Positions 1-64,000 of a DNA stretch of 64,000 nt are shown piece by piece. Each line of letters starts with the position of its first letter. Positions within the stretch are counted from its first letter, which is position 1. The DNA lies in NCBI GenBank assembly GCA_964454175.1, contig CAYVSA010000001.1, positions 22,170-86,169 of the forward strand, written 5' to 3'. This DNA is from an uncultured Pseudomonadota bacterium (GTDB taxonomy: Bacteria; BMS3Abin14). The position numbers were made by a program, and so were the translations under genes. The notes under the pieces were generated by a model that did no database searches, was not told the origin of the DNA, and saw only the letters and a list, made by a program, of their open reading frames with translations.

Positions 1-48
1 TGTTTCCATAATAATGACTCTGGACATTGGACTTTTGGGCTTGTCTGC

Positions 49-1014
49 TTACTCTTTATTTTCAAGATTCTCCAGATAGAGAGTGATCTGGGCCTGGTCT
101 TTCAGGTGCCCGAGCCATTCATTGAAAAACGATTCCTGTCTTGCCTGAAAGATCTTCTGCCTTATCTGCTCGCTCACCTCGTCCAGGGTCTGGGTCCGTG
201 GCCTTATGCGGTGCTCTACCTTGAATATGTGAAACCCGTAGGGTGATTTCACGACGCGACTGACTGAGCCAACACGATATCGGAACACTACTTTATCGAA
301 TTCCTCCGGCATCTGTCCCTTGGCAAACTTCCCAAGGTCCCCGCCCTGCTCCGAATCGGGACTCAGAGAAAAACGTTTTGCCATATCAGCGAAATCCGCG
401 CCTTTTAGTATCTTCGACCTTATAGAGCGCGCTTCTTCCTCAGTAGCCACAACTATCTGCCTGGCTCGCACCATAAGGGGCTGCTGAAACTCTTTTTTAT
501 TTGCCTTATAGTACTCTTCCACGTCCTGGTCGCTCACGTGTATGATGCTGTCGATCTCCTGCTCTATCAGTTTGTCGATAAGCAGCTTTTCGACCCTGTC
601 CTTCTTCCATTCCTCCAGCTGCACGCCGATCCTTTCCAGGGCCTCACTGAGGGTGTCCTTGGGATAATCCTCCTTCAGGAGGTTGATCTCGTGGTTAAGT
701 TCCTCATCCGAAACAGTCAGCATGCGCAGATCCGCCTCCTGCTTGAGCAGCTCGGTCTCGATTATTTTGTTCAAGAAGCTAACCTTGAGTTCTCTTATTG
801 CCTCCGGGCTGCTTCCCGGCAGGTGGATCCGTTTGGTGAAGCGATCATATTTCGCCTGGAAGATCTCCCGGGTAATGGGTTTACCGTTCACTTCCGCGAC
901 AATACCTTCTGTCGGGATCGGCTTTTTTTCTCCAGTGGGTTGCTCCAGGCCGTTGACCCAGATAAAAACGGCGACGGCGATTGCGAATATGATTACTGCA
1001 GCTAATTTTTTCAT
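49..1014 (-). CDS. PpiC/parvulin-type peptidyl-prolyl isomerase (SurA/PrsA-like foldase)
   Basis: N-terminal membrane anchor, SurA_N-like VAEVNGKPIT, rotamase motifs FADMAKRFS..S..GGDLG and VVKSPYGFHIFKV; lies downstream of mfd. Confidence 0.9.
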   Translation of the reverse strand: MKKLAAVIIFAIAVAVFIWVNGLEQPTGEKKPIPTEGIVAEVNGKPITREIFQAKYDRFTKRIHLPGSSPEAIRELKVSFLNKIIETELLKQEADLRMLTVSDEELNHEINLLKEDYPKDTLSEALERIGVQLEEWKKDRVEKLLIDKLIEQEIDSIIHVSDQDVEEYYKANKKEFQQPLMVRARQIVVATEEEARSIRSKILKGADFADMAKRFSLSPDSEQGGDLGKFAKGQMPEEFDKVVFRYRVGSVSRVVKSPYGFHIFKVEHRIRPRTQTLDEVSEQIRQKIFQARQESFFNEWLGHLKDQAQITLYLENLENKE

Positions 1015-1024
1015 GGCAGGATAT

Positions 1025-4000
1025 TTAAGTAACAGATGATTGGAGGGAGCGCAAGATTTCCTTTAGGAATACGACTCTGTCATCAGGAGAGCCCAGATTG
1101 GATACGTCGATCCGTAAGGTCGTCGGAGGAATAAAACTGACCCTTCTATCATTAGACAGCATGTTTACCAGCGCGTCAGGAGACACCCTGGCCTCAGGAT
1201 GAAGCACGATAATGTAATATGGTTCGGCCATGTCGATGTGCTCCACAAGAAGCTGTCTTGCAAGCACTGTTACTTCAGCCTGCTTGAAAAGGGCTCTCAC
1301 CTCAGGGGTAAACCGGCCGAATCGGTCCAGGACCTCTTCCCTCATGGCATCGAGTTCCTCGTCGGAAGAGGATCTGGCAAGTCGTTTGTAGAGAGTCAGC
1401 CGCTCTCCCGCGTCGGGAAGATATTCCTGAGTGAGTAAGGCTGGGAGACCGAGATTCACGGAAGGCTCCACAGCGGGCATGGGCTCATCGCCTGAGGCTT
1501 CACGAACGGCCTGCTCCAGGAGCTGCGAAAACAGGTCAAGCCCCACGGATGCGATCTGGCCTGACTGCTCCTCCCCAAGGAGGTTCCCGGCCCCCCTTAT
1601 TTCCATGTCATAGGAGGCCAGCTTGAAGCCTGAACCCAGTTCCGCCAGATCTTTAAGAACCGAGAGCCTTTCCCGGGCTTTTTTTGTCAGGCTTCCTTCC
1701 TGGGGTATCATGAGATAGCAGTAGGCTCGCAGGCTGGACCGCCCCACCCTTCCCCTGAGCTGGTAAAGCTGAGCCAGGCCGAACCGGTCAGCTCTGTTCA
1801 CAATGAGGGTGTTCACGTTTGGAATATCAAGACCTGATTCGATGATCGCTGTGGTCACGAGAACATCGAATTCGCCCTTTAAAAACAGTACCATTATTTC
1901 TTCCAGTTCCTTTTCGGCCATCTGGCCATGGGCCACCGCGACCCTGGCCTCGGGTACAGTTTTTTTGACCAGATCAGAAAAAGCGTGGATGCTCAGGACC
2001 CTGTTGTGCACCACGTATACTTGTCCTTCGCGACCCATTTCTCTGAGGATGGCGTCCCGCATCAGTTCCTCGTCGAAATACCTGATCTCAGTATGGACGG
2101 CTTTTCTGTCCACAGGAGGTGTGTGGATTAAGGAAAGGTCCCGAAGTCCTGAAAAAGCCTGATAAAGAGTCCTGGGTATAGGTGTTGCCGAGAGGGTCAG
2201 GACATCTACCGTCTTCTTGATCTTTTTAAGCCTTTCCTTGTGGCGGACCCCGAATCTGTGTTCTTCGTCGATGACGAGCAGGCCGAGCTCACTGAACCTG
2301 ACGTCCTCAGACAGGAGCCTGTGTGTTCCGATCACGATATCCACAGTACCCGCGGCGAGTCCCTCCAGTGTTTTTTTCGTTTCGTTTCCCGAAACGAACC
2401 TGCTCATCACGGCTACCCTCACGGGAAAGCGTTCCAGCCTCTCGGTAAAGTTCTGAAAATGCTGCTGAGCAAGTACGGTAGTGGGCACCAGGACAGCGGC
2501 CTGTTTGCCTCCCAGCACGGCCATGAATGAAGCCCGCAGGGCTACCTCGGTTTTGCCGTATCCGACATCTCCACAGACGAGCCTGTCCATGGGCCTTGGC
2601 GACATCATATCTGTGAGGACTTCCGAAATACATTTTTCCTGGTCTGGTGTTTCAGTCCAGGGAAAGGACGCTTCAAACTCCCTGAAGATGGAATCCGGAG
2701 GGTCGAATTTATGCCCCGGCCTGCTTTTTCTGGCTGCGGACAGGCTGATGAGTTCGGTGGCCATGTTTTTCAGAGTTCTTCGTGCGCGTTCTTTGACTTT
2801 TCCCCAAGCTCCGGAGCCGAGCTTGCTGAGGGGCGGCGGTTTTTCTGCGGCGCTTCGATAGCGCTGTACCCTGTTCATGTCCTGCACAGGAACATACAGG
2901 GTGTCGCCTCCGGAAAAGGCCAGGTGAAGGTATTCACCGAACTGTGCGGCCACGTCCATCTGTTTGAGCCCGTCGAAGCGGCAGATCCCGTGCTCAATGT
3001 GAACGACCGTATCACCGGAAGTCAGCGATCCGACCGGAAGGTCCCATTCAGGAGAAGCTGATCTGCCGATCCTCGCCTTTTTGGGTTGCCCGAAAATATC
3101 TGAATCGCTGAGGATGGCGAGCTTGTCATCCTGAAGGACAAAACCGCCGGACAGTTGACCGGGTACAATGCCGAACCCTGTTTTTGGAGGCGCAGCCGAA
3201 AAACTCTCATATCCGGGCGCGTCAATGCCCTGGTCCGTGAGCAGCATGGTGATGCGCTGGGCAGAGGACTTTGATCTTGCGGCGATCAGGGCCCCAAAAC
3301 CGTGTTTTTTTCTGATCATGCGCATAAAATCAAGAACACCCTCAAGCCGTCCGGGACGGGAACCAGGAGCCAGTGGAGGACTGCACCGAACGTGGGTGGA
3401 TCCCCTGGTGCCGGCGAGGCCGGCAAGAATATGCCGCCTGGAGACCAGGTGTGAATAGATCTGGTCTGGGTCTTTGTAGACCTTGCCGAGGTCCGGAAGG
3501 CCTTCCCCTGCTCTTTCGGCGGCAAAAGTGTAGAAATTTTTCATGGCAGAGATGATCTCACCAGGTTCAACCAGCAGCAGCGTGGAATTTTCATTCAAAT
3601 AGTCCGCTGGAGAACTGTGTTTTCCATAGATCGCTGGTAAAAAAAGGTTGATCCCCGGAAAGCCTGATCCGTTATCCCATCCCTCAAGGAAACGCTCCCT
3701 TTCTCTGGATGTTACTTGTACGGCAGACAGGGCCGCAGAAAGTCTTGCCCTCCCTTCAGCCCTCACGTCTGCATTACGGACGATTTCGGAGACTGGAAGA
3801 ATCTGGAATTCGATGAGCGTCCCGGTGCTCCTTTGGAGGTCGGGGTCAAAAGCCCTCAGGGAATGGACCTTGTCCTCCCAGAGTTCGATCCGGCACGGGA
3901 GCTCGTGGGCAGGGGAAAAAATATCCAGGATGCCGCCCCTGACTGCAACCTCCCCTGCCTGTGTTGTCACAGGTACCCTTCTGTATCCCCAGGCAAGGAG

Positions 4001-4426
4001 AGTCCTCAGAAGTTCGTCCCTGTCCAGCACACTGGCCGCACGAACAGTTACGATGGCTGATGTCAGAGTCTCTGGGGGAGGGGCTGGCTGCAGTAGTGCC
4101 AAAGCGGGGATCACGACTGGTCCTGTACCGCGAGAAATGGCCAGAAACGCGCGCATTCTTGCAGAAGCCGTTTCCATGTCCGGCAGCATTCGCTCCATGG
4201 GATTGTTCTCAGTTGCGGGGAGGATCACTACCTCGTGCCCGGACAGGAAAAAGGAAATATCCCCTGCGAGGGCCGCTGCTGAGGCGGCATCGGGGGCAAC
4301 TGCGACGAGCTTGTCAGGTTCGGGTAGTTTTGATACCAGGTAGGCCGCGGCTGATGGGGGCAGGCCTGAAAGACTCACATGCCCAGCTCTGTCCAGGTCC
4401 GTTGCGACCTGTACTGAGAGGGTCAT
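1025..4426 (-). CDS. mfd: Transcription-repair coupling factor
   Basis: UvrB-homology RGGILDIF, CarD-like VVHIEHGI, helicase motifs GDVGYGKT, DEEHRFG and QLRGRVGR, TRCF C-terminus; start placed at ATG 4426, just after the rfaE2 stop. Confidence 0.96.
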   Translation of the reverse strand: MTLSVQVATDLDRAGHVSLSGLPPSAAAYLVSKLPEPDKLVAVAPDAASAAALAGDISFFLSGHEVVILPATENNPMERMLPDMETASARMRAFLAISRGTGPVVIPALALLQPAPPPETLTSAIVTVRAASVLDRDELLRTLLAWGYRRVPVTTQAGEVAVRGGILDIFSPAHELPCRIELWEDKVHSLRAFDPDLQRSTGTLIEFQILPVSEIVRNADVRAEGRARLSAALSAVQVTSRERERFLEGWDNGSGFPGINLFLPAIYGKHSSPADYLNENSTLLLVEPGEIISAMKNFYTFAAERAGEGLPDLGKVYKDPDQIYSHLVSRRHILAGLAGTRGSTHVRCSPPLAPGSRPGRLEGVLDFMRMIRKKHGFGALIAARSKSSAQRITMLLTDQGIDAPGYESFSAAPPKTGFGIVPGQLSGGFVLQDDKLAILSDSDIFGQPKKARIGRSASPEWDLPVGSLTSGDTVVHIEHGICRFDGLKQMDVAAQFGEYLHLAFSGGDTLYVPVQDMNRVQRYRSAAEKPPPLSKLGSGAWGKVKERARRTLKNMATELISLSAARKSRPGHKFDPPDSIFREFEASFPWTETPDQEKCISEVLTDMMSPRPMDRLVCGDVGYGKTEVALRASFMAVLGGKQAAVLVPTTVLAQQHFQNFTERLERFPVRVAVMSRFVSGNETKKTLEGLAAGTVDIVIGTHRLLSEDVRFSELGLLVIDEEHRFGVRHKERLKKIKKTVDVLTLSATPIPRTLYQAFSGLRDLSLIHTPPVDRKAVHTEIRYFDEELMRDAILREMGREGQVYVVHNRVLSIHAFSDLVKKTVPEARVAVAHGQMAEKELEEIMVLFLKGEFDVLVTTAIIESGLDIPNVNTLIVNRADRFGLAQLYQLRGRVGRSSLRAYCYLMIPQEGSLTKKARERLSVLKDLAELGSGFKLASYDMEIRGAGNLLGEEQSGQIASVGLDLFSQLLEQAVREASGDEPMPAVEPSVNLGLPALLTQEYLPDAGERLTLYKRLARSSSDEELDAMREEVLDRFGRFTPEVRALFKQAEVTVLARQLLVEHIDMAEPYYIIVLHPEARVSPDALVNMLSNDRRVSFIPPTTLRIDVSNLGSPDDRVVFLKEILRSLQSSVT

Positions 4427-4427
4427 T

Positions 4428-4910
4428 TTAACTGCTGGATCCTGTGATCCTGTCGATGATGCTGGAGGTGGATTCTCCCAGCCGGAAGGGAAGGGCGAGC
4501 ACTTGGCCTCCGTTTCCCTTAACGAAATCTCCCCCGACGATCTCATCCACTGGCCAGTCTCCGCCCTTGACCAGAATGTGGGGTTTGACTGCCTGGATCA
4601 GAGCAATCGGTGTTTGTTCCGCAAAGGGCACGACGGCGTCTACCCACCTTAACGAGAGAAGGATCTCGACCCTGGCGGCCTGGTTGAGAACAGGCCTTCC
4701 GGGGCCTTTCAGTTCCCTTACAGAATCATCAGAATTCAAGCCAACCACGAGAATATCACCCAGTGCTTTTGCCTGTTTCAGATAGCTGGTGTGGCCGGGA
4801 TGGATCAGGTCAAAGCATCCGTTAGTAAAGACCACGGTCAAATCGTTGGCACGCCAGTGCGCTGCCCTTTCCTTTATGGATTCATGTGTATATTCGGATG
4901 GTTCAACCAT
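4428..4910 (-). CDS. rfaE2: D-glycero-beta-D-manno-heptose 1-phosphate adenylyltransferase
   Basis: VFTNGCFDLIHPGH, GLNSDDSVRELKG..RP, LVKGGDW and STSSII motifs. Confidence 0.93.
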   Translation of the reverse strand: MVEPSEYTHESIKERAAHWRANDLTVVFTNGCFDLIHPGHTSYLKQAKALGDILVVGLNSDDSVRELKGPGRPVLNQAARVEILLSLRWVDAVVPFAEQTPIALIQAVKPHILVKGGDWPVDEIVGGDFVKGNGGQVLALPFRLGESTSSIIDRITGSSS

Positions 4911-5875
4911 CAGGGCATCTGTTCCTTGACCAGAGCCAGCAGTAGGGGGAGGAGGATCTCATGATGGCCCGTGAGGGCAAAACTGCGCCCGCCGTAGGCA
5001 GTGGGCCGACCCAGTACGTTCACGCGGGGTCTGTAATGCTGGATGAAATCCATATTCACGGTAGTAAGGCCCTTGACCGGATGTCCGAGGTTCCGTGCAA
5101 GCGAGAGGGCCTTGAGGAACACCTCAGGCATAATGACAGCCGACCCGAGATTTATGTATACACCATTATCCAGGGCAGCGACCTGACTTGCGAAAAGTAA
5201 AAAATCGGTCATGGATGCCGCGCCGGTGGCTGCTCCGTCACAACTTGGATGCATGTGGATTATGTCCGTGCCGATGGCTACGTGGACCGTAGCTGGTACA
5301 GGGGTTCTGGCAGCCGCAGCAAAAACACTGAGCCCGGAATGCTTCAGCCCGCCCCCTTCTATCATGCTTCCGACCGCATGCCCGATCCCTGTTCCTTCAG
5401 CAGCGGCCTGCGAAATAGCACTGTTGAGCGACACTGCTGTCTGCTCTGCCATCCCGAACTGACCGGACTCAAGACCTGCGCCCACATCCTCGGAAGTTTT
5501 TCCTGAGGCTGCAAGCTCATAGTCGTGAATGATCGCTGCACCGTTGGTGGCAATCCCGGTGAGTATGCCGGTTTCGATTGCATCTGCCAGGAGCGGGCCG
5601 AGTCCGACCTTGATCGGGTGGGCTCCCATGCCGAGAAGGACTCCGCAGCCATTTTTCCTGGCGACTGCTATTGCCTCGGCCGTTTCTTTCAGGTCACTGG
5701 ATGCAAGGATATCCGGCAAGCTGTCAGTAAATTGGGATAATGTTGAGCCGCCCACGAGGGGTTTGCCCAGATCCTCAGCGCTGACTTTGCTTTGCCGTGA
5801 GTGAAGGGAGCAGGTTTTTACCTCACCCGGGATTATGCCTCTTGTCGGGGTGTTGGGATACTTTTTATCAATCAT
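4910..5875 (-). CDS. Deoxyhypusine-synthase-like protein of unknown function
   Basis: GMGAHPIKVGL, ATNGAAIIHD, HVAIGTDIIH and NLGSAVIMPEVFLKA resemble the DHS-like fold; start at ATG 5875 overlaps the gmhA end. Confidence 0.7.
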   Translation of the reverse strand: MIDKKYPNTPTRGIIPGEVKTCSLHSRQSKVSAEDLGKPLVGGSTLSQFTDSLPDILASSDLKETAEAIAVARKNGCGVLLGMGAHPIKVGLGPLLADAIETGILTGIATNGAAIIHDYELAASGKTSEDVGAGLESGQFGMAEQTAVSLNSAISQAAAEGTGIGHAVGSMIEGGGLKHSGLSVFAAAARTPVPATVHVAIGTDIIHMHPSCDGAATGAASMTDFLLFASQVAALDNGVYINLGSAVIMPEVFLKALSLARNLGHPVKGLTTVNMDFIQHYRPRVNVLGRPTAYGGRSFALTGHHEILLPLLLALVKEQMP

Positions 5876-6458
5876 TTTTTCCTGCAAAGACAAGTATCTC
5901 AAGGAGTTCGGCCATGATGTGGAGGACCAGGTGATGGATTTCCTGCACTCTGGGCGTGCTGATCTCGCCGGGTGCCAGATAATAGTCGCACAAATCGGCC
6001 ATAGGGCCTTCCTCGGGACCGCTCATGCCCACTGTCATCAGGGACTGCCTGTTTGCCGCTTCCAGAGCTCTCAGGATGTTGGGCGAGGTCCCGCTTGTGG
6101 ATATGGCGATCAGTGCGTCTCCCTCTTTTCCCACTGCTTCGATCTGCTTGCTGAAGATCAGGTCGTAGGAGTAATCGTTTGAGATGGAGGTTATGACCGA
6201 GGTGTCTGTCGCAAGAGAGATGCAGGGAAGGGGCCGCCGCTCCATGAGAAACCTGTTTACAAGTTCCCCTGCGAAATGCTGTGCGTCAGCCGCGCTGCCG
6301 CCGTTGCCCGCAACAAGGATCTTTCCTCCGCTACCTACTGCTCTTGCCAGGCTTCTGGCAGCCTGCAGGATCTGCTCCGAGGCCCGGTGGCAGTATACTT
6401 CCTGGGCCCGGGCGCTCTCGGCGCCCCTCTGTACAATTATTTCTTCCAGTTTTTTCAT
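5868..6458 (-). CDS. gmhA: Sedoheptulose 7-phosphate isomerase (SIS domain)
   Basis: GNGGSAADAQHFAGEL, SNDYSY, STSG and RVQEIH motifs. Confidence 0.95.
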   Translation of the reverse strand: MKKLEEIIVQRGAESARAQEVYCHRASEQILQAARSLARAVGSGGKILVAGNGGSAADAQHFAGELVNRFLMERRPLPCISLATDTSVITSISNDYSYDLIFSKQIEAVGKEGDALIAISTSGTSPNILRALEAANRQSLMTVGMSGPEEGPMADLCDYYLAPGEISTPRVQEIHHLVLHIMAELLEILVFAGKND

Positions 6459-6500
6459 GGCATGCCGTTTTTATATTATAAAGGGTCCACCCGCGGTAAA

Positions 6501-7145
6501 CTACTCGTTTGCAAGCTGGAATGCCAGACCCTCCAGGTCGATGGCAAAATCAACATTTCTCAGTATCGTTCCTGGCGGTACCTTGAGGGTAGCCGGAGTA
6601 AAGTTAAGTATGCCTTTTATGCCTGCATCAACAAGTTGATGGGCAACCTGGAAGGCGTTTTCCGGGTTTACCGCGATTATTCCTATCCTGATGCCCAACT
6701 CTTCCACAACGCGCCTCATCTTGTCCATGGAAAAGAGGGGGATATCCTTGAATGAACCCATCTCAACGAGTATGGGATCCTGCTCGAATATCGCCGCAAT
6801 TTCAAATCCTCTCTTGGCCAGGGAATCGGTTCCGAGGAGTGCGAATCCCAGGTTTCCTGCTCCCACCAGAGCACAGCTCCAGGATCTGTCTATGCCGAGG
6901 GCCCTCTTGATATCCTCCTGAAGGTTCTCCACGTAGTACCCTACACCCCTGACCCCGAACTCGCCGAAATATGCAAAATCCTTCCTGATCTGAGCCGGGT
7001 TGGTCCCGCATTTTCGGGCAATGTCAGAGGAGGAAATGATCCTCTGTCCCGACTTCTGAACCTCCTCAAGGCACCTGTCGTAAAGGGAGAGGCGCCTTAT
7101 AGTCGCTTCCGGGATCTTAACCCTGCTGACTTTTCTAAATACCAT
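6501..7145 (-). CDS. rex: Redox-sensing transcriptional repressor Rex
   Basis: IPEATIRRLSLY, QIRKDFAYFGEFGVRGVGY, GAGNLG and GILNFTP motifs. Confidence 0.96.
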   Translation of the reverse strand: MVFRKVSRVKIPEATIRRLSLYDRCLEEVQKSGQRIISSSDIARKCGTNPAQIRKDFAYFGEFGVRGVGYYVENLQEDIKRALGIDRSWSCALVGAGNLGFALLGTDSLAKRGFEIAAIFEQDPILVEMGSFKDIPLFSMDKMRRVVEELGIRIGIIAVNPENAFQVAHQLVDAGIKGILNFTPATLKVPPGTILRNVDFAIDLEGLAFQLANE

Positions 7146-8499
7146 TTCTCACCTGCCTTGTAAGTTGCATAGCATTATCCAGGTCACTGCTGACTTTTTC
7201 CAGCACTTTCATAGTATAGCTGTAATTGTGGACCGGCACTCCGGCTTCGACAAAGGAGAGGTCGTTCCTGCTTTCAGACAGAAGCCTGCTGGCTTCATCC
7301 TTTCGATCTGATTGCGCCATGGAGGAGATGCCGGTATCGGCACTGCGAATCCTGGCCCGCACCGCGGCTATGGTTCTTGCCAGTTCATCACTCCAGGAAA
7401 GGAGCAGGTCCCCGCGACCAGTCTCATGGCAAAGTTCGCACCTTTTGCCGTCGGCCCTCATGCCGGGTTTGGCGGAATCGGTGCCGGACCCCTCCCTGGC
7501 GGCAGGTCCGTGACATGCCACGCATTCTACTCCAGCGAGATACATTGGGGATGGTTCGGGCTCTACACCGGATATCCCTTCTCCGCCGTATAGCGACATG
7601 ATGGCCCTGTGCCCGCCGCCATGACAGAGGACGCAGCCGTTTTCAAGAACGACTCTCTGCTCCGGAAGCTGATGGCGTATAACGCTGTGGCATTCGCTGC
7701 ACTCTACCTTGTGATCGGTTACGTGGCGTCTGTGAATGGTCTCGACGGATTCAGATGCTGTGACTTTGCCTGTCCTGCTGTGGCAGTCGGCGCAGTTCTC
7801 GTACAGGACATCGCCGCTTCCCTGGACAATGTCCAGGTGGCAGTAGCGGCAGTCTACTGATCTTTCCATAAAATCGGTGTGATCCAGCTTTCCGCCGGCA
7901 TATTCCACAGGGTTTTCCGGCGGAGTGTGGCAAAGGGTACACGTGGCGGTGGGGGGATTGTTCTCGAACCCTTTGAAATGGCAAATAAAGCAGGCGCTTT
8001 CAGCAACGGTCATGTGATCTCCCATGGCGATATGGGAGTGACACGTGGTACAGCGCAGTATCTTGCCACGGCTTAATTTCTGCATGTGGGGTTTGTGATC
8101 GAAAATAACGCCTTCCTTGTAAACGACCTGACCCTCCAGCAGCCTGCCGGAATGGCATTCTGTCTGCAGGCAGTTAGCGTCCAGGACCTCTGCCCTGGTT
8201 CTTTCGCCATATGTGCGGGTGAAATAGCTGCCGAGCTGCATAAAAGCGCGGAACCTGGGCATCAGGTGGCCGTCCTCATCAGGCCGGGTGTGGCACTGGA
8301 CGCAGGGTACATTGTTGTGAGTCGATCCCTTCCAGTCTTGGTAATAGTGCTTCATGACGTGGCAGGTGTTGCCGCAAAATACCGCGGTTTCAGTCACCTT
8401 CAGAGTTGCCCACGTTGAGAAGAACAGCAGCGCCAGGACAATGAGAAGAACTTCATAGAAGCGAAGCTTCCCGAGAAATTTAACTCCCCTCTCTTTCAT
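7135..8499 (-). CDS. Membrane-anchored multiheme cytochrome c (NapC/NirT-like N-terminus, 10-12 hemes)
   Basis: N-terminal TM helix; 10 CxxCH plus CGNTCH (Cx3CH) and CLQTECH (Cx4CH); helical C-terminus. Confidence 0.9.
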   Translation of the reverse strand: MKERGVKFLGKLRFYEVLLIVLALLFFSTWATLKVTETAVFCGNTCHVMKHYYQDWKGSTHNNVPCVQCHTRPDEDGHLMPRFRAFMQLGSYFTRTYGERTRAEVLDANCLQTECHSGRLLEGQVVYKEGVIFDHKPHMQKLSRGKILRCTTCHSHIAMGDHMTVAESACFICHFKGFENNPPTATCTLCHTPPENPVEYAGGKLDHTDFMERSVDCRYCHLDIVQGSGDVLYENCADCHSRTGKVTASESVETIHRRHVTDHKVECSECHSVIRHQLPEQRVVLENGCVLCHGGGHRAIMSLYGGEGISGVEPEPSPMYLAGVECVACHGPAAREGSGTDSAKPGMRADGKRCELCHETGRGDLLLSWSDELARTIAAVRARIRSADTGISSMAQSDRKDEASRLLSESRNDLSFVEAGVPVHNYSYTMKVLEKVSSDLDNAMQLTRQVRNGI

Positions 8500-8703
8500 G
8501 ACTGCCCTCTGACCGGGTCTTTACAGGCTGGAATCTCGCTGTATAACAGGCCCGGTAAAGTCGAGATTGTGAATAACCCGACAGTTTGAGAAGATTAGCA
8601 CAGGTCACCTTTGGTGTCAATTAACATGCGGGTTTCACTAACATCGTGCCAGCAATATTAACCCCATACAGGCAAAGTTTAAGATACATCTGGGTACAAG
8701 TCC

Positions 8704-9573
8704 TCATCGGATCTCCATGAGGGCAGAGTAGATGATAAAGAGGACCATGGTCAGCCCGAGACCATAGGCCGCAAAACCTGCGATCCGTGACCAGATAACG
8801 GTGGTTCGGGTTGGCGGATCTGTTGTCAGATCTTCCAGTTTGCCCGCTTCAACAAGCCTTCTGTACTCTGCGGGTCTTTCGTGGACCAGTTCTTCCTCGG
8901 TTATCCTGCCCGTGAAGATGACATTGTCCAGGGGGAACTTCTCGGGGCGAAGGTGGGTATTGAAAAAATGTACCGTGAATATGAAGCCTGCCGCCAGCAG
9001 TGCCTCATCGGAATGCAATATAATAGAGACGTTAAAAGCCCAGCCAGGAAGGAACTTTGAGAAGAACTCCGGGAACCATAGAGTCAGCCCTGAAAAACCG
9101 ATTATCCCGACACCCCAGAAGACAGCGAGGTAGTCAAATTTCTCCCAGTATGTGAACCTGTCAAAATCAGGCCTGCTGCCCTTGCCGAGGAACCACCTGA
9201 AATGCCCGATGATATCTTCAAGATCTTTTTTCCAGGGCATCATGGAATTAGGCCCTGTCAGGAAGGCAAAGAAGGGCTCCTCCCGAAGGCAGACAATATA
9301 ATAGGCTGCCCATGCGAGGTGCAGCGTGAAGTAAACGAATGTAATGAAGCCGCAGACGCGGTGGATATAACCTGCAGTCTGGATGCCGCCCAGAAAAAGC
9401 GCAAAGGTCCTGGCCCAGGCAGCCTCACTGTACTTTAAGGGCATGCCGGTCAGGACCAGACCCATGAAACTGATGATTATCAGGGCGTGCAGAAATCGGT
9501 GGTAGTATTGGAACCGGAGGTAGTAAATGGGGTTTTTCTCCCCGTTCCGGAGGTCGTTTGCATAATTTATCAT
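8704..9573 (-). CDS. Membrane di-heme cytochrome b (FdnI/HydC-like; resembles the b domain of CbcL)
   Basis: HRFLHAL..LTGMPLKY, IHRVCG, RFTYWEKFDYLAVFWG and HSDEALLAAGFIFTVHFF; several TM helices with His ligands. Confidence 0.88.
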   Translation of the reverse strand: MINYANDLRNGEKNPIYYLRFQYYHRFLHALIIISFMGLVLTGMPLKYSEAAWARTFALFLGGIQTAGYIHRVCGFITFVYFTLHLAWAAYYIVCLREEPFFAFLTGPNSMMPWKKDLEDIIGHFRWFLGKGSRPDFDRFTYWEKFDYLAVFWGVGIIGFSGLTLWFPEFFSKFLPGWAFNVSIILHSDEALLAAGFIFTVHFFNTHLRPEKFPLDNVIFTGRITEEELVHERPAEYRRLVEAGKLEDLTTDPPTRTTVIWSRIAGFAAYGLGLTMVLFIIYSALMEIR

Positions 9574-9593
9574 TTCGTCCTCCCGCCTGTATT

Positions 9594-10790
9594 TCAGTTC
9601 AAATTATCTTTTTTCCTCTCTTCGATGTGCCCCCTCACCAGCCACAGTGCTGTGTGGATACCGAAGAATATGAATACCCCGGAGAGCAGGAGCACCATTG
9701 CCAGGTAGAGGTAATAGAGTCCGGGATAATTTTCCTTGTCGTGGTAATCGGCATGCGGAAGGTATTTGACGAAGTTGGCGTTGGCCCCAGGGTGGCAAAC
9801 CCCGCAGGTTTTGACCAGGTTGCCGGGATGGACCATTGATTCATTGTCATCCCTTGGCAGGATGTTGTGAGCTCCGTGGCAGTCTGGACATTGGGCGGCT
9901 TTCGAATACCCCATGCCCGTCACCTGCCCGTGGTAGGTGTTCTTGAAGGTGTCACTCTCCTTTTCGTGACAGCCTGAGCACCGCCTGGTCACTGTAAGCA
10001 TAAAATCCTTGTCCATGGCACGGTCTACCTTGTGAGCACCGTGACAGGAGATACAGGTTGGTGCCTCCTGGCTGCCCTCGGTGAACGCACTGCCATGGAC
10101 ACTGGAATTGTAAACGTTCACTATGCCGGCGTGGCACGAACTGCAGGTGGTATTGATCCTGTTTCTGTGGGTCATTGCCCTCTCATCGTCTGCGGAATAG
10201 ATGTTGTGGCTGCCGTGGCAGTCATTGCATACGGCCGAAAAGATCATGCCGCTCCTGAAAAGAACGATGCCGTGCATGCCCTCCTCGAAATCGGAGCACA
10301 CGTCAGATCTGAGAGCAGGATGTCTTTCGAGGATCTCAGGGCTGTCGTGACAGGTGCAGCATGTTGCCGGCAAGTTCAGCTCATAGGCTCTGGATTGGAC
10401 GTTGCTGGTTGGCAAAATGTCGTGCTTGCCGTGGCAGCTGGAGCAGACCGGCAGGTCCGTCCGGGTCCGCGCATTCCCTGGCGAGTGGTCGCTTACCCTG
10501 AATTTGGCGACCATGTCGTCATGGCAGCGGCCGCAGTCTACAGCTTCCACTTCCTCATCGTGTTCATCTTCAGCGTCTTCCAGTTGAACATGACAGTCTG
10601 TACAGTCCAGGTCCCCGTGTATCGATCGGGAGAAGACATCCTCATCTATAAACAGAGAAAGCTCCTCCCCATCTACTTCTTTTGTGAGTGTGTCATCAGA
10701 ATGACAGTCGAAGCAATCTGAGGTGGTCAGGGCCTGGGCCGGAGCGTAAAGAAGAAGTATGGCCACCGACAGAATAAACGCATATCTCAT
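9594..10790 (-). CDS. Periplasmic 11-heme cytochrome c with a C-terminal TM anchor
   Basis: Signal peptide, 11 CxxCH motifs, C-terminal TM containing His (FFGIHTALW). Confidence 0.92.
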   Translation of the reverse strand: MRYAFILSVAILLLYAPAQALTTSDCFDCHSDDTLTKEVDGEELSLFIDEDVFSRSIHGDLDCTDCHVQLEDAEDEHDEEVEAVDCGRCHDDMVAKFRVSDHSPGNARTRTDLPVCSSCHGKHDILPTSNVQSRAYELNLPATCCTCHDSPEILERHPALRSDVCSDFEEGMHGIVLFRSGMIFSAVCNDCHGSHNIYSADDERAMTHRNRINTTCSSCHAGIVNVYNSSVHGSAFTEGSQEAPTCISCHGAHKVDRAMDKDFMLTVTRRCSGCHEKESDTFKNTYHGQVTGMGYSKAAQCPDCHGAHNILPRDDNESMVHPGNLVKTCGVCHPGANANFVKYLPHADYHDKENYPGLYYLYLAMVLLLSGVFIFFGIHTALWLVRGHIEERKKDNLN

Positions 10791-10872
10791 TTTGCCCCCC
10801 TTCAGAACTTGATCGCGCTGGGCGCCGGATCGCTTGATAAAGTGTTAACTTTCACAAGTTCAAGCGAAACAA

Positions 10873-10900
10873 AAGGGGAGGGTGTTGTGCTCCTCCCCTT
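10873..10900 (-). terminator. Rho-independent terminator after atpE
   Basis: Stem AAGGGGAGG / CCTCCCCTT followed by TTGTTT on the minus strand. Confidence 0.75.
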
Positions 10901-10905
10901 GGGGT

Positions 10906-11250
10906 CTACAGTTTAAACAGGAGCATCAGGGAAATAACCAGAGAGTAGATAACCAGTGACTCGATGAGAGCCAGACCGATGATCATGGTCGTCATAATCT
11001 TTCCTGAAGCACCGGGGTTCCTGGCAATACCCTCCATGGCTCCCCTGATAGCGATGCCCTGACCAATACCGCCGCCTAAAGCAGCGATGCTGACACAAAG
11101 AGCAGAGCCAAGCGCTAAGGCGAAGCCAATATTTCCGGGTTGAACGTCAACTCCAGCTGCCTGCGCTCCTTCCTCAGCTGCAAGGGCGAGCGGCGCCAAA
11201 GCTAGCACAACGATGGCCGCCAGAAGTGATATGGCGATCTTCTTCTTCAT
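10906..11250 (-). CDS. atpE: ATP synthase Fo subunit c with an N-terminal leader
   Basis: GGGIGQG, ARNP loop, LIESLVIY; RBS AGGAG before ATG 11250. Confidence 0.95.
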   Translation of the reverse strand: MKKKIAISLLAAIVVLALAPLALAAEEGAQAAGVDVQPGNIGFALALGSALCVSIAALGGGIGQGIAIRGAMEGIARNPGASGKIMTTMIIGLALIESLVIYSLVISLMLLFKL

Positions 11251-11311
11251 GGATGCACTCCTCCTTTCCAAGATTCTATTCATATATATCAATCAGCATA
11301 AAAAGGCCAGC

Positions 11312-12025
11312 TTAATGAGCCTCCTCCAGTGCTCCAGTGATGTAAATGATAGAGAGAAGAGTAAATACGAAAGCCTGGATAAGGGCAACGAATATGCCTA
11401 GACCCATAAAAATTACGGGTATGAAAAGAGGCACAAGGCTGACAAAGATAGCAAGGAGCAGATGGTCTCCGAACATGTTGCCGAAAAGGCGGAATGAAAG
11501 GCTCACGATCCTTGCAAAATGTCCGATGAGCTCAACGATTATCATGAGAGGGGCCAGCCACAGGACCGGGCCCATAAAGTGCTTAATGTAGCTTGCCCCG
11601 TGGGTTTTAATTCCCACATAGTGGGTGGATAAAAAGATCACCAGAGCACAGGCAATGTTGGTATTCAGGTTGCTGGTGGGCGGTTCGAAGCCCGGGATGG
11701 TTCCCAGTAGATTTGAAAAGAGGATGAAAAAGGCTGTTGTCCCGATGAGGGGCAGGAAACGTCTTGCGTTTTCACCCATGAGTTGTTCCATGAAATCAAG
11801 GAGCAGCTTGACCCCCAGTTCCAGGAGGTTCGGTATGCTGAAGGTGCGGCCCTCAGGCATTACCCTGCCGCTTTTAAGTGAGCGATTAATTAGAATTGCT
11901 GCTCCTATGAGCAACAGGGAGACCAGGGCTGCGTGCATCACGGGCGCGGCATCAAGGCCCTCGATCTTCTCCAGGGCGTGTGCAATGGGTGTGTGTTCCA
12001 GATATATGAAAGATTCAGCTACCAT
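11312..12025 (-). CDS. atpB: ATP synthase Fo subunit a
   Basis: PPTSNLN, SLSFRLFGNM and IQAFVFTLLSIIYI motifs. Confidence 0.96.
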   Translation of the reverse strand: MVAESFIYLEHTPIAHALEKIEGLDAAPVMHAALVSLLLIGAAILINRSLKSGRVMPEGRTFSIPNLLELGVKLLLDFMEQLMGENARRFLPLIGTTAFFILFSNLLGTIPGFEPPTSNLNTNIACALVIFLSTHYVGIKTHGASYIKHFMGPVLWLAPLMIIVELIGHFARIVSLSFRLFGNMFGDHLLLAIFVSLVPLFIPVIFMGLGIFVALIQAFVFTLLSIIYITGALEEAH

Positions 12026-12413
12026 CAGTGCTCCCGTTTTTCTTTTTGTTCCCCGGGAAGATCAGAAAGTCAGCAATCAGGCCTGCCGGCAGGACCAGAA
12101 GTCCGATTACCAGACCCAGGTATGAACCAATTTTCCAGTGCATGAATCCAGCTATAATACCTGCAGTAAGGGCAAGTTTGGTTAGGTAGATCAACCCGTA
12201 AACCGCTCTTGCCAGAACCCCACCGGTAAAAAATGAGCCTACGACCTTCTCTGTGCCAAGAAGGTTCAAGATGATCAGGAAACCGCCCGCCATGACACCC
12301 TTGGTATATGGCGGTTTTCCCAGTATGAGAAAAAACAGTGCGGCTCCAAGCGTCAGTACCACGACCCAGAACTTGAGCCGCCTGAGCCTTCCACCGTCAG
12401 GGTGGGAATTCAA
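12015..12413 (-). CDS. atpI: ATP synthase protein I
   Basis: Four-TM protein between atpZ and atpB; TTG start overlaps the upstream stop. Confidence 0.75.
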   Translation of the reverse strand: MNSHPDGGRLRRLKFWVVVLTLGAALFFLILGKPPYTKGVMAGGFLIILNLLGTEKVVGSFFTGGVLARAVYGLIYLTKLALTAGIIAGFMHWKIGSYLGLVIGLLVLPAGLIADFLIFPGNKKKNGSTDGS

Positions 12414-12643
12414 TCTTTCGCTTCTTCCTCTTCTTCGAACACTGAGCCGCGAACGGCTTTTATGAGAGCCCGCCCCGCGGCAACGAAACCTAAGATCATG
12501 AAGAGCAGAGTCAGCCAGGGATCAGTGCCCAGCTTACGGTCCAGAAACATTCCAATAAGGAGGCCTATAACGACTGCCGCCCCCATTTCCAGACCCAGGC
12601 TGCTGTACTTTAAAAGATCGTAGAACGCCCGACCCTTGGCCAT
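12410..12643 (-). CDS. atpZ: AtpZ/AtpI family small membrane protein
   Basis: SLGLEMG..VIG..IG.FLDRKLGTDPW...GF.A motif; ATG at 12643. Confidence 0.85.
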   Translation of the reverse strand: MAKGRAFYDLLKYSSLGLEMGAAVVIGLLIGMFLDRKLGTDPWLTLLFMILGFVAAGRALIKAVRGSVFEEEEEAKD

Positions 12644-12697
12644 TCGCTCTTCTCCTGCCGGGTCCGGATAATAAACCCTCCCGGGAACACCGCCGAA

Positions 12698-12726
12698 AAG
12701 ATACAGAGTGACCAAGTGATTGTCAA
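12698..12726 (-). promoter_or_regulatory. Sigma70-type promoter of the atpZIBE operon
   Basis: TTGACA-17 nt-TATCTT on the minus strand, about 55 nt upstream of atpZ. Confidence 0.65.
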
Positions 12727-12820
12727 GCAATATGGGGTTACTGACGACCATTTGCAGAGCTTAAACACTCTGGAATCAGCGTGTTTTCAAACGATATAAA
12801 TTAACGGTCCAGATCACTGA

Positions 12821-14104
12821 TTATAGCATGACCTTTTCAATAGCCTTTTCATGCGCTTCTGCAGTTCTCGCAATATCCTCTTCAGTATGCGCCAGGGACA
12901 CGAAGGCCGCCTCGAACTGTGACGGGGCAAGATAAACACCCTCAGAGATCATCGCCATGAAATAGGATCCAAATATCCGGGTATCAGATGCCTTTGCGCC
13001 CGCGAAATCTGTAACGGGTCCCGGGTTGAAAAACGTTGTGAACATGGATCCAACCCTGTTGAAGGCGAGCTTGGCCCCGAGCTTTTTGTTGACGGCGGCC
13101 AAGGCCATGGCCAGATCAGATGCCATTTTCTCCAGGGATTCGTAAGTGCCGGGCCGTTCGAGAATCTCCAGGGTGGCTACTCCTGCTGCCATGGCAAGAG
13201 GGTTCCCGGAAAGGGTGCCGGCCTGGTAAATGGGCCCTTCCGGTGCCATTTGCGACATGAACCTGGCTTTGCCGCCATAGGCTCCAACGGGAAGGCCTCC
13301 CCCAATGATCTTGCCCAGAGTGGTGAGGTCCGGATCGATGCCGTAAAGCTCCTGGACGCCCCCAAGGGCGACCCTGAACCCGGTCATTACCTCGTCGAAG
13401 ATGAGCAGGGCCCCCTCGCGGCTGGTTATCTCCCGAAGACCTTCCAGAAAACCTTTTCCGGGAACCATCACGCCCATGTTGCCGGGTACGGGTTCAACGA
13501 TCACCGCAGCTATCTGTTCGGGGTTCTGTTCGAAAAGAGCCTCTACCGATCCCAGGTCGTTGTACTCTGCTATGAGTGTGTTCTTTGCGTAATCTTCGGG
13601 TACGCCCGGGCTGTCGGGTACGCCGAGGGTGAGGGCGCCGGAGCCGGCCCTGACCAGGAGGCCGTCTGCGTGGCCGTGGTAGCATCCGTTGAACTTGATT
13701 ATTCTGTCCCTGCCTGTTGCCCCCCTTGCAAGCCTTATAGCGCTCATAGTGGCCTCGGTGCCGGAGTTGACCATCCTGACCATCTCCATGGAAGGAACCG
13801 CGGCTATGACTTTACCGGCAAGGGTCAGCTCCATCTCGGTCGGGGCGCCGTAGCTCGTTCCCCTCCCTGCGGCTTCAATCACTGCGGAGATGACCTCCCC
13901 ATTGGCATGTCCCACTATCATTGGTCCCCAGGACCCCACGTAGTCGATATAGGTGTTGCCGTCAACATCCTCGATCTTTGATCCATGCGCCCTGGCAATG
14001 AACAGAGGATTGCCCCCTACAGAGCGAAAAGCCCTGACAGGACTGTTCACTCCACCGGGAATGAGTTTGATGGATTTAGAAAAAAGGTCTGATGATCTGG
14101 TCAT
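12821..14104 (-). CDS. hemL: Glutamate-1-semialdehyde 2,1-aminomutase
   Basis: [35 protein letters not shown] lysine in [17 protein letters not shown]. Confidence 0.98.
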
Positions 14105-14150
14105 GAAGCGGCTCCTTTAATAAAAAAACCCTTTAAAATTAATGGTTTTC

Positions 14151-14179
14151 CATCTAGCATAGAGCAGTTTGACTGTCAA
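14151..14179 (-). promoter_or_regulatory. Sigma70-type promoter of hemL
   Basis: TTGACA-17 nt-TAGATG with an extended TG on the minus strand. Confidence 0.55.
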
Positions 14180-14236
14180 GTACCAAGTGTTATTTGCTCC
14201 CGGGTACGCAATATTGGTGAAGAAATTCTCTTTTCA

Positions 14237-14266
14237 TTGACATGTCAGGTGATTTTCGTGTATAGA
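14237..14266 (+). promoter_or_regulatory. Sigma70-type promoter of the nuo operon
   Basis: TTGACA (14237-14242), 18 nt spacer, TATAGA (14261-14266). Confidence 0.5.
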
Positions 14267-14406
14267 CTTGCATCTGAATAAGTACTGCCTGCATACATTA
14301 TACTGAATACATTAGAGTTTTTGAGTAGCCTGGCTGTACAGTCCGGTTGAACTGGGGGGGCGGCATCCATGGTTGACGCGGCCTCCACGAGGGATTGGCT
14401 CGAGCG

Positions 14407-14781
14407 ATGCAAGAAGATCTAATTCTTGGTTACCTGCCCATATTCATTTTCCTGATAATTGTCGCGGGCATGGGGTCCATGATGATCATGGTCTCGGCGA
14501 TAATTGGAAGGAAAAACCCCTCAAAAGAAAAGCTATCCACCTACGAATGCGGAATGACTCCGACTAAGGACGCTCGCAGAAGACTGGACATCCGCTTTTA
14601 CCTGATCGCCATGCTATTTATCCTTTTCGATATCGAGGTAGTCTTCCTATATCCATGGGCTATCCTCTTTGACCGATTTGACCCCATCGTCTTCGGGTTC
14701 ATCGAGATGGTAATGTTTATCATCGTCCTGCTCTTCGGGTACATCTATGTGTGGAGGAAGGGTGCGCTTAACTGGTCATGA
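14407..14781 (+). CDS. nuoA: NADH-quinone oxidoreductase subunit A
   Basis: [30 protein letters not shown] and WRKGALNW. Confidence 0.96.
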
Positions 14782-15329
14782 AGAAGAATCGCAGCAGTTT
14801 TTCCAGAGGTCCGTTACCCACAGAAGATAATATCCTCCTGACTACAGTCAGCGCGGTGATGAACTGGGCTCAGCGCTCGTCCGTCTGGCCGCTTCAGTTC
14901 GGCCTGGCTTGCTGTGCCATCGAGATGATAGCCGTGGGATGCGCAAGATACGATATTGCAAGGTTCGGCGCAGAGGTTTTCAGGGCCTCCCCCAGGCAGG
15001 CCGACCTGATGATAGTTGCCGGCACTGTAACCAACAAGATGGCGCCCGTTGTAAAAAAGCTCTACGATCAGATGTCCGAGCCCAAGTGGGTGCTGGCCAT
15101 GGGAAGCTGCGCTACCTGCGGTGGTATCTTTCAGACCTACAGCGTGGTACCCGGTGTTAACCGTATCATACCGGTAGACGTTTACGTTCCTGGGTGCCCC
15201 CCAAGGCCCGAGGCCCTGCTCCACGGCCTTATGACCCTTCAGAACAAGATCGACAGCCAGGTCCATTTCCGCGCTGCGCCGCTGGATCTCAAGCCGGGTT
15301 TCAGGGGCCCCGGAATAAAGGATGACTGA
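14778..15329 (+). CDS. nuoB: NADH-quinone oxidoreductase subunit B
   Basis: [17 protein letters not shown] and [12 protein letters not shown]. Confidence 0.97.
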
Positions 15330-15332
15330 GAG

Positions 15333-15839
15333 ATGACTGTAGGTTGGAATAGACAGAATTTCTCAGGGGACAGCCCCGGAGAACACCCCGCTGTAAAGGC
15401 CATCGAAGAGAATTTCCCCGCGGCATTCATTGAGTCCGGATCCTTCAGGGGTGAAGTGTGGGCGGTAGTAAAACCTGAAAAATGCAGAGCTGTCCTGCAC
15501 TTCCTGGCAGAGGAGCCATCGCTCTCCTTTAATTACCTGTCCGACCTGACGGCCGTACACGAACCCCGCAAAGACGAACAATTCGAAATAGTATACCAGG
15601 TGTATTCCCTGTCAAGGCACTCCCGCTTCAGGGTCAAAACAAGGCTCGAAGAGGGCATGGAGGCCGACAGCGTTGTCTCCATCTGGCAGGGCGCTAACTG
15701 GCTCGAGAGGGAAGTTTACGATAATTTCGGTGTAGTTTTTTCCGGTCATCCCGACCTGAGGAGGATCATGAATCCTGAAGGTTTCGACGGCCACCCTCTG
15801 AGGAAAGATTTTCCCGTCGGCGGACGGGTGAAATGGTGA
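15333..15839 (+). CDS. nuoC: NADH-quinone oxidoreductase subunit C
   Basis: ANWLEREVYD.FG..F.GHPDLRRI and GHPLRKDFP. Confidence 0.96.
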   Translation: MTVGWNRQNFSGDSPGEHPAVKAIEENFPAAFIESGSFRGEVWAVVKPEKCRAVLHFLAEEPSLSFNYLSDLTAVHEPRKDEQFEIVYQVYSLSRHSRFRVKTRLEEGMEADSVVSIWQGANWLEREVYDNFGVVFSGHPDLRRIMNPEGFDGHPLRKDFPVGGRVKW

Positions 15840-15848
15840 GGTAGGATC

Positions 15849-17021
15849 TTGGCAAGACAGGAGATAATGACCATTAATATGGGTCCCCACCACCCCTCGA
15901 CCCACGGGGTGCTCAGGGTGATCCTTGAGCTGGACGGTGAGACGGTGATAAATGCCGTGCCGGATATCGGCTATCTCCACCGGGGCATAGAAAAACTCGC
16001 CGAGCACAAGAAATACATCCAGGTCCTGCCGCTCACCGACAGGCTGGATTACCTCGCTTCTGGTACGAACAACCTCGCCTATATCCTGGCAGTGGAAAAG
16101 CTGCTGGGTCTCGAAGCCCCCAGACGGGCCAGGTACATCAGAACCATATTCGCCGAGCTGACGAGGATCGGGAGCCATCTTCTCTGGCTGGGTACTCACG
16201 CCGCCGACATCGGAGCCATGACTGTGCTCCTTTACGGCATGAGAGAGCGGGAGGACGTCCTGGACATCATCGAGGAAACAGCGGGTACACGCCTCATGAT
16301 GACGTACTTCAGGCCAGGCGGAGTCGTGAGGGATCTCCCTCCCGGCTTTGACAAGAAGATAAAGAGCTTCCTGAAAACATTCCCCGCAAGGATCGACGAA
16401 TATGAAAGGCTTCTGACGAAGAACAGGATATGGCTCCAGAGGACTGTGGGCATCGGTACGATAAGCCGGGATGAAGCCGTATCCCTGGGGCTTTCGGGTC
16501 CGGCTCTGCGCGGTTCGGGAGTGGACTGGGATATCAGGCGTGACGAGCCTTACGAGGCCTATGATGAGATCGAGTTCGACGTCCCCGTTTATGAGGGCGG
16601 CGATGTCTATTCCAGGTATCTGGCCAGAATAGGTGAACTCAGGCAGAGCGTGCGAATGCTTCTTCAACTCGTGGAAGGCCTGCCCGAAGGGCCATATATC
16701 GAAAGGACCGCCAAGTACGTACTCCCTGCCAAAGAAAGGCTGGACAGCTCCATGGAGGCCATGATCCACCACTTCAAGCTCGTTGTTGAGGGTATGACCC
16801 CCCCTGTGGGCGAAGTGTACTCCACAATAGAATCTCCCAAGGGTGAGATCGGGTTCTACATCGTGAGCGATGGCAAGCCGCATCCGTACAGGCTCAGGAT
16901 CAGGCCGCCGTCTTTCGTAAACCTCCAGTCCCTGTTAACCATGGCAAAGGGGAACATGATTGCTGATGTTGTAGCAATTATCGGAAGTCTTGACATAGTT
17001 CTTGGGGAAATTGATCGGTAG
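15849..17021 (+). CDS. nuoD: NADH-quinone oxidoreductase subunit D
   Basis: NMGPHHPSTHGVLR, GYLHRGIEK and GSLDIVLGEIDR. Confidence 0.97.
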   Translation: MARQEIMTINMGPHHPSTHGVLRVILELDGETVINAVPDIGYLHRGIEKLAEHKKYIQVLPLTDRLDYLASGTNNLAYILAVEKLLGLEAPRRARYIRTIFAELTRIGSHLLWLGTHAADIGAMTVLLYGMREREDVLDIIEETAGTRLMMTYFRPGGVVRDLPPGFDKKIKSFLKTFPARIDEYERLLTKNRIWLQRTVGIGTISRDEAVSLGLSGPALRGSGVDWDIRRDEPYEAYDEIEFDVPVYEGGDVYSRYLARIGELRQSVRMLLQLVEGLPEGPYIERTAKYVLPAKERLDSSMEAMIHHFKLVVEGMTPPVGEVYSTIESPKGEIGFYIVSDGKPHPYRLRIRPPSFVNLQSLLTMAKGNMIADVVAIIGSLDIVLGEIDR

Positions 17022-17023
17022 CG

Positions 17024-17506
17024 ATGATGAAACTGTTCGATTCGGAAGAAACAAAAGAGATGGAGGGCATAGCATTACGCTATGCGGCTCCTGCATCCGC
17101 GATAATGCCGCTCCTGCACTTTGTACAGGAAAGGAAGGGCTATCTGGCCGAGGAGTACCTGGTCTTTATCGCCGATTTTCTGGAGATCCCCCACGTCAGG
17201 GCCTTCGAGGTGGCAACCTACTACACCATGTACTTCACTAAACCCGTAGGCAGGCACCTCATTCAAGTCTGCAGAAATCTGAGCTGCTCTGTAAACGGTG
17301 CGCCCGAAGTTATTGCATCTCTCAGGGAGACCCTGGGTGTTGGCATCGGTGAGACCACTTCCGACGGCATGTTCACGATCGTGGAAGTTGAGTGCATCGG
17401 CGCCTGCGACAAGGCGCCAGCCATGATGGTCGACGACAAACTCTTCGAGATGGTCAGCCCTGAAACCCTGGGGATGATACTGGATTCATACAGGAAGACC
17501 GCGTGA
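17024..17506 (+). CDS. nuoE: NADH-quinone oxidoreductase subunit E (copy 1)
   Basis: [2Fe-2S] ligands CRNLSC...CIGAC. Confidence 0.93.
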   Translation: MMKLFDSEETKEMEGIALRYAAPASAIMPLLHFVQERKGYLAEEYLVFIADFLEIPHVRAFEVATYYTMYFTKPVGRHLIQVCRNLSCSVNGAPEVIASLRETLGVGIGETTSDGMFTIVEVECIGACDKAPAMMVDDKLFEMVSPETLGMILDSYRKTA

Positions 17507-17507
17507 A

Positions 17508-18803
17508 ATGACTAAGATCCTGACCCGAAACATAGACCGGCCCAACCCGGCGAATATTGACTCGTACCTCTACAACGAGGGTTACCAGGCGCTTCCCATG
17601 GCACTGAATGATATGATGCCTGAAGATGTGATCGATGAGGTAAAGGCCTCCCGCATCAGGGGCCGCGGCGGTGCCGGGTTCCCGGCAGGCATGAAGTGGG
17701 ATTTTGCCTCCAGGGACCCAAGGGGGCCCAAGAACATTATTGCCAACGCCGATGAGGGTGAGCCCGGGACGTTCAAGGACAGGGTGCTCATCGAAAAAGA
17801 TCCCCACGCTCTCCTGGAGGGCATGGCCATAGCGGGCTACGCTGTCGGCGCTGAGTTGGGATTTGTCTACATACGGGGGGAATACCCGGAAGGCGCCAGA
17901 ATACTTGAAAAGGCCATCGCTGATGCAGAGGCCAGGTCGTTCCTTGGCAAAAACATCCTGAACTCGGGGTTCGATTTCACCATAACAGTTCACAGGGGTG
18001 CAGGTGCCTACATCTGTGGGGAGGAAACCGCCCTTATCGAGTCACTGGAGGGCAAGAGAGGCCAATCAAGGATCCGGCCGCCTTTCCCGGTGAACGTCGG
18101 CTACATGAATCTGCCAACAGTAGTTAACAACGTTGAGACCCTTGCTAATATCCCTCAGATCATTCTCAGGGGCGGTGAGTGGTATGCCGGGTTCGGAACC
18201 CGGGAGTGTACAGGCACCAAGCTCTACTCGATAAGCGGTAAGGTGGCCAGGCCCGGGGTATACGAATTGCCCATGGGGACCACACTCAGAGATCTGATAT
18301 TCGAGCACTGCGGCGGGATGAAGGACGGCAGGAGCTTCAAGGCCGCATTCCCGGGCGGTGCTTCCAGCGCCTGTCTTGACGAGACCGGGCTCGATGTCCA
18401 GCTGGACTTCAACTCCCTCGCGGCAGCTGGCAGTATGCTGGGTTCAGGGGCCGTCATGGTCCTCGATGATTCGGACGATATGGTCAAGGCTGTTCATGTC
18501 CTCATCAAGTTTTTCGAGCACGAGTCGTGCGGTAAATGCACTCCCTGCAGGGAGGGGCTGTTCTGGATAAGGCAGATATTGGACAGGATCCTCGCAGGGG
18601 GAGGGACCGAGAGCGACCTGGAACTTCTTCTGAACATAAGCGAAAATATTGCGTCCACTTCATTTTGCGGCCTTGGAGAAGCTTCGGTAAGCGCTCTGGT
18701 CAGCACTATTAAAAAGTTCAGGAGCGAATTTCTGGCTTACATAAACTCTCCTGAGGAAAAAGCCGAAGAAACATCGGCATCGGGGCAGGAGCAGGCATCG
18801 TGA
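17508..18803 (+). CDS. nuoF: NADH-quinone oxidoreductase subunit F (copy 1, canonical type)
   Basis: GRGGAGFP, ADEGEPGTFKDR, GAYICGEETAL and ESCGKCTPCREG. Confidence 0.95.
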   Translation: MTKILTRNIDRPNPANIDSYLYNEGYQALPMALNDMMPEDVIDEVKASRIRGRGGAGFPAGMKWDFASRDPRGPKNIIANADEGEPGTFKDRVLIEKDPHALLEGMAIAGYAVGAELGFVYIRGEYPEGARILEKAIADAEARSFLGKNILNSGFDFTITVHRGAGAYICGEETALIESLEGKRGQSRIRPPFPVNVGYMNLPTVVNNVETLANIPQIILRGGEWYAGFGTRECTGTKLYSISGKVARPGVYELPMGTTLRDLIFEHCGGMKDGRSFKAAFPGGASSACLDETGLDVQLDFNSLAAAGSMLGSGAVMVLDDSDDMVKAVHVLIKFFEHESCGKCTPCREGLFWIRQILDRILAGGGTESDLELLLNISENIASTSFCGLGEASVSALVSTIKKFRSEFLAYINSPEEKAEETSASGQEQAS

Positions 18804-21475
18804 TGGTCAAGATCGAAATTGACGGCCGTCAAGTTACTGTTAACGGCCACATCACCGTGCTGGAGGCTGCGAGCAAGCTCGGTATCTACATACCGACCTT
18901 CTGCCACCATCCAAGGCTCTCGGAGCTCGGCGCCTGCAGGATGTGCCTCGTGGAAGTGGAGGGCATGGGTAAACTGCAGACGGCCTGTACGCTTGCAGTT
19001 GCAGAGGGAATGGTGATCAGGACCAGCACTGACAGGGTGGAAAAATCCCGCCGCGCCATGCTCGAATTCCTGTTGATCAACCATCCACTGGAATGCACTG
19101 TGTGCGACGCTTCGGGAGAATGCACCCTCCAGGACTTCGCTTTCAAGTTCGGCAGCGCCGAGACGAGGTTCACCGAGAAAAAGAGGGTATTGCGCGACCA
19201 TATCATAAGCCCCCTCATCGACAGGAATCTGAACAGGTGCATCCAGTGCAAGCGGTGCGTTAGAATTTGTGACGAAGTTCAGGGCGTCACTGCCCTGGGT
19301 ATGTCCTACCGCGGGGCAAAGACTGTGGTGGGGCCATTTATGGAAAAATCACTGGACTGCGAATACTGCGGCCACTGCATATGGGCCTGCCCGGTGGGTG
19401 CCATCACTTCGCGGGTTATGAGACACAAGATCCGCACGTGGGAGATGGACAAGGCTGAGGCTATATGCGCGTTCTGCAGCTGCGGCTGCACGCTCACATA
19501 CAATCACAGGGACAACAGGGTCTACAAGGTCACCCACGCTGACGGCAGGGGTGTTAATCAGGGCAGTCTCTGCTCGAGGGGTTATTTCGGATATGATGTG
19601 ATAAACAGCCCGGAAAGGCTAACGACACCACTTGTCCGAAAAGATGGTGAACTGGTTCAGGCAACATGGGAGGAGGCCCTTGAGACCGTTGCATCCGCGC
19701 TGGGCAAAGCTGCCGGTGAGGGCGGTGAAAACGCGGTGGGAGGCATCGTATCAGCTCGGCTTACAAACGAGGAACTATATCTGTTTCAGAAGCTGATGAG
19801 ATCCTGCCTGTCCAGCAACTGTGTTGATGTGACCACCGGAGAGTGGAACAGAACAGTCCTTCCAGTACTTGAGGAAAGGCTGGGTGTCTTTGCTGCCACC
19901 AACTCCTTAGACGAGGTCACCTATGCTGACTCCCTCATCATAATCGGCTGCGACATTACGGTGGAAAACCCCATAACTGGTATAAAGGTGAAGTCGGCCA
20001 TCCACAGAGGGGGGTCGGTTTCCGAGATCAACCCCAGGAAAACAGCCCTGTCCCGCATGACAAAGAGGACCATGCTGGTTAGGCCCGGCAACGAACTTAC
20101 CCTGGTTAAGGGCTTGATCAGGGCGGTCTTTGACGAGGATCTGATCAGCCAGGAGGACGGGAGCACCTGCAGCAACCTGGATGAACTCAGGCTGTCGGTA
20201 TTAGACCAGGACCTGAAGTCGATCTCCGATGAAACAGGAGTGTCTCAGGAAGACATCACAGGCCTTGCCAGGGAGTTCATGGGGGCGCGCAGGGCGTCCA
20301 TAATATTCGGTGAGTCTGCTGTCATGACTGAGCAGGGTCCGGCTCTTATCAATGCACTTATCGACCTGCTCATGCTCACCGGGAAATTGGGTCAGGAGGG
20401 TTTCGGCCTGTATCCCGTAAACGGTACAGCCAATTTTCAGGGAGCAGTGGACATGGGGGTCGCGCCGGCTCACCTGCCTGGCCACGCCCCCCTTGCTGTA
20501 AAGGGCTCGGCTAAAATGCTGGCCGACGCATGGAAGTCCTCTATCCCGGAAGGCCAGGGTCTTTCGGCTCCACAGATGCTTAAGGCTGCAGTGGAAGGTT
20601 CCCTGAAAACGCTCTATGTAGTGGGTGTAGACATAACCGGTTCTTTCCCCGACAGTTCGATCGCAGAAAAGGCCCTGTCTAACCTGGATTTCCTTGTTGT
20701 GCAGGACCTTTTCCTCACGGATACAGCAAGGGCGGCAGATGTTGTTCTGCCCGCTGGCAGCCTGGCTGAAAAAAACGGCACCCTTACCAACGTGGAAAGG
20801 CGAATCCAGAGAACACGCAGGGCCATCGACGGGCTGGGGAAGTCCATGCCTGACTGGAGGATCTTTTCTGAACTCGGCGTAGCCCTGGGCCATATGGAAA
20901 TGAAATATGTGAATGCTGCAGAGGTGCTGGACGAGATCGCGCAGACCGTGCCCTACTACTCCGGCATCAACCATCGAATACTGGCAGATAATGGGCTCCA
21001 GTGGCCCTTCACCCAGGATGACGCCAGGGAAGTTTACCATGAAGGTTATCTCGGGACCCGCCACCTCCTTTCAGGAGGAGTCGCTGACAGTCTCAGGTCA
21101 TTTGCAGCCGTGAAATCCTGGGGCAAAGTGCCAGCGAACGCCGATTATCCCTATACCCTGGTCACAGGAGATCTCCTGTCCCATTCGGGCACCTTCACGC
21201 GCTACTCTGAATCGTTGAACAAGATAGACTCTGAAGGTGCTGTCGTTATGAATCCGGAAACCGGGGCCAGCCTGGGCATAGATGATGGAGGAAAAGCCAG
21301 GGTTGTTTCGGCCCATGGTGAACTAACTGTAAAGACCATTTATTCAGAAGACCTCATGGAGGATATTTTCTTCCTTCCGAAACATTTTGCCGACGTACCT
21401 GCAGGCAGGTTGATGAGTGCGTCGGGAAACGGCAGCGAGACTGCTGTTGTGCAGGTACGCGTGGAAAGAGCGTGA
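18800..21475 (+). CDS. nuoG: NADH-quinone oxidoreductase subunit G (copy 1)
   Basis: GACRMC, HPLECTVC, CIQCKRC, CEYCGHC...CP and CAFCSCGC Fe-S motifs; molybdopterin-fold body without a Mo ligand. Confidence 0.88.
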   Translation: MMVKIEIDGRQVTVNGHITVLEAASKLGIYIPTFCHHPRLSELGACRMCLVEVEGMGKLQTACTLAVAEGMVIRTSTDRVEKSRRAMLEFLLINHPLECTVCDASGECTLQDFAFKFGSAETRFTEKKRVLRDHIISPLIDRNLNRCIQCKRCVRICDEVQGVTALGMSYRGAKTVVGPFMEKSLDCEYCGHCIWACPVGAITSRVMRHKIRTWEMDKAEAICAFCSCGCTLTYNHRDNRVYKVTHADGRGVNQGSLCSRGYFGYDVINSPERLTTPLVRKDGELVQATWEEALETVASALGKAAGEGGENAVGGIVSARLTNEELYLFQKLMRSCLSSNCVDVTTGEWNRTVLPVLEERLGVFAATNSLDEVTYADSLIIIGCDITVENPITGIKVKSAIHRGGSVSEINPRKTALSRMTKRTMLVRPGNELTLVKGLIRAVFDEDLISQEDGSTCSNLDELRLSVLDQDLKSISDETGVSQEDITGLAREFMGARRASIIFGESAVMTEQGPALINALIDLLMLTGKLGQEGFGLYPVNGTANFQGAVDMGVAPAHLPGHAPLAVKGSAKMLADAWKSSIPEGQGLSAPQMLKAAVEGSLKTLYVVGVDITGSFPDSSIAEKALSNLDFLVVQDLFLTDTARAADVVLPAGSLAEKNGTLTNVERRIQRTRRAIDGLGKSMPDWRIFSELGVALGHMEMKYVNAAEVLDEIAQTVPYYSGINHRILADNGLQWPFTQDDAREVYHEGYLGTRHLLSGGVADSLRSFAAVKSWGKVPANADYPYTLVTGDLLSHSGTFTRYSESLNKIDSEGAVVMNPETGASLGIDDGGKARVVSAHGELTVKTIYSEDLMEDIFFLPKHFADVPAGRLMSASGNGSETAVVQVRVERA

Positions 21476-21488
21476 GGAGGTATAGACG

Positions 21489-21956
21489 ATGATCGATATC
21501 AGCCAGCTCAAGGCAATATCCTCCCTTGAAGGAGTGTCAGAGGACGCACTGTCGGAATTGGCCAGGGTAATGCAGAAGAGGGTCTACAAAGACTCTGACC
21601 CTATTTTTAACGAGAACACCGAAGGCGGTGACCTTTATCTCGTGGGCGAGGGATCCGTGAAGTTGGAGAAAAGGGCAAAAGAGGGAGAGGCCCAGAGCCT
21701 GTCAGTGGTTCGTGCCGGCGATTTCCTCGGGATAATGACCTTCCTTGTGGGCGGCAAGCACTCTGCAAGCGCCGTGGCCCATGACGACTGCACACTTTAC
21801 GTCCTGGACAAGGCCTCTTTTGATGCTTTCGTTGAAAAGTTCCCGGCCGATGCCAACAGCATCTTCATGATATTTATAGAACGGCTCATCGAATCAGTCA
21901 GAAGCATGTATGAGCGGTACATCGATATGGTCAACTACATGTGGAGGTGGCGGTGA
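21489..21956 (+). CDS. Stand-alone cyclic-nucleotide-binding domain protein
   Basis: IFNENTEGGDLYLVGEGSVKL...GDFLG...SASAVA fits the CNB beta-barrel; no HTH; RBS GAGGAGG. Confidence 0.85.
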   Translation: MIDISQLKAISSLEGVSEDALSELARVMQKRVYKDSDPIFNENTEGGDLYLVGEGSVKLEKRAKEGEAQSLSVVRAGDFLGIMTFLVGGKHSASAVAHDDCTLYVLDKASFDAFVEKFPADANSIFMIFIERLIESVRSMYERYIDMVNYMWRWR

Positions 21957-22474
21957 ACCCTGAGGAAATTGAGGGATACGAGGAAGAAGAAGAGCTCGAT
22001 CTTTCTCCCGTCAATGACATACTGAGTGACCTGGGCGACGCGAAGGGGATGCTGATCCCGCTTCTGCAGGAAGTCCAGAAGGTTTTCGGGTATGTACCTG
22101 AAGACGCCGCCAATATGGTTGCCGATGGGCTGGGCCTTTACCGCAGCCAGGTCTATGGTGTTCTGACATTTTATACGCAGTTCCACCTGAGCCCCAGGGG
22201 ACGGCATATCATACGCGCATGTTCCGGGACTGCCTGCCACGTCAGGGGCGGTAAGAGCGTTATTGCCAGGCTGGAGAATCTCCTGGAGATCGAACATGGA
22301 GAGACCACAGAAGACGGGCTTGCTTCCTTTGAAAAAGTTGCCTGCCTCGGGGCGTGCGGTCTCGCCCCGGTGATCATGATAGACAACGATGCCTTCGGAC
22401 AGGTGGATCCAACAAAGACCGAGCGGATAATCGAGAACCTGCGCGAGGTGTCCGGCACACAGAAAAGTGATTGA
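21953..22474 (+). CDS. nuoE: Second NuoE/HydC-like [2Fe-2S] subunit
   Basis: LIPLLQEVQ..FGY, CSGTACH...CLGAC; probable GTG start 21953 overlapping the upstream stop (GTGA), with RBS GGAGG. Confidence 0.9.
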   Translation: MNPEEIEGYEEEEELDLSPVNDILSDLGDAKGMLIPLLQEVQKVFGYVPEDAANMVADGLGLYRSQVYGVLTFYTQFHLSPRGRHIIRACSGTACHVRGGKSVIARLENLLEIEHGETTEDGLASFEKVACLGACGLAPVIMIDNDAFGQVDPTKTERIIENLREVSGTQKSD

Positions 22475-22504
22475 TCGGCCGTAACAGGGAGGGCCGAAAG
22501 AGAT

Positions 22505-25500
22505 ATGTCTAAAAGTTCAAACGATAAACTGATCGTACTGGGAATGGGCACATGCGGCCTGGCTTCCGGCGCGCGTGGAGTCCTCTCCCAGGTTGAAGAG
22601 GAACTTACCAGCCTCAAGCTGGATGTGCCTATCCTTAAGACCGGCTGCATAGGGATGTGCTACCAGGAGGTTCTCCTGGACGTGTCACTCCCTGGCCGTA
22701 CCAGGGTCACCTACGCCAAAGTTCAGCCCGAGATGGTCTCAAAGATCATTGAAAGCCATGTCGTAAAGGGAAAACCCGTAAACGATTACGCCATCGGGCA
22801 GATACAGCAGAACGGTGAAAAGGCGTATAAGGGCATCCCGACTTACGACGAGATGGATTTCTTCGCGAAGCAAAAGCGGATCGTTCTTCGGCGCTGTGGA
22901 TTCATCGACCCTGACAAGATCGAGGATTACCTTGACACAGATGGTTACAAGGCCGCGGAAAAGGCCCTGACAACGCTATCGCCGACCGTGATCAGGGAGA
23001 TCGTCAAGAAGGCTGGCCTGAGGGGCCGCGGCGGAGGCGGATTCCCCACCGGTCTCAAGTGGGAGTTCTGCGCCACGGCGGCAGGGGAACCGAAGTACCT
23101 CATCTGTAACGCGGATGAGGGTGATCCGGGCGCCTTTATGGACAGGAGCGTTCTGGAAGGTGACCCGCACGCGCTGCTGGAGGGAATGATCATTGCGGCC
23201 TATGCTATCGGCGCAGAATACGGCTATATTTACTGCCGCGCAGAGTATCCCCTGGCGATCGAGAGACTGGGAACCGCTATTGCCCGGGCCGAGGAAAAAG
23301 GATTCCTGGGAAAGAATATATTCGGTACTGACTTTTCCTTTACCCTCAGGATCAAGGAGGGCGCCGGAGCTTTCGTCTGCGGCGAGGAAACTGCTCTCAT
23401 GGCGTCCATCGAGGGTAAACGGGGCATGCCCCGATCGAGACCGCCTTTCCCTGCTCATAAAGGTCTCTGGGGTAAACCTTCCAACATCAACAACGTCGAG
23501 ACTTTTGCCTGTGTCGCCCCCATCATCCTTGGAGGCGCTGACAGTTATTCCTCGATCGGGACCGAAGGCACCAAGGGCACGAAAGTTTTCGCCCTTACCG
23601 GAAAGATCAATAACACGGGGCTGATCGAGGTCCCCGCCGGTACCCAGCTAAAGGAGATAATTTACGATATCGGGGGCGGTATTGTTGGTGGAGGCAAGTT
23701 CAAAGCCGCCCAGCTCGGGGGCCCTTCAGGAGGCTGCCTGCCCGCCGAGATCGTTGAAACACCCATCGATTACGATTCACTGATCGAAGCCGGAGCCATG
23801 ATGGGTTCGGGCGGCGTAGTTATAATGGACGAGCGGACTTGCATGGTGGACGTTGCCAGGTTCTTTTTGAACTTCACAACTTCCGAGTCCTGCGGGAAAT
23901 GTGTGCCCTGCCGCCTTGGGACCAAGACAATGCTCAGCATCCTGGAGCGTATCACCGCTGGCAAAGGTACCATGCAGGACCTTGTCAACCTGGAGGAGAT
24001 GGGTGCACAGATAAAGACTACTTCCCTGTGCGGTCTGGGACAGACTGCCCCGAACCCGGTACTTTCCACCATCAGGTACTTCAGACACGAGTACGAGGCC
24101 CACATATTAAACAAGAGATGCCCCGCGGTAGTTTGCAAGGAGGTCATCTCATCACCGTGCCAGCATGTATGCCCTATCGAGACGGATGTTCCAGCATATG
24201 TAACCCTTATCGGGCAGGGGAAATTCACGGCCGCTCTTGATCTCATCCGCATGACCAATCCCCTCCCGGCTGTCTGCGGCAGGGTCTGCCATCATCCGTG
24301 CGAAAGCAAGTGCAGACGCGGAGAACTGGACAGGCCTATCAGCATCAGAAACCTCAAGAGGGTAGCCTCCGATAACGCTGCCGCCGATGCTGCCACCGGA
24401 AAGTACCAGATCAAGTCAAAGAAGATCTCCGGCAAGGGAAAGAAGGTCGCTATCATCGGGGGCGGGCCTTCCGGTCTCACGGCAGCCCACTTCCTCGCAC
24501 TCAAGGATTTTTCCCCTGTCATTTTCGAAAAACAGAGGGTAGCGGGCGGCATGCTTATGCTGGGAATACCTGAGTACCGCCTGCCGAGACAGACACTGAA
24601 CCATGAGATCAGGGCAATCGAAGATATGGGTGTCCAGATCCATTACAGCACCCCGGTGGGCGAGGCTGTCTCCTTCGATCAGCTCAGGATGGATCATGAA
24701 GCTGTATTTATTGCATCCGGTGCCCACGTCGATCTCAAGATGGGCATACCAGGTGAGGATTCCGAAGGGGTGTATGAAAGCCTCAGCTTCCTCAGAAGGG
24801 TTAACCTGGGAGAAGAAGTGGCACTGGGAAACAAGGTTGCAGTCGTTGGTGGAGGCAATACCGCCATTGACGCATCGAGGATCGCCAGGCGCCTGGGTGC
24901 TGACGTGACGATCCTCTACAGGAGAACGCAAAATGAAATGCCCGCTGATGACATGGAGATCCATGAGGCTCTCCTGGAGGGTATAGAGCTGGAAACGCTC
25001 GTGGCCCCGGTGAAGGTACTTTCGTCCGGCGGGAAAATGACTGGCGCCACCTGTATCAGGATGGAACTTGGCGAGCCTGATTCTTCCGGAAGACGAAGGC
25101 CGGTTCCCATAGAGGGGTCCGAGTTTGACATTCACCTCGACAACCTGATCGTTGCAGTTTCAGGCAAGCCCGACCTTTCATACCTCACCGACAAACACGG
25201 GATAGGACTTTCCAGGTGGGATACGGTGGATGTTCACCCCTACACGCAGATGACCAACGTGGAAGGCGTGTTTGCCGGGGGCGACGTGGTTACAGGCCCA
25301 TGGATGGTCATAGATGCAATTGCAGCCGGCAAGAGGGCGGCAGCACACATGGAGCTGTTCTTAAACGGGGAGGAAGTTGCCCCATTGTACGATGTCACAA
25401 AACCCAATATCTCGGGAATAGAGGCAATTGAGCTTACGGATGAGGACATGACCCTTACGAGGCCTGACATGCCCACACTCGAAGTTGTCAAGAGGTTAAA

Positions 25501-25588
25501 GGACTTCGCTGAGGTTGAACTGGGTTTTTCCAAAGAAGAGGCTATGAAAGAGGCCAGGCGCTGCCTGCGCTGTGACATTTCTGATTAA
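22505..25588 (+). CDS. NuoF/HydB-like flavoprotein fused to a GltD/NfnB-like NADPH-FAD oxidoreductase
   Basis: N-terminal thioredoxin-like domain (GTCG, GCIGMC); NuoF core; then PCQHVCP, CGRVCHHPCESKC, GGGPSG, GGGNTA, YRR, GVFAGGD and EARRCLRC. Confidence 0.9.
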   Translation: MSKSSNDKLIVLGMGTCGLASGARGVLSQVEEELTSLKLDVPILKTGCIGMCYQEVLLDVSLPGRTRVTYAKVQPEMVSKIIESHVVKGKPVNDYAIGQIQQNGEKAYKGIPTYDEMDFFAKQKRIVLRRCGFIDPDKIEDYLDTDGYKAAEKALTTLSPTVIREIVKKAGLRGRGGGGFPTGLKWEFCATAAGEPKYLICNADEGDPGAFMDRSVLEGDPHALLEGMIIAAYAIGAEYGYIYCRAEYPLAIERLGTAIARAEEKGFLGKNIFGTDFSFTLRIKEGAGAFVCGEETALMASIEGKRGMPRSRPPFPAHKGLWGKPSNINNVETFACVAPIILGGADSYSSIGTEGTKGTKVFALTGKINNTGLIEVPAGTQLKEIIYDIGGGIVGGGKFKAAQLGGPSGGCLPAEIVETPIDYDSLIEAGAMMGSGGVVIMDERTCMVDVARFFLNFTTSESCGKCVPCRLGTKTMLSILERITAGKGTMQDLVNLEEMGAQIKTTSLCGLGQTAPNPVLSTIRYFRHEYEAHILNKRCPAVVCKEVISSPCQHVCPIETDVPAYVTLIGQGKFTAALDLIRMTNPLPAVCGRVCHHPCESKCRRGELDRPISIRNLKRVASDNAAADAATGKYQIKSKKISGKGKKVAIIGGGPSGLTAAHFLALKDFSPVIFEKQRVAGGMLMLGIPEYRLPRQTLNHEIRAIEDMGVQIHYSTPVGEAVSFDQLRMDHEAVFIASGAHVDLKMGIPGEDSEGVYESLSFLRRVNLGEEVALGNKVAVVGGGNTAIDASRIARRLGADVTILYRRTQNEMPADDMEIHEALLEGIELETLVAPVKVLSSGGKMTGATCIRMELGEPDSSGRRRPVPIEGSEFDIHLDNLIVAVSGKPDLSYLTDKHGIGLSRWDTVDVHPYTQMTNVEGVFAGGDVVTGPWMVIDAIAAGKRAAAHMELFLNGEEVAPLYDVTKPNISGIEAIELTDEDMTLTRPDMPTLEVVKRLKDFAEVELGFSKEEAMKEARRCLRCDISD

Positions 25589-25636
25589 CGGGAGCAGCCT
25601 GCGTTAAAGCAGTTAATGAGGAGTAGGGAAAAGAGC

Positions 25637-28420
25637 ATGTTCAACGTCATCGTAGACGGCAGACCGGTAAGCGTACCCAGGGGCTCAACGATCCTGGAGG
25701 CAGCCAGGAAACTGGAAATCGAAATTCCGACTTTCTGCGACCACAAGCACCTGTTCCCATACGGATCGTGCCGTATGTGTGTTGTTGAGCTTGAGGGCTC
25801 AGACAGGCTGTTTGCCTCCTGTGTTACGCCGGTTACCGACAAGATGGAGATATATACTGACACTGCCAGGGTCAAGGCGGCAAGAGAGACTGTGCTTGAG
25901 CTTCTCCTGACCTATCATCCCCTGGAGTGTCCCGTGTGCCCTCAGTCGGGCCGCTGCATGCTGCAGGACATGACCTTTGAGCACGGGAAGGACAGCGGCA
26001 GGTTCGGCTCGGTGGGCGTTGACAAGAGAATTGACTACCTCTCGCCTCTAATAGAGATGAACCAGAACAGGTGCATTCTCTGCGGAAGATGCGTGAGAAT
26101 ATGCGATGAGGTTCAGGGCGAGGGGGAGCTGGATTTTGTGAATCGCGGGTTCCCCACTGTGGTTGAACCGTCCTTTGAAAGGCCGATGGATTGTGAATTC
26201 TGCGGCCAGTGTGTACAGGCCTGCCCCGTGGGCTCGCTGTACAGCAGAATCTACAAGCACACGGCCCCATCGTGGGAACTGACTCCGGTAAGGACTACAT
26301 GCCCCTTCTGCGGCGTAGGCTGCACCCTCAATCTTGAGGTCAAGGGGGATCATATCTATCACGTACTGGGAGTGGATGACGAGGGCTCCAATAACGATGG
26401 GAACCTGTGCTGTAAAGGCAGGTTCGGATACGAATACGTCCATAGCCCAGAGAGAATAATGCAGCCAATGGTGCGCAAGGGCGAAGACCTCGAACCCGCA
26501 ACGTGGGAAGAGGCCTACGATCGCATCAAAGAGGGCTTCGGCCGGATTCGTGACGAGCACGGACCGGATGCCCTTGGCGGTATAGCATCCGCAAGGTGCA
26601 CTAACGAAGAAAATTATCTCTTCCAGAAGTTCATGAGAGCCGCGATAGGAACAAATAACATTGACTCTGTTGCCAGATTTGGCCACTTCCCCGGGATGGA
26701 GGCACTGCTAAAAGCTTTCGGCGTCGGGGCACCCACCAACTCCCTGGCAGACCTGGCACACACTGATCTGATTTTTGCCATCGATTCCAACATCACTGAA
26801 GACGACCATGTGGCGGGGTTGAAGGTTCTCAAACGGGTTCGCTACGGTGGGGCTCAGCTTATTGTTGCCAATAGCCGCAAGATCAAACTTACAAAATTTT
26901 CAGATGCCTGGATGAGGCACAGGCCCGGTTCCAGTGTGGCACTGTTAAATTCGATGGCGTGGGTTGTTCTGGAGGAGGGGCTGGAAGATGAGGAGTTCTG
27001 CCGCAAGAGGGTTGGCGGAATAGATGATCTGAGAGCTTTTCTCAAAGACTACGCGCCTGAAAAGACGGCCGCCATTACTGGTGTGGCCGCAGAAGCAGTG
27101 CGGGAAGCCGCCAGGGCCATCGCTTCCTCCGCGAACGTCACCATACTGCTCACCCTCGGCGGTGCGAGCCCATACACCGGGGAAGACACCGTTGCAGCAG
27201 CAGCCAACCTCGCTCTCATTACCGGCAACGTTGGCCGCCAGGGCGCGGGGATAATTCCCTTGTCCGAGTACAACAATGTTCAGGGCTCCATGGATGTGGG
27301 GGCCCTCGCCCAGTTCCTGCCCGGTTACCAGAGCGTTACAGATAGCGGAATAAGATCCTGGTTCGAGGAGACCTGGGGAGTTGACCTGCCCGGGAAGCCT
27401 GGGCTTGAAGCTATGGAGATGTTTGCCGCGGCGAAAGAGGGAAAACTCCGCGGGCTGTACATAATGGGGGAGAACCCGCTCTCTGCATTCCCGGACAGGG
27501 AGTCGGTGATCGACGGTCTTTCAAGCCTGGACTTTCTTGTGGTTCAGGACATGTTCCTGACGCAGACAGCCCTCTTTGCCGACGTGGTATTGCCCACCTC
27601 TGGCGGGCCGGAAAAGAACGGTACCTTCACCAACACCGATCGCAGGGTCCAGAGGGTGCGAAAGGCGATCAAGTCGCCGGGAGATACCAGGGACGACTGG
27701 AGGATCCTTACCGATCTCTCCGCGGCGATGGGGTATCCTGCCGAATATGCCGATGTTATGGAGATCACGGAAGAGATTGCAAGCGTGGTTCCTTTCTACG
27801 CCGGGATAACGCCTGAAAGGCTTGAGGGAAACGGCCTGCACTGGCCCTGTCCCAGGGAGGATCACCCCGGGACGGATTTTCTTCATGAGAACAGATTCCC
27901 TTCAGGGCTTGGCCGCACTCGCGCAATTGACGGCAGGCTCCAGAAGAAATCCTCTGCGAACTACCCTTTCCTGCTGGTGCCGGGCCTTCTCCTGTACCAC
28001 TCCGGGACGACCACCACGAGAGCTAAAGGTCTCAACGAAGTTGCTCCTATCGCCCTTGCGGAGATAAACCCCGAAGACGCCCGGAAGCTGGACGTAAAAT
28101 CCGGAGACTGGGTAAAGCTCACCAGTCTGAGAGGTATGGTGGACATAAAAGTTCTCGTCACGGATAAGACTATGGAAGGGACGATCTTCGCACCCACTCA
28201 CTACCACGGCACACCTGTCAATGCCCTGCTGACTTACGACCACGTGAACGAGAATGCCGTCACAAGCGTCTCCGTGGAGAGGATCGAGAAGAGATTAGAA
28301 GATGAGAGAACAGAGCCGGTGGAAGGACAGGTAACCAGGCTGAAGAAGATCGTTAAGGATATACAGAAGAAGAGGCAAAGAGCCCACCATGGACAGGGCT
28401 CCGACGCCTCGGGAGGATGA
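25637..28420 (+). CDS. Second NuoG / formate-dehydrogenase-alpha-like (SfrA-like) protein, probably Mo-free
   Basis: Full set of NuoG Fe-S motifs and an FdhA-like body; active-site segment reads NNIDSVARFGH, with no Cys or Sec. Confidence 0.85.
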   Translation: MFNVIVDGRPVSVPRGSTILEAARKLEIEIPTFCDHKHLFPYGSCRMCVVELEGSDRLFASCVTPVTDKMEIYTDTARVKAARETVLELLLTYHPLECPVCPQSGRCMLQDMTFEHGKDSGRFGSVGVDKRIDYLSPLIEMNQNRCILCGRCVRICDEVQGEGELDFVNRGFPTVVEPSFERPMDCEFCGQCVQACPVGSLYSRIYKHTAPSWELTPVRTTCPFCGVGCTLNLEVKGDHIYHVLGVDDEGSNNDGNLCCKGRFGYEYVHSPERIMQPMVRKGEDLEPATWEEAYDRIKEGFGRIRDEHGPDALGGIASARCTNEENYLFQKFMRAAIGTNNIDSVARFGHFPGMEALLKAFGVGAPTNSLADLAHTDLIFAIDSNITEDDHVAGLKVLKRVRYGGAQLIVANSRKIKLTKFSDAWMRHRPGSSVALLNSMAWVVLEEGLEDEEFCRKRVGGIDDLRAFLKDYAPEKTAAITGVAAEAVREAARAIASSANVTILLTLGGASPYTGEDTVAAAANLALITGNVGRQGAGIIPLSEYNNVQGSMDVGALAQFLPGYQSVTDSGIRSWFEETWGVDLPGKPGLEAMEMFAAAKEGKLRGLYIMGENPLSAFPDRESVIDGLSSLDFLVVQDMFLTQTALFADVVLPTSGGPEKNGTFTNTDRRVQRVRKAIKSPGDTRDDWRILTDLSAAMGYPAEYADVMEITEEIASVVPFYAGITPERLEGNGLHWPCPREDHPGTDFLHENRFPSGLGRTRAIDGRLQKKSSANYPFLLVPGLLLYHSGTTTTRAKGLNEVAPIALAEINPEDARKLDVKSGDWVKLTSLRGMVDIKVLVTDKTMEGTIFAPTHYHGTPVNALLTYDHVNENAVTSVSVERIEKRLEDERTEPVEGQVTRLKKIVKDIQKKRQRAHHGQGSDASGG

Positions 28421-28424
28421 TGAG

Positions 28425-29423
28425 ATGATCTGCCCGGAATGCAATCTGCTCATACCGGAGGACAGCCGGTTCTGCAAGGAGTGCGGCTATAAACTGGAGG
28501 CCAGTGTGGAGGAGCGTGATGCTCTCTCCAACCAGGAAAAGGCGGAGAAGCTTTACCGGGAGGGTATCGTCCAGTACCACCAGGGTCAGTTTGACGAGGC
28601 TATTTCACTTTGGGACGAGGCGGTTGGTCTTATTCCGGACTTTCAAATGACGAACTACTACCGGGGAGTGGCGTACTACGACAAGGGCATGCTGTCTGTT
28701 GCCATGGAGTGCTTTAAAAAATCTGAGGCTTCGCATCCCACCTCCTCTGCTGTCCACTACCGTCTTGGTCTGACTTATTATGCATTGGGGCTTTTAAGCG
28801 AATCTGAATACCACTTCAAGAAAGTGGAGGCACTGATACCCAATACCGCCCAGATCCACTACAGGCTGGGCCTTCTGTACCAGAAAAACGCGGCCCTGGA
28901 CGAGGCCGTTTCAGAACTGCTGAAATCACTGGAATTTTCACCTGACTTTGCCAGAGCTTACTTCACACTCGGAGTGACTTATTTCCAGAAGGGAATGCTT
29001 GCCGAAGCAGCCGAGGCGCTGCGCAAAGTTGTGGATATTTCACCGAGATATGTCATGGCCTACTATCACCTGGGCATTGTGCTGTTTCACAAGGGCAACC
29101 TTCCCGAAGCCATCAAGGCATTTGACGAGGCGGTTCTGCTGTCCCCGAACTTCACGGCGGCCTACTACCACCTGGGAGTGTCCCACGCCAGGAAGGGTGC
29201 CCACGAAGATGCAGTGTCAAGCTTCATCAAGGTGAACGGTCTGGACCCCATGGATTCCTCAGCTCTCTACCACCTTGGGAACAGTTATGTGCATCTGGGG
29301 ATGCTGGACAAGGCTGAAGATACACTGCAGGAGGCACTGAGGCTTAACCCCGACAACTCCGAGGCCTACTTCCTCCTTGAAAAGGTTGGAGAGATCAAGC
29401 GCTCCGGGGCGTTGGAGTACTAG
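28425..29423 (+). CDS. Zinc-ribbon plus TPR-repeat protein
   Basis: CPEC...FCKECG followed by about 8 TPRs (AYYHLG...A); RBS GGAGG before ATG 28425. Confidence 0.9.
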   Translation: MICPECNLLIPEDSRFCKECGYKLEASVEERDALSNQEKAEKLYREGIVQYHQGQFDEAISLWDEAVGLIPDFQMTNYYRGVAYYDKGMLSVAMECFKKSEASHPTSSAVHYRLGLTYYALGLLSESEYHFKKVEALIPNTAQIHYRLGLLYQKNAALDEAVSELLKSLEFSPDFARAYFTLGVTYFQKGMLAEAAEALRKVVDISPRYVMAYYHLGIVLFHKGNLPEAIKAFDEAVLLSPNFTAAYYHLGVSHARKGAHEDAVSSFIKVNGLDPMDSSALYHLGNSYVHLGMLDKAEDTLQEALRLNPDNSEAYFLLEKVGEIKRSGALEY

Positions 29424-29435
29424 GGGCAAAAAAAT

Positions 29436-30455
29436 ATGGATAACACAACCATGTACATACTTCTTTCTCTTTTCAAGATCGTTCTGGTCCTTGCCATAAC
29501 GCTGACTTCGGTCCCGATAATGGTCTGGGTGGAGAGGAAGGTGTCCGGCCACATCCAGAACAGGCACGGACCGCTCTACGTTGGGCCCTTCGGGCTGCTG
29601 CAGCCCTTTGCCGACGTTGCCAAGCTGCTCCTTAAGGAAGACATTATACCCACCGAGGCGGACAAGGTGCTTTACGTTCTGTCGCCGCTCATGTCCTTTG
29701 TACCGGCGCTTCTGACTTTTGCGGTCATACCCATCGGGCCGCACCTGAACATAACAGACATCAACATCGGCATAGTCTACGTTCTGTCCGTTTCATCGCT
29801 GGGTGTATACGGGCTTGTTATGGCAGGGTGGTCGTCCAACAATAAATACGCCCTCCTGGGCGGTCTCAGGTCAGCGGCGCAGATGATAAGCTACGAGATA
29901 ACCCTGGGGCTGTCCATTATAGGCGTTCTTATGTACTCCAGGTCACTTTCAATGGTCAGGATCGTGGAGATGCAGGCAGACACGTGGTTCGTCCTGCCCC
30001 AGTTCCTGGGATTCATTCTGTTTCTCGTGGCATCTTTTGCAGAGACCAACAGGCTGCCCTTTGACCTTCCGGAGGCGGAACAGGAGCTCATAGCGGGCTA
30101 CCACGTCGAGTATTCCAGCCTCAAGTTCGCCCTGTTCTTCCTTGCCGAGTACGTTGCCATGCTCTCGGCTTCGTGTCTTATCGTCACCCTTTTCTGGGGG
30201 GGCTGGCTGCCGATCCCTTACATCGGACCGCTGGTGGAGGGCCTCCTGCCGCAGGTTGTAGTAATGTACGTAATGCCTATCCTGTGGTTCCTGGTTAAGG
30301 TTGCTTTCTTCATGTTCTTCTTCGTGTGGGTTCGCTGGACCTTCCCCAGGCTGCGTTACGACCAGCTGATGTCACTCGGCTGGAAAGTGCTGCTTCCCCT
30401 GGCGGTATTAAACGTTTTCATCTCTGGCGTCATCAGGATGTCGGGAGTTATGTAG
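29436..30455 (+). CDS. nuoH: NADH-quinone oxidoreductase subunit H
   Basis: ERKVSGHIQNRHGP, ETNRLPFDLPEAEQEL and PRLRYDQLM. Confidence 0.97.
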   Translation: MDNTTMYILLSLFKIVLVLAITLTSVPIMVWVERKVSGHIQNRHGPLYVGPFGLLQPFADVAKLLLKEDIIPTEADKVLYVLSPLMSFVPALLTFAVIPIGPHLNITDINIGIVYVLSVSSLGVYGLVMAGWSSNNKYALLGGLRSAAQMISYEITLGLSIIGVLMYSRSLSMVRIVEMQADTWFVLPQFLGFILFLVASFAETNRLPFDLPEAEQELIAGYHVEYSSLKFALFFLAEYVAMLSASCLIVTLFWGGWLPIPYIGPLVEGLLPQVVVMYVMPILWFLVKVAFFMFFFVWVRWTFPRLRYDQLMSLGWKVLLPLAVLNVFISGVIRMSGVM

Positions 30456-30466
30456 GAGACTGACTA

Positions 30467-30913
30467 TTGGGTTTGATCACGAATATATTCCAGACTGACC
30501 TTTTAAAAGGTCTTTCACTGACACTCAAGAACTTCTTCGTTCGGCCTGTCACCCTGAGGTACCCGGAAGAGAAGTGGGAGATGCCCGAACGGTTCAGGGG
30601 CGCCCAGGTGCTCAAGAGGCACGAAGATGGAAAAGAACGATGTGTGGGCTGCGGCCTGTGTGGGGAGATCTGTCCTTCCAGCGCTATTACTATTGTCACC
30701 TCGGAGGGAGTTGACCACGCAAAGAAGATAGACTTCTACCAGGTCGATCTTGGCCTTTGCATCTACTGTGGTTTCTGCGAGGAGGTTTGCCCGGTCAACG
30801 CAGTTTTCATGGGTAAGGATTACGAGCTGTCTGTGACCGATCCCGGCAGGCTCAAAGTTTCCAAAGAACAGATGCTCGAGAAGGGGGACTCCCCCCGATA
30901 CGATAAACTCTAG
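30467..30913 (+). CDS. nuoI: NADH-quinone oxidoreductase subunit I
   Basis: VTLRYPEE and two CxxCxxCxxxCP motifs. Confidence 0.95.
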   Translation: MGLITNIFQTDLLKGLSLTLKNFFVRPVTLRYPEEKWEMPERFRGAQVLKRHEDGKERCVGCGLCGEICPSSAITIVTSEGVDHAKKIDFYQVDLGLCIYCGFCEEVCPVNAVFMGKDYELSVTDPGRLKVSKEQMLEKGDSPRYDKL

Positions 30914-30920
30914 GGAGTTA

Positions 30921-31436
30921 GTGATGGGCCTTCAGGACATATTTTTCTACTATTTTGCCATCGTATCCGTTGTTACTGCTCTGCTGGCGGTCTCTCGATA
31001 CAATCCTGTCCACTCGGTGCTGTTCCTGGTTCCCTGCTTTTTCCACATAGCGGGGCTGTTCGTGCTGCTGGGGGCAGAGTTCCTGGCTGCCATCCAGATA
31101 CTGATCTACACAGGTGCCATCATGGTCCTGTATCTGTTTGTCATCGCCCTGCTTAACCTCTCAGGCATCAGGGGACGCAAGATCACTCACCGGCAGAGTT
31201 TCCTCGCGGCCATCGCCGTGCTGGTCCTTGTTGTCCAGCTCGTAGTGCTGGCTATCACAGCGACCTTCCCCGGGCCTTTCGAGAAATTCGCGTCGGCGTC
31301 GTTTCTGGGTAACACAGAGGCGGTGGGGTCGGTGATGTATACAACCTTCCTGTTCCCCTTCGAACTGGCTTCCCTGGTTCTGCTCGTCGCTATTTTCGGG
31401 GCGGTTGTCCTTGCCAAGAGGGAGGCGGGTGAATGA
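30921..31436 (+). CDS. nuoJ: NADH-quinone oxidoreductase subunit J
   Basis: [30 protein letters not shown] and PFELAS. Confidence 0.95.
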
Positions 31437-31735
31437 TCACACTGACCCACTATCTGGTGCTGGCCGCTATTATTTTCCTGATCGGAGTTCTCGGTGTGCT
31501 CATGAGGCGCAACATCATCATAATTCTCCTGTCAATTGAACTGATGCTCAACGCCGTCAATATCAACCTTGTGGCCTTCTCACATTACTTTCACAACATG
31601 GCTGGCCAGGTTTTCGTGTTTTTCGTTCTTACCGTTGCCGCTGCAGAAGCTGCGGTGGGATTGGCTATTGTCGTCGCACTCTTCCGCAACCGCGAGACGG
31701 TCAACGTGGATGAGATCAACCTGATGAAGGGCTAG
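31433..31735 (+). CDS. nuoK: NADH-quinone oxidoreductase subunit K
   Basis: [14 protein letters not shown] and [11 protein letters not shown]. Confidence 0.97.
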
Positions 31736-31746
31736 GAGATCAAACG

Positions 31747-33681
31747 ATGTTAGAAGCTGTAGCCCTGGTTCCTCTTTTTCCGCTGTTGGCGGTGCTGACA
31801 AACCTCCTGCTTGGCAGAAGGCTGTCGAGGGCTGCCGTGGGTGTTCTGGCCTGCGGAGCGCTCGCAGCGTCATTCCTGGCTTCGGTAGTTGCAGTGTTCG
31901 GCCTGGCTACGGCAGAGCATGGGGCCAGGTCTTTTACCTACACGCTCTACGAGTGGATCGGCTCCGGGAGCTTCACCCTGGACCTGGGATTGTTACTGGA
32001 CCCACTCTCGGCGGTGATGATCCTGGTGGTGACCGGCGTTGGGTTCTTGATCCACGTCTACAGCATCGGCTACATGCACCACGACGAGGGTGTAAGGAGA
32101 TATTTCCTCTACCTCAACCTCTTCGTTTTTGCCATGCTCCTGCTCGTGCTCGGAGACAGCTACCTGCTCATGTTTGTCGGCTGGGAGGGAGTTGGCCTTT
32201 GCTCCTACCTGCTCATCGGGTTCTGGTTTAAAAAAGAGAGTGCAAGCTCAGCCGGCCGCAAGGCCTTCGTGGTTAACAGGGTGGGGGACTTCGGTTTCAT
32301 CCTTGGCATGCTTCTCATCACCGTCAAATTCGGTACCCTGTCTTACAATGAGATCTTCGCCAATGCCGGGCACCTGTTCGCCAAGGGTGATCCCACGGTG
32401 ACAATAATAACGCTCCTGCTCTTTGTGGGGGCCACAGGGAAGTCCGCCCAGCTTCCCCTGCACGTCTGGCTTCCAGACGCAATGGAGGGCCCGACCCCGG
32501 TTTCGGCCCTCATCCATGCTGCAACAATGGTTACTGCCGGCGTCTACATGATCTGCCGGAGCCATGTTCTTTACGAACTCGCACCACTGTCCATGACGGT
32601 GGTTGCTGTCATAGGTGTCACCACTGCCTTCTTTGCCGGGACTATCGCCCTTGTACAGAACGACATCAAGAGGGTGCTTGCCTATTCCACGGTGAGCCAG
32701 CTCGGATATATGTTCCTTGCTGCAGGCGTGGGCGCCTACACTGCCGCTATCTTTCACCTCATGACCCACGCTTTTTTCAAAGCCCTTCTCTTTATGGGTT
32801 CGGGCAGCGTTATACACGGCCTGGACGGAGAACAGGACATTCGTAAAATGGGCGGCTTAAAGGACATTATGCCCGTCACACACAAGACGTTCCTCATTGC
32901 TTCCCTCGCCATATCGGGGATCCCGCCGCTTGCCGGGTTCATGTCAAAGGATGAGATACTCTACTCGGCATTTAACTCCAGTCATGGCGGCGGAGCAGGG
33001 TTTATATTGTGGCTGGTGGGAATAATCACAGCGCTCATGACCGCTTTTTACATGTTCAGGCTTGTTTACAGGACTTTTTACGGTGAATCGAGGCTGGATC
33101 CTGAAGTCGCCAAACACGCTCACGAATCACCTCCAGTAATGACAGTGCCGCTTTCGATACTGGCTTTCCTTTCCATAGTGGGTGGTTTCGCGGGTGTACC
33201 CATATTCAAAAAGTTAAACATCATGCACAACTGGCTGGGCCCGTTGTTCGAGGCAGTAGCGGAACACGGGGCAGATGCAGCCGAGACAGCACACCACCTT
33301 TCTACCGAGCTGGGCCTCATGGGACTGTCGGTCCTGGTGGCGGCAGGGGGCATAGGTCTTGCGTTCCTCATCATCCTGCGCAAGCCGGAAGTGTCCGAGG
33401 AGCTGAGAAACGATTACAGTTTCCTCTACGACCTGTTCCTTAACAAGTGGTGGGTCGACGAACTGTACGACACGGTAATCATAAAACCCCTCAGGGCAGT
33501 ATCCCGTTTCTTCTGGACGGATTTCGACGTCAAGCGGATAGACGGGGTTCTTCACGGGACTGCCGAGGCCGCACAGCGTTCCGGCGGGTTCCTGGCAAGC
33601 CTGCAGACGGGTTTTGTGCAGAACTACGCACTGGTGATGACTGTCGGCGTAGCCCTGATGCTTGTGCTGGCCTTCTTTTAG
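31747..33681 (+). CDS. nuoL: NADH-quinone oxidoreductase subunit L
   Basis: GKSAQLPLHVWLPDAMEGPTPVSALIHAATMV. Confidence 0.97.
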   Translation: MLEAVALVPLFPLLAVLTNLLLGRRLSRAAVGVLACGALAASFLASVVAVFGLATAEHGARSFTYTLYEWIGSGSFTLDLGLLLDPLSAVMILVVTGVGFLIHVYSIGYMHHDEGVRRYFLYLNLFVFAMLLLVLGDSYLLMFVGWEGVGLCSYLLIGFWFKKESASSAGRKAFVVNRVGDFGFILGMLLITVKFGTLSYNEIFANAGHLFAKGDPTVTIITLLLFVGATGKSAQLPLHVWLPDAMEGPTPVSALIHAATMVTAGVYMICRSHVLYELAPLSMTVVAVIGVTTAFFAGTIALVQNDIKRVLAYSTVSQLGYMFLAAGVGAYTAAIFHLMTHAFFKALLFMGSGSVIHGLDGEQDIRKMGGLKDIMPVTHKTFLIASLAISGIPPLAGFMSKDEILYSAFNSSHGGGAGFILWLVGIITALMTAFYMFRLVYRTFYGESRLDPEVAKHAHESPPVMTVPLSILAFLSIVGGFAGVPIFKKLNIMHNWLGPLFEAVAEHGADAAETAHHLSTELGLMGLSVLVAAGGIGLAFLIILRKPEVSEELRNDYSFLYDLFLNKWWVDELYDTVIIKPLRAVSRFFWTDFDVKRIDGVLHGTAEAAQRSGGFLASLQTGFVQNYALVMTVGVALMLVLAFF

Positions 33682-33780
33682 GTAATATTTTTGAGGTCAG
33701 GTAATGACGGCTTTGACGAAAACATGACGGCCGGAAAATAACAGACGCACTTAAACGAAAAAAGGACTGAGAAGGAATAA

Positions 33781-35373
33781 ATGGAAACACTTAACATGCC
33801 AATCTTATCGGCGATCGTCTACCTTCCAGCTGTTGGTGCGCTCCTGCTGGCCCTCTTTGTGCCGGGCCGTAAAACAGGGCTGGTGAAGAAGGTCGCCCTG
33901 GGTGTTGCTCTGGCTGATTTCGTACTGTCTCTTCTGCTCCTCGCAAGGTTCAACGTCGGGTCCGGCGACTTTCAGCTAGTTGAAAGAGTGAACTGGATTT
34001 CCGGGATTGGGATCCAGTACCTGATGGGTGTTGACGGAATAAGCCTGCTCCTGGTCCTGCTCACAACAATGCTGGGGGCTCTGGCAATACTCTCGTCTTT
34101 CACGGCCATCACCGACAGGGTGAAGGAGTACATGGTATGCCTGCTCCTTCTGCAGACCGGTATGCTGGGTGTGTTTTTCGCCCTTGATATAGTGCTCTTT
34201 TACGTGTTCTGGGAAGTTATGCTAATTCCCATGGCGCTGCTCATCGGTATATGGGGAGGCCCGAGGCGGGTCTATGCTGCGGTTAAGTTCTTCCTGTACA
34301 CGCTCGTCGGGTCCCTTTTCATGCTCATCGGCTTCCTGGTCATCTATTTTTCCTATCATTCAGCCACCGGGATCTACACTTTTGACCTGACGCGGCTGAT
34401 GGCGGCCGATTTCCCGTCAAACGTGCAGACATGGGCCTTCTGGGCGCTGTTTCTTGGCTTTGCCATCAAGGTGCCGCTCTTCCCGTTCCACACATGGCTC
34501 CCTGATGCTCACGTTGAGGCACCCACTGCGGGCTCTGTGATCCTGGCAGGCGTACTGCTCAAAATGGGAACCTACGGATTCATACGTTTTTCAATTCCCG
34601 TCCTTCCGGAGGCCTCCATTAAAGCGGTTCCGGCCATCGCTACCCTCTCAATAATCGGCATCATTTACGGGGCCCTCGTTGCCTGGGTGCAGCATGATGT
34701 GAAGAAACTGGTAGCTTACTCTTCGGTGAGTCACCTTGGATTCGTGATGATCGGGCTGTTCACCTTCACTATCCAGGGCATTCAGGGCAGTGTCCTTCAG
34801 ATGATCAACCACGGCATTTCAACCGGTGCACTGTTCCTCCTGGTCGGAGTACTATACGAGCGGCGCCATACAAGGATGATGGACGATTTCGGTGGTCTTG
34901 CTGCACAGCTGCCGCTTTTTGCCGCTGTCTTCGGGATAGTCACATTCTCTTCAATCGGTCTGCCGGGACTGAACGGATTTATCGGGGAGTTCCTGATACT
35001 CCTTGGCACCTTCAAGGCAGGCATGTACGGGTTTGGAGCGCTCGCTGCCACGGGGATCATCCTTGGAGCTGTGTACATGCTGCACATGTACAAGAACGTC
35101 ATGTTCGGCGAGATCGTACACGATGAAAACAAAAAGATATCAGATTTCAATTTCAGGGAGATCATAACACTGGCCCCCCTGGTAGTACTCATTTTCTGGG
35201 TTGGCCTTTATCCCAAGCCGTTTCTGAATATCCTGGAGCCCTCGGTAACCAGGGTCGTGGTAAGAATGGACACGGCAAGGAGCGGGATGGAGCAACTTAA
35301 AAACGACAAGACCGGCGAAGTTCAAGTGGCTGGGACCGAAGACCTGCACATCGCTGTCGATAATAGGGAGTAG
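33781..35373 (+). CDS. nuoM: NADH-quinone oxidoreductase subunit M
   Basis: KVPLFPFHTWLPDAHVEAPTAGS and AYSSVSH. Confidence 0.97.
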   Translation: METLNMPILSAIVYLPAVGALLLALFVPGRKTGLVKKVALGVALADFVLSLLLLARFNVGSGDFQLVERVNWISGIGIQYLMGVDGISLLLVLLTTMLGALAILSSFTAITDRVKEYMVCLLLLQTGMLGVFFALDIVLFYVFWEVMLIPMALLIGIWGGPRRVYAAVKFFLYTLVGSLFMLIGFLVIYFSYHSATGIYTFDLTRLMAADFPSNVQTWAFWALFLGFAIKVPLFPFHTWLPDAHVEAPTAGSVILAGVLLKMGTYGFIRFSIPVLPEASIKAVPAIATLSIIGIIYGALVAWVQHDVKKLVAYSSVSHLGFVMIGLFTFTIQGIQGSVLQMINHGISTGALFLLVGVLYERRHTRMMDDFGGLAAQLPLFAAVFGIVTFSSIGLPGLNGFIGEFLILLGTFKAGMYGFGALAATGIILGAVYMLHMYKNVMFGEIVHDENKKISDFNFREIITLAPLVVLIFWVGLYPKPFLNILEPSVTRVVVRMDTARSGMEQLKNDKTGEVQVAGTEDLHIAVDNRE

Positions 35374-35388
35374 GGGAGAGCAAGGCTG

Positions 35389-36858
35389 ATGCTGACGATA
35401 CTTCTTCCGGATTTCAGGGTTATCGCACCGGAGCTGATACTGACTGGCACTGCTTTTGCGGTGATACTGTGGGAGCTTATCACCCGCGTAAAGGACCATA
35501 CAGTTTCAGCCATGATCTCAGCTGCAGGCGTTCTGGCTGCCCTGGCTGTTGCGGTAAAGTACTCAAGCCTGGTTATCTCAACATTTTCTGGAACCATCGT
35601 TCTCGACCCCTATGCGTCATTTTTCAAAGTAATTTTCCTCTTCGGGCTGATCCTCACGATCACGATTTCTCTGCGGTATATAAAGGATGGCGGCACAGCT
35701 GACCACGCCGAGTACTATGCTCTTTTACTCCTTGCCACAGTGGGTATGATGGTGATGGCCATCGGACGCGAGCTGGTAACCATCTTTCTGGGTCTTGAAC
35801 TTCTGTCCATGTCCCTTTACATTCTTGCCGGGTTTTTCAGGGATGACGGCAGATCGAACGAAGCGGCGGTCAAATACTTTATCCTGGGATCCTTTGCCAC
35901 CGGTTTCATGCTCTTCGGGATGTCATATGTCTACGGCGTTGCTGGCAGTACCCACCTGAAATCTATCGCTTCCATTCTTTCACAACACCCCGGGGCATTA
36001 AAATCCAATGCACTGCTCCTGGGGATGTTCATGATCATAATGGGGTTCGGGTTCAAGGTGTCTGTTGTGCCTTTCCACCAGTGGACACCTGATGTTTATG
36101 AAGGTGCCCCAACGCCGGTGACCGCTTTCATGTCTGCCGGGCCGAAAGCTGCCGGGCTGGCCGCACTTATCAGGATTCTAATGGAAGCCATGCCCCAGCT
36201 GATGGGGAAATGGGAACTCCTGTTGACGATCCTGGCCATCCTGACCATGACGCTGGGCAACCTCGGTGCCCTGGCACAGAAGAACATTAAACGCATGCTG
36301 GCTTATTCGTCCATCGCCCACGTGGGATACATCATGATCGGCATCGTTGCTTCCGTGAATGGGCGTTTTGACAGGGCTCTTTCCTCGGTGTTGTTTTACC
36401 TCCTGGCCTATACTTTCATGAACATCGGTGCTTTCGGGATATTGATATTCATGAAGCGTGAAGGAGTGAAGGGAGATAACCTTGAAGACTTCACGGGCCT
36501 TTCACGCAGAGCACCAGGAGTGGCCCTGGCCATGCTCGTCTTTTTGTTTTCTTTGGCGGGGATACCTCCAACAGCGGGCTTTGCTGCAAAATTGTCTATA
36601 TTCTACGCTGCTGTCCAGGGAGGCTACTATACGTTAGTCGTGATCGGCATCCTGAACAGCGCGGTCGCAGCTTACTACTACCTGAGAGTGATCGTTGTCA
36701 TGTATATGCAGGAACCTTCCACCCAGGAAGGTTTCTCTGGCACCTCGCCGCTCCTGTGGGCGGGAATTTTCATTGCTCTTGCCGGCACGCTGGTCCTGGG
36801 AATACTTCCCGGCGGCGTCCTGGAAGCGGCCCGCCTGTCCGTCATGTCCCTCCTCTAA
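35389..36858 (+). CDS. nuoN: NADH-quinone oxidoreductase subunit N
   Basis: EAAVKYFILG, PFHQWTPDVYEGAP and KRMLAYSSIAH. Confidence 0.97.
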   Translation: MLTILLPDFRVIAPELILTGTAFAVILWELITRVKDHTVSAMISAAGVLAALAVAVKYSSLVISTFSGTIVLDPYASFFKVIFLFGLILTITISLRYIKDGGTADHAEYYALLLLATVGMMVMAIGRELVTIFLGLELLSMSLYILAGFFRDDGRSNEAAVKYFILGSFATGFMLFGMSYVYGVAGSTHLKSIASILSQHPGALKSNALLLGMFMIIMGFGFKVSVVPFHQWTPDVYEGAPTPVTAFMSAGPKAAGLAALIRILMEAMPQLMGKWELLLTILAILTMTLGNLGALAQKNIKRMLAYSSIAHVGYIMIGIVASVNGRFDRALSSVLFYLLAYTFMNIGAFGILIFMKREGVKGDNLEDFTGLSRRAPGVALAMLVFLFSLAGIPPTAGFAAKLSIFYAAVQGGYYTLVVIGILNSAVAAYYYLRVIVVMYMQEPSTQEGFSGTSPLLWAGIFIALAGTLVLGILPGGVLEAARLSVMSLL

Positions 36859-37044
36859 AAAGTAATTTCTCCTGGTTCATCTTTAGAGCAGCCCCTATCG
36901 TACGGTGCGGTGCTACTAAATCGTGTATTCAGTTTTGAGACCAGAGTCAATCCATCAGAAGGTGTTTTCAAAAAGGTATGCGGTCCACCACCGGCACTTC
37001 ACGCGCGTGGTGCTTGAGGCGCACTGACTGGGCCGAGACTGGTT

Positions 37045-37392
37045 TTAACCGGGTTCTTCCAGCGAGAGGCGGCTGTGGACGTATTCGTCAAGCAAATCTG
37101 CATCCTGCTGGCTTATATCCTGGAACTGGATACCCATTCCCGGCGGGCCGGCGGCGGTGGCCATATTTCTGCTCCAGGCAACGGAGCCCGTCACATTGAA
37201 AGAGTGACCAGCGTCGGGCAGGTAGAAGTTGATCTGCAGGAGAGCGCCGGGTTTTAAAGGCGAGAAGGTTTCGATAAAAAGGCCCCCTCTACTGATGTTC
37301 AGGATATACTCAGTGACGTCCTCGGCTACTTCGCCGAAGCTGACTTCAACATATAGGGGTACTCTTGGGTGTCTGCGCTGCTCAGAGTACAT
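37045..37392 (-). CDS. Single-domain PilZ protein (c-di-GMP receptor)
   Basis: RRHPR (RxxxR) and NISRGG (D/NxSxxG) motifs; GMGIQF. Confidence 0.9.
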   Translation of the reverse strand: MYSEQRRHPRVPLYVEVSFGEVAEDVTEYILNISRGGLFIETFSPLKPGALLQINFYLPDAGHSFNVTGSVAWSRNMATAAGPPGMGIQFQDISQQDADLLDEYVHSRLSLEEPG

Positions 37393-37689
37393 TTTTCTTT
37401 CTCCTGTCAGTTTGATAAGGTGGGGCAGCTTTGTCTGTTTAGCGGACCTTTATGTAACTTATACATGTTTGGTACTCTTCTTTCACTAATTTTTATCGTT
37501 CGGTTTCGCTTTCCCCAAGCTGATAAAATCAAGTTGGTTGACCTTGAACAGGGTTATTAGTAAAAGATAATTGGAAGGGACAGGATATTGTAGTTACCAG
37601 CTATTTTACTCAGGCCGCCTTCTGTACCGGCAGGTATATCCGTTTTTCCGAAAATTGTTGATAAACGCGTCAGGGTCCCATGGATCGAG

Positions 37690-39330
37690 GTGAAGATGAT
37701 GTTTAACAGAGCTGCAGCCCTTTTATGCGATATAGCCGGGTATGGCAACATGGCCCTTTCTTCTGATGCTACTGTAGGAGAGATGATTGAAAAGATGTTC
37801 GAAAATTCAAAGGGCGCTGTTGTGATCCTGGGAGAAGGGGACCGTCCAGTCGGTATCCTGACCGAAAGGGATGCTGTCAGGATGCTCTTCGAAGGAGTGG
37901 ATCTGGAGAAACCTGCCATAGATCACGCAAAAAAGTCCATCATCTCCGCTCTGGGGGACAGATCCGTTGGACACGCCCTCAATCTGATGCTGGAAAACAA
38001 TATCCGGAGGCTGGTGGTGGTGGACGAAATGGACATCTTCCTCGGTCTGGTGACGCAGCAGGACCTGATGATACACCTGGAGGAAGATTTCTACAGGGCC
38101 GCTATTAAAGCCAGACATATAAGGGATCAGCTCAAAAAGCTGGTCAGTTCATCGCCCAGCGAGTCTATCAGTTCGGTTCTTGAAAAAATGGTTCTGGAAA
38201 ACGTCAGTGCGGTCCCCGTACTCCAGAAGGGCAAACCGGTGGGCATGGTAACGGAGATGGATTTGCTGGGAATAGTGATGGAGGGTGTGCCCTTCGGTGA
38301 CAAGATAGGGCTGTACATGTCTGATTCCGTTGAGTGCGTTGAAATGGACGACAAACTGGTGGACATTGTAAAGGTTCTTAATGCAATGGATGTCCGGCGG
38401 GTAGTCCTGTGCGACGAGGAAGGTCTTGCTGTGTCCGTTATCACGAACAGGGATCTGGCCAGCAACCTGGAGGGGGACTACAGCGAATTTCTGGAAAAGA
38501 AGCTGACTTACTCCAAGGAGATCCTGAACCTGTTGCCGGAGATGATCATGGAGCTCGTGGACACAGGAGAAGACCAGCTTGTGCTGTGGTGTAATGACAA
38601 GGTGGCGGGCAGGTTCGGTGAGAATATCATTGACTCATCCATAACCAGGCTCGTCCCGCCCGAGCGGTGGAACAAGATATGTGGTGTTCTCAGGAGGCAG
38701 GGCCGGGTAGAGGACGTAAAGTATAAAAAGGACGGAACTGTTTATGAATTTTCAGGGTTTTACCTGCCCCTGGATAAGCCTTCCGAGATGGGACGGATAC
38801 AGCTCATAGTAAGGGACATTACCGAAGAGGAGATGCTTGCCACAACGGATCCCCTGACCAGCGTGTACAACAGAAGGTACATGAACGAGTTCCTCGGTAG
38901 AGAGATACAGAGGAGCAGCCGCATGGCAAAGGAGTTTGCGGTTATCCTGGTCGACATTGACGATTTCAAGAAGGTCAATGACACATTCGGCCATGCGTCT
39001 GGTGACTACGTGCTGAAAACAATTGTTGGGGTTATCATGTGCGGCACCAGGGATTATGACGTTGTTGGCAGGTATGGGGGCGAAGAGTTCCTGATAATAC
39101 TTCCTGAAGTGGACCGCCTGGACGCCAAGCTGGTGGCTGAAAGGATAAGGAGTGCTATTTCAGAGAAGAAGTTCGAGGTAATTGGCGGCGAGGTAGTAAA
39201 ACTTACTGCCAGCCTTGGGGGCGCCTGTTACGGGGTCGACGGAGCCTCCCAGGATGACCTGCTTACCATGGCTGACAGGAGAATGTACAAGGCAAAAGAA
39301 GCAGGGAAGAACAAAGTGGTTTTCGATTAG
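37690..39330 (+). CDS. Diguanylate cyclase with four CBS domains
   Basis: Two CBS pairs (GILTERD, GLVTQQD, GMVTEMD, SVITNRD); DPLT..YNR, DIDDFKKVND, RDYD I-site and GGEEF. Confidence 0.92.
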   Translation: MKMMFNRAAALLCDIAGYGNMALSSDATVGEMIEKMFENSKGAVVILGEGDRPVGILTERDAVRMLFEGVDLEKPAIDHAKKSIISALGDRSVGHALNLMLENNIRRLVVVDEMDIFLGLVTQQDLMIHLEEDFYRAAIKARHIRDQLKKLVSSSPSESISSVLEKMVLENVSAVPVLQKGKPVGMVTEMDLLGIVMEGVPFGDKIGLYMSDSVECVEMDDKLVDIVKVLNAMDVRRVVLCDEEGLAVSVITNRDLASNLEGDYSEFLEKKLTYSKEILNLLPEMIMELVDTGEDQLVLWCNDKVAGRFGENIIDSSITRLVPPERWNKICGVLRRQGRVEDVKYKKDGTVYEFSGFYLPLDKPSEMGRIQLIVRDITEEEMLATTDPLTSVYNRRYMNEFLGREIQRSSRMAKEFAVILVDIDDFKKVNDTFGHASGDYVLKTIVGVIMCGTRDYDVVGRYGGEEFLIILPEVDRLDAKLVAERIRSAISEKKFEVIGGEVVKLTASLGGACYGVDGASQDDLLTMADRRMYKAKEAGKNKVVFD

Positions 39331-39526
39331 ATTTCAGCTGGACTACGCTGAGTAGTATCGCTATGAAATGATATCAAAAAGATAGCTTGTCCTGGATTCT
39401 TTGCGACCTTTTGCATATTCCCGGGCAGCCGGGACTTAGAAGACCTACCGGGTTCTGGCGCCACATGAACTCCAGCCCTGGAACTATTTGTACACGCCTT
39501 GTTATCACAGGCTCAGACAGGGTGAA

Positions 39527-40429
39527 TCAGACCGACTCAGGTTCAATAAAAATACGCTTTACCTCAGGATGGTTCTCCTTAATGGACCTGTCCAGTTCCA
39601 TAAGGATCCTTTCCACCTCGCCGGCGGGTATTTTGTCGGTAAAGTCCACGGCAAGGTTTGCCAGGATGTAATCAGGGCCCATGTGAAGTGTCAGGACTTC
39701 CTTGACAGACTCAATTTCGGGAACGGACTCAGCAAGGAGGCGAATGCTTTTTACCGTCTCTTTATTCGCGCTCTCTCCGATCAGGAGGCTTTTGGTCTCA
39801 TAAGCAAGCCAGATCGCTGTTCCGCCGAGGATCAGTGAAATGACGATGGAGGCCGAGCTGTCGAAAAAACTATTCCCTGTAATGTGACTCAGTAATACTC
39901 CTGCAAATGCGGCAAAGATCCCGAGAATGGCAGCAGAGTCTTCAAAGAATACAACGAACAGGGAAGGGTTCTTGCCCCTCCTGACGGCCTCGAAATACCC
40001 AAGATTGCCTTTGGTTTTTGCGAACTCCCGCCTGGCGATGTTCCAGGTAATACCCTCAAATATCATTGCCAAAGCAAGAACCATGTAGTTCACGTATGGA
40101 CTTCCGAGTGTGCCGGGGTGGCGCAGGTTGTGTATGCCTTCGTAGGCAGACAATCCCGAACCCAGTGAAAATATCAAAATGGCTACGACAAAACTCCAGA
40201 AATAAATTTCTTTACCATGTCCAAAGGGAAACTCATCATCAGGAGGTTGGGATGCTCTGTTGATGCCGTATAAGAGCAGGACCTGGTTGCCCGTGTCTAC
40301 GAGCGAGTGTATGCACTCAGCCACCATCGCTGAGCTGCCGGTGATGGCGGCAGCGCCGAATTTCGTCACTGCTATCAGCAGGTTGCCGGCGAAGGCGGCA
40401 AGGATGACTTTTTTTGAACCCGTCGACAT
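39527..40429 (-). CDS. Cation diffusion facilitator family transporter
   Basis: AECIHSLVDTGNQ, FPFGHGKE and FFEDSAA. Confidence 0.92.
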   Translation of the reverse strand: MSTGSKKVILAAFAGNLLIAVTKFGAAAITGSSAMVAECIHSLVDTGNQVLLLYGINRASQPPDDEFPFGHGKEIYFWSFVVAILIFSLGSGLSAYEGIHNLRHPGTLGSPYVNYMVLALAMIFEGITWNIARREFAKTKGNLGYFEAVRRGKNPSLFVVFFEDSAAILGIFAAFAGVLLSHITGNSFFDSSASIVISLILGGTAIWLAYETKSLLIGESANKETVKSIRLLAESVPEIESVKEVLTLHMGPDYILANLAVDFTDKIPAGEVERILMELDRSIKENHPEVKRIFIEPESV

Positions 40430-40749
40430 CAGTTCAACTCCGGTCAGCTAGACTTCCATATGGTATTTACCATCTGCCGGCAGAAAGATACAGCAGGCAG
40501 GAGATTTGATTCCGTAATCTTTCGGAGTGCGTTGGCATAATACAGGACATTGAAATGGAGTAAAAGCATCAGGGAACCGGCTGAAACAAGGACTTCATTT
40601 TGATGGTAAACATTAAACATCTATTGATATCATTTTTATATCACAGACTGATATTCTGTTCATTAAGTTCATATTTGGCTGCGTGGCTGCTGATCCACCG
40701 CCAGAAAAATCGCTAACTTATGTTCAGGCGGGTTATAGATTCCGGTGGG

Positions 40750-40777
40750 TTGCAATTTCCGGAAATAGACTTATAAT
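40750..40777 (+). promoter_or_regulatory. Sigma70-type promoter of slyD
   Basis: TTGCAA-16 nt-TATAAT. Confidence 0.55.
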
Positions 40778-40809
40778 CCACGCTTATGCCTTGAAAGGAG
40801 GACGTAAAA

Positions 40810-41289
40810 GTGAACGTTAAAAAGGACATGGTAGTAACTATTGATTACACGCTCCGGGATGAGGACGGGGAAGTGATAGACTCGTCCAGTGATCACGGAC
40901 CGCTGACATATCTGCATGGTGGCGGGAATATCATACAGGGCCTTGAAGATGCCCTGGAAGGAAAGTCGGCAGGTGACACCTTGAATGCTGAGATAGCCCC
41001 CGAAGGCGGTTATGGCCTTCGCGACGAAGGCCTGACTCAGGTTATTCCCAGGGATGTATTCGGTTTTGAAGGGGACCTCGAGGCCGGAATGCAGTTTCAA
41101 GCGCCGACAGAAGACGGCGACATCGTGGTAACTGTTGTGGAGGCCACAGAGGACAGCGTTACTGTAGACGGCAACCATCCCCTCGCCGGAATGCCTCTTC
41201 ATTTCGAAGTGACTGTACTTGAACTCAGGAAGGCAACGGCAGAGGAACTGGAAAGCAGCCACGTACACGGAGCCTCCTGCGAACACTGA
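40810..41289 (+). CDS. slyD: FKBP-type peptidyl-prolyl isomerase SlyD
   Basis: PLTYLHG..NII.GLE, VDGNHPLAG, short His/Cys tail. Confidence 0.93.
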   Translation: MNVKKDMVVTIDYTLRDEDGEVIDSSSDHGPLTYLHGGGNIIQGLEDALEGKSAGDTLNAEIAPEGGYGLRDEGLTQVIPRDVFGFEGDLEAGMQFQAPTEDGDIVVTVVEATEDSVTVDGNHPLAGMPLHFEVTVLELRKATAEELESSHVHGASCEH

Positions 41290-41368
41290 GAAAACATTTA
41301 CCCTGATTTGCTGGCGGTCGGGGCCCGAGTCTATTGAACCTGATGCATCTCCCGGAATCTTCATTTCC

Positions 41369-41397
41369 TTGACGCAGGCTTTAGTTGCGTCTAGATT
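41369..41397 (+). promoter_or_regulatory. Sigma70-type promoter of the ABC transporter operon
   Basis: TTGACG-17 nt-TAGATT. Confidence 0.55.
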
Positions 41398-41497
41398 AAT
41401 TTAAGTTCATCTGTTTCGGTTTGAGGAGTCCGAGCCGTCCTGCTCGACAATGATGGGCCGCAAAACAAATGCGTGGTCCGGCCAGAGGAGGTGTGTT

Positions 41498-42448
41498 GTG
41501 AAGAAGCTGTTTGTTTCCTGGATAATTGTTGTAATTGCTGTGAGTATCGGGGCCCCGGCTGGTGCAAGGAGCTACACTGTTTCGGTGAACCAGATAGTGG
41601 AACACCCTGCACTTGATGCCGTTCGAAAAGGGTTTCAGGATACGCTGAAAGAGAAGGGGTACGATGTTAAGTACAATGTTCACATTGCCCAGGGCAACAT
41701 CTCCACGGCAAACCTTATAGCCAGACAGATCCTCGGTGAGAAGCCCGACCTGGTGCTCGGCATTGCAACACCAACATCACAGGCATGCGCACAGGTCATC
41801 AAAAAGACGCCTATACTGATCACCGCTGTGACGGATCCTGTTGGTGCGGGACTCGTAAAAAGTCTTGATAAACCAGGGGCCAATATTTCCGGGATGACAG
41901 ACATGAGCCCCGTTGACCGCCAGGTTGAGCTTATTAAGGAGTTCCTGCCCGGGATCAAGAAGCTGGGTATTATTTATAATTCAGGTGAGGCTAACTCTCT
42001 CAGTATCCTGAAGGTCCTGAAAAAAGTCAGCGCCGAATCGGGGATAACTGTTGAGGAGGCGACCGTAGTCAACTCCGGGGGAGTCACCCAGGCCGCAAGA
42101 AGTCTTGTTGGCAGGGCCGAAGCCATCTACATCCCGACAGACAACACGGTGGTTTCCGTGTTCGAAGCCATAACGAAAGTATCATCCGAAAGCGACCTGC
42201 CCCTTTTTGCAGCTGATGTAGACTCCGTCCCGAGGGGGGCAATAGCAGCCCTTGCCATTGACTACTACAGAATGGGGCGTCAGACGGGGGATATGGCCAT
42301 CAGGATCTTTGAAGGTGCCGATACGGCAACCATGCCAGTTGAGACCCTTAAAGATCTCAAATTGTACGTGAACCTCAACTCGGCCAGAGACATGGGAGTG
42401 AAGGTCCCGGAATCGGTAATGAAGGGTGCCGACAAGATAATCCAGTGA
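41498..42448 (+). CDS. ABC transporter substrate-binding protein (ABC_sub_bind, putative amino acid)
   Basis: QIVEHPALD, IATPTSQA, AVTDPVGAGLV and YIPTDNTV; GTG start after RBS GAGGAGG. Confidence 0.9.
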   Translation: MKKLFVSWIIVVIAVSIGAPAGARSYTVSVNQIVEHPALDAVRKGFQDTLKEKGYDVKYNVHIAQGNISTANLIARQILGEKPDLVLGIATPTSQACAQVIKKTPILITAVTDPVGAGLVKSLDKPGANISGMTDMSPVDRQVELIKEFLPGIKKLGIIYNSGEANSLSILKVLKKVSAESGITVEEATVVNSGGVTQAARSLVGRAEAIYIPTDNTVVSVFEAITKVSSESDLPLFAADVDSVPRGAIAALAIDYYRMGRQTGDMAIRIFEGADTATMPVETLKDLKLYVNLNSARDMGVKVPESVMKGADKIIQ

Positions 42449-42479
42449 CCCCGGCGTGGGAGCAACTATTTGGAACAGG

Positions 42480-42509
42480 GAGGGCGTAATGGGAATTGCG
42501 CCCTCTTTT
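42480..42509 (+). terminator. Intra-operon hairpin (mRNA stabiliser or partial terminator)
   Basis: GAGGGCGTAAT-GGGA-ATTGCGCCCTC followed by TTTT. Confidence 0.6.
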
Positions 42510-42532
42510 GCTGAGAATACAGAAAGCCGCAG

Positions 42533-43420
42533 ATGACCTGGTACGCTTTCTCCGGAGCCCTTGAGCAGGGGTTTGCGTATGGGCTCATGGTCCTGGGGGT
42601 CTACCTGACGTTCAGGGTACTTGATTTTCCTGACCTCACTGTGGACGGCAGCCTGCCCCTGGGAGCAGCCGTCAGCGCTGTGGCAATAACAAAGGGCGTT
42701 GACCCCTATGTTTCTCTTCTTCTAGCCGCCGGAGCCGGCTTCCTGGCCGGTATGGTCACCGGTATCCTGAATACCAAATTCCGGATTCTACACCTCCTGG
42801 CCTCTATCCTGACCATGATTGCTCTTTATTCGATCAATATAAGGATCATGGGAAGGCCCAACATGACGCTCCTTGGCAAAAGGACCATACTTGACCCGCT
42901 TTACTCAGCCGGCATGTCACCGTCCCAGGCGGCGCCACTGCTGTTTGGGGTTGTTTCCATCCTGGCAGTCGTATTCCTGATGTGGTTTCTCCATACCGAA
43001 ATGGGCCTTGCCATACTGGCTACCGGCGACAACAAGCAGATGATAACCAGCCAGGGGGTCAACACCCACAGTGTGATCATTTTCGGTGTGGGTCTGTCTA
43101 ATGGCCTCGTGGCGTTGTCCGGGGCAATGGTCTGCCAGAACCAGGGGGCCGCAGACGTTAATATGGGCGTCGGTACAATAGTGGCGGGGCTGGCATCGGT
43201 GATAATCGGAGAGACTGTCCTTGGCAGCAAGTCGATTAACATGGCTGTGATAGCAGCTCTTGCCGGTTCAGTCATCTACCGTGTGTCTATAGCTCTGGCA
43301 CTGGGCCTAAAGCTGGGCAGGTTCTCCTTCACCCCCAGTGACCTGAACCTCATTACAGCTATCCTGGTGGTCGCGGCCTTGACCCTCCCGAAGGTCAGGC
43401 AGAAGTTGAGGCTGAAATGA
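42533..43420 (+). CDS. ABC transporter permease
   Basis: FRVLDFPDLTVDGS and GLASVIIGE. Confidence 0.92.
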   Translation: MTWYAFSGALEQGFAYGLMVLGVYLTFRVLDFPDLTVDGSLPLGAAVSAVAITKGVDPYVSLLLAAGAGFLAGMVTGILNTKFRILHLLASILTMIALYSINIRIMGRPNMTLLGKRTILDPLYSAGMSPSQAAPLLFGVVSILAVVFLMWFLHTEMGLAILATGDNKQMITSQGVNTHSVIIFGVGLSNGLVALSGAMVCQNQGAADVNMGVGTIVAGLASVIIGETVLGSKSINMAVIAALAGSVIYRVSIALALGLKLGRFSFTPSDLNLITAILVVAALTLPKVRQKLRLK

Positions 43421-44211
43421 TCCAGCTGGAACAAATTACAAAGTACTTTCACAGGGGCAGTATAAACGAGGTCCTGGCCCTGGAGGATATCAGCCTCAAG
43501 GTGAAGAGAGGGGACTTCATAACTATTATCGGGTCAAACGGCGCCGGCAAATCGACCCTCCTTAACTGTCTTGCGGGGAGCTTTCCCGCGGATGCCGGTT
43601 CCGTACTGTTTCACGGTCAAGATGTCACAGCCTGGCCAGAGCACCGACGGGCCGCGTTTATCAGCAGGGTATTCCAGGATCCACTGCTGGGAACCTGCGC
43701 ATCACTCACTATTGAACAGAACCTCGCCCTGTCGGCAATGCGTGGCAGAATACACGGACTTGGCAAGGGCGTCAGGAAGAGCAGTCGTGAGCTGTTTCGG
43801 GACAGGCTGGGCAACATAAGTCTTGGGTTAGAGGACCGCCTCAAAGACAGGGTGGGACTGTTATCGGGCGGTCAGAGGCAGGCATTAACGATGCTGATGG
43901 CTGTTATGGTGCACCCGGAGGTTATGCTCCTTGACGAACATATCGCAGCGCTTGATCCTAAAACGGCCAATCAGATCCTCCATCTTACCGAGAAAATGGT
44001 ATCTGAAAACAGGCTCACGACCCTTATGGTGACTCACAACATGAAGCAGGCGATCCGGATGGGCAACCGGCTCATTATGATGCACAGGGCAAAAATTATC
44101 CTGGATGTTGAGGGAAAGGAGAAAATGAGCCTCACGGTTGAAGACCTGGTCGAGAGGTTCTACACGGCAGGGGGGGAGGAATTCTCTCAGGACAGGATGT
44201 TACTTATTTGA
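43417..44211 (+). CDS. ABC transporter ATP-binding protein
   Basis: [16 protein letters not shown] and LLDEH. Confidence 0.95.
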
Positions 44212-44225
44212 ATAAGGGGCTGTAA

Positions 44226-45296
44226 ATGGACAATACAGAGATCGTTGACCTGCGTTCTGACACTGTTACAAAGCCCACATCTGCCATGAAGCGGGCAATG
44301 GCCGAGGCCCGGGTTGGGGACGACGTATACGGTGAGGACCCCACTGTAAACAGTCTGGAAGAGCTGGCTGCGGAAAGGCTGGGAAAAGAGGCGTCTCTTT
44401 TCATGCCTTCTGGAACCATGGGCAACCAGACTGCTCTGCACACCCATTGTTCGCCCGGCAGTGAGGTCATCGTTGAAGAAAAAAGCCACATCTCCAACTT
44501 CGAGATGGCTGCCATGGCAGCGCTCTCAGGTCTCCTGGCACACCCGGTCTGCACCGATGACGGCCTCCTTACTGCGCAGCAGGTAAAGGACGCAGTCAGG
44601 CCGGATATCTACTACCTGTCCAGGACGGGCCTTGTCGCGCTGGAAAACACCCACAACATGGCCGGCGGCAAGGTTATGGACAGAAGTTGTACGGAACAGA
44701 TCCTGGAAGTTGCAGCGAAAGCCGGTGTACCCACCCATCTTGACGGGGCCCGTATATTTAACGCTGCTGCTTTCCTCGGCAGGCAGGCAAGTGACCTTGC
44801 AGAGGGGTTTGACTCGGTTATGTTCTGTCTTTCAAAGGGCCTCGGAGCTCCGGTGGGGTCTATGCTGTGCGGCTCTGAGAAGTTCGTGGCAGAGGCGCGG
44901 CGTGTGCGGAAGATGTTCGGCGGCGGCATGAGACAGGCAGGTGTGATAGCAGCTGCAGGCCTGGTAGCCCTGAGGGACATGACCGGGCGCCTTGGCCAGG
45001 ACCACGATGCGGTTCTGGCGCTGGCAGAAGGGCTTTCATCGATCAGGGGGCTCGAGGTCCCCGTTTTACCGGAAACAAATATCCTGATGGTGAAGATCGG
45101 CAGCGAGTGGTACCAGGATCAACTGGGCAGACCGGTCCCTGGTGACATGAGCCTTGCGGGAGGTTTTGTTTCCCACCTCAGGAGGGCCGGCGTCCTCATG
45201 CTTGCCCTGAACGATGAACTTGTGAGGATGGTCACTCATTACGACCTGCCGGAGAACGGGATAGAGAGGGCTGTTGAGGCGGCACTCACAAACTAA
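44226..45296 (+). CDS. ltaE: Low-specificity L-threonine aldolase
   Basis: [30 protein letters not shown] and [12 protein letters not shown]. Confidence 0.95.
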
Positions 45297-45644
45297 TCTA
45301 TATATGTCCGGGAACCCGGTGCAATCCCCCGCCTTCGCAAGAGCCTTTGAGCTTCGCTTCGTGATTCACCCGGACCCCTCTTTACATAATGTTAACAAGA
45401 AAAAAGACTGCCTAAAAAATACGTCTTTTTGGGCCCGCCTCAATGTAGAATCCAACGCTGACTGGATTTTTGTCGGAGCCCAAAGTCACTTGACCCAGGC
45501 CAGGTATGGAAAATCACGGTTCTTGATTTTGATTAGCGGTTTTGTGTAGTCTGAGGGTTGTTGGCGGAGTGTGGGGTTTGCAGGCTGGTCAGGTTTAAAT
45601 CCTCAGATCAATGATCCAGGTAATAGAAACAAAGGAGAACTTTT

Positions 45645-46931
45645 ATGGCAGACGTTTCCAGTAGAGATTTCGAGAAGGCTCTTGCAGTTGGGCGCCCGCC
45701 CAATATAGTGAGGCTGTTTCCCAACTCCAGAGCACTTATTGTGAGTGGGAAGGTTATAGACAGAGCCTTGATCGCCAAGGGAAATGCCATGACCATAGCC
45801 GCAAATGGCCGGAATCAGTTTGTCATAAGGGGCGCTCTTGCGGCAGCACAGAGGGCCAATGCAGCTGTCATCCTGGAGATAGCAAAGTCCGAGGGGGGCG
45901 CCAGCGCGTACTGTGCGGTCAATTTCTGGAACCTGGCCAGGATAGCAGACGCCATTGCCAATGAACTGAAGATCACTGTTCCAGTGGCCATTCACGCCGA
46001 TCACTATGGCATCAAGGGAGACGAAGATGTCGAGAGGGCAAAAGTCGAGATACCCTCCATGTTTGATGCTGGCATAACTTCCATCGCCATTGACGCGTCT
46101 CACCTGCCCGACGACCGAAACCTCCTTGCGAGCCTGGCCCTGGCGGATTACGTTCCAAAATGGGCCGGACTCGAGACGGAAGTTGGAGAGATCAAGGGAA
46201 AGGAGGGCCTTTCTACCGAAGAGGAAGCACTGTTCCTGGTGCAGGGACTTAATGCCCACGATGTGTTCCCCGACTGGATAGCCCTGAATAACGGCACTAC
46301 CCACGGCATAGAGAGTTCTGATGCCGGTATTCAGGTAGATCTGACGTCAAGAATTCACAAGACTATCGAGCCCTACAAAATCTCCGGTGCCCAGCACGGA
46401 ACTTCCGGCAACAGCAGTGAACGCTTGAGAAAGATAGCGTCCGAAACCAACACCACGAAAGCTAACGTTGCCACTGCACTTCAGATGATAACTTGGGGTG
46501 TGAAGGTGAATGATTACGGCAATGCGATGCTCGACGATGCGGGAAATTTTGCCAAGGTTTCCGAATCCGGCGTAACAGATAAGATGTGGTCCGATATGGT
46601 TGCTTTTGCAGCAGAAAAAGGCCTCAAGGGCGGGGATTACAAGAAGCTCAACCTCCCCTTTGAGAACCACCTCCTGGGCCAGCCGGAAGATGTCAGGGTA
46701 AGGATGGCCGGTGCGGTAGAGGATTTTGTCTACACTCTTCTGACAGAAGTTTTCAACGCCGGCGACACAGCCACCCTTGCATTAGATGCAATTCTTTCAG
46801 CCGGTAATTACGACCTCGGCCCCAAGACAGGCAGGACCGAAGACCCTGCCGAGTGGACAGAGGACAAGATCATCTCAAAGGCTGCTGCTATCGACTCGGA
46901 CAAGGGGCCCTCAGGCGATTTCGAGGATTGA
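45645..46931 (+). CDS. fba: Class II fructose-bisphosphate aldolase family protein
   Basis: HADH, IDASH, ETEVGEI, NGTTHG, AQHGTSG and KANVAT. Confidence 0.85.
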   Translation: MADVSSRDFEKALAVGRPPNIVRLFPNSRALIVSGKVIDRALIAKGNAMTIAANGRNQFVIRGALAAAQRANAAVILEIAKSEGGASAYCAVNFWNLARIADAIANELKITVPVAIHADHYGIKGDEDVERAKVEIPSMFDAGITSIAIDASHLPDDRNLLASLALADYVPKWAGLETEVGEIKGKEGLSTEEEALFLVQGLNAHDVFPDWIALNNGTTHGIESSDAGIQVDLTSRIHKTIEPYKISGAQHGTSGNSSERLRKIASETNTTKANVATALQMITWGVKVNDYGNAMLDDAGNFAKVSESGVTDKMWSDMVAFAAEKGLKGGDYKKLNLPFENHLLGQPEDVRVRMAGAVEDFVYTLLTEVFNAGDTATLALDAILSAGNYDLGPKTGRTEDPAEWTEDKIISKAAAIDSDKGPSGDFED

Positions 46932-46959
46932 CCGCCATTGTCCGACGTGAACATGAACT

Positions 46960-46987
46960 GAAAATGGCGCCCTATGGCGCCATTTTC
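46960..46987. terminator. Bidirectional terminator between convergent genes
   Basis: GAAAATGGCGCC-CTAT-GGCGCCATTTTC, a perfect 12-bp stem. Confidence 0.8.
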
Positions 46988-47042
46988 TTGTTTATGAAAA
47001 AAGGGTCCCCGTTCCGCACATGTCGCACGTGCCGGTACCGGT

Positions 47043-47393
47043 TTAATCCCGGACCATCACCAGCAGCATCTTGAAGCGTTCAATGGCACTAAGGGCGTGG
47101 GGAATGTTGGCCGGCATCATCACTGACTGGCCTGTGGAGGCTGTTACTGTTTCTTCCCCGATCTTTATCTCAACCTTTCCGTCCAGGACCTGGACAAGAG
47201 CGTCGAAAGGAGCGGAGTGTTCGCTGAGCCCCTCTCCCTGGTCGAATGAAAACAGGGTCACAGTGCCTTTACTGCTCTTGACTATAGTGCGGCTAACAAC
47301 CGAACCTGATGAGTAATCAACGAGGCTCTCCAGGTCCAGCGCTTCTGAGTGGGGCATGCCGGATGACATGTCGCCCTGCTTATGTTCTGCCAT
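47043..47393 (-). CDS. Cupin domain protein
   Basis: TLFSFDQGEGLSEHSAPFDA...MPANIPHAL. Confidence 0.88.
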   Translation of the reverse strand: MAEHKQGDMSSGMPHSEALDLESLVDYSSGSVVSRTIVKSSKGTVTLFSFDQGEGLSEHSAPFDALVQVLDGKVEIKIGEETVTASTGQSVMMPANIPHALSAIERFKMLLVMVRD

Positions 47394-47637
47394 CGTAAAC
47401 TCCTTTCAATAATAGTGCTCTATACGCTGATTTTAACAGGTTTCGAGTAAAGAATATCCAAAGATACGTCGCCCGACATTGATATACCTCAAACAGAACA
47501 TTGTTTTTGACCAGTGTGTTTTTGGTTGTTGATTCGAGAGGAAAGGGAAAATGACACTTTTCGTTTTCCGAGGAGTAAAAAGCCACTCATGGACTTTTTA
47601 CGACACTATCAAAGTTATATATTGAAGGTTAACGGAC

Positions 47638-48753
47638 TCAATCTTTTTCGTCTAATTTACGCTGGACAACGCAGTATATCCCTCCCTCTCTCATGCCCGG
47701 CCGGAAGCACAGGTTGCACGAGATGCAGGTGGCTCGGTGAGATGGGTCATCCTTCCAGATATTTATCAGGTTCGGTTCCCTGATCAGGGGCCTCGAGAGG
47801 GCGAACATGTCAGCGGCGCCGTCCCTTAAGAGGTCCTCAATAAGGGAAAATGTCCTCAGGCCGCCCACGAGGATCACTGGTATACTGACGTTCTTTCTTA
47901 TCTCTGAGGACAGGCGTGCATTGTAGGCTTCCTTTTCTGGCCTGTTAATGCCCTTGCGAACGGGGACGCCGTCGCCGGACCCGGAGGTGCCGGCGCTGAC
48001 CTCGATAGCGTTAATACCCAGTTTCTCCAACCGGACAGCTGTCCGGACAGCTTCCGCAATTTCGATGCCTCCCTCAAGATTGTCCGATCCGGAAAGTTTG
48101 ATAGTCACGGGGAAGCTATCTCCTACGGTGCTTCGAACTGCTTTAACAATTTCCGCCAGGAAGCGGAAGCGCTTTTCTTCCGATCCTCCGTACTCGTCCG
48201 ATCTCCTGTTGGTGAGGGGTGACAGGAACTGGTTGATCAGGTAGCCATGGGCCCCGTGAAGCTGGATCCCGTCGAAGCCTGCTGCAGCAAGCCGACCCGC
48301 GGCGAGCGCAAAATCCATTATAGTTCCATCGATCTGCGTGACCGTCATCTTCCGGGGAACTCCTGAATAGAACGGGCTCGGAACAGGAGACGGCGCCATG
48401 GGTATTCTTCCTGTTGCCCTCTGGGATGTCTGGGCACCGGCGTGCATCAGCTGGGGAAACACAACTCCACCTGCTTCGTGTACAGCCTCGGCCAGGTGTC
48501 GAAGGGAAGGGATGATATCATCGGCCCACGCGCCGAGAGTACCAACCATCTGCTTTCCGTGGGGGTGTATATAGGTGTAGCCGGTTGTTATGAGGCCTAC
48601 GCCGCCCCCGACGAGGTCACAGTAGAGTTTTTCGAGCCTTTGAGTCGGGCGGCCGTCATCATCACACATCCCCTCCCAGGTTGCGCTCCGCACGAACCTG
48701 TTTGGGATAATTACATTGCCGATCTCGATCGGTTCGAACAATCTGCTGTCCAA
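47638..48753 (-). CDS. NADH:flavin oxidoreductase (Old Yellow Enzyme family)
   Basis: NRFVRSAT, GFDGIQLHGAHGYLINQFLSP, RPLIREP and C-terminal CISCNLC. Confidence 0.93.
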   Translation of the reverse strand: MDSRLFEPIEIGNVIIPNRFVRSATWEGMCDDDGRPTQRLEKLYCDLVGGGVGLITTGYTYIHPHGKQMVGTLGAWADDIIPSLRHLAEAVHEAGGVVFPQLMHAGAQTSQRATGRIPMAPSPVPSPFYSGVPRKMTVTQIDGTIMDFALAAGRLAAAGFDGIQLHGAHGYLINQFLSPLTNRRSDEYGGSEEKRFRFLAEIVKAVRSTVGDSFPVTIKLSGSDNLEGGIEIAEAVRTAVRLEKLGINAIEVSAGTSGSGDGVPVRKGINRPEKEAYNARLSSEIRKNVSIPVILVGGLRTFSLIEDLLRDGAADMFALSRPLIREPNLINIWKDDPSHRATCISCNLCFRPGMREGGIYCVVQRKLDEKD

Positions 48754-48781
48754 TCTTTCCTCCTGCGGGGTGCCTTCCTTT

Positions 48782-49912
48782 TTACGGTCTTATTGTCCGG
48801 TCCAGGACTTCCCTGTACCTGTCTGCCAGGCTGTCCCAGGAGAGGTGTGTCATATCTGGCGCCTTCCGGCATCTGATCTCGTCGGGGTTCCTCACCATTT
48901 CCCTTAGCCTGCCTGCAAGTTCGACAATCTCCGCATCCGGGTCATTCAAACAGGACTTGAACCTGAAATCATCAGGTATGAATTCCATATAGGCCAATCG
49001 GTCAGGAACCAGGGGAAGACACCCTGAAGCAACCGCCTCCAGCAGGGCGATACCCTGGAATTCGTGAAGCGATGTGGATACTACTACATCACTCTGTCGT
49101 ATTATCTTTCTGTATTCTGACACATCTTCAACAAAACCCCACGTGCTTATGTGTCGTGCAAGGCGTTTTCTGGCCTCAGGAAAGATCTCCGGGCACTCTC
49201 TGAAACGCTGTCCGAGTACGTTGAGCCTGAAGCTGCCGCCACCTTCAGATATCTCGTAAAGAGCTCTGAAAAAGCGATCAGGCGCCTTGTCGTATTCCCA
49301 GCGGTGGTTCCACAAAATTGTGAGTGGTGAACCTTTTTTGGGTGGTTTTCCGGGGTTGTAGCAGTAACTGTCAAGCGGCACGGGGACAATCTCGGAACGG
49401 GCTTCAATGCCCTGGATAACTCCGTCAGGTATACAGTCAGGGAGCATACCCAGGAGGCTGGCGGCACCTTCCAGAAATGAGTCCCTGTTGTAAATTGAGT
49501 TAAATACTACCAGATCGGAGGCCATGGCTGTGTAGAGGTTCGTTATCATGTAATTCTGCCCCTCTTTACGTTCCAGGCGTTCGGGGTATGCGAACTGATT
49601 TTCATGAAAGTAGACAACACTGGGTAGTGCTGCAAGGGAAGGGACCATCCCCTTCAGGGCCGAAAGGTCGGTCATGGATGTTGCCAGGAGAAGGTCGTGG
49701 CCCTGTTCCAGAATATCACGCGAACCTGCCGCCCAGGTAAGAGCATTTCCCCTGCTTCGCCATGCAAAATTACGTGGCGGCAGGGACAGGACAGACCAGG
49801 AATGTTCTGGAATGTGCTCTTCGAGTTGCTCCCTCCAGCGCCGGTGGCTGCCGGCATCGTAAGCGGAAAGCAGCAGCACCCTTGTCTGGGCTGATCCGGG
49901 CTCTGTTTTCAA
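48782..49912 (-). CDS. DUF3524 glycosyltransferase (GTDC1/QTMAN-like, GT-B fold)
   Basis: Y..GSH, LPPRNFAWR, YFHENQFAYP, WNHRWEYDK and HEFQGIALLEA. Confidence 0.85.
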   Translation of the reverse strand: MKTEPGSAQTRVLLLSAYDAGSHRRWREQLEEHIPEHSWSVLSLPPRNFAWRSRGNALTWAAGSRDILEQGHDLLLATSMTDLSALKGMVPSLAALPSVVYFHENQFAYPERLERKEGQNYMITNLYTAMASDLVVFNSIYNRDSFLEGAASLLGMLPDCIPDGVIQGIEARSEIVPVPLDSYCYNPGKPPKKGSPLTILWNHRWEYDKAPDRFFRALYEISEGGGSFRLNVLGQRFRECPEIFPEARKRLARHISTWGFVEDVSEYRKIIRQSDVVVSTSLHEFQGIALLEAVASGCLPLVPDRLAYMEFIPDDFRFKSCLNDPDAEIVELAGRLREMVRNPDEIRCRKAPDMTHLSWDSLADRYREVLDRTIRP

Positions 49913-49956
49913 CAGCCTGCACCGAAGAAATTAATGTATGTAAGTGGGATCAAATC

Positions 49957-50457
49957 TCAGCCGATGGCAGCCAGAGCGCTGTCATAGTCAGGTTCCTGAG
50001 AGATTTCCGGGACCTGTTCGCTGTAAAGGATCCTTCCGTCCTCTCCAATTACAATAACAGCCCTTGACATGAGCCCGGCAAGTGGTCCGTCTGCGATCCT
50101 GACCCCGTAATTGTCACCGAAGCTCCTGTACCTGAAGCACGAGAGGGTGATTACGTTATCCAGGCCCTCGGCTCCGCAGAACCGCTTCTGGGCGAAGGGC
50201 AGATCCTTTGAGATGCAAAGCACTTCAGTGTTGGTGAGTTTGCCGGCCTCCTCGTTGAATTTCCTGACTGAGGCTGCACAGACGTCAGTATCCAGACTGG
50301 GAAAAACGTTCAGGACAAGACGTTTGCCGGCGAAATCCTCCAGGGAGACATCTGCAAGATCATTCGAAGTCAACAAAAAGCCTGGAGCCATGCTCCCGTT
50401 TTCGGGCAGGTCTCCGACAGTATTGGCCGGATTTCCCTTAAGAGTGATCTGAGCCAT
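49957..50457 (-). CDS. tpx: Thiol peroxidase (atypical 2-Cys peroxiredoxin)
   Basis: [21 protein letters not shown] and EPDYD. Confidence 0.96.
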
Positions 50458-50711
50458 TAGTAACCTCCTTGTTCGGATGTCATGTAAAATATCATTATAA
50501 ACCTTATTTCTATTATAATTTAAGTTTTACAAAAGGCTATTTGGTAACGCATTAATTGAAGTCAGACACCTTAAAAATCTGACAATTGACAACAAAATCT
50601 ATTAATATTAATAACTTACATCATGTTTAGCGTTGATTAATCTTGCTTCGAATTGAATATGAGTGTAACCTCCAAGGCTGGAAAAGGGGCGGCACAAAAA
50701 GGGAGGACCAA

Positions 50712-51143
50712 TTGGATAAAAACCTGGATGGACTCAAAAAGTTTATGTTGGAGGAAGTTCCGTTCCATTCATTTCTCAAGCTGAAGATCGTTGACCTCGA
50801 AGAAGGCTACGCAAAACTCATGCTCCCGTTCAGGAAGGAATTCCTGGGTGACGTGCGAAGGCCAGCCCTTCACGGCGGTATCATATCTACGCTGATCGAT
50901 GTCAGCGGCGGCGCTGCAGTCTGGACCCACTTCAGCGTAGATGACGGCATCTCAACTATCGACATAAGGGTAGATTATCTGCGGCCTGGCCCTGACGGCG
51001 ACCTCGTTGCCGAGGCAAATGTGGTAAGAGTTGGCAACCGGGTAGCGGTAGTGAGCACTAAGGTCTACATCAAGGGCAATAAGGAGAAGGTGATCGCCGA
51101 GGGCCGTGCGGCTTACAATATCAGGCGCGCCGACGATATATGA
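50712..51143 (+). CDS. PaaI-family hotdog-fold thioesterase
   Basis: LHGGIISTLID and STIDIRVDYLRP; TTG start after GGAGG. Confidence 0.88.
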   Translation: MDKNLDGLKKFMLEEVPFHSFLKLKIVDLEEGYAKLMLPFRKEFLGDVRRPALHGGIISTLIDVSGGAAVWTHFSVDDGISTIDIRVDYLRPGPDGDLVAEANVVRVGNRVAVVSTKVYIKGNKEKVIAEGRAAYNIRRADDI

Positions 51144-51375
51144 TCAGTTCCACATCGAAATTTCTTTGCGGCCCTTCACGCCGTGTATTTTCACCGGTAT
51201 TTTCCAGGCAAAAATAATACGCAATGTGCTAAATTTTGTAATGGATCGCCTCCAGGGTTGTCTAACCTTTATTGAACAGTAAGGCTTATGGTTTCAAAGC
51301 CCGTTCCTGGTGGGGCGCGTTGTTTCCGGAGGCCTGTTGTTGAAAGCCCACCCGGTGGGCATAGAGGAGGCTGCA

Positions 51376-51606
51376 ATGCTGATCTGGATAATAATAGCTC
51401 TGATCCTCGCTTTCCTGACGCTGGCCGAGGTAGCTCTTGGCTTTACTATTCCTTTCGTCGCCCTGAGGAGCTCTGCTCTCTTCCTGGTGATCCTCGGAAT
51501 GGCGTACAGGATATATATCATGCAGCGAATGGGCGAGAAGGAGGACATGAAGAGGCGCATTAAAGAACTTGAGGATAAGGCCAGGGAGGAAACATTGACT
51601 GTTTGA
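51376..51606 (+). CDS. Small two-TM hypothetical protein with a coiled-coil tail
   Basis: RBS GAGGAGG, ATG 51376, two hydrophobic helices, followed by a terminator. Confidence 0.7.
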   Translation: MLIWIIIALILAFLTLAEVALGFTIPFVALRSSALFLVILGMAYRIYIMQRMGEKEDMKRRIKELEDKAREETLTV

Positions 51607-51630
51607 AATAACGAGAATTTCCTGCAATGC

Positions 51631-51658
51631 AGGAGGCCCTTCGCGGCCTCCTTTTTTT
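51631..51658 (+). terminator. Rho-independent terminator
   Basis: AGGAGGCC-CTTCGC-GGCCTCCT followed by a T run. Confidence 0.85.
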
Positions 51659-51756
51659 ATTCTGCCTACCCTCAGACAGCCCCGTGTCTGTTCCGGGTGC
51701 CGGCCCTGGAGGTGCGGGCTTTCCCAATTTGTCTGTCTACGGAAGACATCATCCTG

Positions 51757-52686
51757 TCAGCGCCTGGCCTTGCCGCGGGCCTTCCTGTACAAGGACATGA
51801 GCTCAGGGTTTACCATGGCTGGCTCAGGTTTAAAGGCGGGGTCCAGGCGGTAGGCCTTTATCAGTGCCTCAAGCGCAAGGGTGCTGTCTCCGTATGCGTA
51901 GTGACACAGGGCGAGGGTCCTCAAGGCTCCCGCGTGCTTTTTCGCCACAAGTTTGCTCTCTATCTTCAAGAGCATGCTCTTGGCGTTCTGGAAGTTCCCC
52001 TTCCTGAATTCATTTTCGGCTCTGCTGATGAGGCGGTCAAGCTCGGCAGCAGCCCCTGTTAGGGATGATGTGCGGGCGGATATTTTCCCCTTTTCGGAAA
52101 CAGTCTTCCTCTTTGGTTGAGGGGAAACACTTTTATTGGAGGACCGCTTTATCACCACGGGAACTTTTATCATGGTTCCAATAGGGACTCTGGCCGGATC
52201 CTTTATACCGCTCACCAGTGCGATCTGCTCGTAGGCAAGGAGATCGCCCATGAGGTCTTTTGCAACAGTAGAGAGAGTCTCCGCCTGACCGAGCCTGTAT
52301 GGCACAAGTACGGGTACGTAAAGGGAAGTGCCCGCCGAAACCCTCTCCGGCTGTCTAATGCCGTTTGCCTTTGCCAGTACGGGGTAAAGTCGAGAATCCT
52401 TCCACACCCTCTCTGCAACGGCGCTCAGGCTCTCACCTTGCTGCAGCGTCACAATGTCTGAGTACGGCAGCAGGATCTTTACCCCGGGTTTGATCTTTTC
52501 CGGATGATCGATGCTGTTATAAAGGGCTACCAGTTTGAATGTCTCTTTTTTTCCGTAGAAGGATGCCGCAATGGAAGACAGGGATTCACCGCTTCTGACC
52601 GTGTGATACCTGACACTGCCGTGAGCATGTGCCGAAAAAATGGCTGGAGTTAATAAAGCGGCCAGCACCACGATCAGCCGTCTCAA
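51757..52686 (-). CDS. Secreted protein with three LysM domains and a C-terminal TPR-like region
   Basis: Signal peptide; HTVRSGESLSSIA, QQGESLSAVA and GQAETLSTVA repeats; TPR-like ALCHYAYGD..ALEALIKAYRLDP. Confidence 0.85.
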   Translation of the reverse strand: MRRLIVVLAALLTPAIFSAHAHGSVRYHTVRSGESLSSIAASFYGKKETFKLVALYNSIDHPEKIKPGVKILLPYSDIVTLQQGESLSAVAERVWKDSRLYPVLAKANGIRQPERVSAGTSLYVPVLVPYRLGQAETLSTVAKDLMGDLLAYEQIALVSGIKDPARVPIGTMIKVPVVIKRSSNKSVSPQPKRKTVSEKGKISARTSSLTGAAAELDRLISRAENEFRKGNFQNAKSMLLKIESKLVAKKHAGALRTLALCHYAYGDSTLALEALIKAYRLDPAFKPEPAMVNPELMSLYRKARGKARR

Positions 52687-53939
52687 CGGCTGCCCTCCAA
52701 AAAGTCGACCTTTATGGAGGCCGCTTCGCCCGGATCCAGGGACAGATTGTATGATCTCGTGCCCAACTGCGGATTTTTCAGGACCAGCTTGTGTCGGCCC
52801 GAAGACACTTCGAAGGGAGCCACTCTCGGGGTGTATCCAATCTTCACATCGTCCAGTACAACTTCCGCCCAGGGATATGCCACAATAAATAAATGTGATG
52901 GTGGTAAATCCATACTGGCCTGGTTAACGACACTTTTGCGGGGAATGGGAGGCATAACGAGCAGGATTATGAGAACAAGCAGGGAGACCAGACCGGTCAG
53001 AGAGAGGAAGTGCCCTGTTCTGGAGATATCTCTGTGCGGTTTCAGGGGGATTGTGTCTTCCTGCCCGTCCGAGTGATCAGCTGAAGCTATCAGCCTGACG
53101 ATCTCCCTTTCCAGGTTCGGGGCCCTGCGTGGTAAGGATTTGAGAAGGGCCGCTTCCAGTTCGTCCATGTTTACATAACGTTTGTGAGGTTTTTTCCTGA
53201 GGCATTTCATTATGATCCTGGATAGCCTGAAGCCAATACGGGAATTGAGGCGACCAGGCCGCAAAGGCCTTTTGCGAAGGATGGCGTGGGTCAGAGCAAC
53301 TTCATTTTTGGCCGCAAATGGCCTTGATCCGGTAACTGTTTCATAGAGGACCACACCGAGGCTGAAGACATCTGAGGCTGGTCCCGGTGCTTCGTCCCTT
53401 ATCTGTTCAGGAGACATGTACGAGGGCGTGCCGATTATGGCGCCGGTTGTGGTCAGATCTGTGGTTCCGGAAACAAAAACTATCCCGAAATCGGCCAGCT
53501 TTACGTCACCAGTACGTGAAAGCATTATATTCCCGGGCTTAACATCCCTGTGAATGATACCCCTTTCATGGGCATATTTTAAAGCCCTGCAGATCTGCAG
53601 GGCGATCAGCGTGGCCAGTATCGGGTCGAGCGCGCCGGAGTTATCCAGCACTTCCTTGAGTTCCAGGCCATCAACGAACTCCATGGCAATATAAGCTTTT
53701 TTGCCTCTTTCCCAGAAATCGTGGACGGTGATGATTGAGGGATGGTGTAAGGATGCTGCTGCTTTTGCTTCGAGCTTGAAACGGTCCCCCGCCCGGGGAT
53801 CTTCCCCCACGCGTTTTATGTCCAGTTCCTTGATCGCGACGATCCTGTCCAGGGAGCGCTGACGGGCTTTGTAGACAACAGCCATGCCGCCGCGCCCGAT
53901 CTCGTCTAATACCTCGTAGTTGCCAAGCTTTCGGCCCAT
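52683..53939 (-). CDS. Hanks-type transmembrane Ser/Thr protein kinase with a PEGA-like extracellular domain
   Basis: GRGGMAVVY, VAIK, HRDVKPGN, DFG, GTPSYMSPE; TM helix; PWAEV.LD...GYTP. Confidence 0.95.
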   Translation of the reverse strand: MGRKLGNYEVLDEIGRGGMAVVYKARQRSLDRIVAIKELDIKRVGEDPRAGDRFKLEAKAAASLHHPSIITVHDFWERGKKAYIAMEFVDGLELKEVLDNSGALDPILATLIALQICRALKYAHERGIIHRDVKPGNIMLSRTGDVKLADFGIVFVSGTTDLTTTGAIIGTPSYMSPEQIRDEAPGPASDVFSLGVVLYETVTGSRPFAAKNEVALTHAILRKRPLRPGRLNSRIGFRLSRIIMKCLRKKPHKRYVNMDELEAALLKSLPRRAPNLEREIVRLIASADHSDGQEDTIPLKPHRDISRTGHFLSLTGLVSLLVLIILLVMPPIPRKSVVNQASMDLPPSHLFIVAYPWAEVVLDDVKIGYTPRVAPFEVSSGRHKLVLKNPQLGTRSYNLSLDPGEAASIKVDFLEGSR

Positions 53940-53969
53940 GGTCTGGTTTGGGAAGACTGAAATGCCCGG

Positions 53970-54365
53970 TTACAGGCGGATGTCCTCTGGACCGGCCAGA
54001 ATGAACTGCAGGATCTGCTGCCCCACGGAGATCTTGTCGCCGTGCTTGAGCATTTTCTTTTCCACCTGTTCACCGTTAACAAGAACACCGTTGGTGCTCC
54101 CCATATCCATTACGTAGTAGTCCTTGCCGAAGGGCTGCAGCGAGGCGTGACGGCGCGACACATCCTTGTCGTCCAGACGTATTGCGCAGTCTGTACCTCT
54201 GCCGATGATCGCCTGGCGGTCGCCTGGTAAGGATAATTGGCTGCCGGCCCTGGGGCCTGTTAGGATAGCAAGGTAGGCCTTCTGCTGTCCTTTGCCGCGG
54301 CCGGACTTGCCTTCCTTCTGGATCTCCCTTGTGGGCAGGAAATCTTCCTGATCGGATTTGGACAT
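53970..54365 (-). CDS. FHA domain protein
   Basis: IIGR, VSRRHA and DMGSTNG, with pThr-binding residues intact; N-terminal tail contains a Thr (LPTREI). Confidence 0.92.
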   Translation of the reverse strand: MSKSDQEDFLPTREIQKEGKSGRGKGQQKAYLAILTGPRAGSQLSLPGDRQAIIGRGTDCAIRLDDKDVSRRHASLQPFGKDYYVMDMGSTNGVLVNGEQVEKKMLKHGDKISVGQQILQFILAGPEDIRL

Positions 54366-54467
54366 AGATTTGACCTCTCATGGACGGAAATTAAACTGTC
54401 TGAGTACCCTCTATCAGGGATACTACAGATTTGCTATCACAGTTGTCTCATGAGGTCAAACACCGGA

Positions 54468-54484
54468 GCCCGCAGGGTGCGGGC
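54468..54484 (-). terminator. GC-rich hairpin after the FHA-vWA gene (possible terminator)
   Basis: GCCCGCA-GGG-TGCGGGC; weak U tract. Confidence 0.4.
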
Positions 54485-54494
54485 CCCGACTGAG

Positions 54495-56591
54495 TTATTT
54501 TTTTGAAAACAGGATGGTTGTCTCACCCCAGGTGAGCGTGTCGCCTCTTTTGAGCGTCCTCGACCCGGAAACTGGCTGATTGTTAACCATGACAGTCTTC
54601 CCGCCAATGTTCATGGGGACCGTCATACCCTTATCTGTCAGAACTTTAGTAAGGAGCCGCGTTGCCTGAGAAGATCCCTCCACGAGCATGATGGGATCCT
54701 TTGCCAGGACGAAAGAAGTTAGCCGTGAAGCTGAAAACAGACCTGCCGGACCCAGCAGACCGAAGACGATCAGGATCCACGAAATGGAACCCGCGTTCCC
54801 GAAAATGGAAGAAGTCGGCGGCATGTACCTTCCCCTGGCCTGTGTAGTTAGCCCCATTGAATCAAGAGCCAGCCGGACAGGAACAACGGACAGCTGCTCA
54901 CCTGTAGATTTATATCTGACGAGTACTTCCCGGGCCAGCTCCTGGCCCATCTGACCGAAGAGTGAGGAAAGTTCCCCGGGAGCAGTCGTGAACACTGCTT
55001 TGCCGCCAGTCCTGCTGGCCATTCTTTTCAGGCGCTCTCTCCGGACATCGCTGCCAAGTCCCACAAAAAGCAGGCTGATCCCCTCGTTTTCGGCTTTTTC
55101 CAGGGCCGATTCCATTGAGTGACTTCCCCTGTTGGCCATCCCATCGGTGAGCACCAGAACTGCCCTTCTCCCCGAAACGGAAGAAAGCATGTCTGTTCCG
55201 GTTACGATGGCATCAAAAAGAGCCGTGTGGCCCGATGCTCTTATACCTTCACTGTAGCTGGAGATCGACTCAGGAGAAATGCCGGCTGCCGGGACCCGGA
55301 CACCGTCGCTGAAGGTGACGAGATTTATCCTGGCATCGGGGGGCAGCGTCTGTGAAAATGTCTCAAGGGCCCTTTTTGCCTCTGTCAGCTTTATGCCCGC
55401 CATGCTCCTGCTGCTGTCCATAATAAGGGAAACAGTCATGGCTTCTTCCCTTTTTGCAACAGTCAGGTCACGGACCTCAAGAAGTGATGCCTCGTTCTGG
55501 CCCTCGAACACCCGCATGCCCCGTACTTTTCCAGGCCTCAGAGCGGGTGGAAGGGTCACGTACATGTCCACAACCGGATAGTCGGAAGAATCGATCTGGG
55601 TTATCCGCACAGACCCGTCCAGTGAGTCGGGCACCAGGGCGTTATCGGCCCGGACAGCAGCAGGAGCTGCGAGGCATAACGCAAGGATCAGGACAGCAGC
55701 AGCGGCAGCACCGGGAGCGTTGATCCTGAAAAGACTTCTGCCTACCCTGATCAGATCCCCGTGGGTGAGAGGCGCCTGCGTACTGGAGATCTTCCTGTCG
55801 TTGAGGCGACAGCCAGTGTGGGAGCCCAGGTCCTCGAGGAGCAGATCTCCCCTCCTTGCAGATATCCTGGCATGTCGAGGAGCAATGCCGGCCTCCGTGA
55901 GGAAGATCCTGCACTTTTTGTCACTCCCGATATAAGAAATGCCGCCAAGGTTGAGAATGGAACCCCTGCCAGGACCTTCAAGGACCTGCAGGCTTACTTT
56001 TGACAGGACCTGTTCTGCCCAGGATATGCCAAGACCCATTACGGCGCCCAGGGCGCTGAGGCCAAGGATCAGGCTCCCCGTCCCCAGGAGAGGCAAGAAT
56101 ACCTGCATCGCAAAACCGCCTGTGAAACCACCTGCCGCACCGCCCAGTACTGTCCATGTCCATGCATTTCTCGTATCGGCAGACGGCAGCGTCACGGCAA
56201 GGCCGACAGCAATGCCGGTGAGTGACCAGCCCACGGCGGTGCCGACTGACAGGGGTATGAGTACCCCGGCTGAGGCGCTCTTGACAAGGCTGCTTCCCCA
56301 CGAAGAATATAGTGCCTGCCCGGCAAAAGCTGCCATGCCGCCTCCAGCGAAGCCGGCAATGACCGACGGTATTGTTCTGGCTATAAGAGAGCCGGCACGT
56401 TGTGTCCACAAGTGATTAAAGGCAGAAAAGAAACCCGCCAGTATGCCGGCCAGCACTGCGCCGGAGAGCACTCCCAGGGTCAGCCCGCTCAGGTTCAATA
56501 CCAGGAGTATTCCTATGGGCAGGGCGGCACTTAATGCTGCGCACAAGCCGACAGTCGTTGTCCTGGCAACCCTGCTGCCGCTGACTTTCAT
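54495..56591 (-). CDS. Membrane protein with Gly-rich TM region, FHA, vWA, TM and FHA-like tail
   Basis: About 6 Gly-rich TMs; FHA-like LQVLEGP..RHARI..LEDLGS; vWA MIDAS DSSRS, T in GHTAL and D in LTDG; C-terminal LKRGDTLTWGETTI. Confidence 0.85.
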   Translation of the reverse strand: MKVSGSRVARTTTVGLCAALSAALPIGILLVLNLSGLTLGVLSGAVLAGILAGFFSAFNHLWTQRAGSLIARTIPSVIAGFAGGGMAAFAGQALYSSWGSSLVKSASAGVLIPLSVGTAVGWSLTGIAVGLAVTLPSADTRNAWTWTVLGGAAGGFTGGFAMQVFLPLLGTGSLILGLSALGAVMGLGISWAEQVLSKVSLQVLEGPGRGSILNLGGISYIGSDKKCRIFLTEAGIAPRHARISARRGDLLLEDLGSHTGCRLNDRKISSTQAPLTHGDLIRVGRSLFRINAPGAAAAAVLILALCLAAPAAVRADNALVPDSLDGSVRITQIDSSDYPVVDMYVTLPPALRPGKVRGMRVFEGQNEASLLEVRDLTVAKREEAMTVSLIMDSSRSMAGIKLTEAKRALETFSQTLPPDARINLVTFSDGVRVPAAGISPESISSYSEGIRASGHTALFDAIVTGTDMLSSVSGRRAVLVLTDGMANRGSHSMESALEKAENEGISLLFVGLGSDVRRERLKRMASRTGGKAVFTTAPGELSSLFGQMGQELAREVLVRYKSTGEQLSVVPVRLALDSMGLTTQARGRYMPPTSSIFGNAGSISWILIVFGLLGPAGLFSASRLTSFVLAKDPIMLVEGSSQATRLLTKVLTDKGMTVPMNIGGKTVMVNNQPVSGSRTLKRGDTLTWGETTILFSKK

Positions 56592-57067
56592 GATAAGCCT
56601 CCCTCCTCACCCAGTGTATGGAATGTTGCCTTGAGCTTTCCCAGGAAGATCGTGTCACCCTCTTTCAGGGGTATCCTGACGCCAGGTTCGGCCTTCTCGG
56701 TATTTACGATGGTACCGTTGGCGCTCCCTAGATCCTCCAGCATGTACTCATCCGCATCCCTCAGGATTATTGCGTGCTTTCTGGAAACCCCAAGGTCGTA
56801 GGCCCTGAAGCTGGTGAGGTCCAGATCAGGATGGATCCCTTCAATGGGATCCATGCGTCCGAGGACGATGTCTCCCGCTTTGAGCTCAAGGCGCTCCCCG
56901 CTTTCAAGCAGAAGGTGAGGGAGGGACTCATCCCCAATATCGTCTACTGCTTCGGGCGAAAGATCCGACCCCTCACCGTAATCAGCAATTGGTTCGCCGC
57001 ATTCTGGACAATACTCCAGATCATTCCCGATCTCCGCTTCACACCCGATACACTTTCTCATGTTCAT
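56588..57067 (-). CDS. Zinc-ribbon plus FHA domain protein
   Basis: CIGC...YCPECG; LGR, VSRKHA and DLGSANG. Confidence 0.9.
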   Translation of the reverse strand: MNMRKCIGCEAEIGNDLEYCPECGEPIADYGEGSDLSPEAVDDIGDESLPHLLLESGERLELKAGDIVLGRMDPIEGIHPDLDLTSFRAYDLGVSRKHAIILRDADEYMLEDLGSANGTIVNTEKAEPGVRIPLKEGDTIFLGKLKATFHTLGEEGGLS

Positions 57068-57123
57068 ACCTCCTCTGATTTATGTGATCCTGTTTCTAAC
57101 AGCCCGTTCATACCGATATACTG

Positions 57124-57139
57124 AGCAAGGATCGGGCCG
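57124..57139 (-). promoter_or_regulatory. Candidate sigma54 (-24/-12) promoter
   Basis: Minus strand CGGCCCGATCCTTGCT: GG-N10-GC with TTGCT; 57 nt upstream of the ATG at 57067; next to a sigma54 activator gene. Confidence 0.6.
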
Positions 57140-57350
57140 TTTCGGAGCAAAAGAGATGTATTTCAGGAAGTGCTTGTTTTTCGGGATGTTGAACGATTAC
57201 AGCAGGTTCTGTAAGGTCAGACATCATGATGGAGTGTGTACGGTTTTCGAACAGGTGTTTGCGGATTGGACGGGCTGGAAAAGACCGGGCCCAGGTCCCA
57301 GGTCTAATGACCCAGGTTGATCAGTTAGCCTGAGCGTTGAACATTGAGCG

Positions 57351-58631
57351 CTATCTGATGTTATACTTCTTTATCTTCGAATAAAGTGTAGAAGGTGCGA
57401 TACCCAGAAGACGCGCCGCTTTTCTCTTGTTTCCTCCGGAGGCTGCAAGCGCCCTTCTAATGGAATCAGCCTCAGCTTCCCTGATGGACCCTGACCCGGC
57501 CTCGGTGCCCACGACAGGTAGCAGAGATAGATCGGTATCGTTAATAGTCGTACCATCCGCGAGGGCAGCAGCTGTCTGGAGAGCGTTTTTCAGTTCCCTT
57601 ATGTTACCAGGCCATGCGTAGCTCTCCATGAGAGCCACAGCCGACGGGCTGAGTTTAAACTGCTTTCCAGTGTCGCTGTTGATCTCTTCCAGAAAGTGCA
57701 CAGCCAGGTAGGAAATGTCAGGGGCTCGCTCCCTTAGCGATGGCAGCTTTACCATGGCGCCGCAGACCCGGTAGTAGAGATCCTGTCTGAACTGTCCGTT
57801 TGAGACGAGATTTTCCAGGCTGCGGTTGGTAGCTGTCACGAACCTGACATCTGCTCTGGCAAGTCCTTCACCGCCAATACGGCGGTACTCTCTCCTGTCG
57901 AGGAGCCTGAGCAGCTTGGGCTGCAGGGCCAGGGGCAGCTCGCCTATTTCATCGATAAAAAGGGTCCCGGTGTTGGCCAGCTCCACCGCACCCTGCCTCG
58001 TATCGCCTGCGCCGGTGTATGCTCCTTTTTCGTGCCCGAAGAGTTCGCTCTCCATGAGCTCGGCTGGGACAGTGGAGCAGTCAAAAACGACAAAGGGCTT
58101 CGACGATCTGGGGCTGGCTTTGTGAATTGCCCTGGCTGCAAGCTCTTTCCCTGTCCCTGTCTGGCCTTCCAGCAGAACTGTGACATCGGAACCCGAGAGA
58201 CGTTTTAAAAGGGAGAAAGACTCTCTTATCTCACGGCTCTTTCCCACCATTTCGCCGAACTGCTTTTTGGCAGAAGGTGTGGGGATCAGAGTCTCCTCGC
58301 TGAGCCCGAAGTTGACAGAGGTTTTACCCAGGCGAACCGTGGCCCTGTCTTTCAGGTAGGCCCTGTCAACCCTGGTGCCGTCCACTAAAGTGCCGTTCGT
58401 GCTTTCCAGATCCTGTAGAAAGAACCCCTCCCGGGTCCTGGAAATTTCTGCGTGGCGCCTGGAAACCGTCGGGTCGGTCAGGGTCAGGTCGCATTCATCT
58501 GCTGTTCCGATGAGGAGAACACCTTCTCCCAGGTTGGCAGACCGGCCCTTATCGGGTCCCTCGTTGACGATGAGGGTCGCACGATCCAGGTGGATGACGC
58601 CTTTTTCTGATATTCTTCGCGTAACGCTCAT
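57351..58631 (-). CDS. FHA-domain sigma54-dependent enhancer-binding protein
   Basis: N-terminal FHA (VSRRHA, ESTNG), GQTGTGKE, ESELFGHEKGAYTGA, FIDEIG, WPGNIREL and Fis-type HTH. Confidence 0.95.
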   Translation of the reverse strand: MSVTRRISEKGVIHLDRATLIVNEGPDKGRSANLGEGVLLIGTADECDLTLTDPTVSRRHAEISRTREGFFLQDLESTNGTLVDGTRVDRAYLKDRATVRLGKTSVNFGLSEETLIPTPSAKKQFGEMVGKSREIRESFSLLKRLSGSDVTVLLEGQTGTGKELAARAIHKASPRSSKPFVVFDCSTVPAELMESELFGHEKGAYTGAGDTRQGAVELANTGTLFIDEIGELPLALQPKLLRLLDRREYRRIGGEGLARADVRFVTATNRSLENLVSNGQFRQDLYYRVCGAMVKLPSLRERAPDISYLAVHFLEEINSDTGKQFKLSPSAVALMESYAWPGNIRELKNALQTAAALADGTTINDTDLSLLPVVGTEAGSGSIREAEADSIRRALAASGGNKRKAARLLGIAPSTLYSKIKKYNIR

Positions 58632-58791
58632 TTTCGTTCCTCAGTCCTCTGAATTGAGCCAGAAACAATAATAATGTAACAAACAGGATTAGTCCAATGT
58701 AGTTCTTATGAGTCCACGGGCCTTTGGCCGTGATTAATTTGAAAATAATCTGATGGCTTGATAAAACGACGGCTTACTGCTAAAAGGTGCC

Positions 58792-59043
58792 ATGTCCATT
58801 ATCTCCAATCCCTCGATATTGCTCGTTTTTCTACTTCTGATCACCTTTTTTCTCACCCTCCCCTTTGGACGGTGGCGGGTCAGGTGCAGAAAGTACTCTG
58901 TGGGCTGGTTCCTCGCCATCCATCTTCCCATTCCCTTTATTATCCTGATGCGAGTGGGCGCGCACTTCTCCTATGCCTACATCCCCCTTTTTCTCGTAAG
59001 CACTGTTCTGGGGCAGTTCGCTGGGGGAAAGTTCGCCAGGTAA
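58792..59043 (+). CDS. Small membrane hypothetical protein
   Basis: Hydrophobic 83-aa ORF (PFGRWR..KYS..WFLAIHLPIP) co-oriented with the next gene. Confidence 0.65.
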   Translation: MSIISNPSILLVFLLLITFFLTLPFGRWRVRCRKYSVGWFLAIHLPIPFIILMRVGAHFSYAYIPLFLVSTVLGQFAGGKFAR

Positions 59044-59055
59044 TGGAAAAACTCC

Positions 59056-60027
59056 ATGTCAAGCCATCGTGAATCAGCTGGTCATTCAGCAGCCCTGCCT
59101 TTTTCTGCCAGATTAGGGGCGAGCGTCAAAAGGGGCCTGTTAAGCGGTTTCTTTACGTCGTGGTTTCTCGTCAAGGTCATGGTTCCCACCATTGTCCTGG
59201 TCAACATCCTGAAAACTGCGGGATTGCTCGCGGCGATAGCGCAGGCAGCGGCTCCACTGATGTCCGTATTTCACCTGCCGGGCGAGGCATCTCTTGCTCT
59301 GCTGACAGGTGGCTTGGTCAATATTTACGCAGCCATAGCCGTGGCTGTGAACCTTACCCTTACGGCAAAATCAATGACAGTGCTCGCAATCATGATACTA
59401 ATTGCCCACAACCTTATCGTAGAGACGGCCGTTCAGAGCAAGGCCGGCACTCCTGCGGCTGTTATGCTCATTTCGAGAATAACGGCGGCCCTCATTGCTG
59501 GTTTCATTTTCGCCAGGCTGGTGCCCGAATCTTCCGCTCCACTGATACACTCTTCGGGTTCGCAGCAGGCAGAGGGTTTTACCGTTGTATTGCTGGGAAA
59601 TGCCCTGTCCATGATAAAAATTGTCTTGATCGTCGTATTGCTCATGGTTGCCGTAGAGGTCCTCAGGGAGTTCGGGCTGATGGACAGGCTCATGAACCTC
59701 CTTCAGCCGCCCATGAAGGTCCTGGGCATGGACAGGAAGACCTCGTTTGTGGCAGCAGTGGGCCTCATCCTGGGACTTGCCTACGGAGCCGGCCTTATTG
59801 TGGATGAGGCAAAGGCAGATACCTTTTCGGGGGAGGAGGTCCTGGCGACCAACCTTTTTCTCGGGACCAATCACGCCATGATAGAGGATTCCCTTGTATT
59901 CGTGGCAGTTGGAGCCAGCCTTCTCTGGATAGTTGTTGGCCGCCTGGTATTTGGTTCGCTGTTTATCAGGTTGGCAGTTCCGGTGGCCAGGACCTGCATC
60001 TACAGGAAAAAGACACTCCAGGGTTGA
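59056..60027 (+). CDS. Nucleoside-recognition (Gate) domain membrane protein, SpmA/B-like
   Basis: Two Gate-like halves (PLMSVFHLPGEA..AHNL.VET; GL.LGLAYGAG..HA.IED). Confidence 0.75.
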   Translation: MSSHRESAGHSAALPFSARLGASVKRGLLSGFFTSWFLVKVMVPTIVLVNILKTAGLLAAIAQAAAPLMSVFHLPGEASLALLTGGLVNIYAAIAVAVNLTLTAKSMTVLAIMILIAHNLIVETAVQSKAGTPAAVMLISRITAALIAGFIFARLVPESSAPLIHSSGSQQAEGFTVVLLGNALSMIKIVLIVVLLMVAVEVLREFGLMDRLMNLLQPPMKVLGMDRKTSFVAAVGLILGLAYGAGLIVDEAKADTFSGEEVLATNLFLGTNHAMIEDSLVFVAVGASLLWIVVGRLVFGSLFIRLAVPVARTCIYRKKTLQG

Positions 60028-60104
60028 TGTTCCATTGACACCGGGGTAACCTTGGGGAAGTATTTAGATTCGCGGTTGGAACGCTTTTAAAAAGGAGGAT
60101 ATCG

Positions 60105-60263
60105 ATGAAAAAGTACAGGTGCAGTGTATGCGGCTACATTTATGACCCGGAGGCGGGTGAACCTGACGAAGGGATAGATCCCGGCACAGCCTTCGCGGAT
60201 ATTCCAGATGACTGGGTCTGTCCCGATTGCGGCGCCGACAAGAGCTTCTTCGAGGAGGTCTGA
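60105..60263 (+). CDS. Rubredoxin (52 aa, below the ORF-track cutoff)
   Basis: [15 protein letters not shown]...[36 protein letters not shown]. Confidence 0.97.
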
Positions 60264-60267
60264 TCAA

Positions 60268-61458
60268 GTGAAACCGATCAAGCTTGCGGAGGGGGTCCAT
60301 TGGGTAGGTGTCAGGGACCCTCTCCTACGGGTATTCGACGTCATCATGCACGCTGAGCACGGAACCACCTACAACTCCTACCTTGTTCAGGGCGAGAATT
60401 CTTCTGCTGTCATAGAGGCCGTTAAGGCGAAGTTTGCCGACGAGTACCTGAAAAGGTTAAGCGAGTACATTGACCCGTCTCAGCTGGATTATATAATCAT
60501 GAACCACACCGAGCCGGACCACACAGGAGGCCTGGCTGCCCTTATGGAAGCAGCTCCATCCGCACAGCTTATCTCCTCGAAGAACGCTGTGCCCCTGGTA
60601 AAGGGCATCCTTAACAGGGATGTGGATGTTAAGGCTGTCGGGGATGGTGATGAACTGGACCTGGGCGGGAAGACACTTAAATTCATTGAGGCCCCCTTCC
60701 TGCACTGGCCTGACACCATGTTCACGTATCTTCCCGAGGACGAGGTTCTCTTCTCATGTGATTTCCTGGGCTGCCACTTTTCCGATGAGCGCATGTTCGA
60801 TGACCTGGTGGACGATTTTTCTTATTATTACAAGTTCTACTACGATCACATAATGCGCCCCTTCAAGGAGCACATATTGAGGGCCCTTGAAAAGATAGAG
60901 GACCTGCACATAGGAACGGTCGGCCCCAGCCACGGGCCGGTACTCAGGACGGACATTAAGAGTTATATGGAAAAGTACAGGGCGTGGAGTTCCGTTCCGG
61001 GCAAGAATGAGACCCCCACTGTTTTAGTCTTTGTCGCCAGTGCATACGGCAATACTGCGGCTATGGCCGAAAGCTTTGCTGATGGAGTGCGCAAAAACGG
61101 ATGCGAAGTGAAGATCTTCGACCTGGAAAGTGCCGATGTAACAGAATTCGTGGATCAGGTAGAGGCGGCAGATGCCATTGCCGTTGGTTCCCTGACCATT
61201 AACGGCGATGCGGTTAGGCCGGTATGGGACCTTCTGTCGGTCCTTGGGACACTCAAACTCAGGGGCAAACTCGGGGCATCCTTCGGTTCCTACGGCTGGA
61301 GCGGAGAGGCACCCAGGCTGATCGAGGATCGCCTGAAGGGGCTCAAGCTCAAGGTTCCCTTCGAGAATATCAGAGTGCACATGACCCCCACCCGGAATGA
61401 CCTTGATGCGTGCCGGGATCAGGGTGGAAAGATTGCCGCCCGGCTCACCGGCAAATAG
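60268..61458 (+). CDS. fprA: Flavodiiron protein (FprA/Roo family)
   Basis: GTTYNSYL, HTEPDH, LHWPD, flavodoxin motifs SAYGNT and FGSYGWSGEA; GTG start at 60268. Confidence 0.94.
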   Translation: MKPIKLAEGVHWVGVRDPLLRVFDVIMHAEHGTTYNSYLVQGENSSAVIEAVKAKFADEYLKRLSEYIDPSQLDYIIMNHTEPDHTGGLAALMEAAPSAQLISSKNAVPLVKGILNRDVDVKAVGDGDELDLGGKTLKFIEAPFLHWPDTMFTYLPEDEVLFSCDFLGCHFSDERMFDDLVDDFSYYYKFYYDHIMRPFKEHILRALEKIEDLHIGTVGPSHGPVLRTDIKSYMEKYRAWSSVPGKNETPTVLVFVASAYGNTAAMAESFADGVRKNGCEVKIFDLESADVTEFVDQVEAADAIAVGSLTINGDAVRPVWDLLSVLGTLKLRGKLGASFGSYGWSGEAPRLIEDRLKGLKLKVPFENIRVHMTPTRNDLDACRDQGGKIAARLTGK

Positions 61459-61464
61459 GATCTT

Positions 61465-62160
61465 ATGGTATTGATCTTCCAGCATGTACCCAGTGAGGGG
61501 CCAGGTCTTATAGGAGATATGCTTGAGGGCAGAGGTATCCACCATATAGTTGTAGAAACTTTCAACGACGACCCGCTGCCTCTTACTCCCGCTGGATTTG
61601 CTGCTGCAATCTCCATGGGAGGGCCCATGTCCGTCAACGACGGGCTGCCCCTTCTTGAAAAGGAGAAGGATTTCCTGATAGAGGCAGTTGAGCGACGTAT
61701 CCCTGTCCTTGGGATATGTCTGGGGGCTCAGCTTCTGGCTTCCGCTCTGGGCGCCAGCGTTAAACCGGGCCCCGGCCCGGAAGTGGGTTGGGGTGATGTG
61801 ACGCTCACAAATGAAGGGCAGAACGATGTTCTTTTTTCGGGGTCTGATCCTTTGGTCCCGGTGCTTCATTGGCACAGTGAGACCTTCGATATCCCGGAGA
61901 ATGCTGTTTTGCTGGCATCATCCCCGGTTTGCAATAATCAGGCGTTCCGGTTCGGGGATGTTGCATATGGATTCCAGTTTCATCTGGAGGCGACCCGGGG
62001 GATGGTTGAAGAGTGGATACGTGAAGACGAGGCGAGTGCATGCGCGATGGGGCTGGACCCAGAGGATATCCTGTCCAAAGCAGATAGCTATCTGCCGAGA
62101 ACAGCCCTTTCCGGATCACTTATTTTCGGGCGGTTTCTGGACCTGTTGAAAAAAACCTGA
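61465..62160 (+). CDS. Type 1 glutamine amidotransferase (GuaA-like)
   Basis: [25 protein letters not shown] and QFHLE. Confidence 0.9.
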
Positions 62161-62234
62161 GCACTTGCCTGCTCAGGTCAACTGTGATACAAACTGCAGC
62201 TTCACTGAAGCTGACGCTGGATCAGGAGGAAAAT

Positions 62235-62465
62235 ATGGTAGACAAAGAGAAGATCAAGGAAGTTCTGGACAAGGTTCGAGTATCCCTGCAGGCTGACGGT
62301 GGAGATGCTGAACTGGTGGAGATCACCGACGACGGGCTCGTCAAATTAAAGCTTGTCGGCGCGTGTTCCGGGTGCCCAATGTCCGAAATTACCCTGAAAT
62401 CGGGTATAGAGCGTGCGTTGAAGGAAAACGTGAGTGAAGATATCGTTGTAGAGGGCGTTGCCTAG
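62235..62465 (+). CDS. NifU C-terminal (NfuA-like) Fe-S carrier
   Basis: [16 protein letters not shown] and TLKSGIE; ATG 62235 after AGGAGG. Confidence 0.92.
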
Positions 62466-62968
62466 GGGGTTTTGCCCTTTTCCATCTTCTGGCGGACCCT
62501 GTACAGCATGGACGCATGTTCTTTTTCCTGGTGTTCAAGCTCCTGGACCGACGCCCTGTCCTCAGGGTCCTCTATCACATCGGCCATTTCCCTGAAAAAG
62601 GCAATGGAGTTGAGCTCGAATTCAAGGGCCATATCGACTCCCTGGAGCGGGTCTGTGAGGGTTTCCGCCCTGGAAGTGGCATCCTGTGTATCGCTGAATA
62701 TCCGTTTTGCGGCAAAGGCTCTCAGATATAGCAGGTCCTGGGCAGTGGTTGAGTAACCTGCCCCCGGACGCTTCATTGAAGCCGACTTTAGGACCGCTTC
62801 AAAATCCTTGATGTGGATGCGTTCCGCAATCTCCAGGTTTTTGTAAAGTCTTTTTAGCTCGGCGTTTTGGGAAAGCTCCTTGAGGCGCTTGTAAAATGCC
62901 GCTCCGGCAACCTCGATCTGGACTGCTATTTCTATGATCTCCTTCAGATTGAGTTTCAGTTCGGACAT
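62462..62968 (-). CDS. Ferritin-like / rubrerythrin domain protein
   Basis: AVQIE..G..FY..AERIH and ALEFE..S..FF..EKEH (two ExxH halves). Confidence 0.85.
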
Positions 62969-63077
62969 CACTTCCACCCTTCCCAATTGATATTTGAAGA
63001 CCGCTCCTGATCCTGCGTCAAATGGGCTGCCAATTGACCGTTAACACGAGCATAAAAGTGTAGTAATGTGTGCGCTC

Positions 63078-64000
63078 ATGCCGGATAAAGTTCCTTTCAA
63101 CATTAAGGTTATCAGTTTGCGTCTTCCAGGTAAAGCCCGGGCCCTGAGTGCTGGACTTTCGGCGGTCCTGGCAGCGATATTGATGCTCGCCTCCCCGGCG
63201 GTCGCTGTCACCCTCAGGGTGACCTGGGACCCTGTCTCAGTCAAGCCCGGTTCAGCCGTGGCACTGAAGGTGGAGGCGCCGTTGAAGCTTTCCAGGGCAG
63301 AAGCAACTGCCGGTGGGGAAAGGTTCCCCCTCATCAAAACGGGCCAGGATGGCTACGTTGCCCTGGTGGCCATAGACCTGAATTATAAATACGCTGTCTA
63401 CCCGGTGCAGATAGAGCTTTTCCCCAACCAGGGTCAGGCTCCATACAGGATACAAGCGGACCTGAAAGTCCAGGGCAGAGATTTTAGCACCCAATCGCTT
63501 ATTCTTCCCCAGGGAATGGTTGATCTGTCCGGGGAACACATAACCAGGGTCAATACCGAAAATAGTGATATCAGACGTGTGCTGGATCGCAGGACACGGC
63601 ACCGCTACTGGCAAAGGCCTTTTATAATGCCCCTTTCAGGGCGGACGACGGGCAGCTTTGGTGTCAGAAGGGTGCTCAACGGGGAAAAGAGGTCCCCGCA
63701 TCGGGGCATGGACATCGCTTCTCCCCTGGGGACACCCATTGCCGTGTCAAACAGTGGCGTTGTATCTCTTGCGCGGGACTTCCTGCTGTCGGGGAAGACC
63801 ATGGTTATAGACCACGGATGGGGGGTGAGTACGATCTACGCCCACATGAGCGCATTCGAGGTCAAAGCTGGTCAGAAAGTCGCGAAAGGCCAGGTCATAG
63901 GCAGGGTCGGCGCCACCGGCAGGGCCAGTGGTCCCCACTTGCATTTCGGGGCACAGATCAGGGGGGCGAGCATCGATCCGGCCTCGCTGGTCCACCTGGG
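63078..64000 (+). CDS. M23 family metallopeptidase (runs off the window end; absent from the ORF track)
   Basis: Open frame with a signal-like segment, HRGMD (HxxxD), IDHG..TIYAH and GPHLH (HxH). Confidence 0.9.
   Translation, partial: MPDKVPFNIKVISLRLPGKARALSAGLSAVLAAILMLASPAVAVTLRVTWDPVSVKPGSAVALKVEAPLKLSRAEATAGGERFPLIKTGQDGYVALVAIDLNYKYAVYPVQIELFPNQGQAPYRIQADLKVQGRDFSTQSLILPQGMVDLSGEHITRVNTENSDIRRVLDRRTRHRYWQRPFIMPLSGRTTGSFGVRRVLNGEKRSPHRGMDIASPLGTPIAVSNSGVVSLARDFLLSGKTMVIDHGWGVSTIYAHMSAFEVKAGQKVAKGQVIGRVGATGRASGPHLHFGAQIRGASIDPASLVHL

Follow-up and report, generated by a model that had tools for sequence, protein, structure and literature searches.

The window analyzed here, a 64,000-nucleotide stretch of one contig from an uncultured anaerobe, carries a complex I operon whose order, according to gene calls and Pfam/NCBIfam assignments, is nuoABCD-E1F1G1-CNB-E2-F2::GltD-G2-TPR-nuoH..N. 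All genes of the operon lie on the plus strand and are complete, intact, and situated where a preliminary description of the locus had placed them. The Q module is encoded by nuoA, nuoB, nuoC, and nuoD (14407..17021; two candidate starts for nuoA, 14395/14407-14781), and the membrane arm plus NuoI by nuoH, I, J, K, L, M, and N (29436..36858), both identified by Pfam/NCBIfam and present in single copy. By tblastn, nuoA, B, C, D, H, J, and K each occur once in the genome itself (98.5% complete), and the L/M/N set is not duplicated, confirming that a single Q module and a single membrane arm are accompanied by two E/F/G sets, which are 37% (E1/E2), 46% (F1/F2), and 38% (G1/G2) identical to each other. 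From nuoG1 to nuoH, intergenic spacing ranges from -32 to +30 nt when the longest ORF starts are used, and the sole larger gap in the operon, 99 nt, separates nuoL from nuoM. A terminator scan of 13900-33800 returned 21 sites, compared with 18.9 ± 4.6 in shuffles, and 7/7 plus-strand sites fall inside genes; the tight, co-oriented arrangement with no strong terminator across the insert therefore holds as first described. The extra genes have GC3 values of 0.64-0.67, within the 0.61-0.73 range of the flanking nuo genes, which, together with conservation across relatives, rules out an assembly artefact or a recent foreign insert.

On sequence grounds, head 1 (E1F1G1) is canonical, in agreement with the plain NADH head originally proposed. 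NuoE1 (17024..17506), the [2Fe-2S] subunit with four Cys, NuoF1 (17508..18803), the NADH/FMN subunit with ADEGEPGTFK and GAGAY motifs, and NuoG1 (18800..21475; 891 aa), which has five Fe-S motifs without the Mo ligand, all exceed the NCBIfam cut-offs (TIGR01958, 161 bits versus 142.4; TIGR01959, 577.6 versus 558.65; TIGR01973, 496.1 versus 470.05), as does NuoD. F1 is devoid of Bfu extensions (the N-terminal thioredoxin-like domain, the B2 site, and the ferredoxin domain are all absent), and G1 clusters with single-head NuoG proteins in a FastTree phylogeny. All 14 core complex I subunits, A-N, are encoded: NuoB carries the motif CCAIEM, including the tandem Cys of N2, NuoI carries two cluster motifs, and NuoD carries GPHHPSTHG and RLDY, with the His and Tyr, motifs that we take to belong to the quinone site. 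In core genes, N2, and quinone-site motifs, the operon resembles the canonical 14-subunit enzymes of T. thermophilus (Nqo1-14) and E. coli (NuoA-N). However, canonical complex I has one N-module (NuoEFG) per operon, whereas five genes are added here, including a second N-module with its own E, F, and G, and G1 retains a second ferredoxin-domain cluster motif.

Motifs and structural matches place the origin of head 2 in the electron-bifurcating Bfu (HydABC) family. E2 (21941..22474) is a BfuC/HydC-type [2Fe-2S] subunit with HydC, StnA, and NfnC as top PDB matches, and F2::GltD (22505..25588; 1027 aa) consists of a BfuB core (residues 1-549) fused to a GltD/NfnL-like 2x[4Fe-4S]-FAD-NADP(H) module, its predicted structure (pLDDT 88.9, pTM 0.81) retrieving NfnB, StnB, and HydB in Foldseek; overall, HydB/NfnB and HydC are the best matches of F2 and E2. 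The Bfu flavobicluster is represented by the FMN site and B1 ligands C463/466/469/509 in F2 and by the four Cys of C1 in E2, and the B2 site (C446, H533, C539, C544) is invariant in 98/98 aligned fusions. The N-terminal thioredoxin-like domain of F2 has three Cys (17, 48, 52) in a GMxxCG pattern as in T. sibiricus NfnB, whose B5 site is described as holding Zn (PMC12018979). The GltD module begins directly after CPAxxC, where the B3/B4 ferredoxin domain would be, and contains a Rossmann motif GxGxxA (G782-A787), described as NADP(H)-type (PMC7483475), as well as YRR (Y805-R806-R807). Given that the ferredoxin port defining Bfu bifurcation is gone, the standard NADH/ferredoxin reaction is impossible for head 2; hence, of the NADH/NADPH, possibly bifurcating head suggested earlier, the Bfu ancestry and the NADP(H) site stand, but that reaction does not. 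The swap occurs in 10/11 two-head genomes. The ferredoxin domain is present in G011, the remaining two-head genome, and in G003 and G005; NADPH and ferredoxin versions of F2 occur even within one genus (G004 versus G011). In the F2 tree, ferredoxin forms are nested within GltD forms, with supports of only 82-86.

G2 (25616..28420; start probably at 25637, giving 927 aa) is classified from its sequence as an FDH-like Fe-S subunit without the Mo ligand; the anticipated second NuoG-like gene is thus present, but it is formate-dehydrogenase-alpha-derived rather than a plain NuoG. It scores 661.9 on TIGR01591, under the cut-off of 666.25, its nearest PDB matches are FdsA-type FDHs, and JGI names it formate dehydrogenase alpha, all of which would suit an insert encoding an NAD(P)-linked formate dehydrogenase. 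This reading is most improbable: DSVARFGH stands in place of CARLCH and SEYNN in place of RGQNN, and in 11/11 aligned family G2 proteins the Mo-ligating Cys/Sec is replaced by Gly, Ala, or Ser and the RGQNN Arg by Ser, only the His adjoining the Mo ligand being kept. Moreover, the genome has separate Fdh-N genes. With catalytic Cys/Sec and Arg missing, G2 is ruled out as an active FDH, and in the absence of a catalytic site the electrons of its five clusters must leave by another way. The GltD domain sits on F2 and not on G2, which ends in a C-terminal extension of ~35 residues, its length being 922-927 aa in nine two-head genomes versus 869-872 aa in two single-head ones. The gene that follows (28425..29423, alternative start 28389) encodes a 332-aa protein with a zinc ribbon (CxxC..CxxC) and Pfam TPR repeats, whose four Cys are invariant in 9/9 aligned sequences. 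This TPR protein is 70-73% identical among two-head operons and is kept in single-head G005 at 55% identity; within head 2, it probably serves as an assembly or adaptor subunit.

Both heads are found in 11/16 genomes of a small phylum, so the arrangement recurs and is not unique to this assembly, and the position of the insert between nuoG and nuoH is kept across eight genera or fragments thereof. Three relatives have a single head. G007 (98% complete) has head 1 only, with a sole G1 orthologue in an otherwise complete nuoA-N operon, and G003 (99% complete) and G005 (97%) have head 2 only, in the order ABCD-E2-F2-G2-(TPR)-H..N, with one NuoG-like match per genome that is 60-62% identical to G2 and 39% to G1. 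In a tree of NuoB+C+D+I from 13 genomes, all three fall inside a grouping with the two-head genomes G010 and G008 (supports 91, 87), and F2 of the two-head locus L171 is sister to the sole F2 of G003 (support 98). Because relatives keep head 1 only or head 2 only, each head can probably serve alone, and comparative genomics supports the notion of swappable heads put forward in the preliminary description. It should be noted that both sole-head-2 operons carry ferredoxin-type F2, that no operon with F2::GltD as its only head was found, and that the sole G2 proteins form their own clade, sister to two-head G2 proteins and without the C-terminal tail; the docking expected of them may not carry over to G2 of the window.

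Fusions of the BfuB::GltD type are common: of 7999 candidates scored, 5257 match the junction region at E<=1e-80, and the source names of the best 120 include Bacillota, Chloroflexota, KSB1, and Poribacteria. G017 and G033 carry such fusions without any nuo gene in the 15-20 kb retrieved, and G005 shows that an E2 plus F2::GltD pair can occur outside the operon, having one that lies away from any G gene. Moreover, in the FastTree phylogeny G1 groups with ordinary NuoG proteins and G2 is closer to FDH. These observations would fit a co-transcribed head 2 that works in solution as an NADPH:NAD+ transhydrogenase or diaphorase, with only head 1 docking in two-head genomes, an alternative that had been raised before. 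We regard it as quite unlikely: G2 would then be a dead-end wire, yet it is more conserved than G1 (70-72% versus 62-66% in more distant relatives; the F2 core, 79-91% versus 76-83% for F1 in relatives), G003 and G005 have no NuoG-like gene other than its orthologue, genome G000 already has NfnAB, and the nuoG-nuoH placement is conserved.

The CNB gene (21489..21956) encodes a stand-alone CNB-fold protein (PF00027) that alignment and predicted structure assign to a nuoG-linked subfamily, with a CRP N-domain fold (pLDDT 89; TM 0.77-0.80 to CRP-family N-domains), a conserved C-terminal helix, and no DNA-binding domain. In its phosphate-binding cassette, Ile and an invariant His replace the Glu and Arg of cAMP binding. 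It follows a NuoG-like gene in 15/16 genomes examined outside f1 and f8, and in eight ordinary single-head operons of another phylum it is a standard nuoG-nuoH gene; the insert starts at E2 rather than at CNB, while its second E/F/G set is as reported. A CNB profile search of representatives returned mostly multi-CNB proteins and only a few subfamily members, without context. Because the gene occurs in single-head operons and the cAMP-binding Glu and Arg are absent, the suggestion that CNB controls head choice is unsupported; a part in head choice is still conceivable, since in its own phylum CNB persists only alongside both heads (11/11 two-head versus 0/3 single-head genomes). It is probably an old NuoG-associated accessory protein, and our literature search found no earlier account of CNB genes within nuo operons.

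A separately derived two-head operon of a second phylum bears on how the heads might be combined. There, two NuoG-like proteins are fused into one chain of 1788 aa (G022, G041) or a 1658-residue match in one open frame (G042), which, by analogy, suggests heads that are linked, not swapped. Both heads could likewise sit on one particle in the window's enzyme, one G docked on NuoI and the other tethered to it directly or via TPR/CNB; the two would take turns at the socket, or the second would send its electrons through the first. The G2 tail and CNB track the two-head state within the phylum, and Mo-less NuoG/Fdh-like domains are described as mediating oligomers in StnC (PMC12018979). However, the fused halves are not supported as G1/G2 orthologues (FastTree; IQ-TREE quick), G1 and G2 are not adjacent in the window, the kin are not independent, the tail/CNB pattern amounting to about two loss events, and the extra clusters are also kept by several single-head NuoG proteins, which makes a single particle unlikely.

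We consider it fairly probable that the two heads are alternatives serving a single pump and that head 2 connects NADPH, alone or together with NADH, to menaquinone. One body (NuoABCD, H-N) would take either head at a NuoI/NuoCD socket, generating two enzyme populations: head 1 would oxidize NADH, and in Bfu-derived head 2 NADP(H) would occupy ferredoxin's place at the low-potential port. Electrons may pass from NADPH via FAD, two [4Fe-4S] clusters, and the mobile E2 cluster to FMN/N3, and onward through the G2 clusters, NuoI, and NuoB to menaquinone. Head 2 might merge NADPH and NADH electrons (confurcation) or oxidize NADPH alone, with about even chances, or, in reverse, make NADPH from quinol and proton-motive force. 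With a lower mean donor potential, four protons per two electrons could be pumped up to ~128-153 mV, compared with 103 mV for NADH alone (limits computed from the donor potentials in PMC9304861 Table 1).

The genomic context favors this reading in that monomeric IDH, presumably NADP-specific, is encoded in 13/16 genomes, PntB is absent from 5/5, and MenA and MenG exceed the cut-offs in G000. Against it, NfnAB, present in G000, and Rnf are an existing route for NADPH, and, as sources of the quinone head group, MenB over cut-off, MqnA, and MqnC are all missing in 5/5 genomes.

Among the published descriptions consulted, the closest is Nuo-Bfu, a predicted Bfu-type complex I with BfuABC amid a nuoA-N cluster, for which transfer of electrons from NADH and a low-potential donor to menaquinone, with improved proton pumping, has been proposed (Schut et al. 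2022, PMC9304861). Bfu-type genes within a nuo cluster are common to both, and G003 and G005 fit its description; in Nuo-Bfu as described, however, BfuABC replaces NuoEFG and uses ferredoxin, whereas here canonical E1F1G1 is retained and a GltD/NADP(H) module takes the place of B3/B4 in 10/11 two-head genomes. The StnABC/NfnABC transhydrogenases (PDB 8oh5, 9bov, 9n5u; PMC7483475, PMC12018979) share BfuC, the BfuB core, a GltD/NfnL-like NADP(H) domain, and a Mo-less NuoG/Fdh-like domain, but their GltD is described in the A subunit, on the mid-potential arm, and their B keeps the ferredoxin domain, whereas in the present operon it is the B subunit that carries GltD, at the ferredoxin port, with the A arm free to face NuoI. 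By description, SfrAB of Geobacter sulfurreducens, a TCA-cycle anaerobe in which it has been proposed to bring NADPH into respiration, likewise combines a GltD-like NADPH subunit with a NuoG-like one; it differs in having two subunits, no BfuB/BfuC core, and genes away from nuo (PMC7483475, PMC2825233). In Ca. Kuenenia, the second of its complex I clusters (KsCSTR_45490-45710) is also large and non-standard with an unusual input module; it is described with one nuoEFG and a speculated coupling to CO2 reduction (PMC7709395), though it might hold a second head as well. A literature search covering passages and supplement text of PMC9304861 found no description of two N-modules in one nuo operon; the table and figures of that supplement and the supplementary operon figures of PMC4758237 may bear on novelty.

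Two questions are at stake: how anaerobes that rely on menaquinone obtain sufficient driving force from complex I, and how TCA-cycle NADPH enters respiration. Within the phylum, a shared genomic scaffold carries a natural series, with the NADH head only, the Bfu/ferredoxin head only, both, and both with the NADP(H)-swapped port, which makes the Nuo-Bfu idea and head modularity directly comparable. As a simple expression target, the soluble E2-F2::GltD pair also lends itself to the question of whether NADH and NADPH can be coupled by a Bfu core in the absence of ferredoxin. More tentatively, the energetic set-point of complex I might be shifted by swapping two heads or tethering both, one being a conformational confurcator of the Bfu type with NADPH for ferredoxin (NADH + NADPH -> 2 menaquinol, reversible). 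In that possible design, NADPH and ferredoxin cassettes would be interchangeable within a genus, two heads would have arisen twice, and a CNB-fold accessory subunit, so far unrecognized, would belong to many anaerobe complex I enzymes.

The two-head complex I operon of the window is real and conserved. All 19 genes named in the preliminary description are intact and in the same orientation (14407-36858, plus strand), running from nuoABCD through a first head (E1, F1, G1), a stand-alone CNB-fold protein, a second head (E2, F2::GltD, G2) and a zinc-ribbon TPR protein to nuoH-N. The tight spacing reported there is borne out, with gaps of at most 30 nt from nuoG1 to nuoH when the longest starts are used, as is the lack of a strong terminator, a scan of 13900-33800 being at chance level with no plus-strand intergenic site. 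The extra genes have the same GC3 as flanking genes. Across the genome (98.5% complete), both the Q module and the membrane arm are encoded just once. Divergent from nuoA across a 290-nt gap lie, at 9594-14104, hemL, the F0 ATP synthase genes (atpI-like, atpB, and atpE) and a gene for an 11-heme cytochrome c; hemL keeps its position beside the operon in most family operons seen. Immediately upstream of the window, a further GltD-like protein of 647 aa (L131:16720-18660) has counterparts in most family genomes.

The subunits of head 1 score above the NCBIfam thresholds for NuoE, NuoF, and NuoG; F1 is without any extension of the Bfu (electron-bifurcating HydABC) family, and G1 clusters with NuoG from single-head operons (FastTree, 27 rows, support 0.99). 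For E2 and residues 1-549 of F2, the closest solved structures belong to subunits of the electron-bifurcating enzymes HydABC, StnABC, and NfnABC. F2 retains the N3/B1 ligands, the B2 site, and three B5 cysteines, and immediately past the B2 motif, where Bfu enzymes have the B3/B4 ferredoxin domain, it carries instead a GltD-type module, in which eight cluster cysteines are found together with sites for FAD and for NADP(H), the latter a GxGxxA/YRR site of NADP(H) type. The scores of its whole-chain AlphaFold model (pLDDT 88.9, pTM 0.81) fit a single folded unit. G2 is derived from formate dehydrogenase (FDH) alpha subunits and has five Fe-S motifs, but that the insert is itself an FDH is highly improbable, because neither the Mo ligand nor the catalytic Arg is present in G2 in any of the 11 family members aligned. 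From sequence, the arrangement would best be read as alternative heads on one complex I body, which we hold to be somewhat probable; a tethered double head seems unlikely, and head 2 as a soluble transhydrogenase slightly more so.

The synteny search proposed in the preliminary description found both heads in 11 of the 16 genomes of the phylum, which form a single family. They are contiguous, from nuoD or earlier through nuoH, in seven (G000, the window's own genome, G001, G004, G008, G009, G010, and G011), lie on contig fragments in G006, G012, and G014, and are divided between two places in G002. F2::GltD occurs in 10 of the 11, the exception being G011, which has the ferredoxin form, in contrast to the fusion of its congener G004. 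Only head 2, in the ferredoxin form, is present in G003 and G005, and only head 1 in G007, a state that G013 (80% complete, with the contig ending inside G1) probably shares; G015 (71% complete) yielded no match. Among 12 metagenome loci retrieved with the CNB alignment, which may overlap with the 16 genomes, a G1 fragment or gene precedes CNB-E2 in nine, F2::GltD is present in 10, and the ferredoxin form in one. Since single-head operons sit among two-head ones in a NuoB+C+D+I tree, the single-head state points to separate losses; however, the sole G2 of G003 and G005 is a shorter protein in a distinct clade. G005, with a ferredoxin-type head and one G in its nuo operon, also has E2 and F2::GltD between tRNA-synthetase genes without a NuoG-like gene (L034:9748-13343), a pair that may draw on the operon's G, so that two EF modules would use a single G, or work alone. 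G007 has a separate HoxEFU-like module whose F is split and whose G is short (234 aa), along with an E (L054, contig C138).

The fold of the CNB protein is that of the CRP N-domain, without the DNA-binding domain, and Ile and His replace the Glu and Arg of cAMP binders. Its subfamily was found in 19/401 genomes, and in separate searches in 9/151 of a further phylum and 6/6 of a second phylum. Outside the window's family and family f8, CNB lies directly 3' of a NuoG-like gene in 15 of 16 genomes examined, eight of them with plain nuoABCDEFG-CNB-H operons, so that it was part of the ancestral operon. The insert described earlier thus stands as E2-F2-G2-TPR, but CNB, found also in single-head operons, does not belong to it. 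Within the family, CNB accompanies all 11 two-head genomes and is absent from G003, G005, and G007. The TPR protein is conserved on par with core subunits across two-head operons and is retained, though diverged, in G005. In another phylum (L209-L216, L187), a CNB-fold gene is a regular extra between nuoG and nuoH of single-head operons, two of which (L214, L216) pass directly from nuoK to nuoM, apparently without nuoL. Elsewhere (L181-L184; G275, G118), Bfu E and F are followed by a split NuoG-like gene (346 + 542 aa) and CNB, with nuo genes absent over about 30 kb.

The second phylum (six genomes) also holds two-head operons. Those of G022 and G041 comprise nuoABCDHIJK, extra antiporter genes, LMN, canonical E and F, a fused double G (1788 aa, two Mo-less NuoG-like proteins joined), CNB, ferredoxin-type Bfu E and F, and a second CNB; the extra antiporter-like genes number about three (L160-L161 in G041; L044/L045/L151 in G022). 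G042 has the same layout as far as the fused G, plus two CNB matches, and G344 has one head, of Bfu type. Because the fused halves group apart from G1 and G2 (quick trees, long branches), the two-head state probably originated twice.

A Nuo-Bfu complex with NuoEFG replaced is in print as a prediction in the accessible part of PMC9304861. Stn and NfnABC, as far as the available portions of PMC7483475 and PMC12018979 describe them, have the same domains as head 2 but different wiring. The accessible parts of PMC4453560, PMC4758237, PMC11238625, PMC7709395, PMC2825233, PMC3543383, and PMC2881027 contain no two-head operon, the first giving only the reverse case of one nuoEFG with two bodies. No published description of this arrangement was found in the literature searched, which comprised open-access papers without the figures of their supplements.

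Among the genes of G000 are those for monomeric IDH, Rnf, NfnAB, Fdh-N, MenA, MenG, one NiFe hydrogenase large subunit, and 31 proteins with at least two CxxCH motifs, and the organism appears to resemble a Geobacter-like respiring heterotroph. PntB, CdhC, MqnA, MqnC, and MenB gave no match over the cut-off in the five genomes searched. MenA, in contrast to the missing MenB, MqnA, and MqnC, is encoded next to an NMT1/THI5-like binding protein (L134:3039-5034, contig C67); salvage of the naphthoquinone head group is possible. Fragments of the heme-copper oxidase or NO reductase family lie at contig ends of G000 (C108:5-859 and C64:76-507) and occur in none of four relatives searched. With redox potentials from PMC9304861, pumping four protons for each electron pair passed to menaquinone is calculated to be feasible up to 103 mV with NADH, 128 mV with NADH + NADPH, 153 mV with NADPH, and 158 mV with NADH + ferredoxin. 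Head 2 would thus allow the pump to work against a higher force, and head 1 would be suited to low force or reverse flow.
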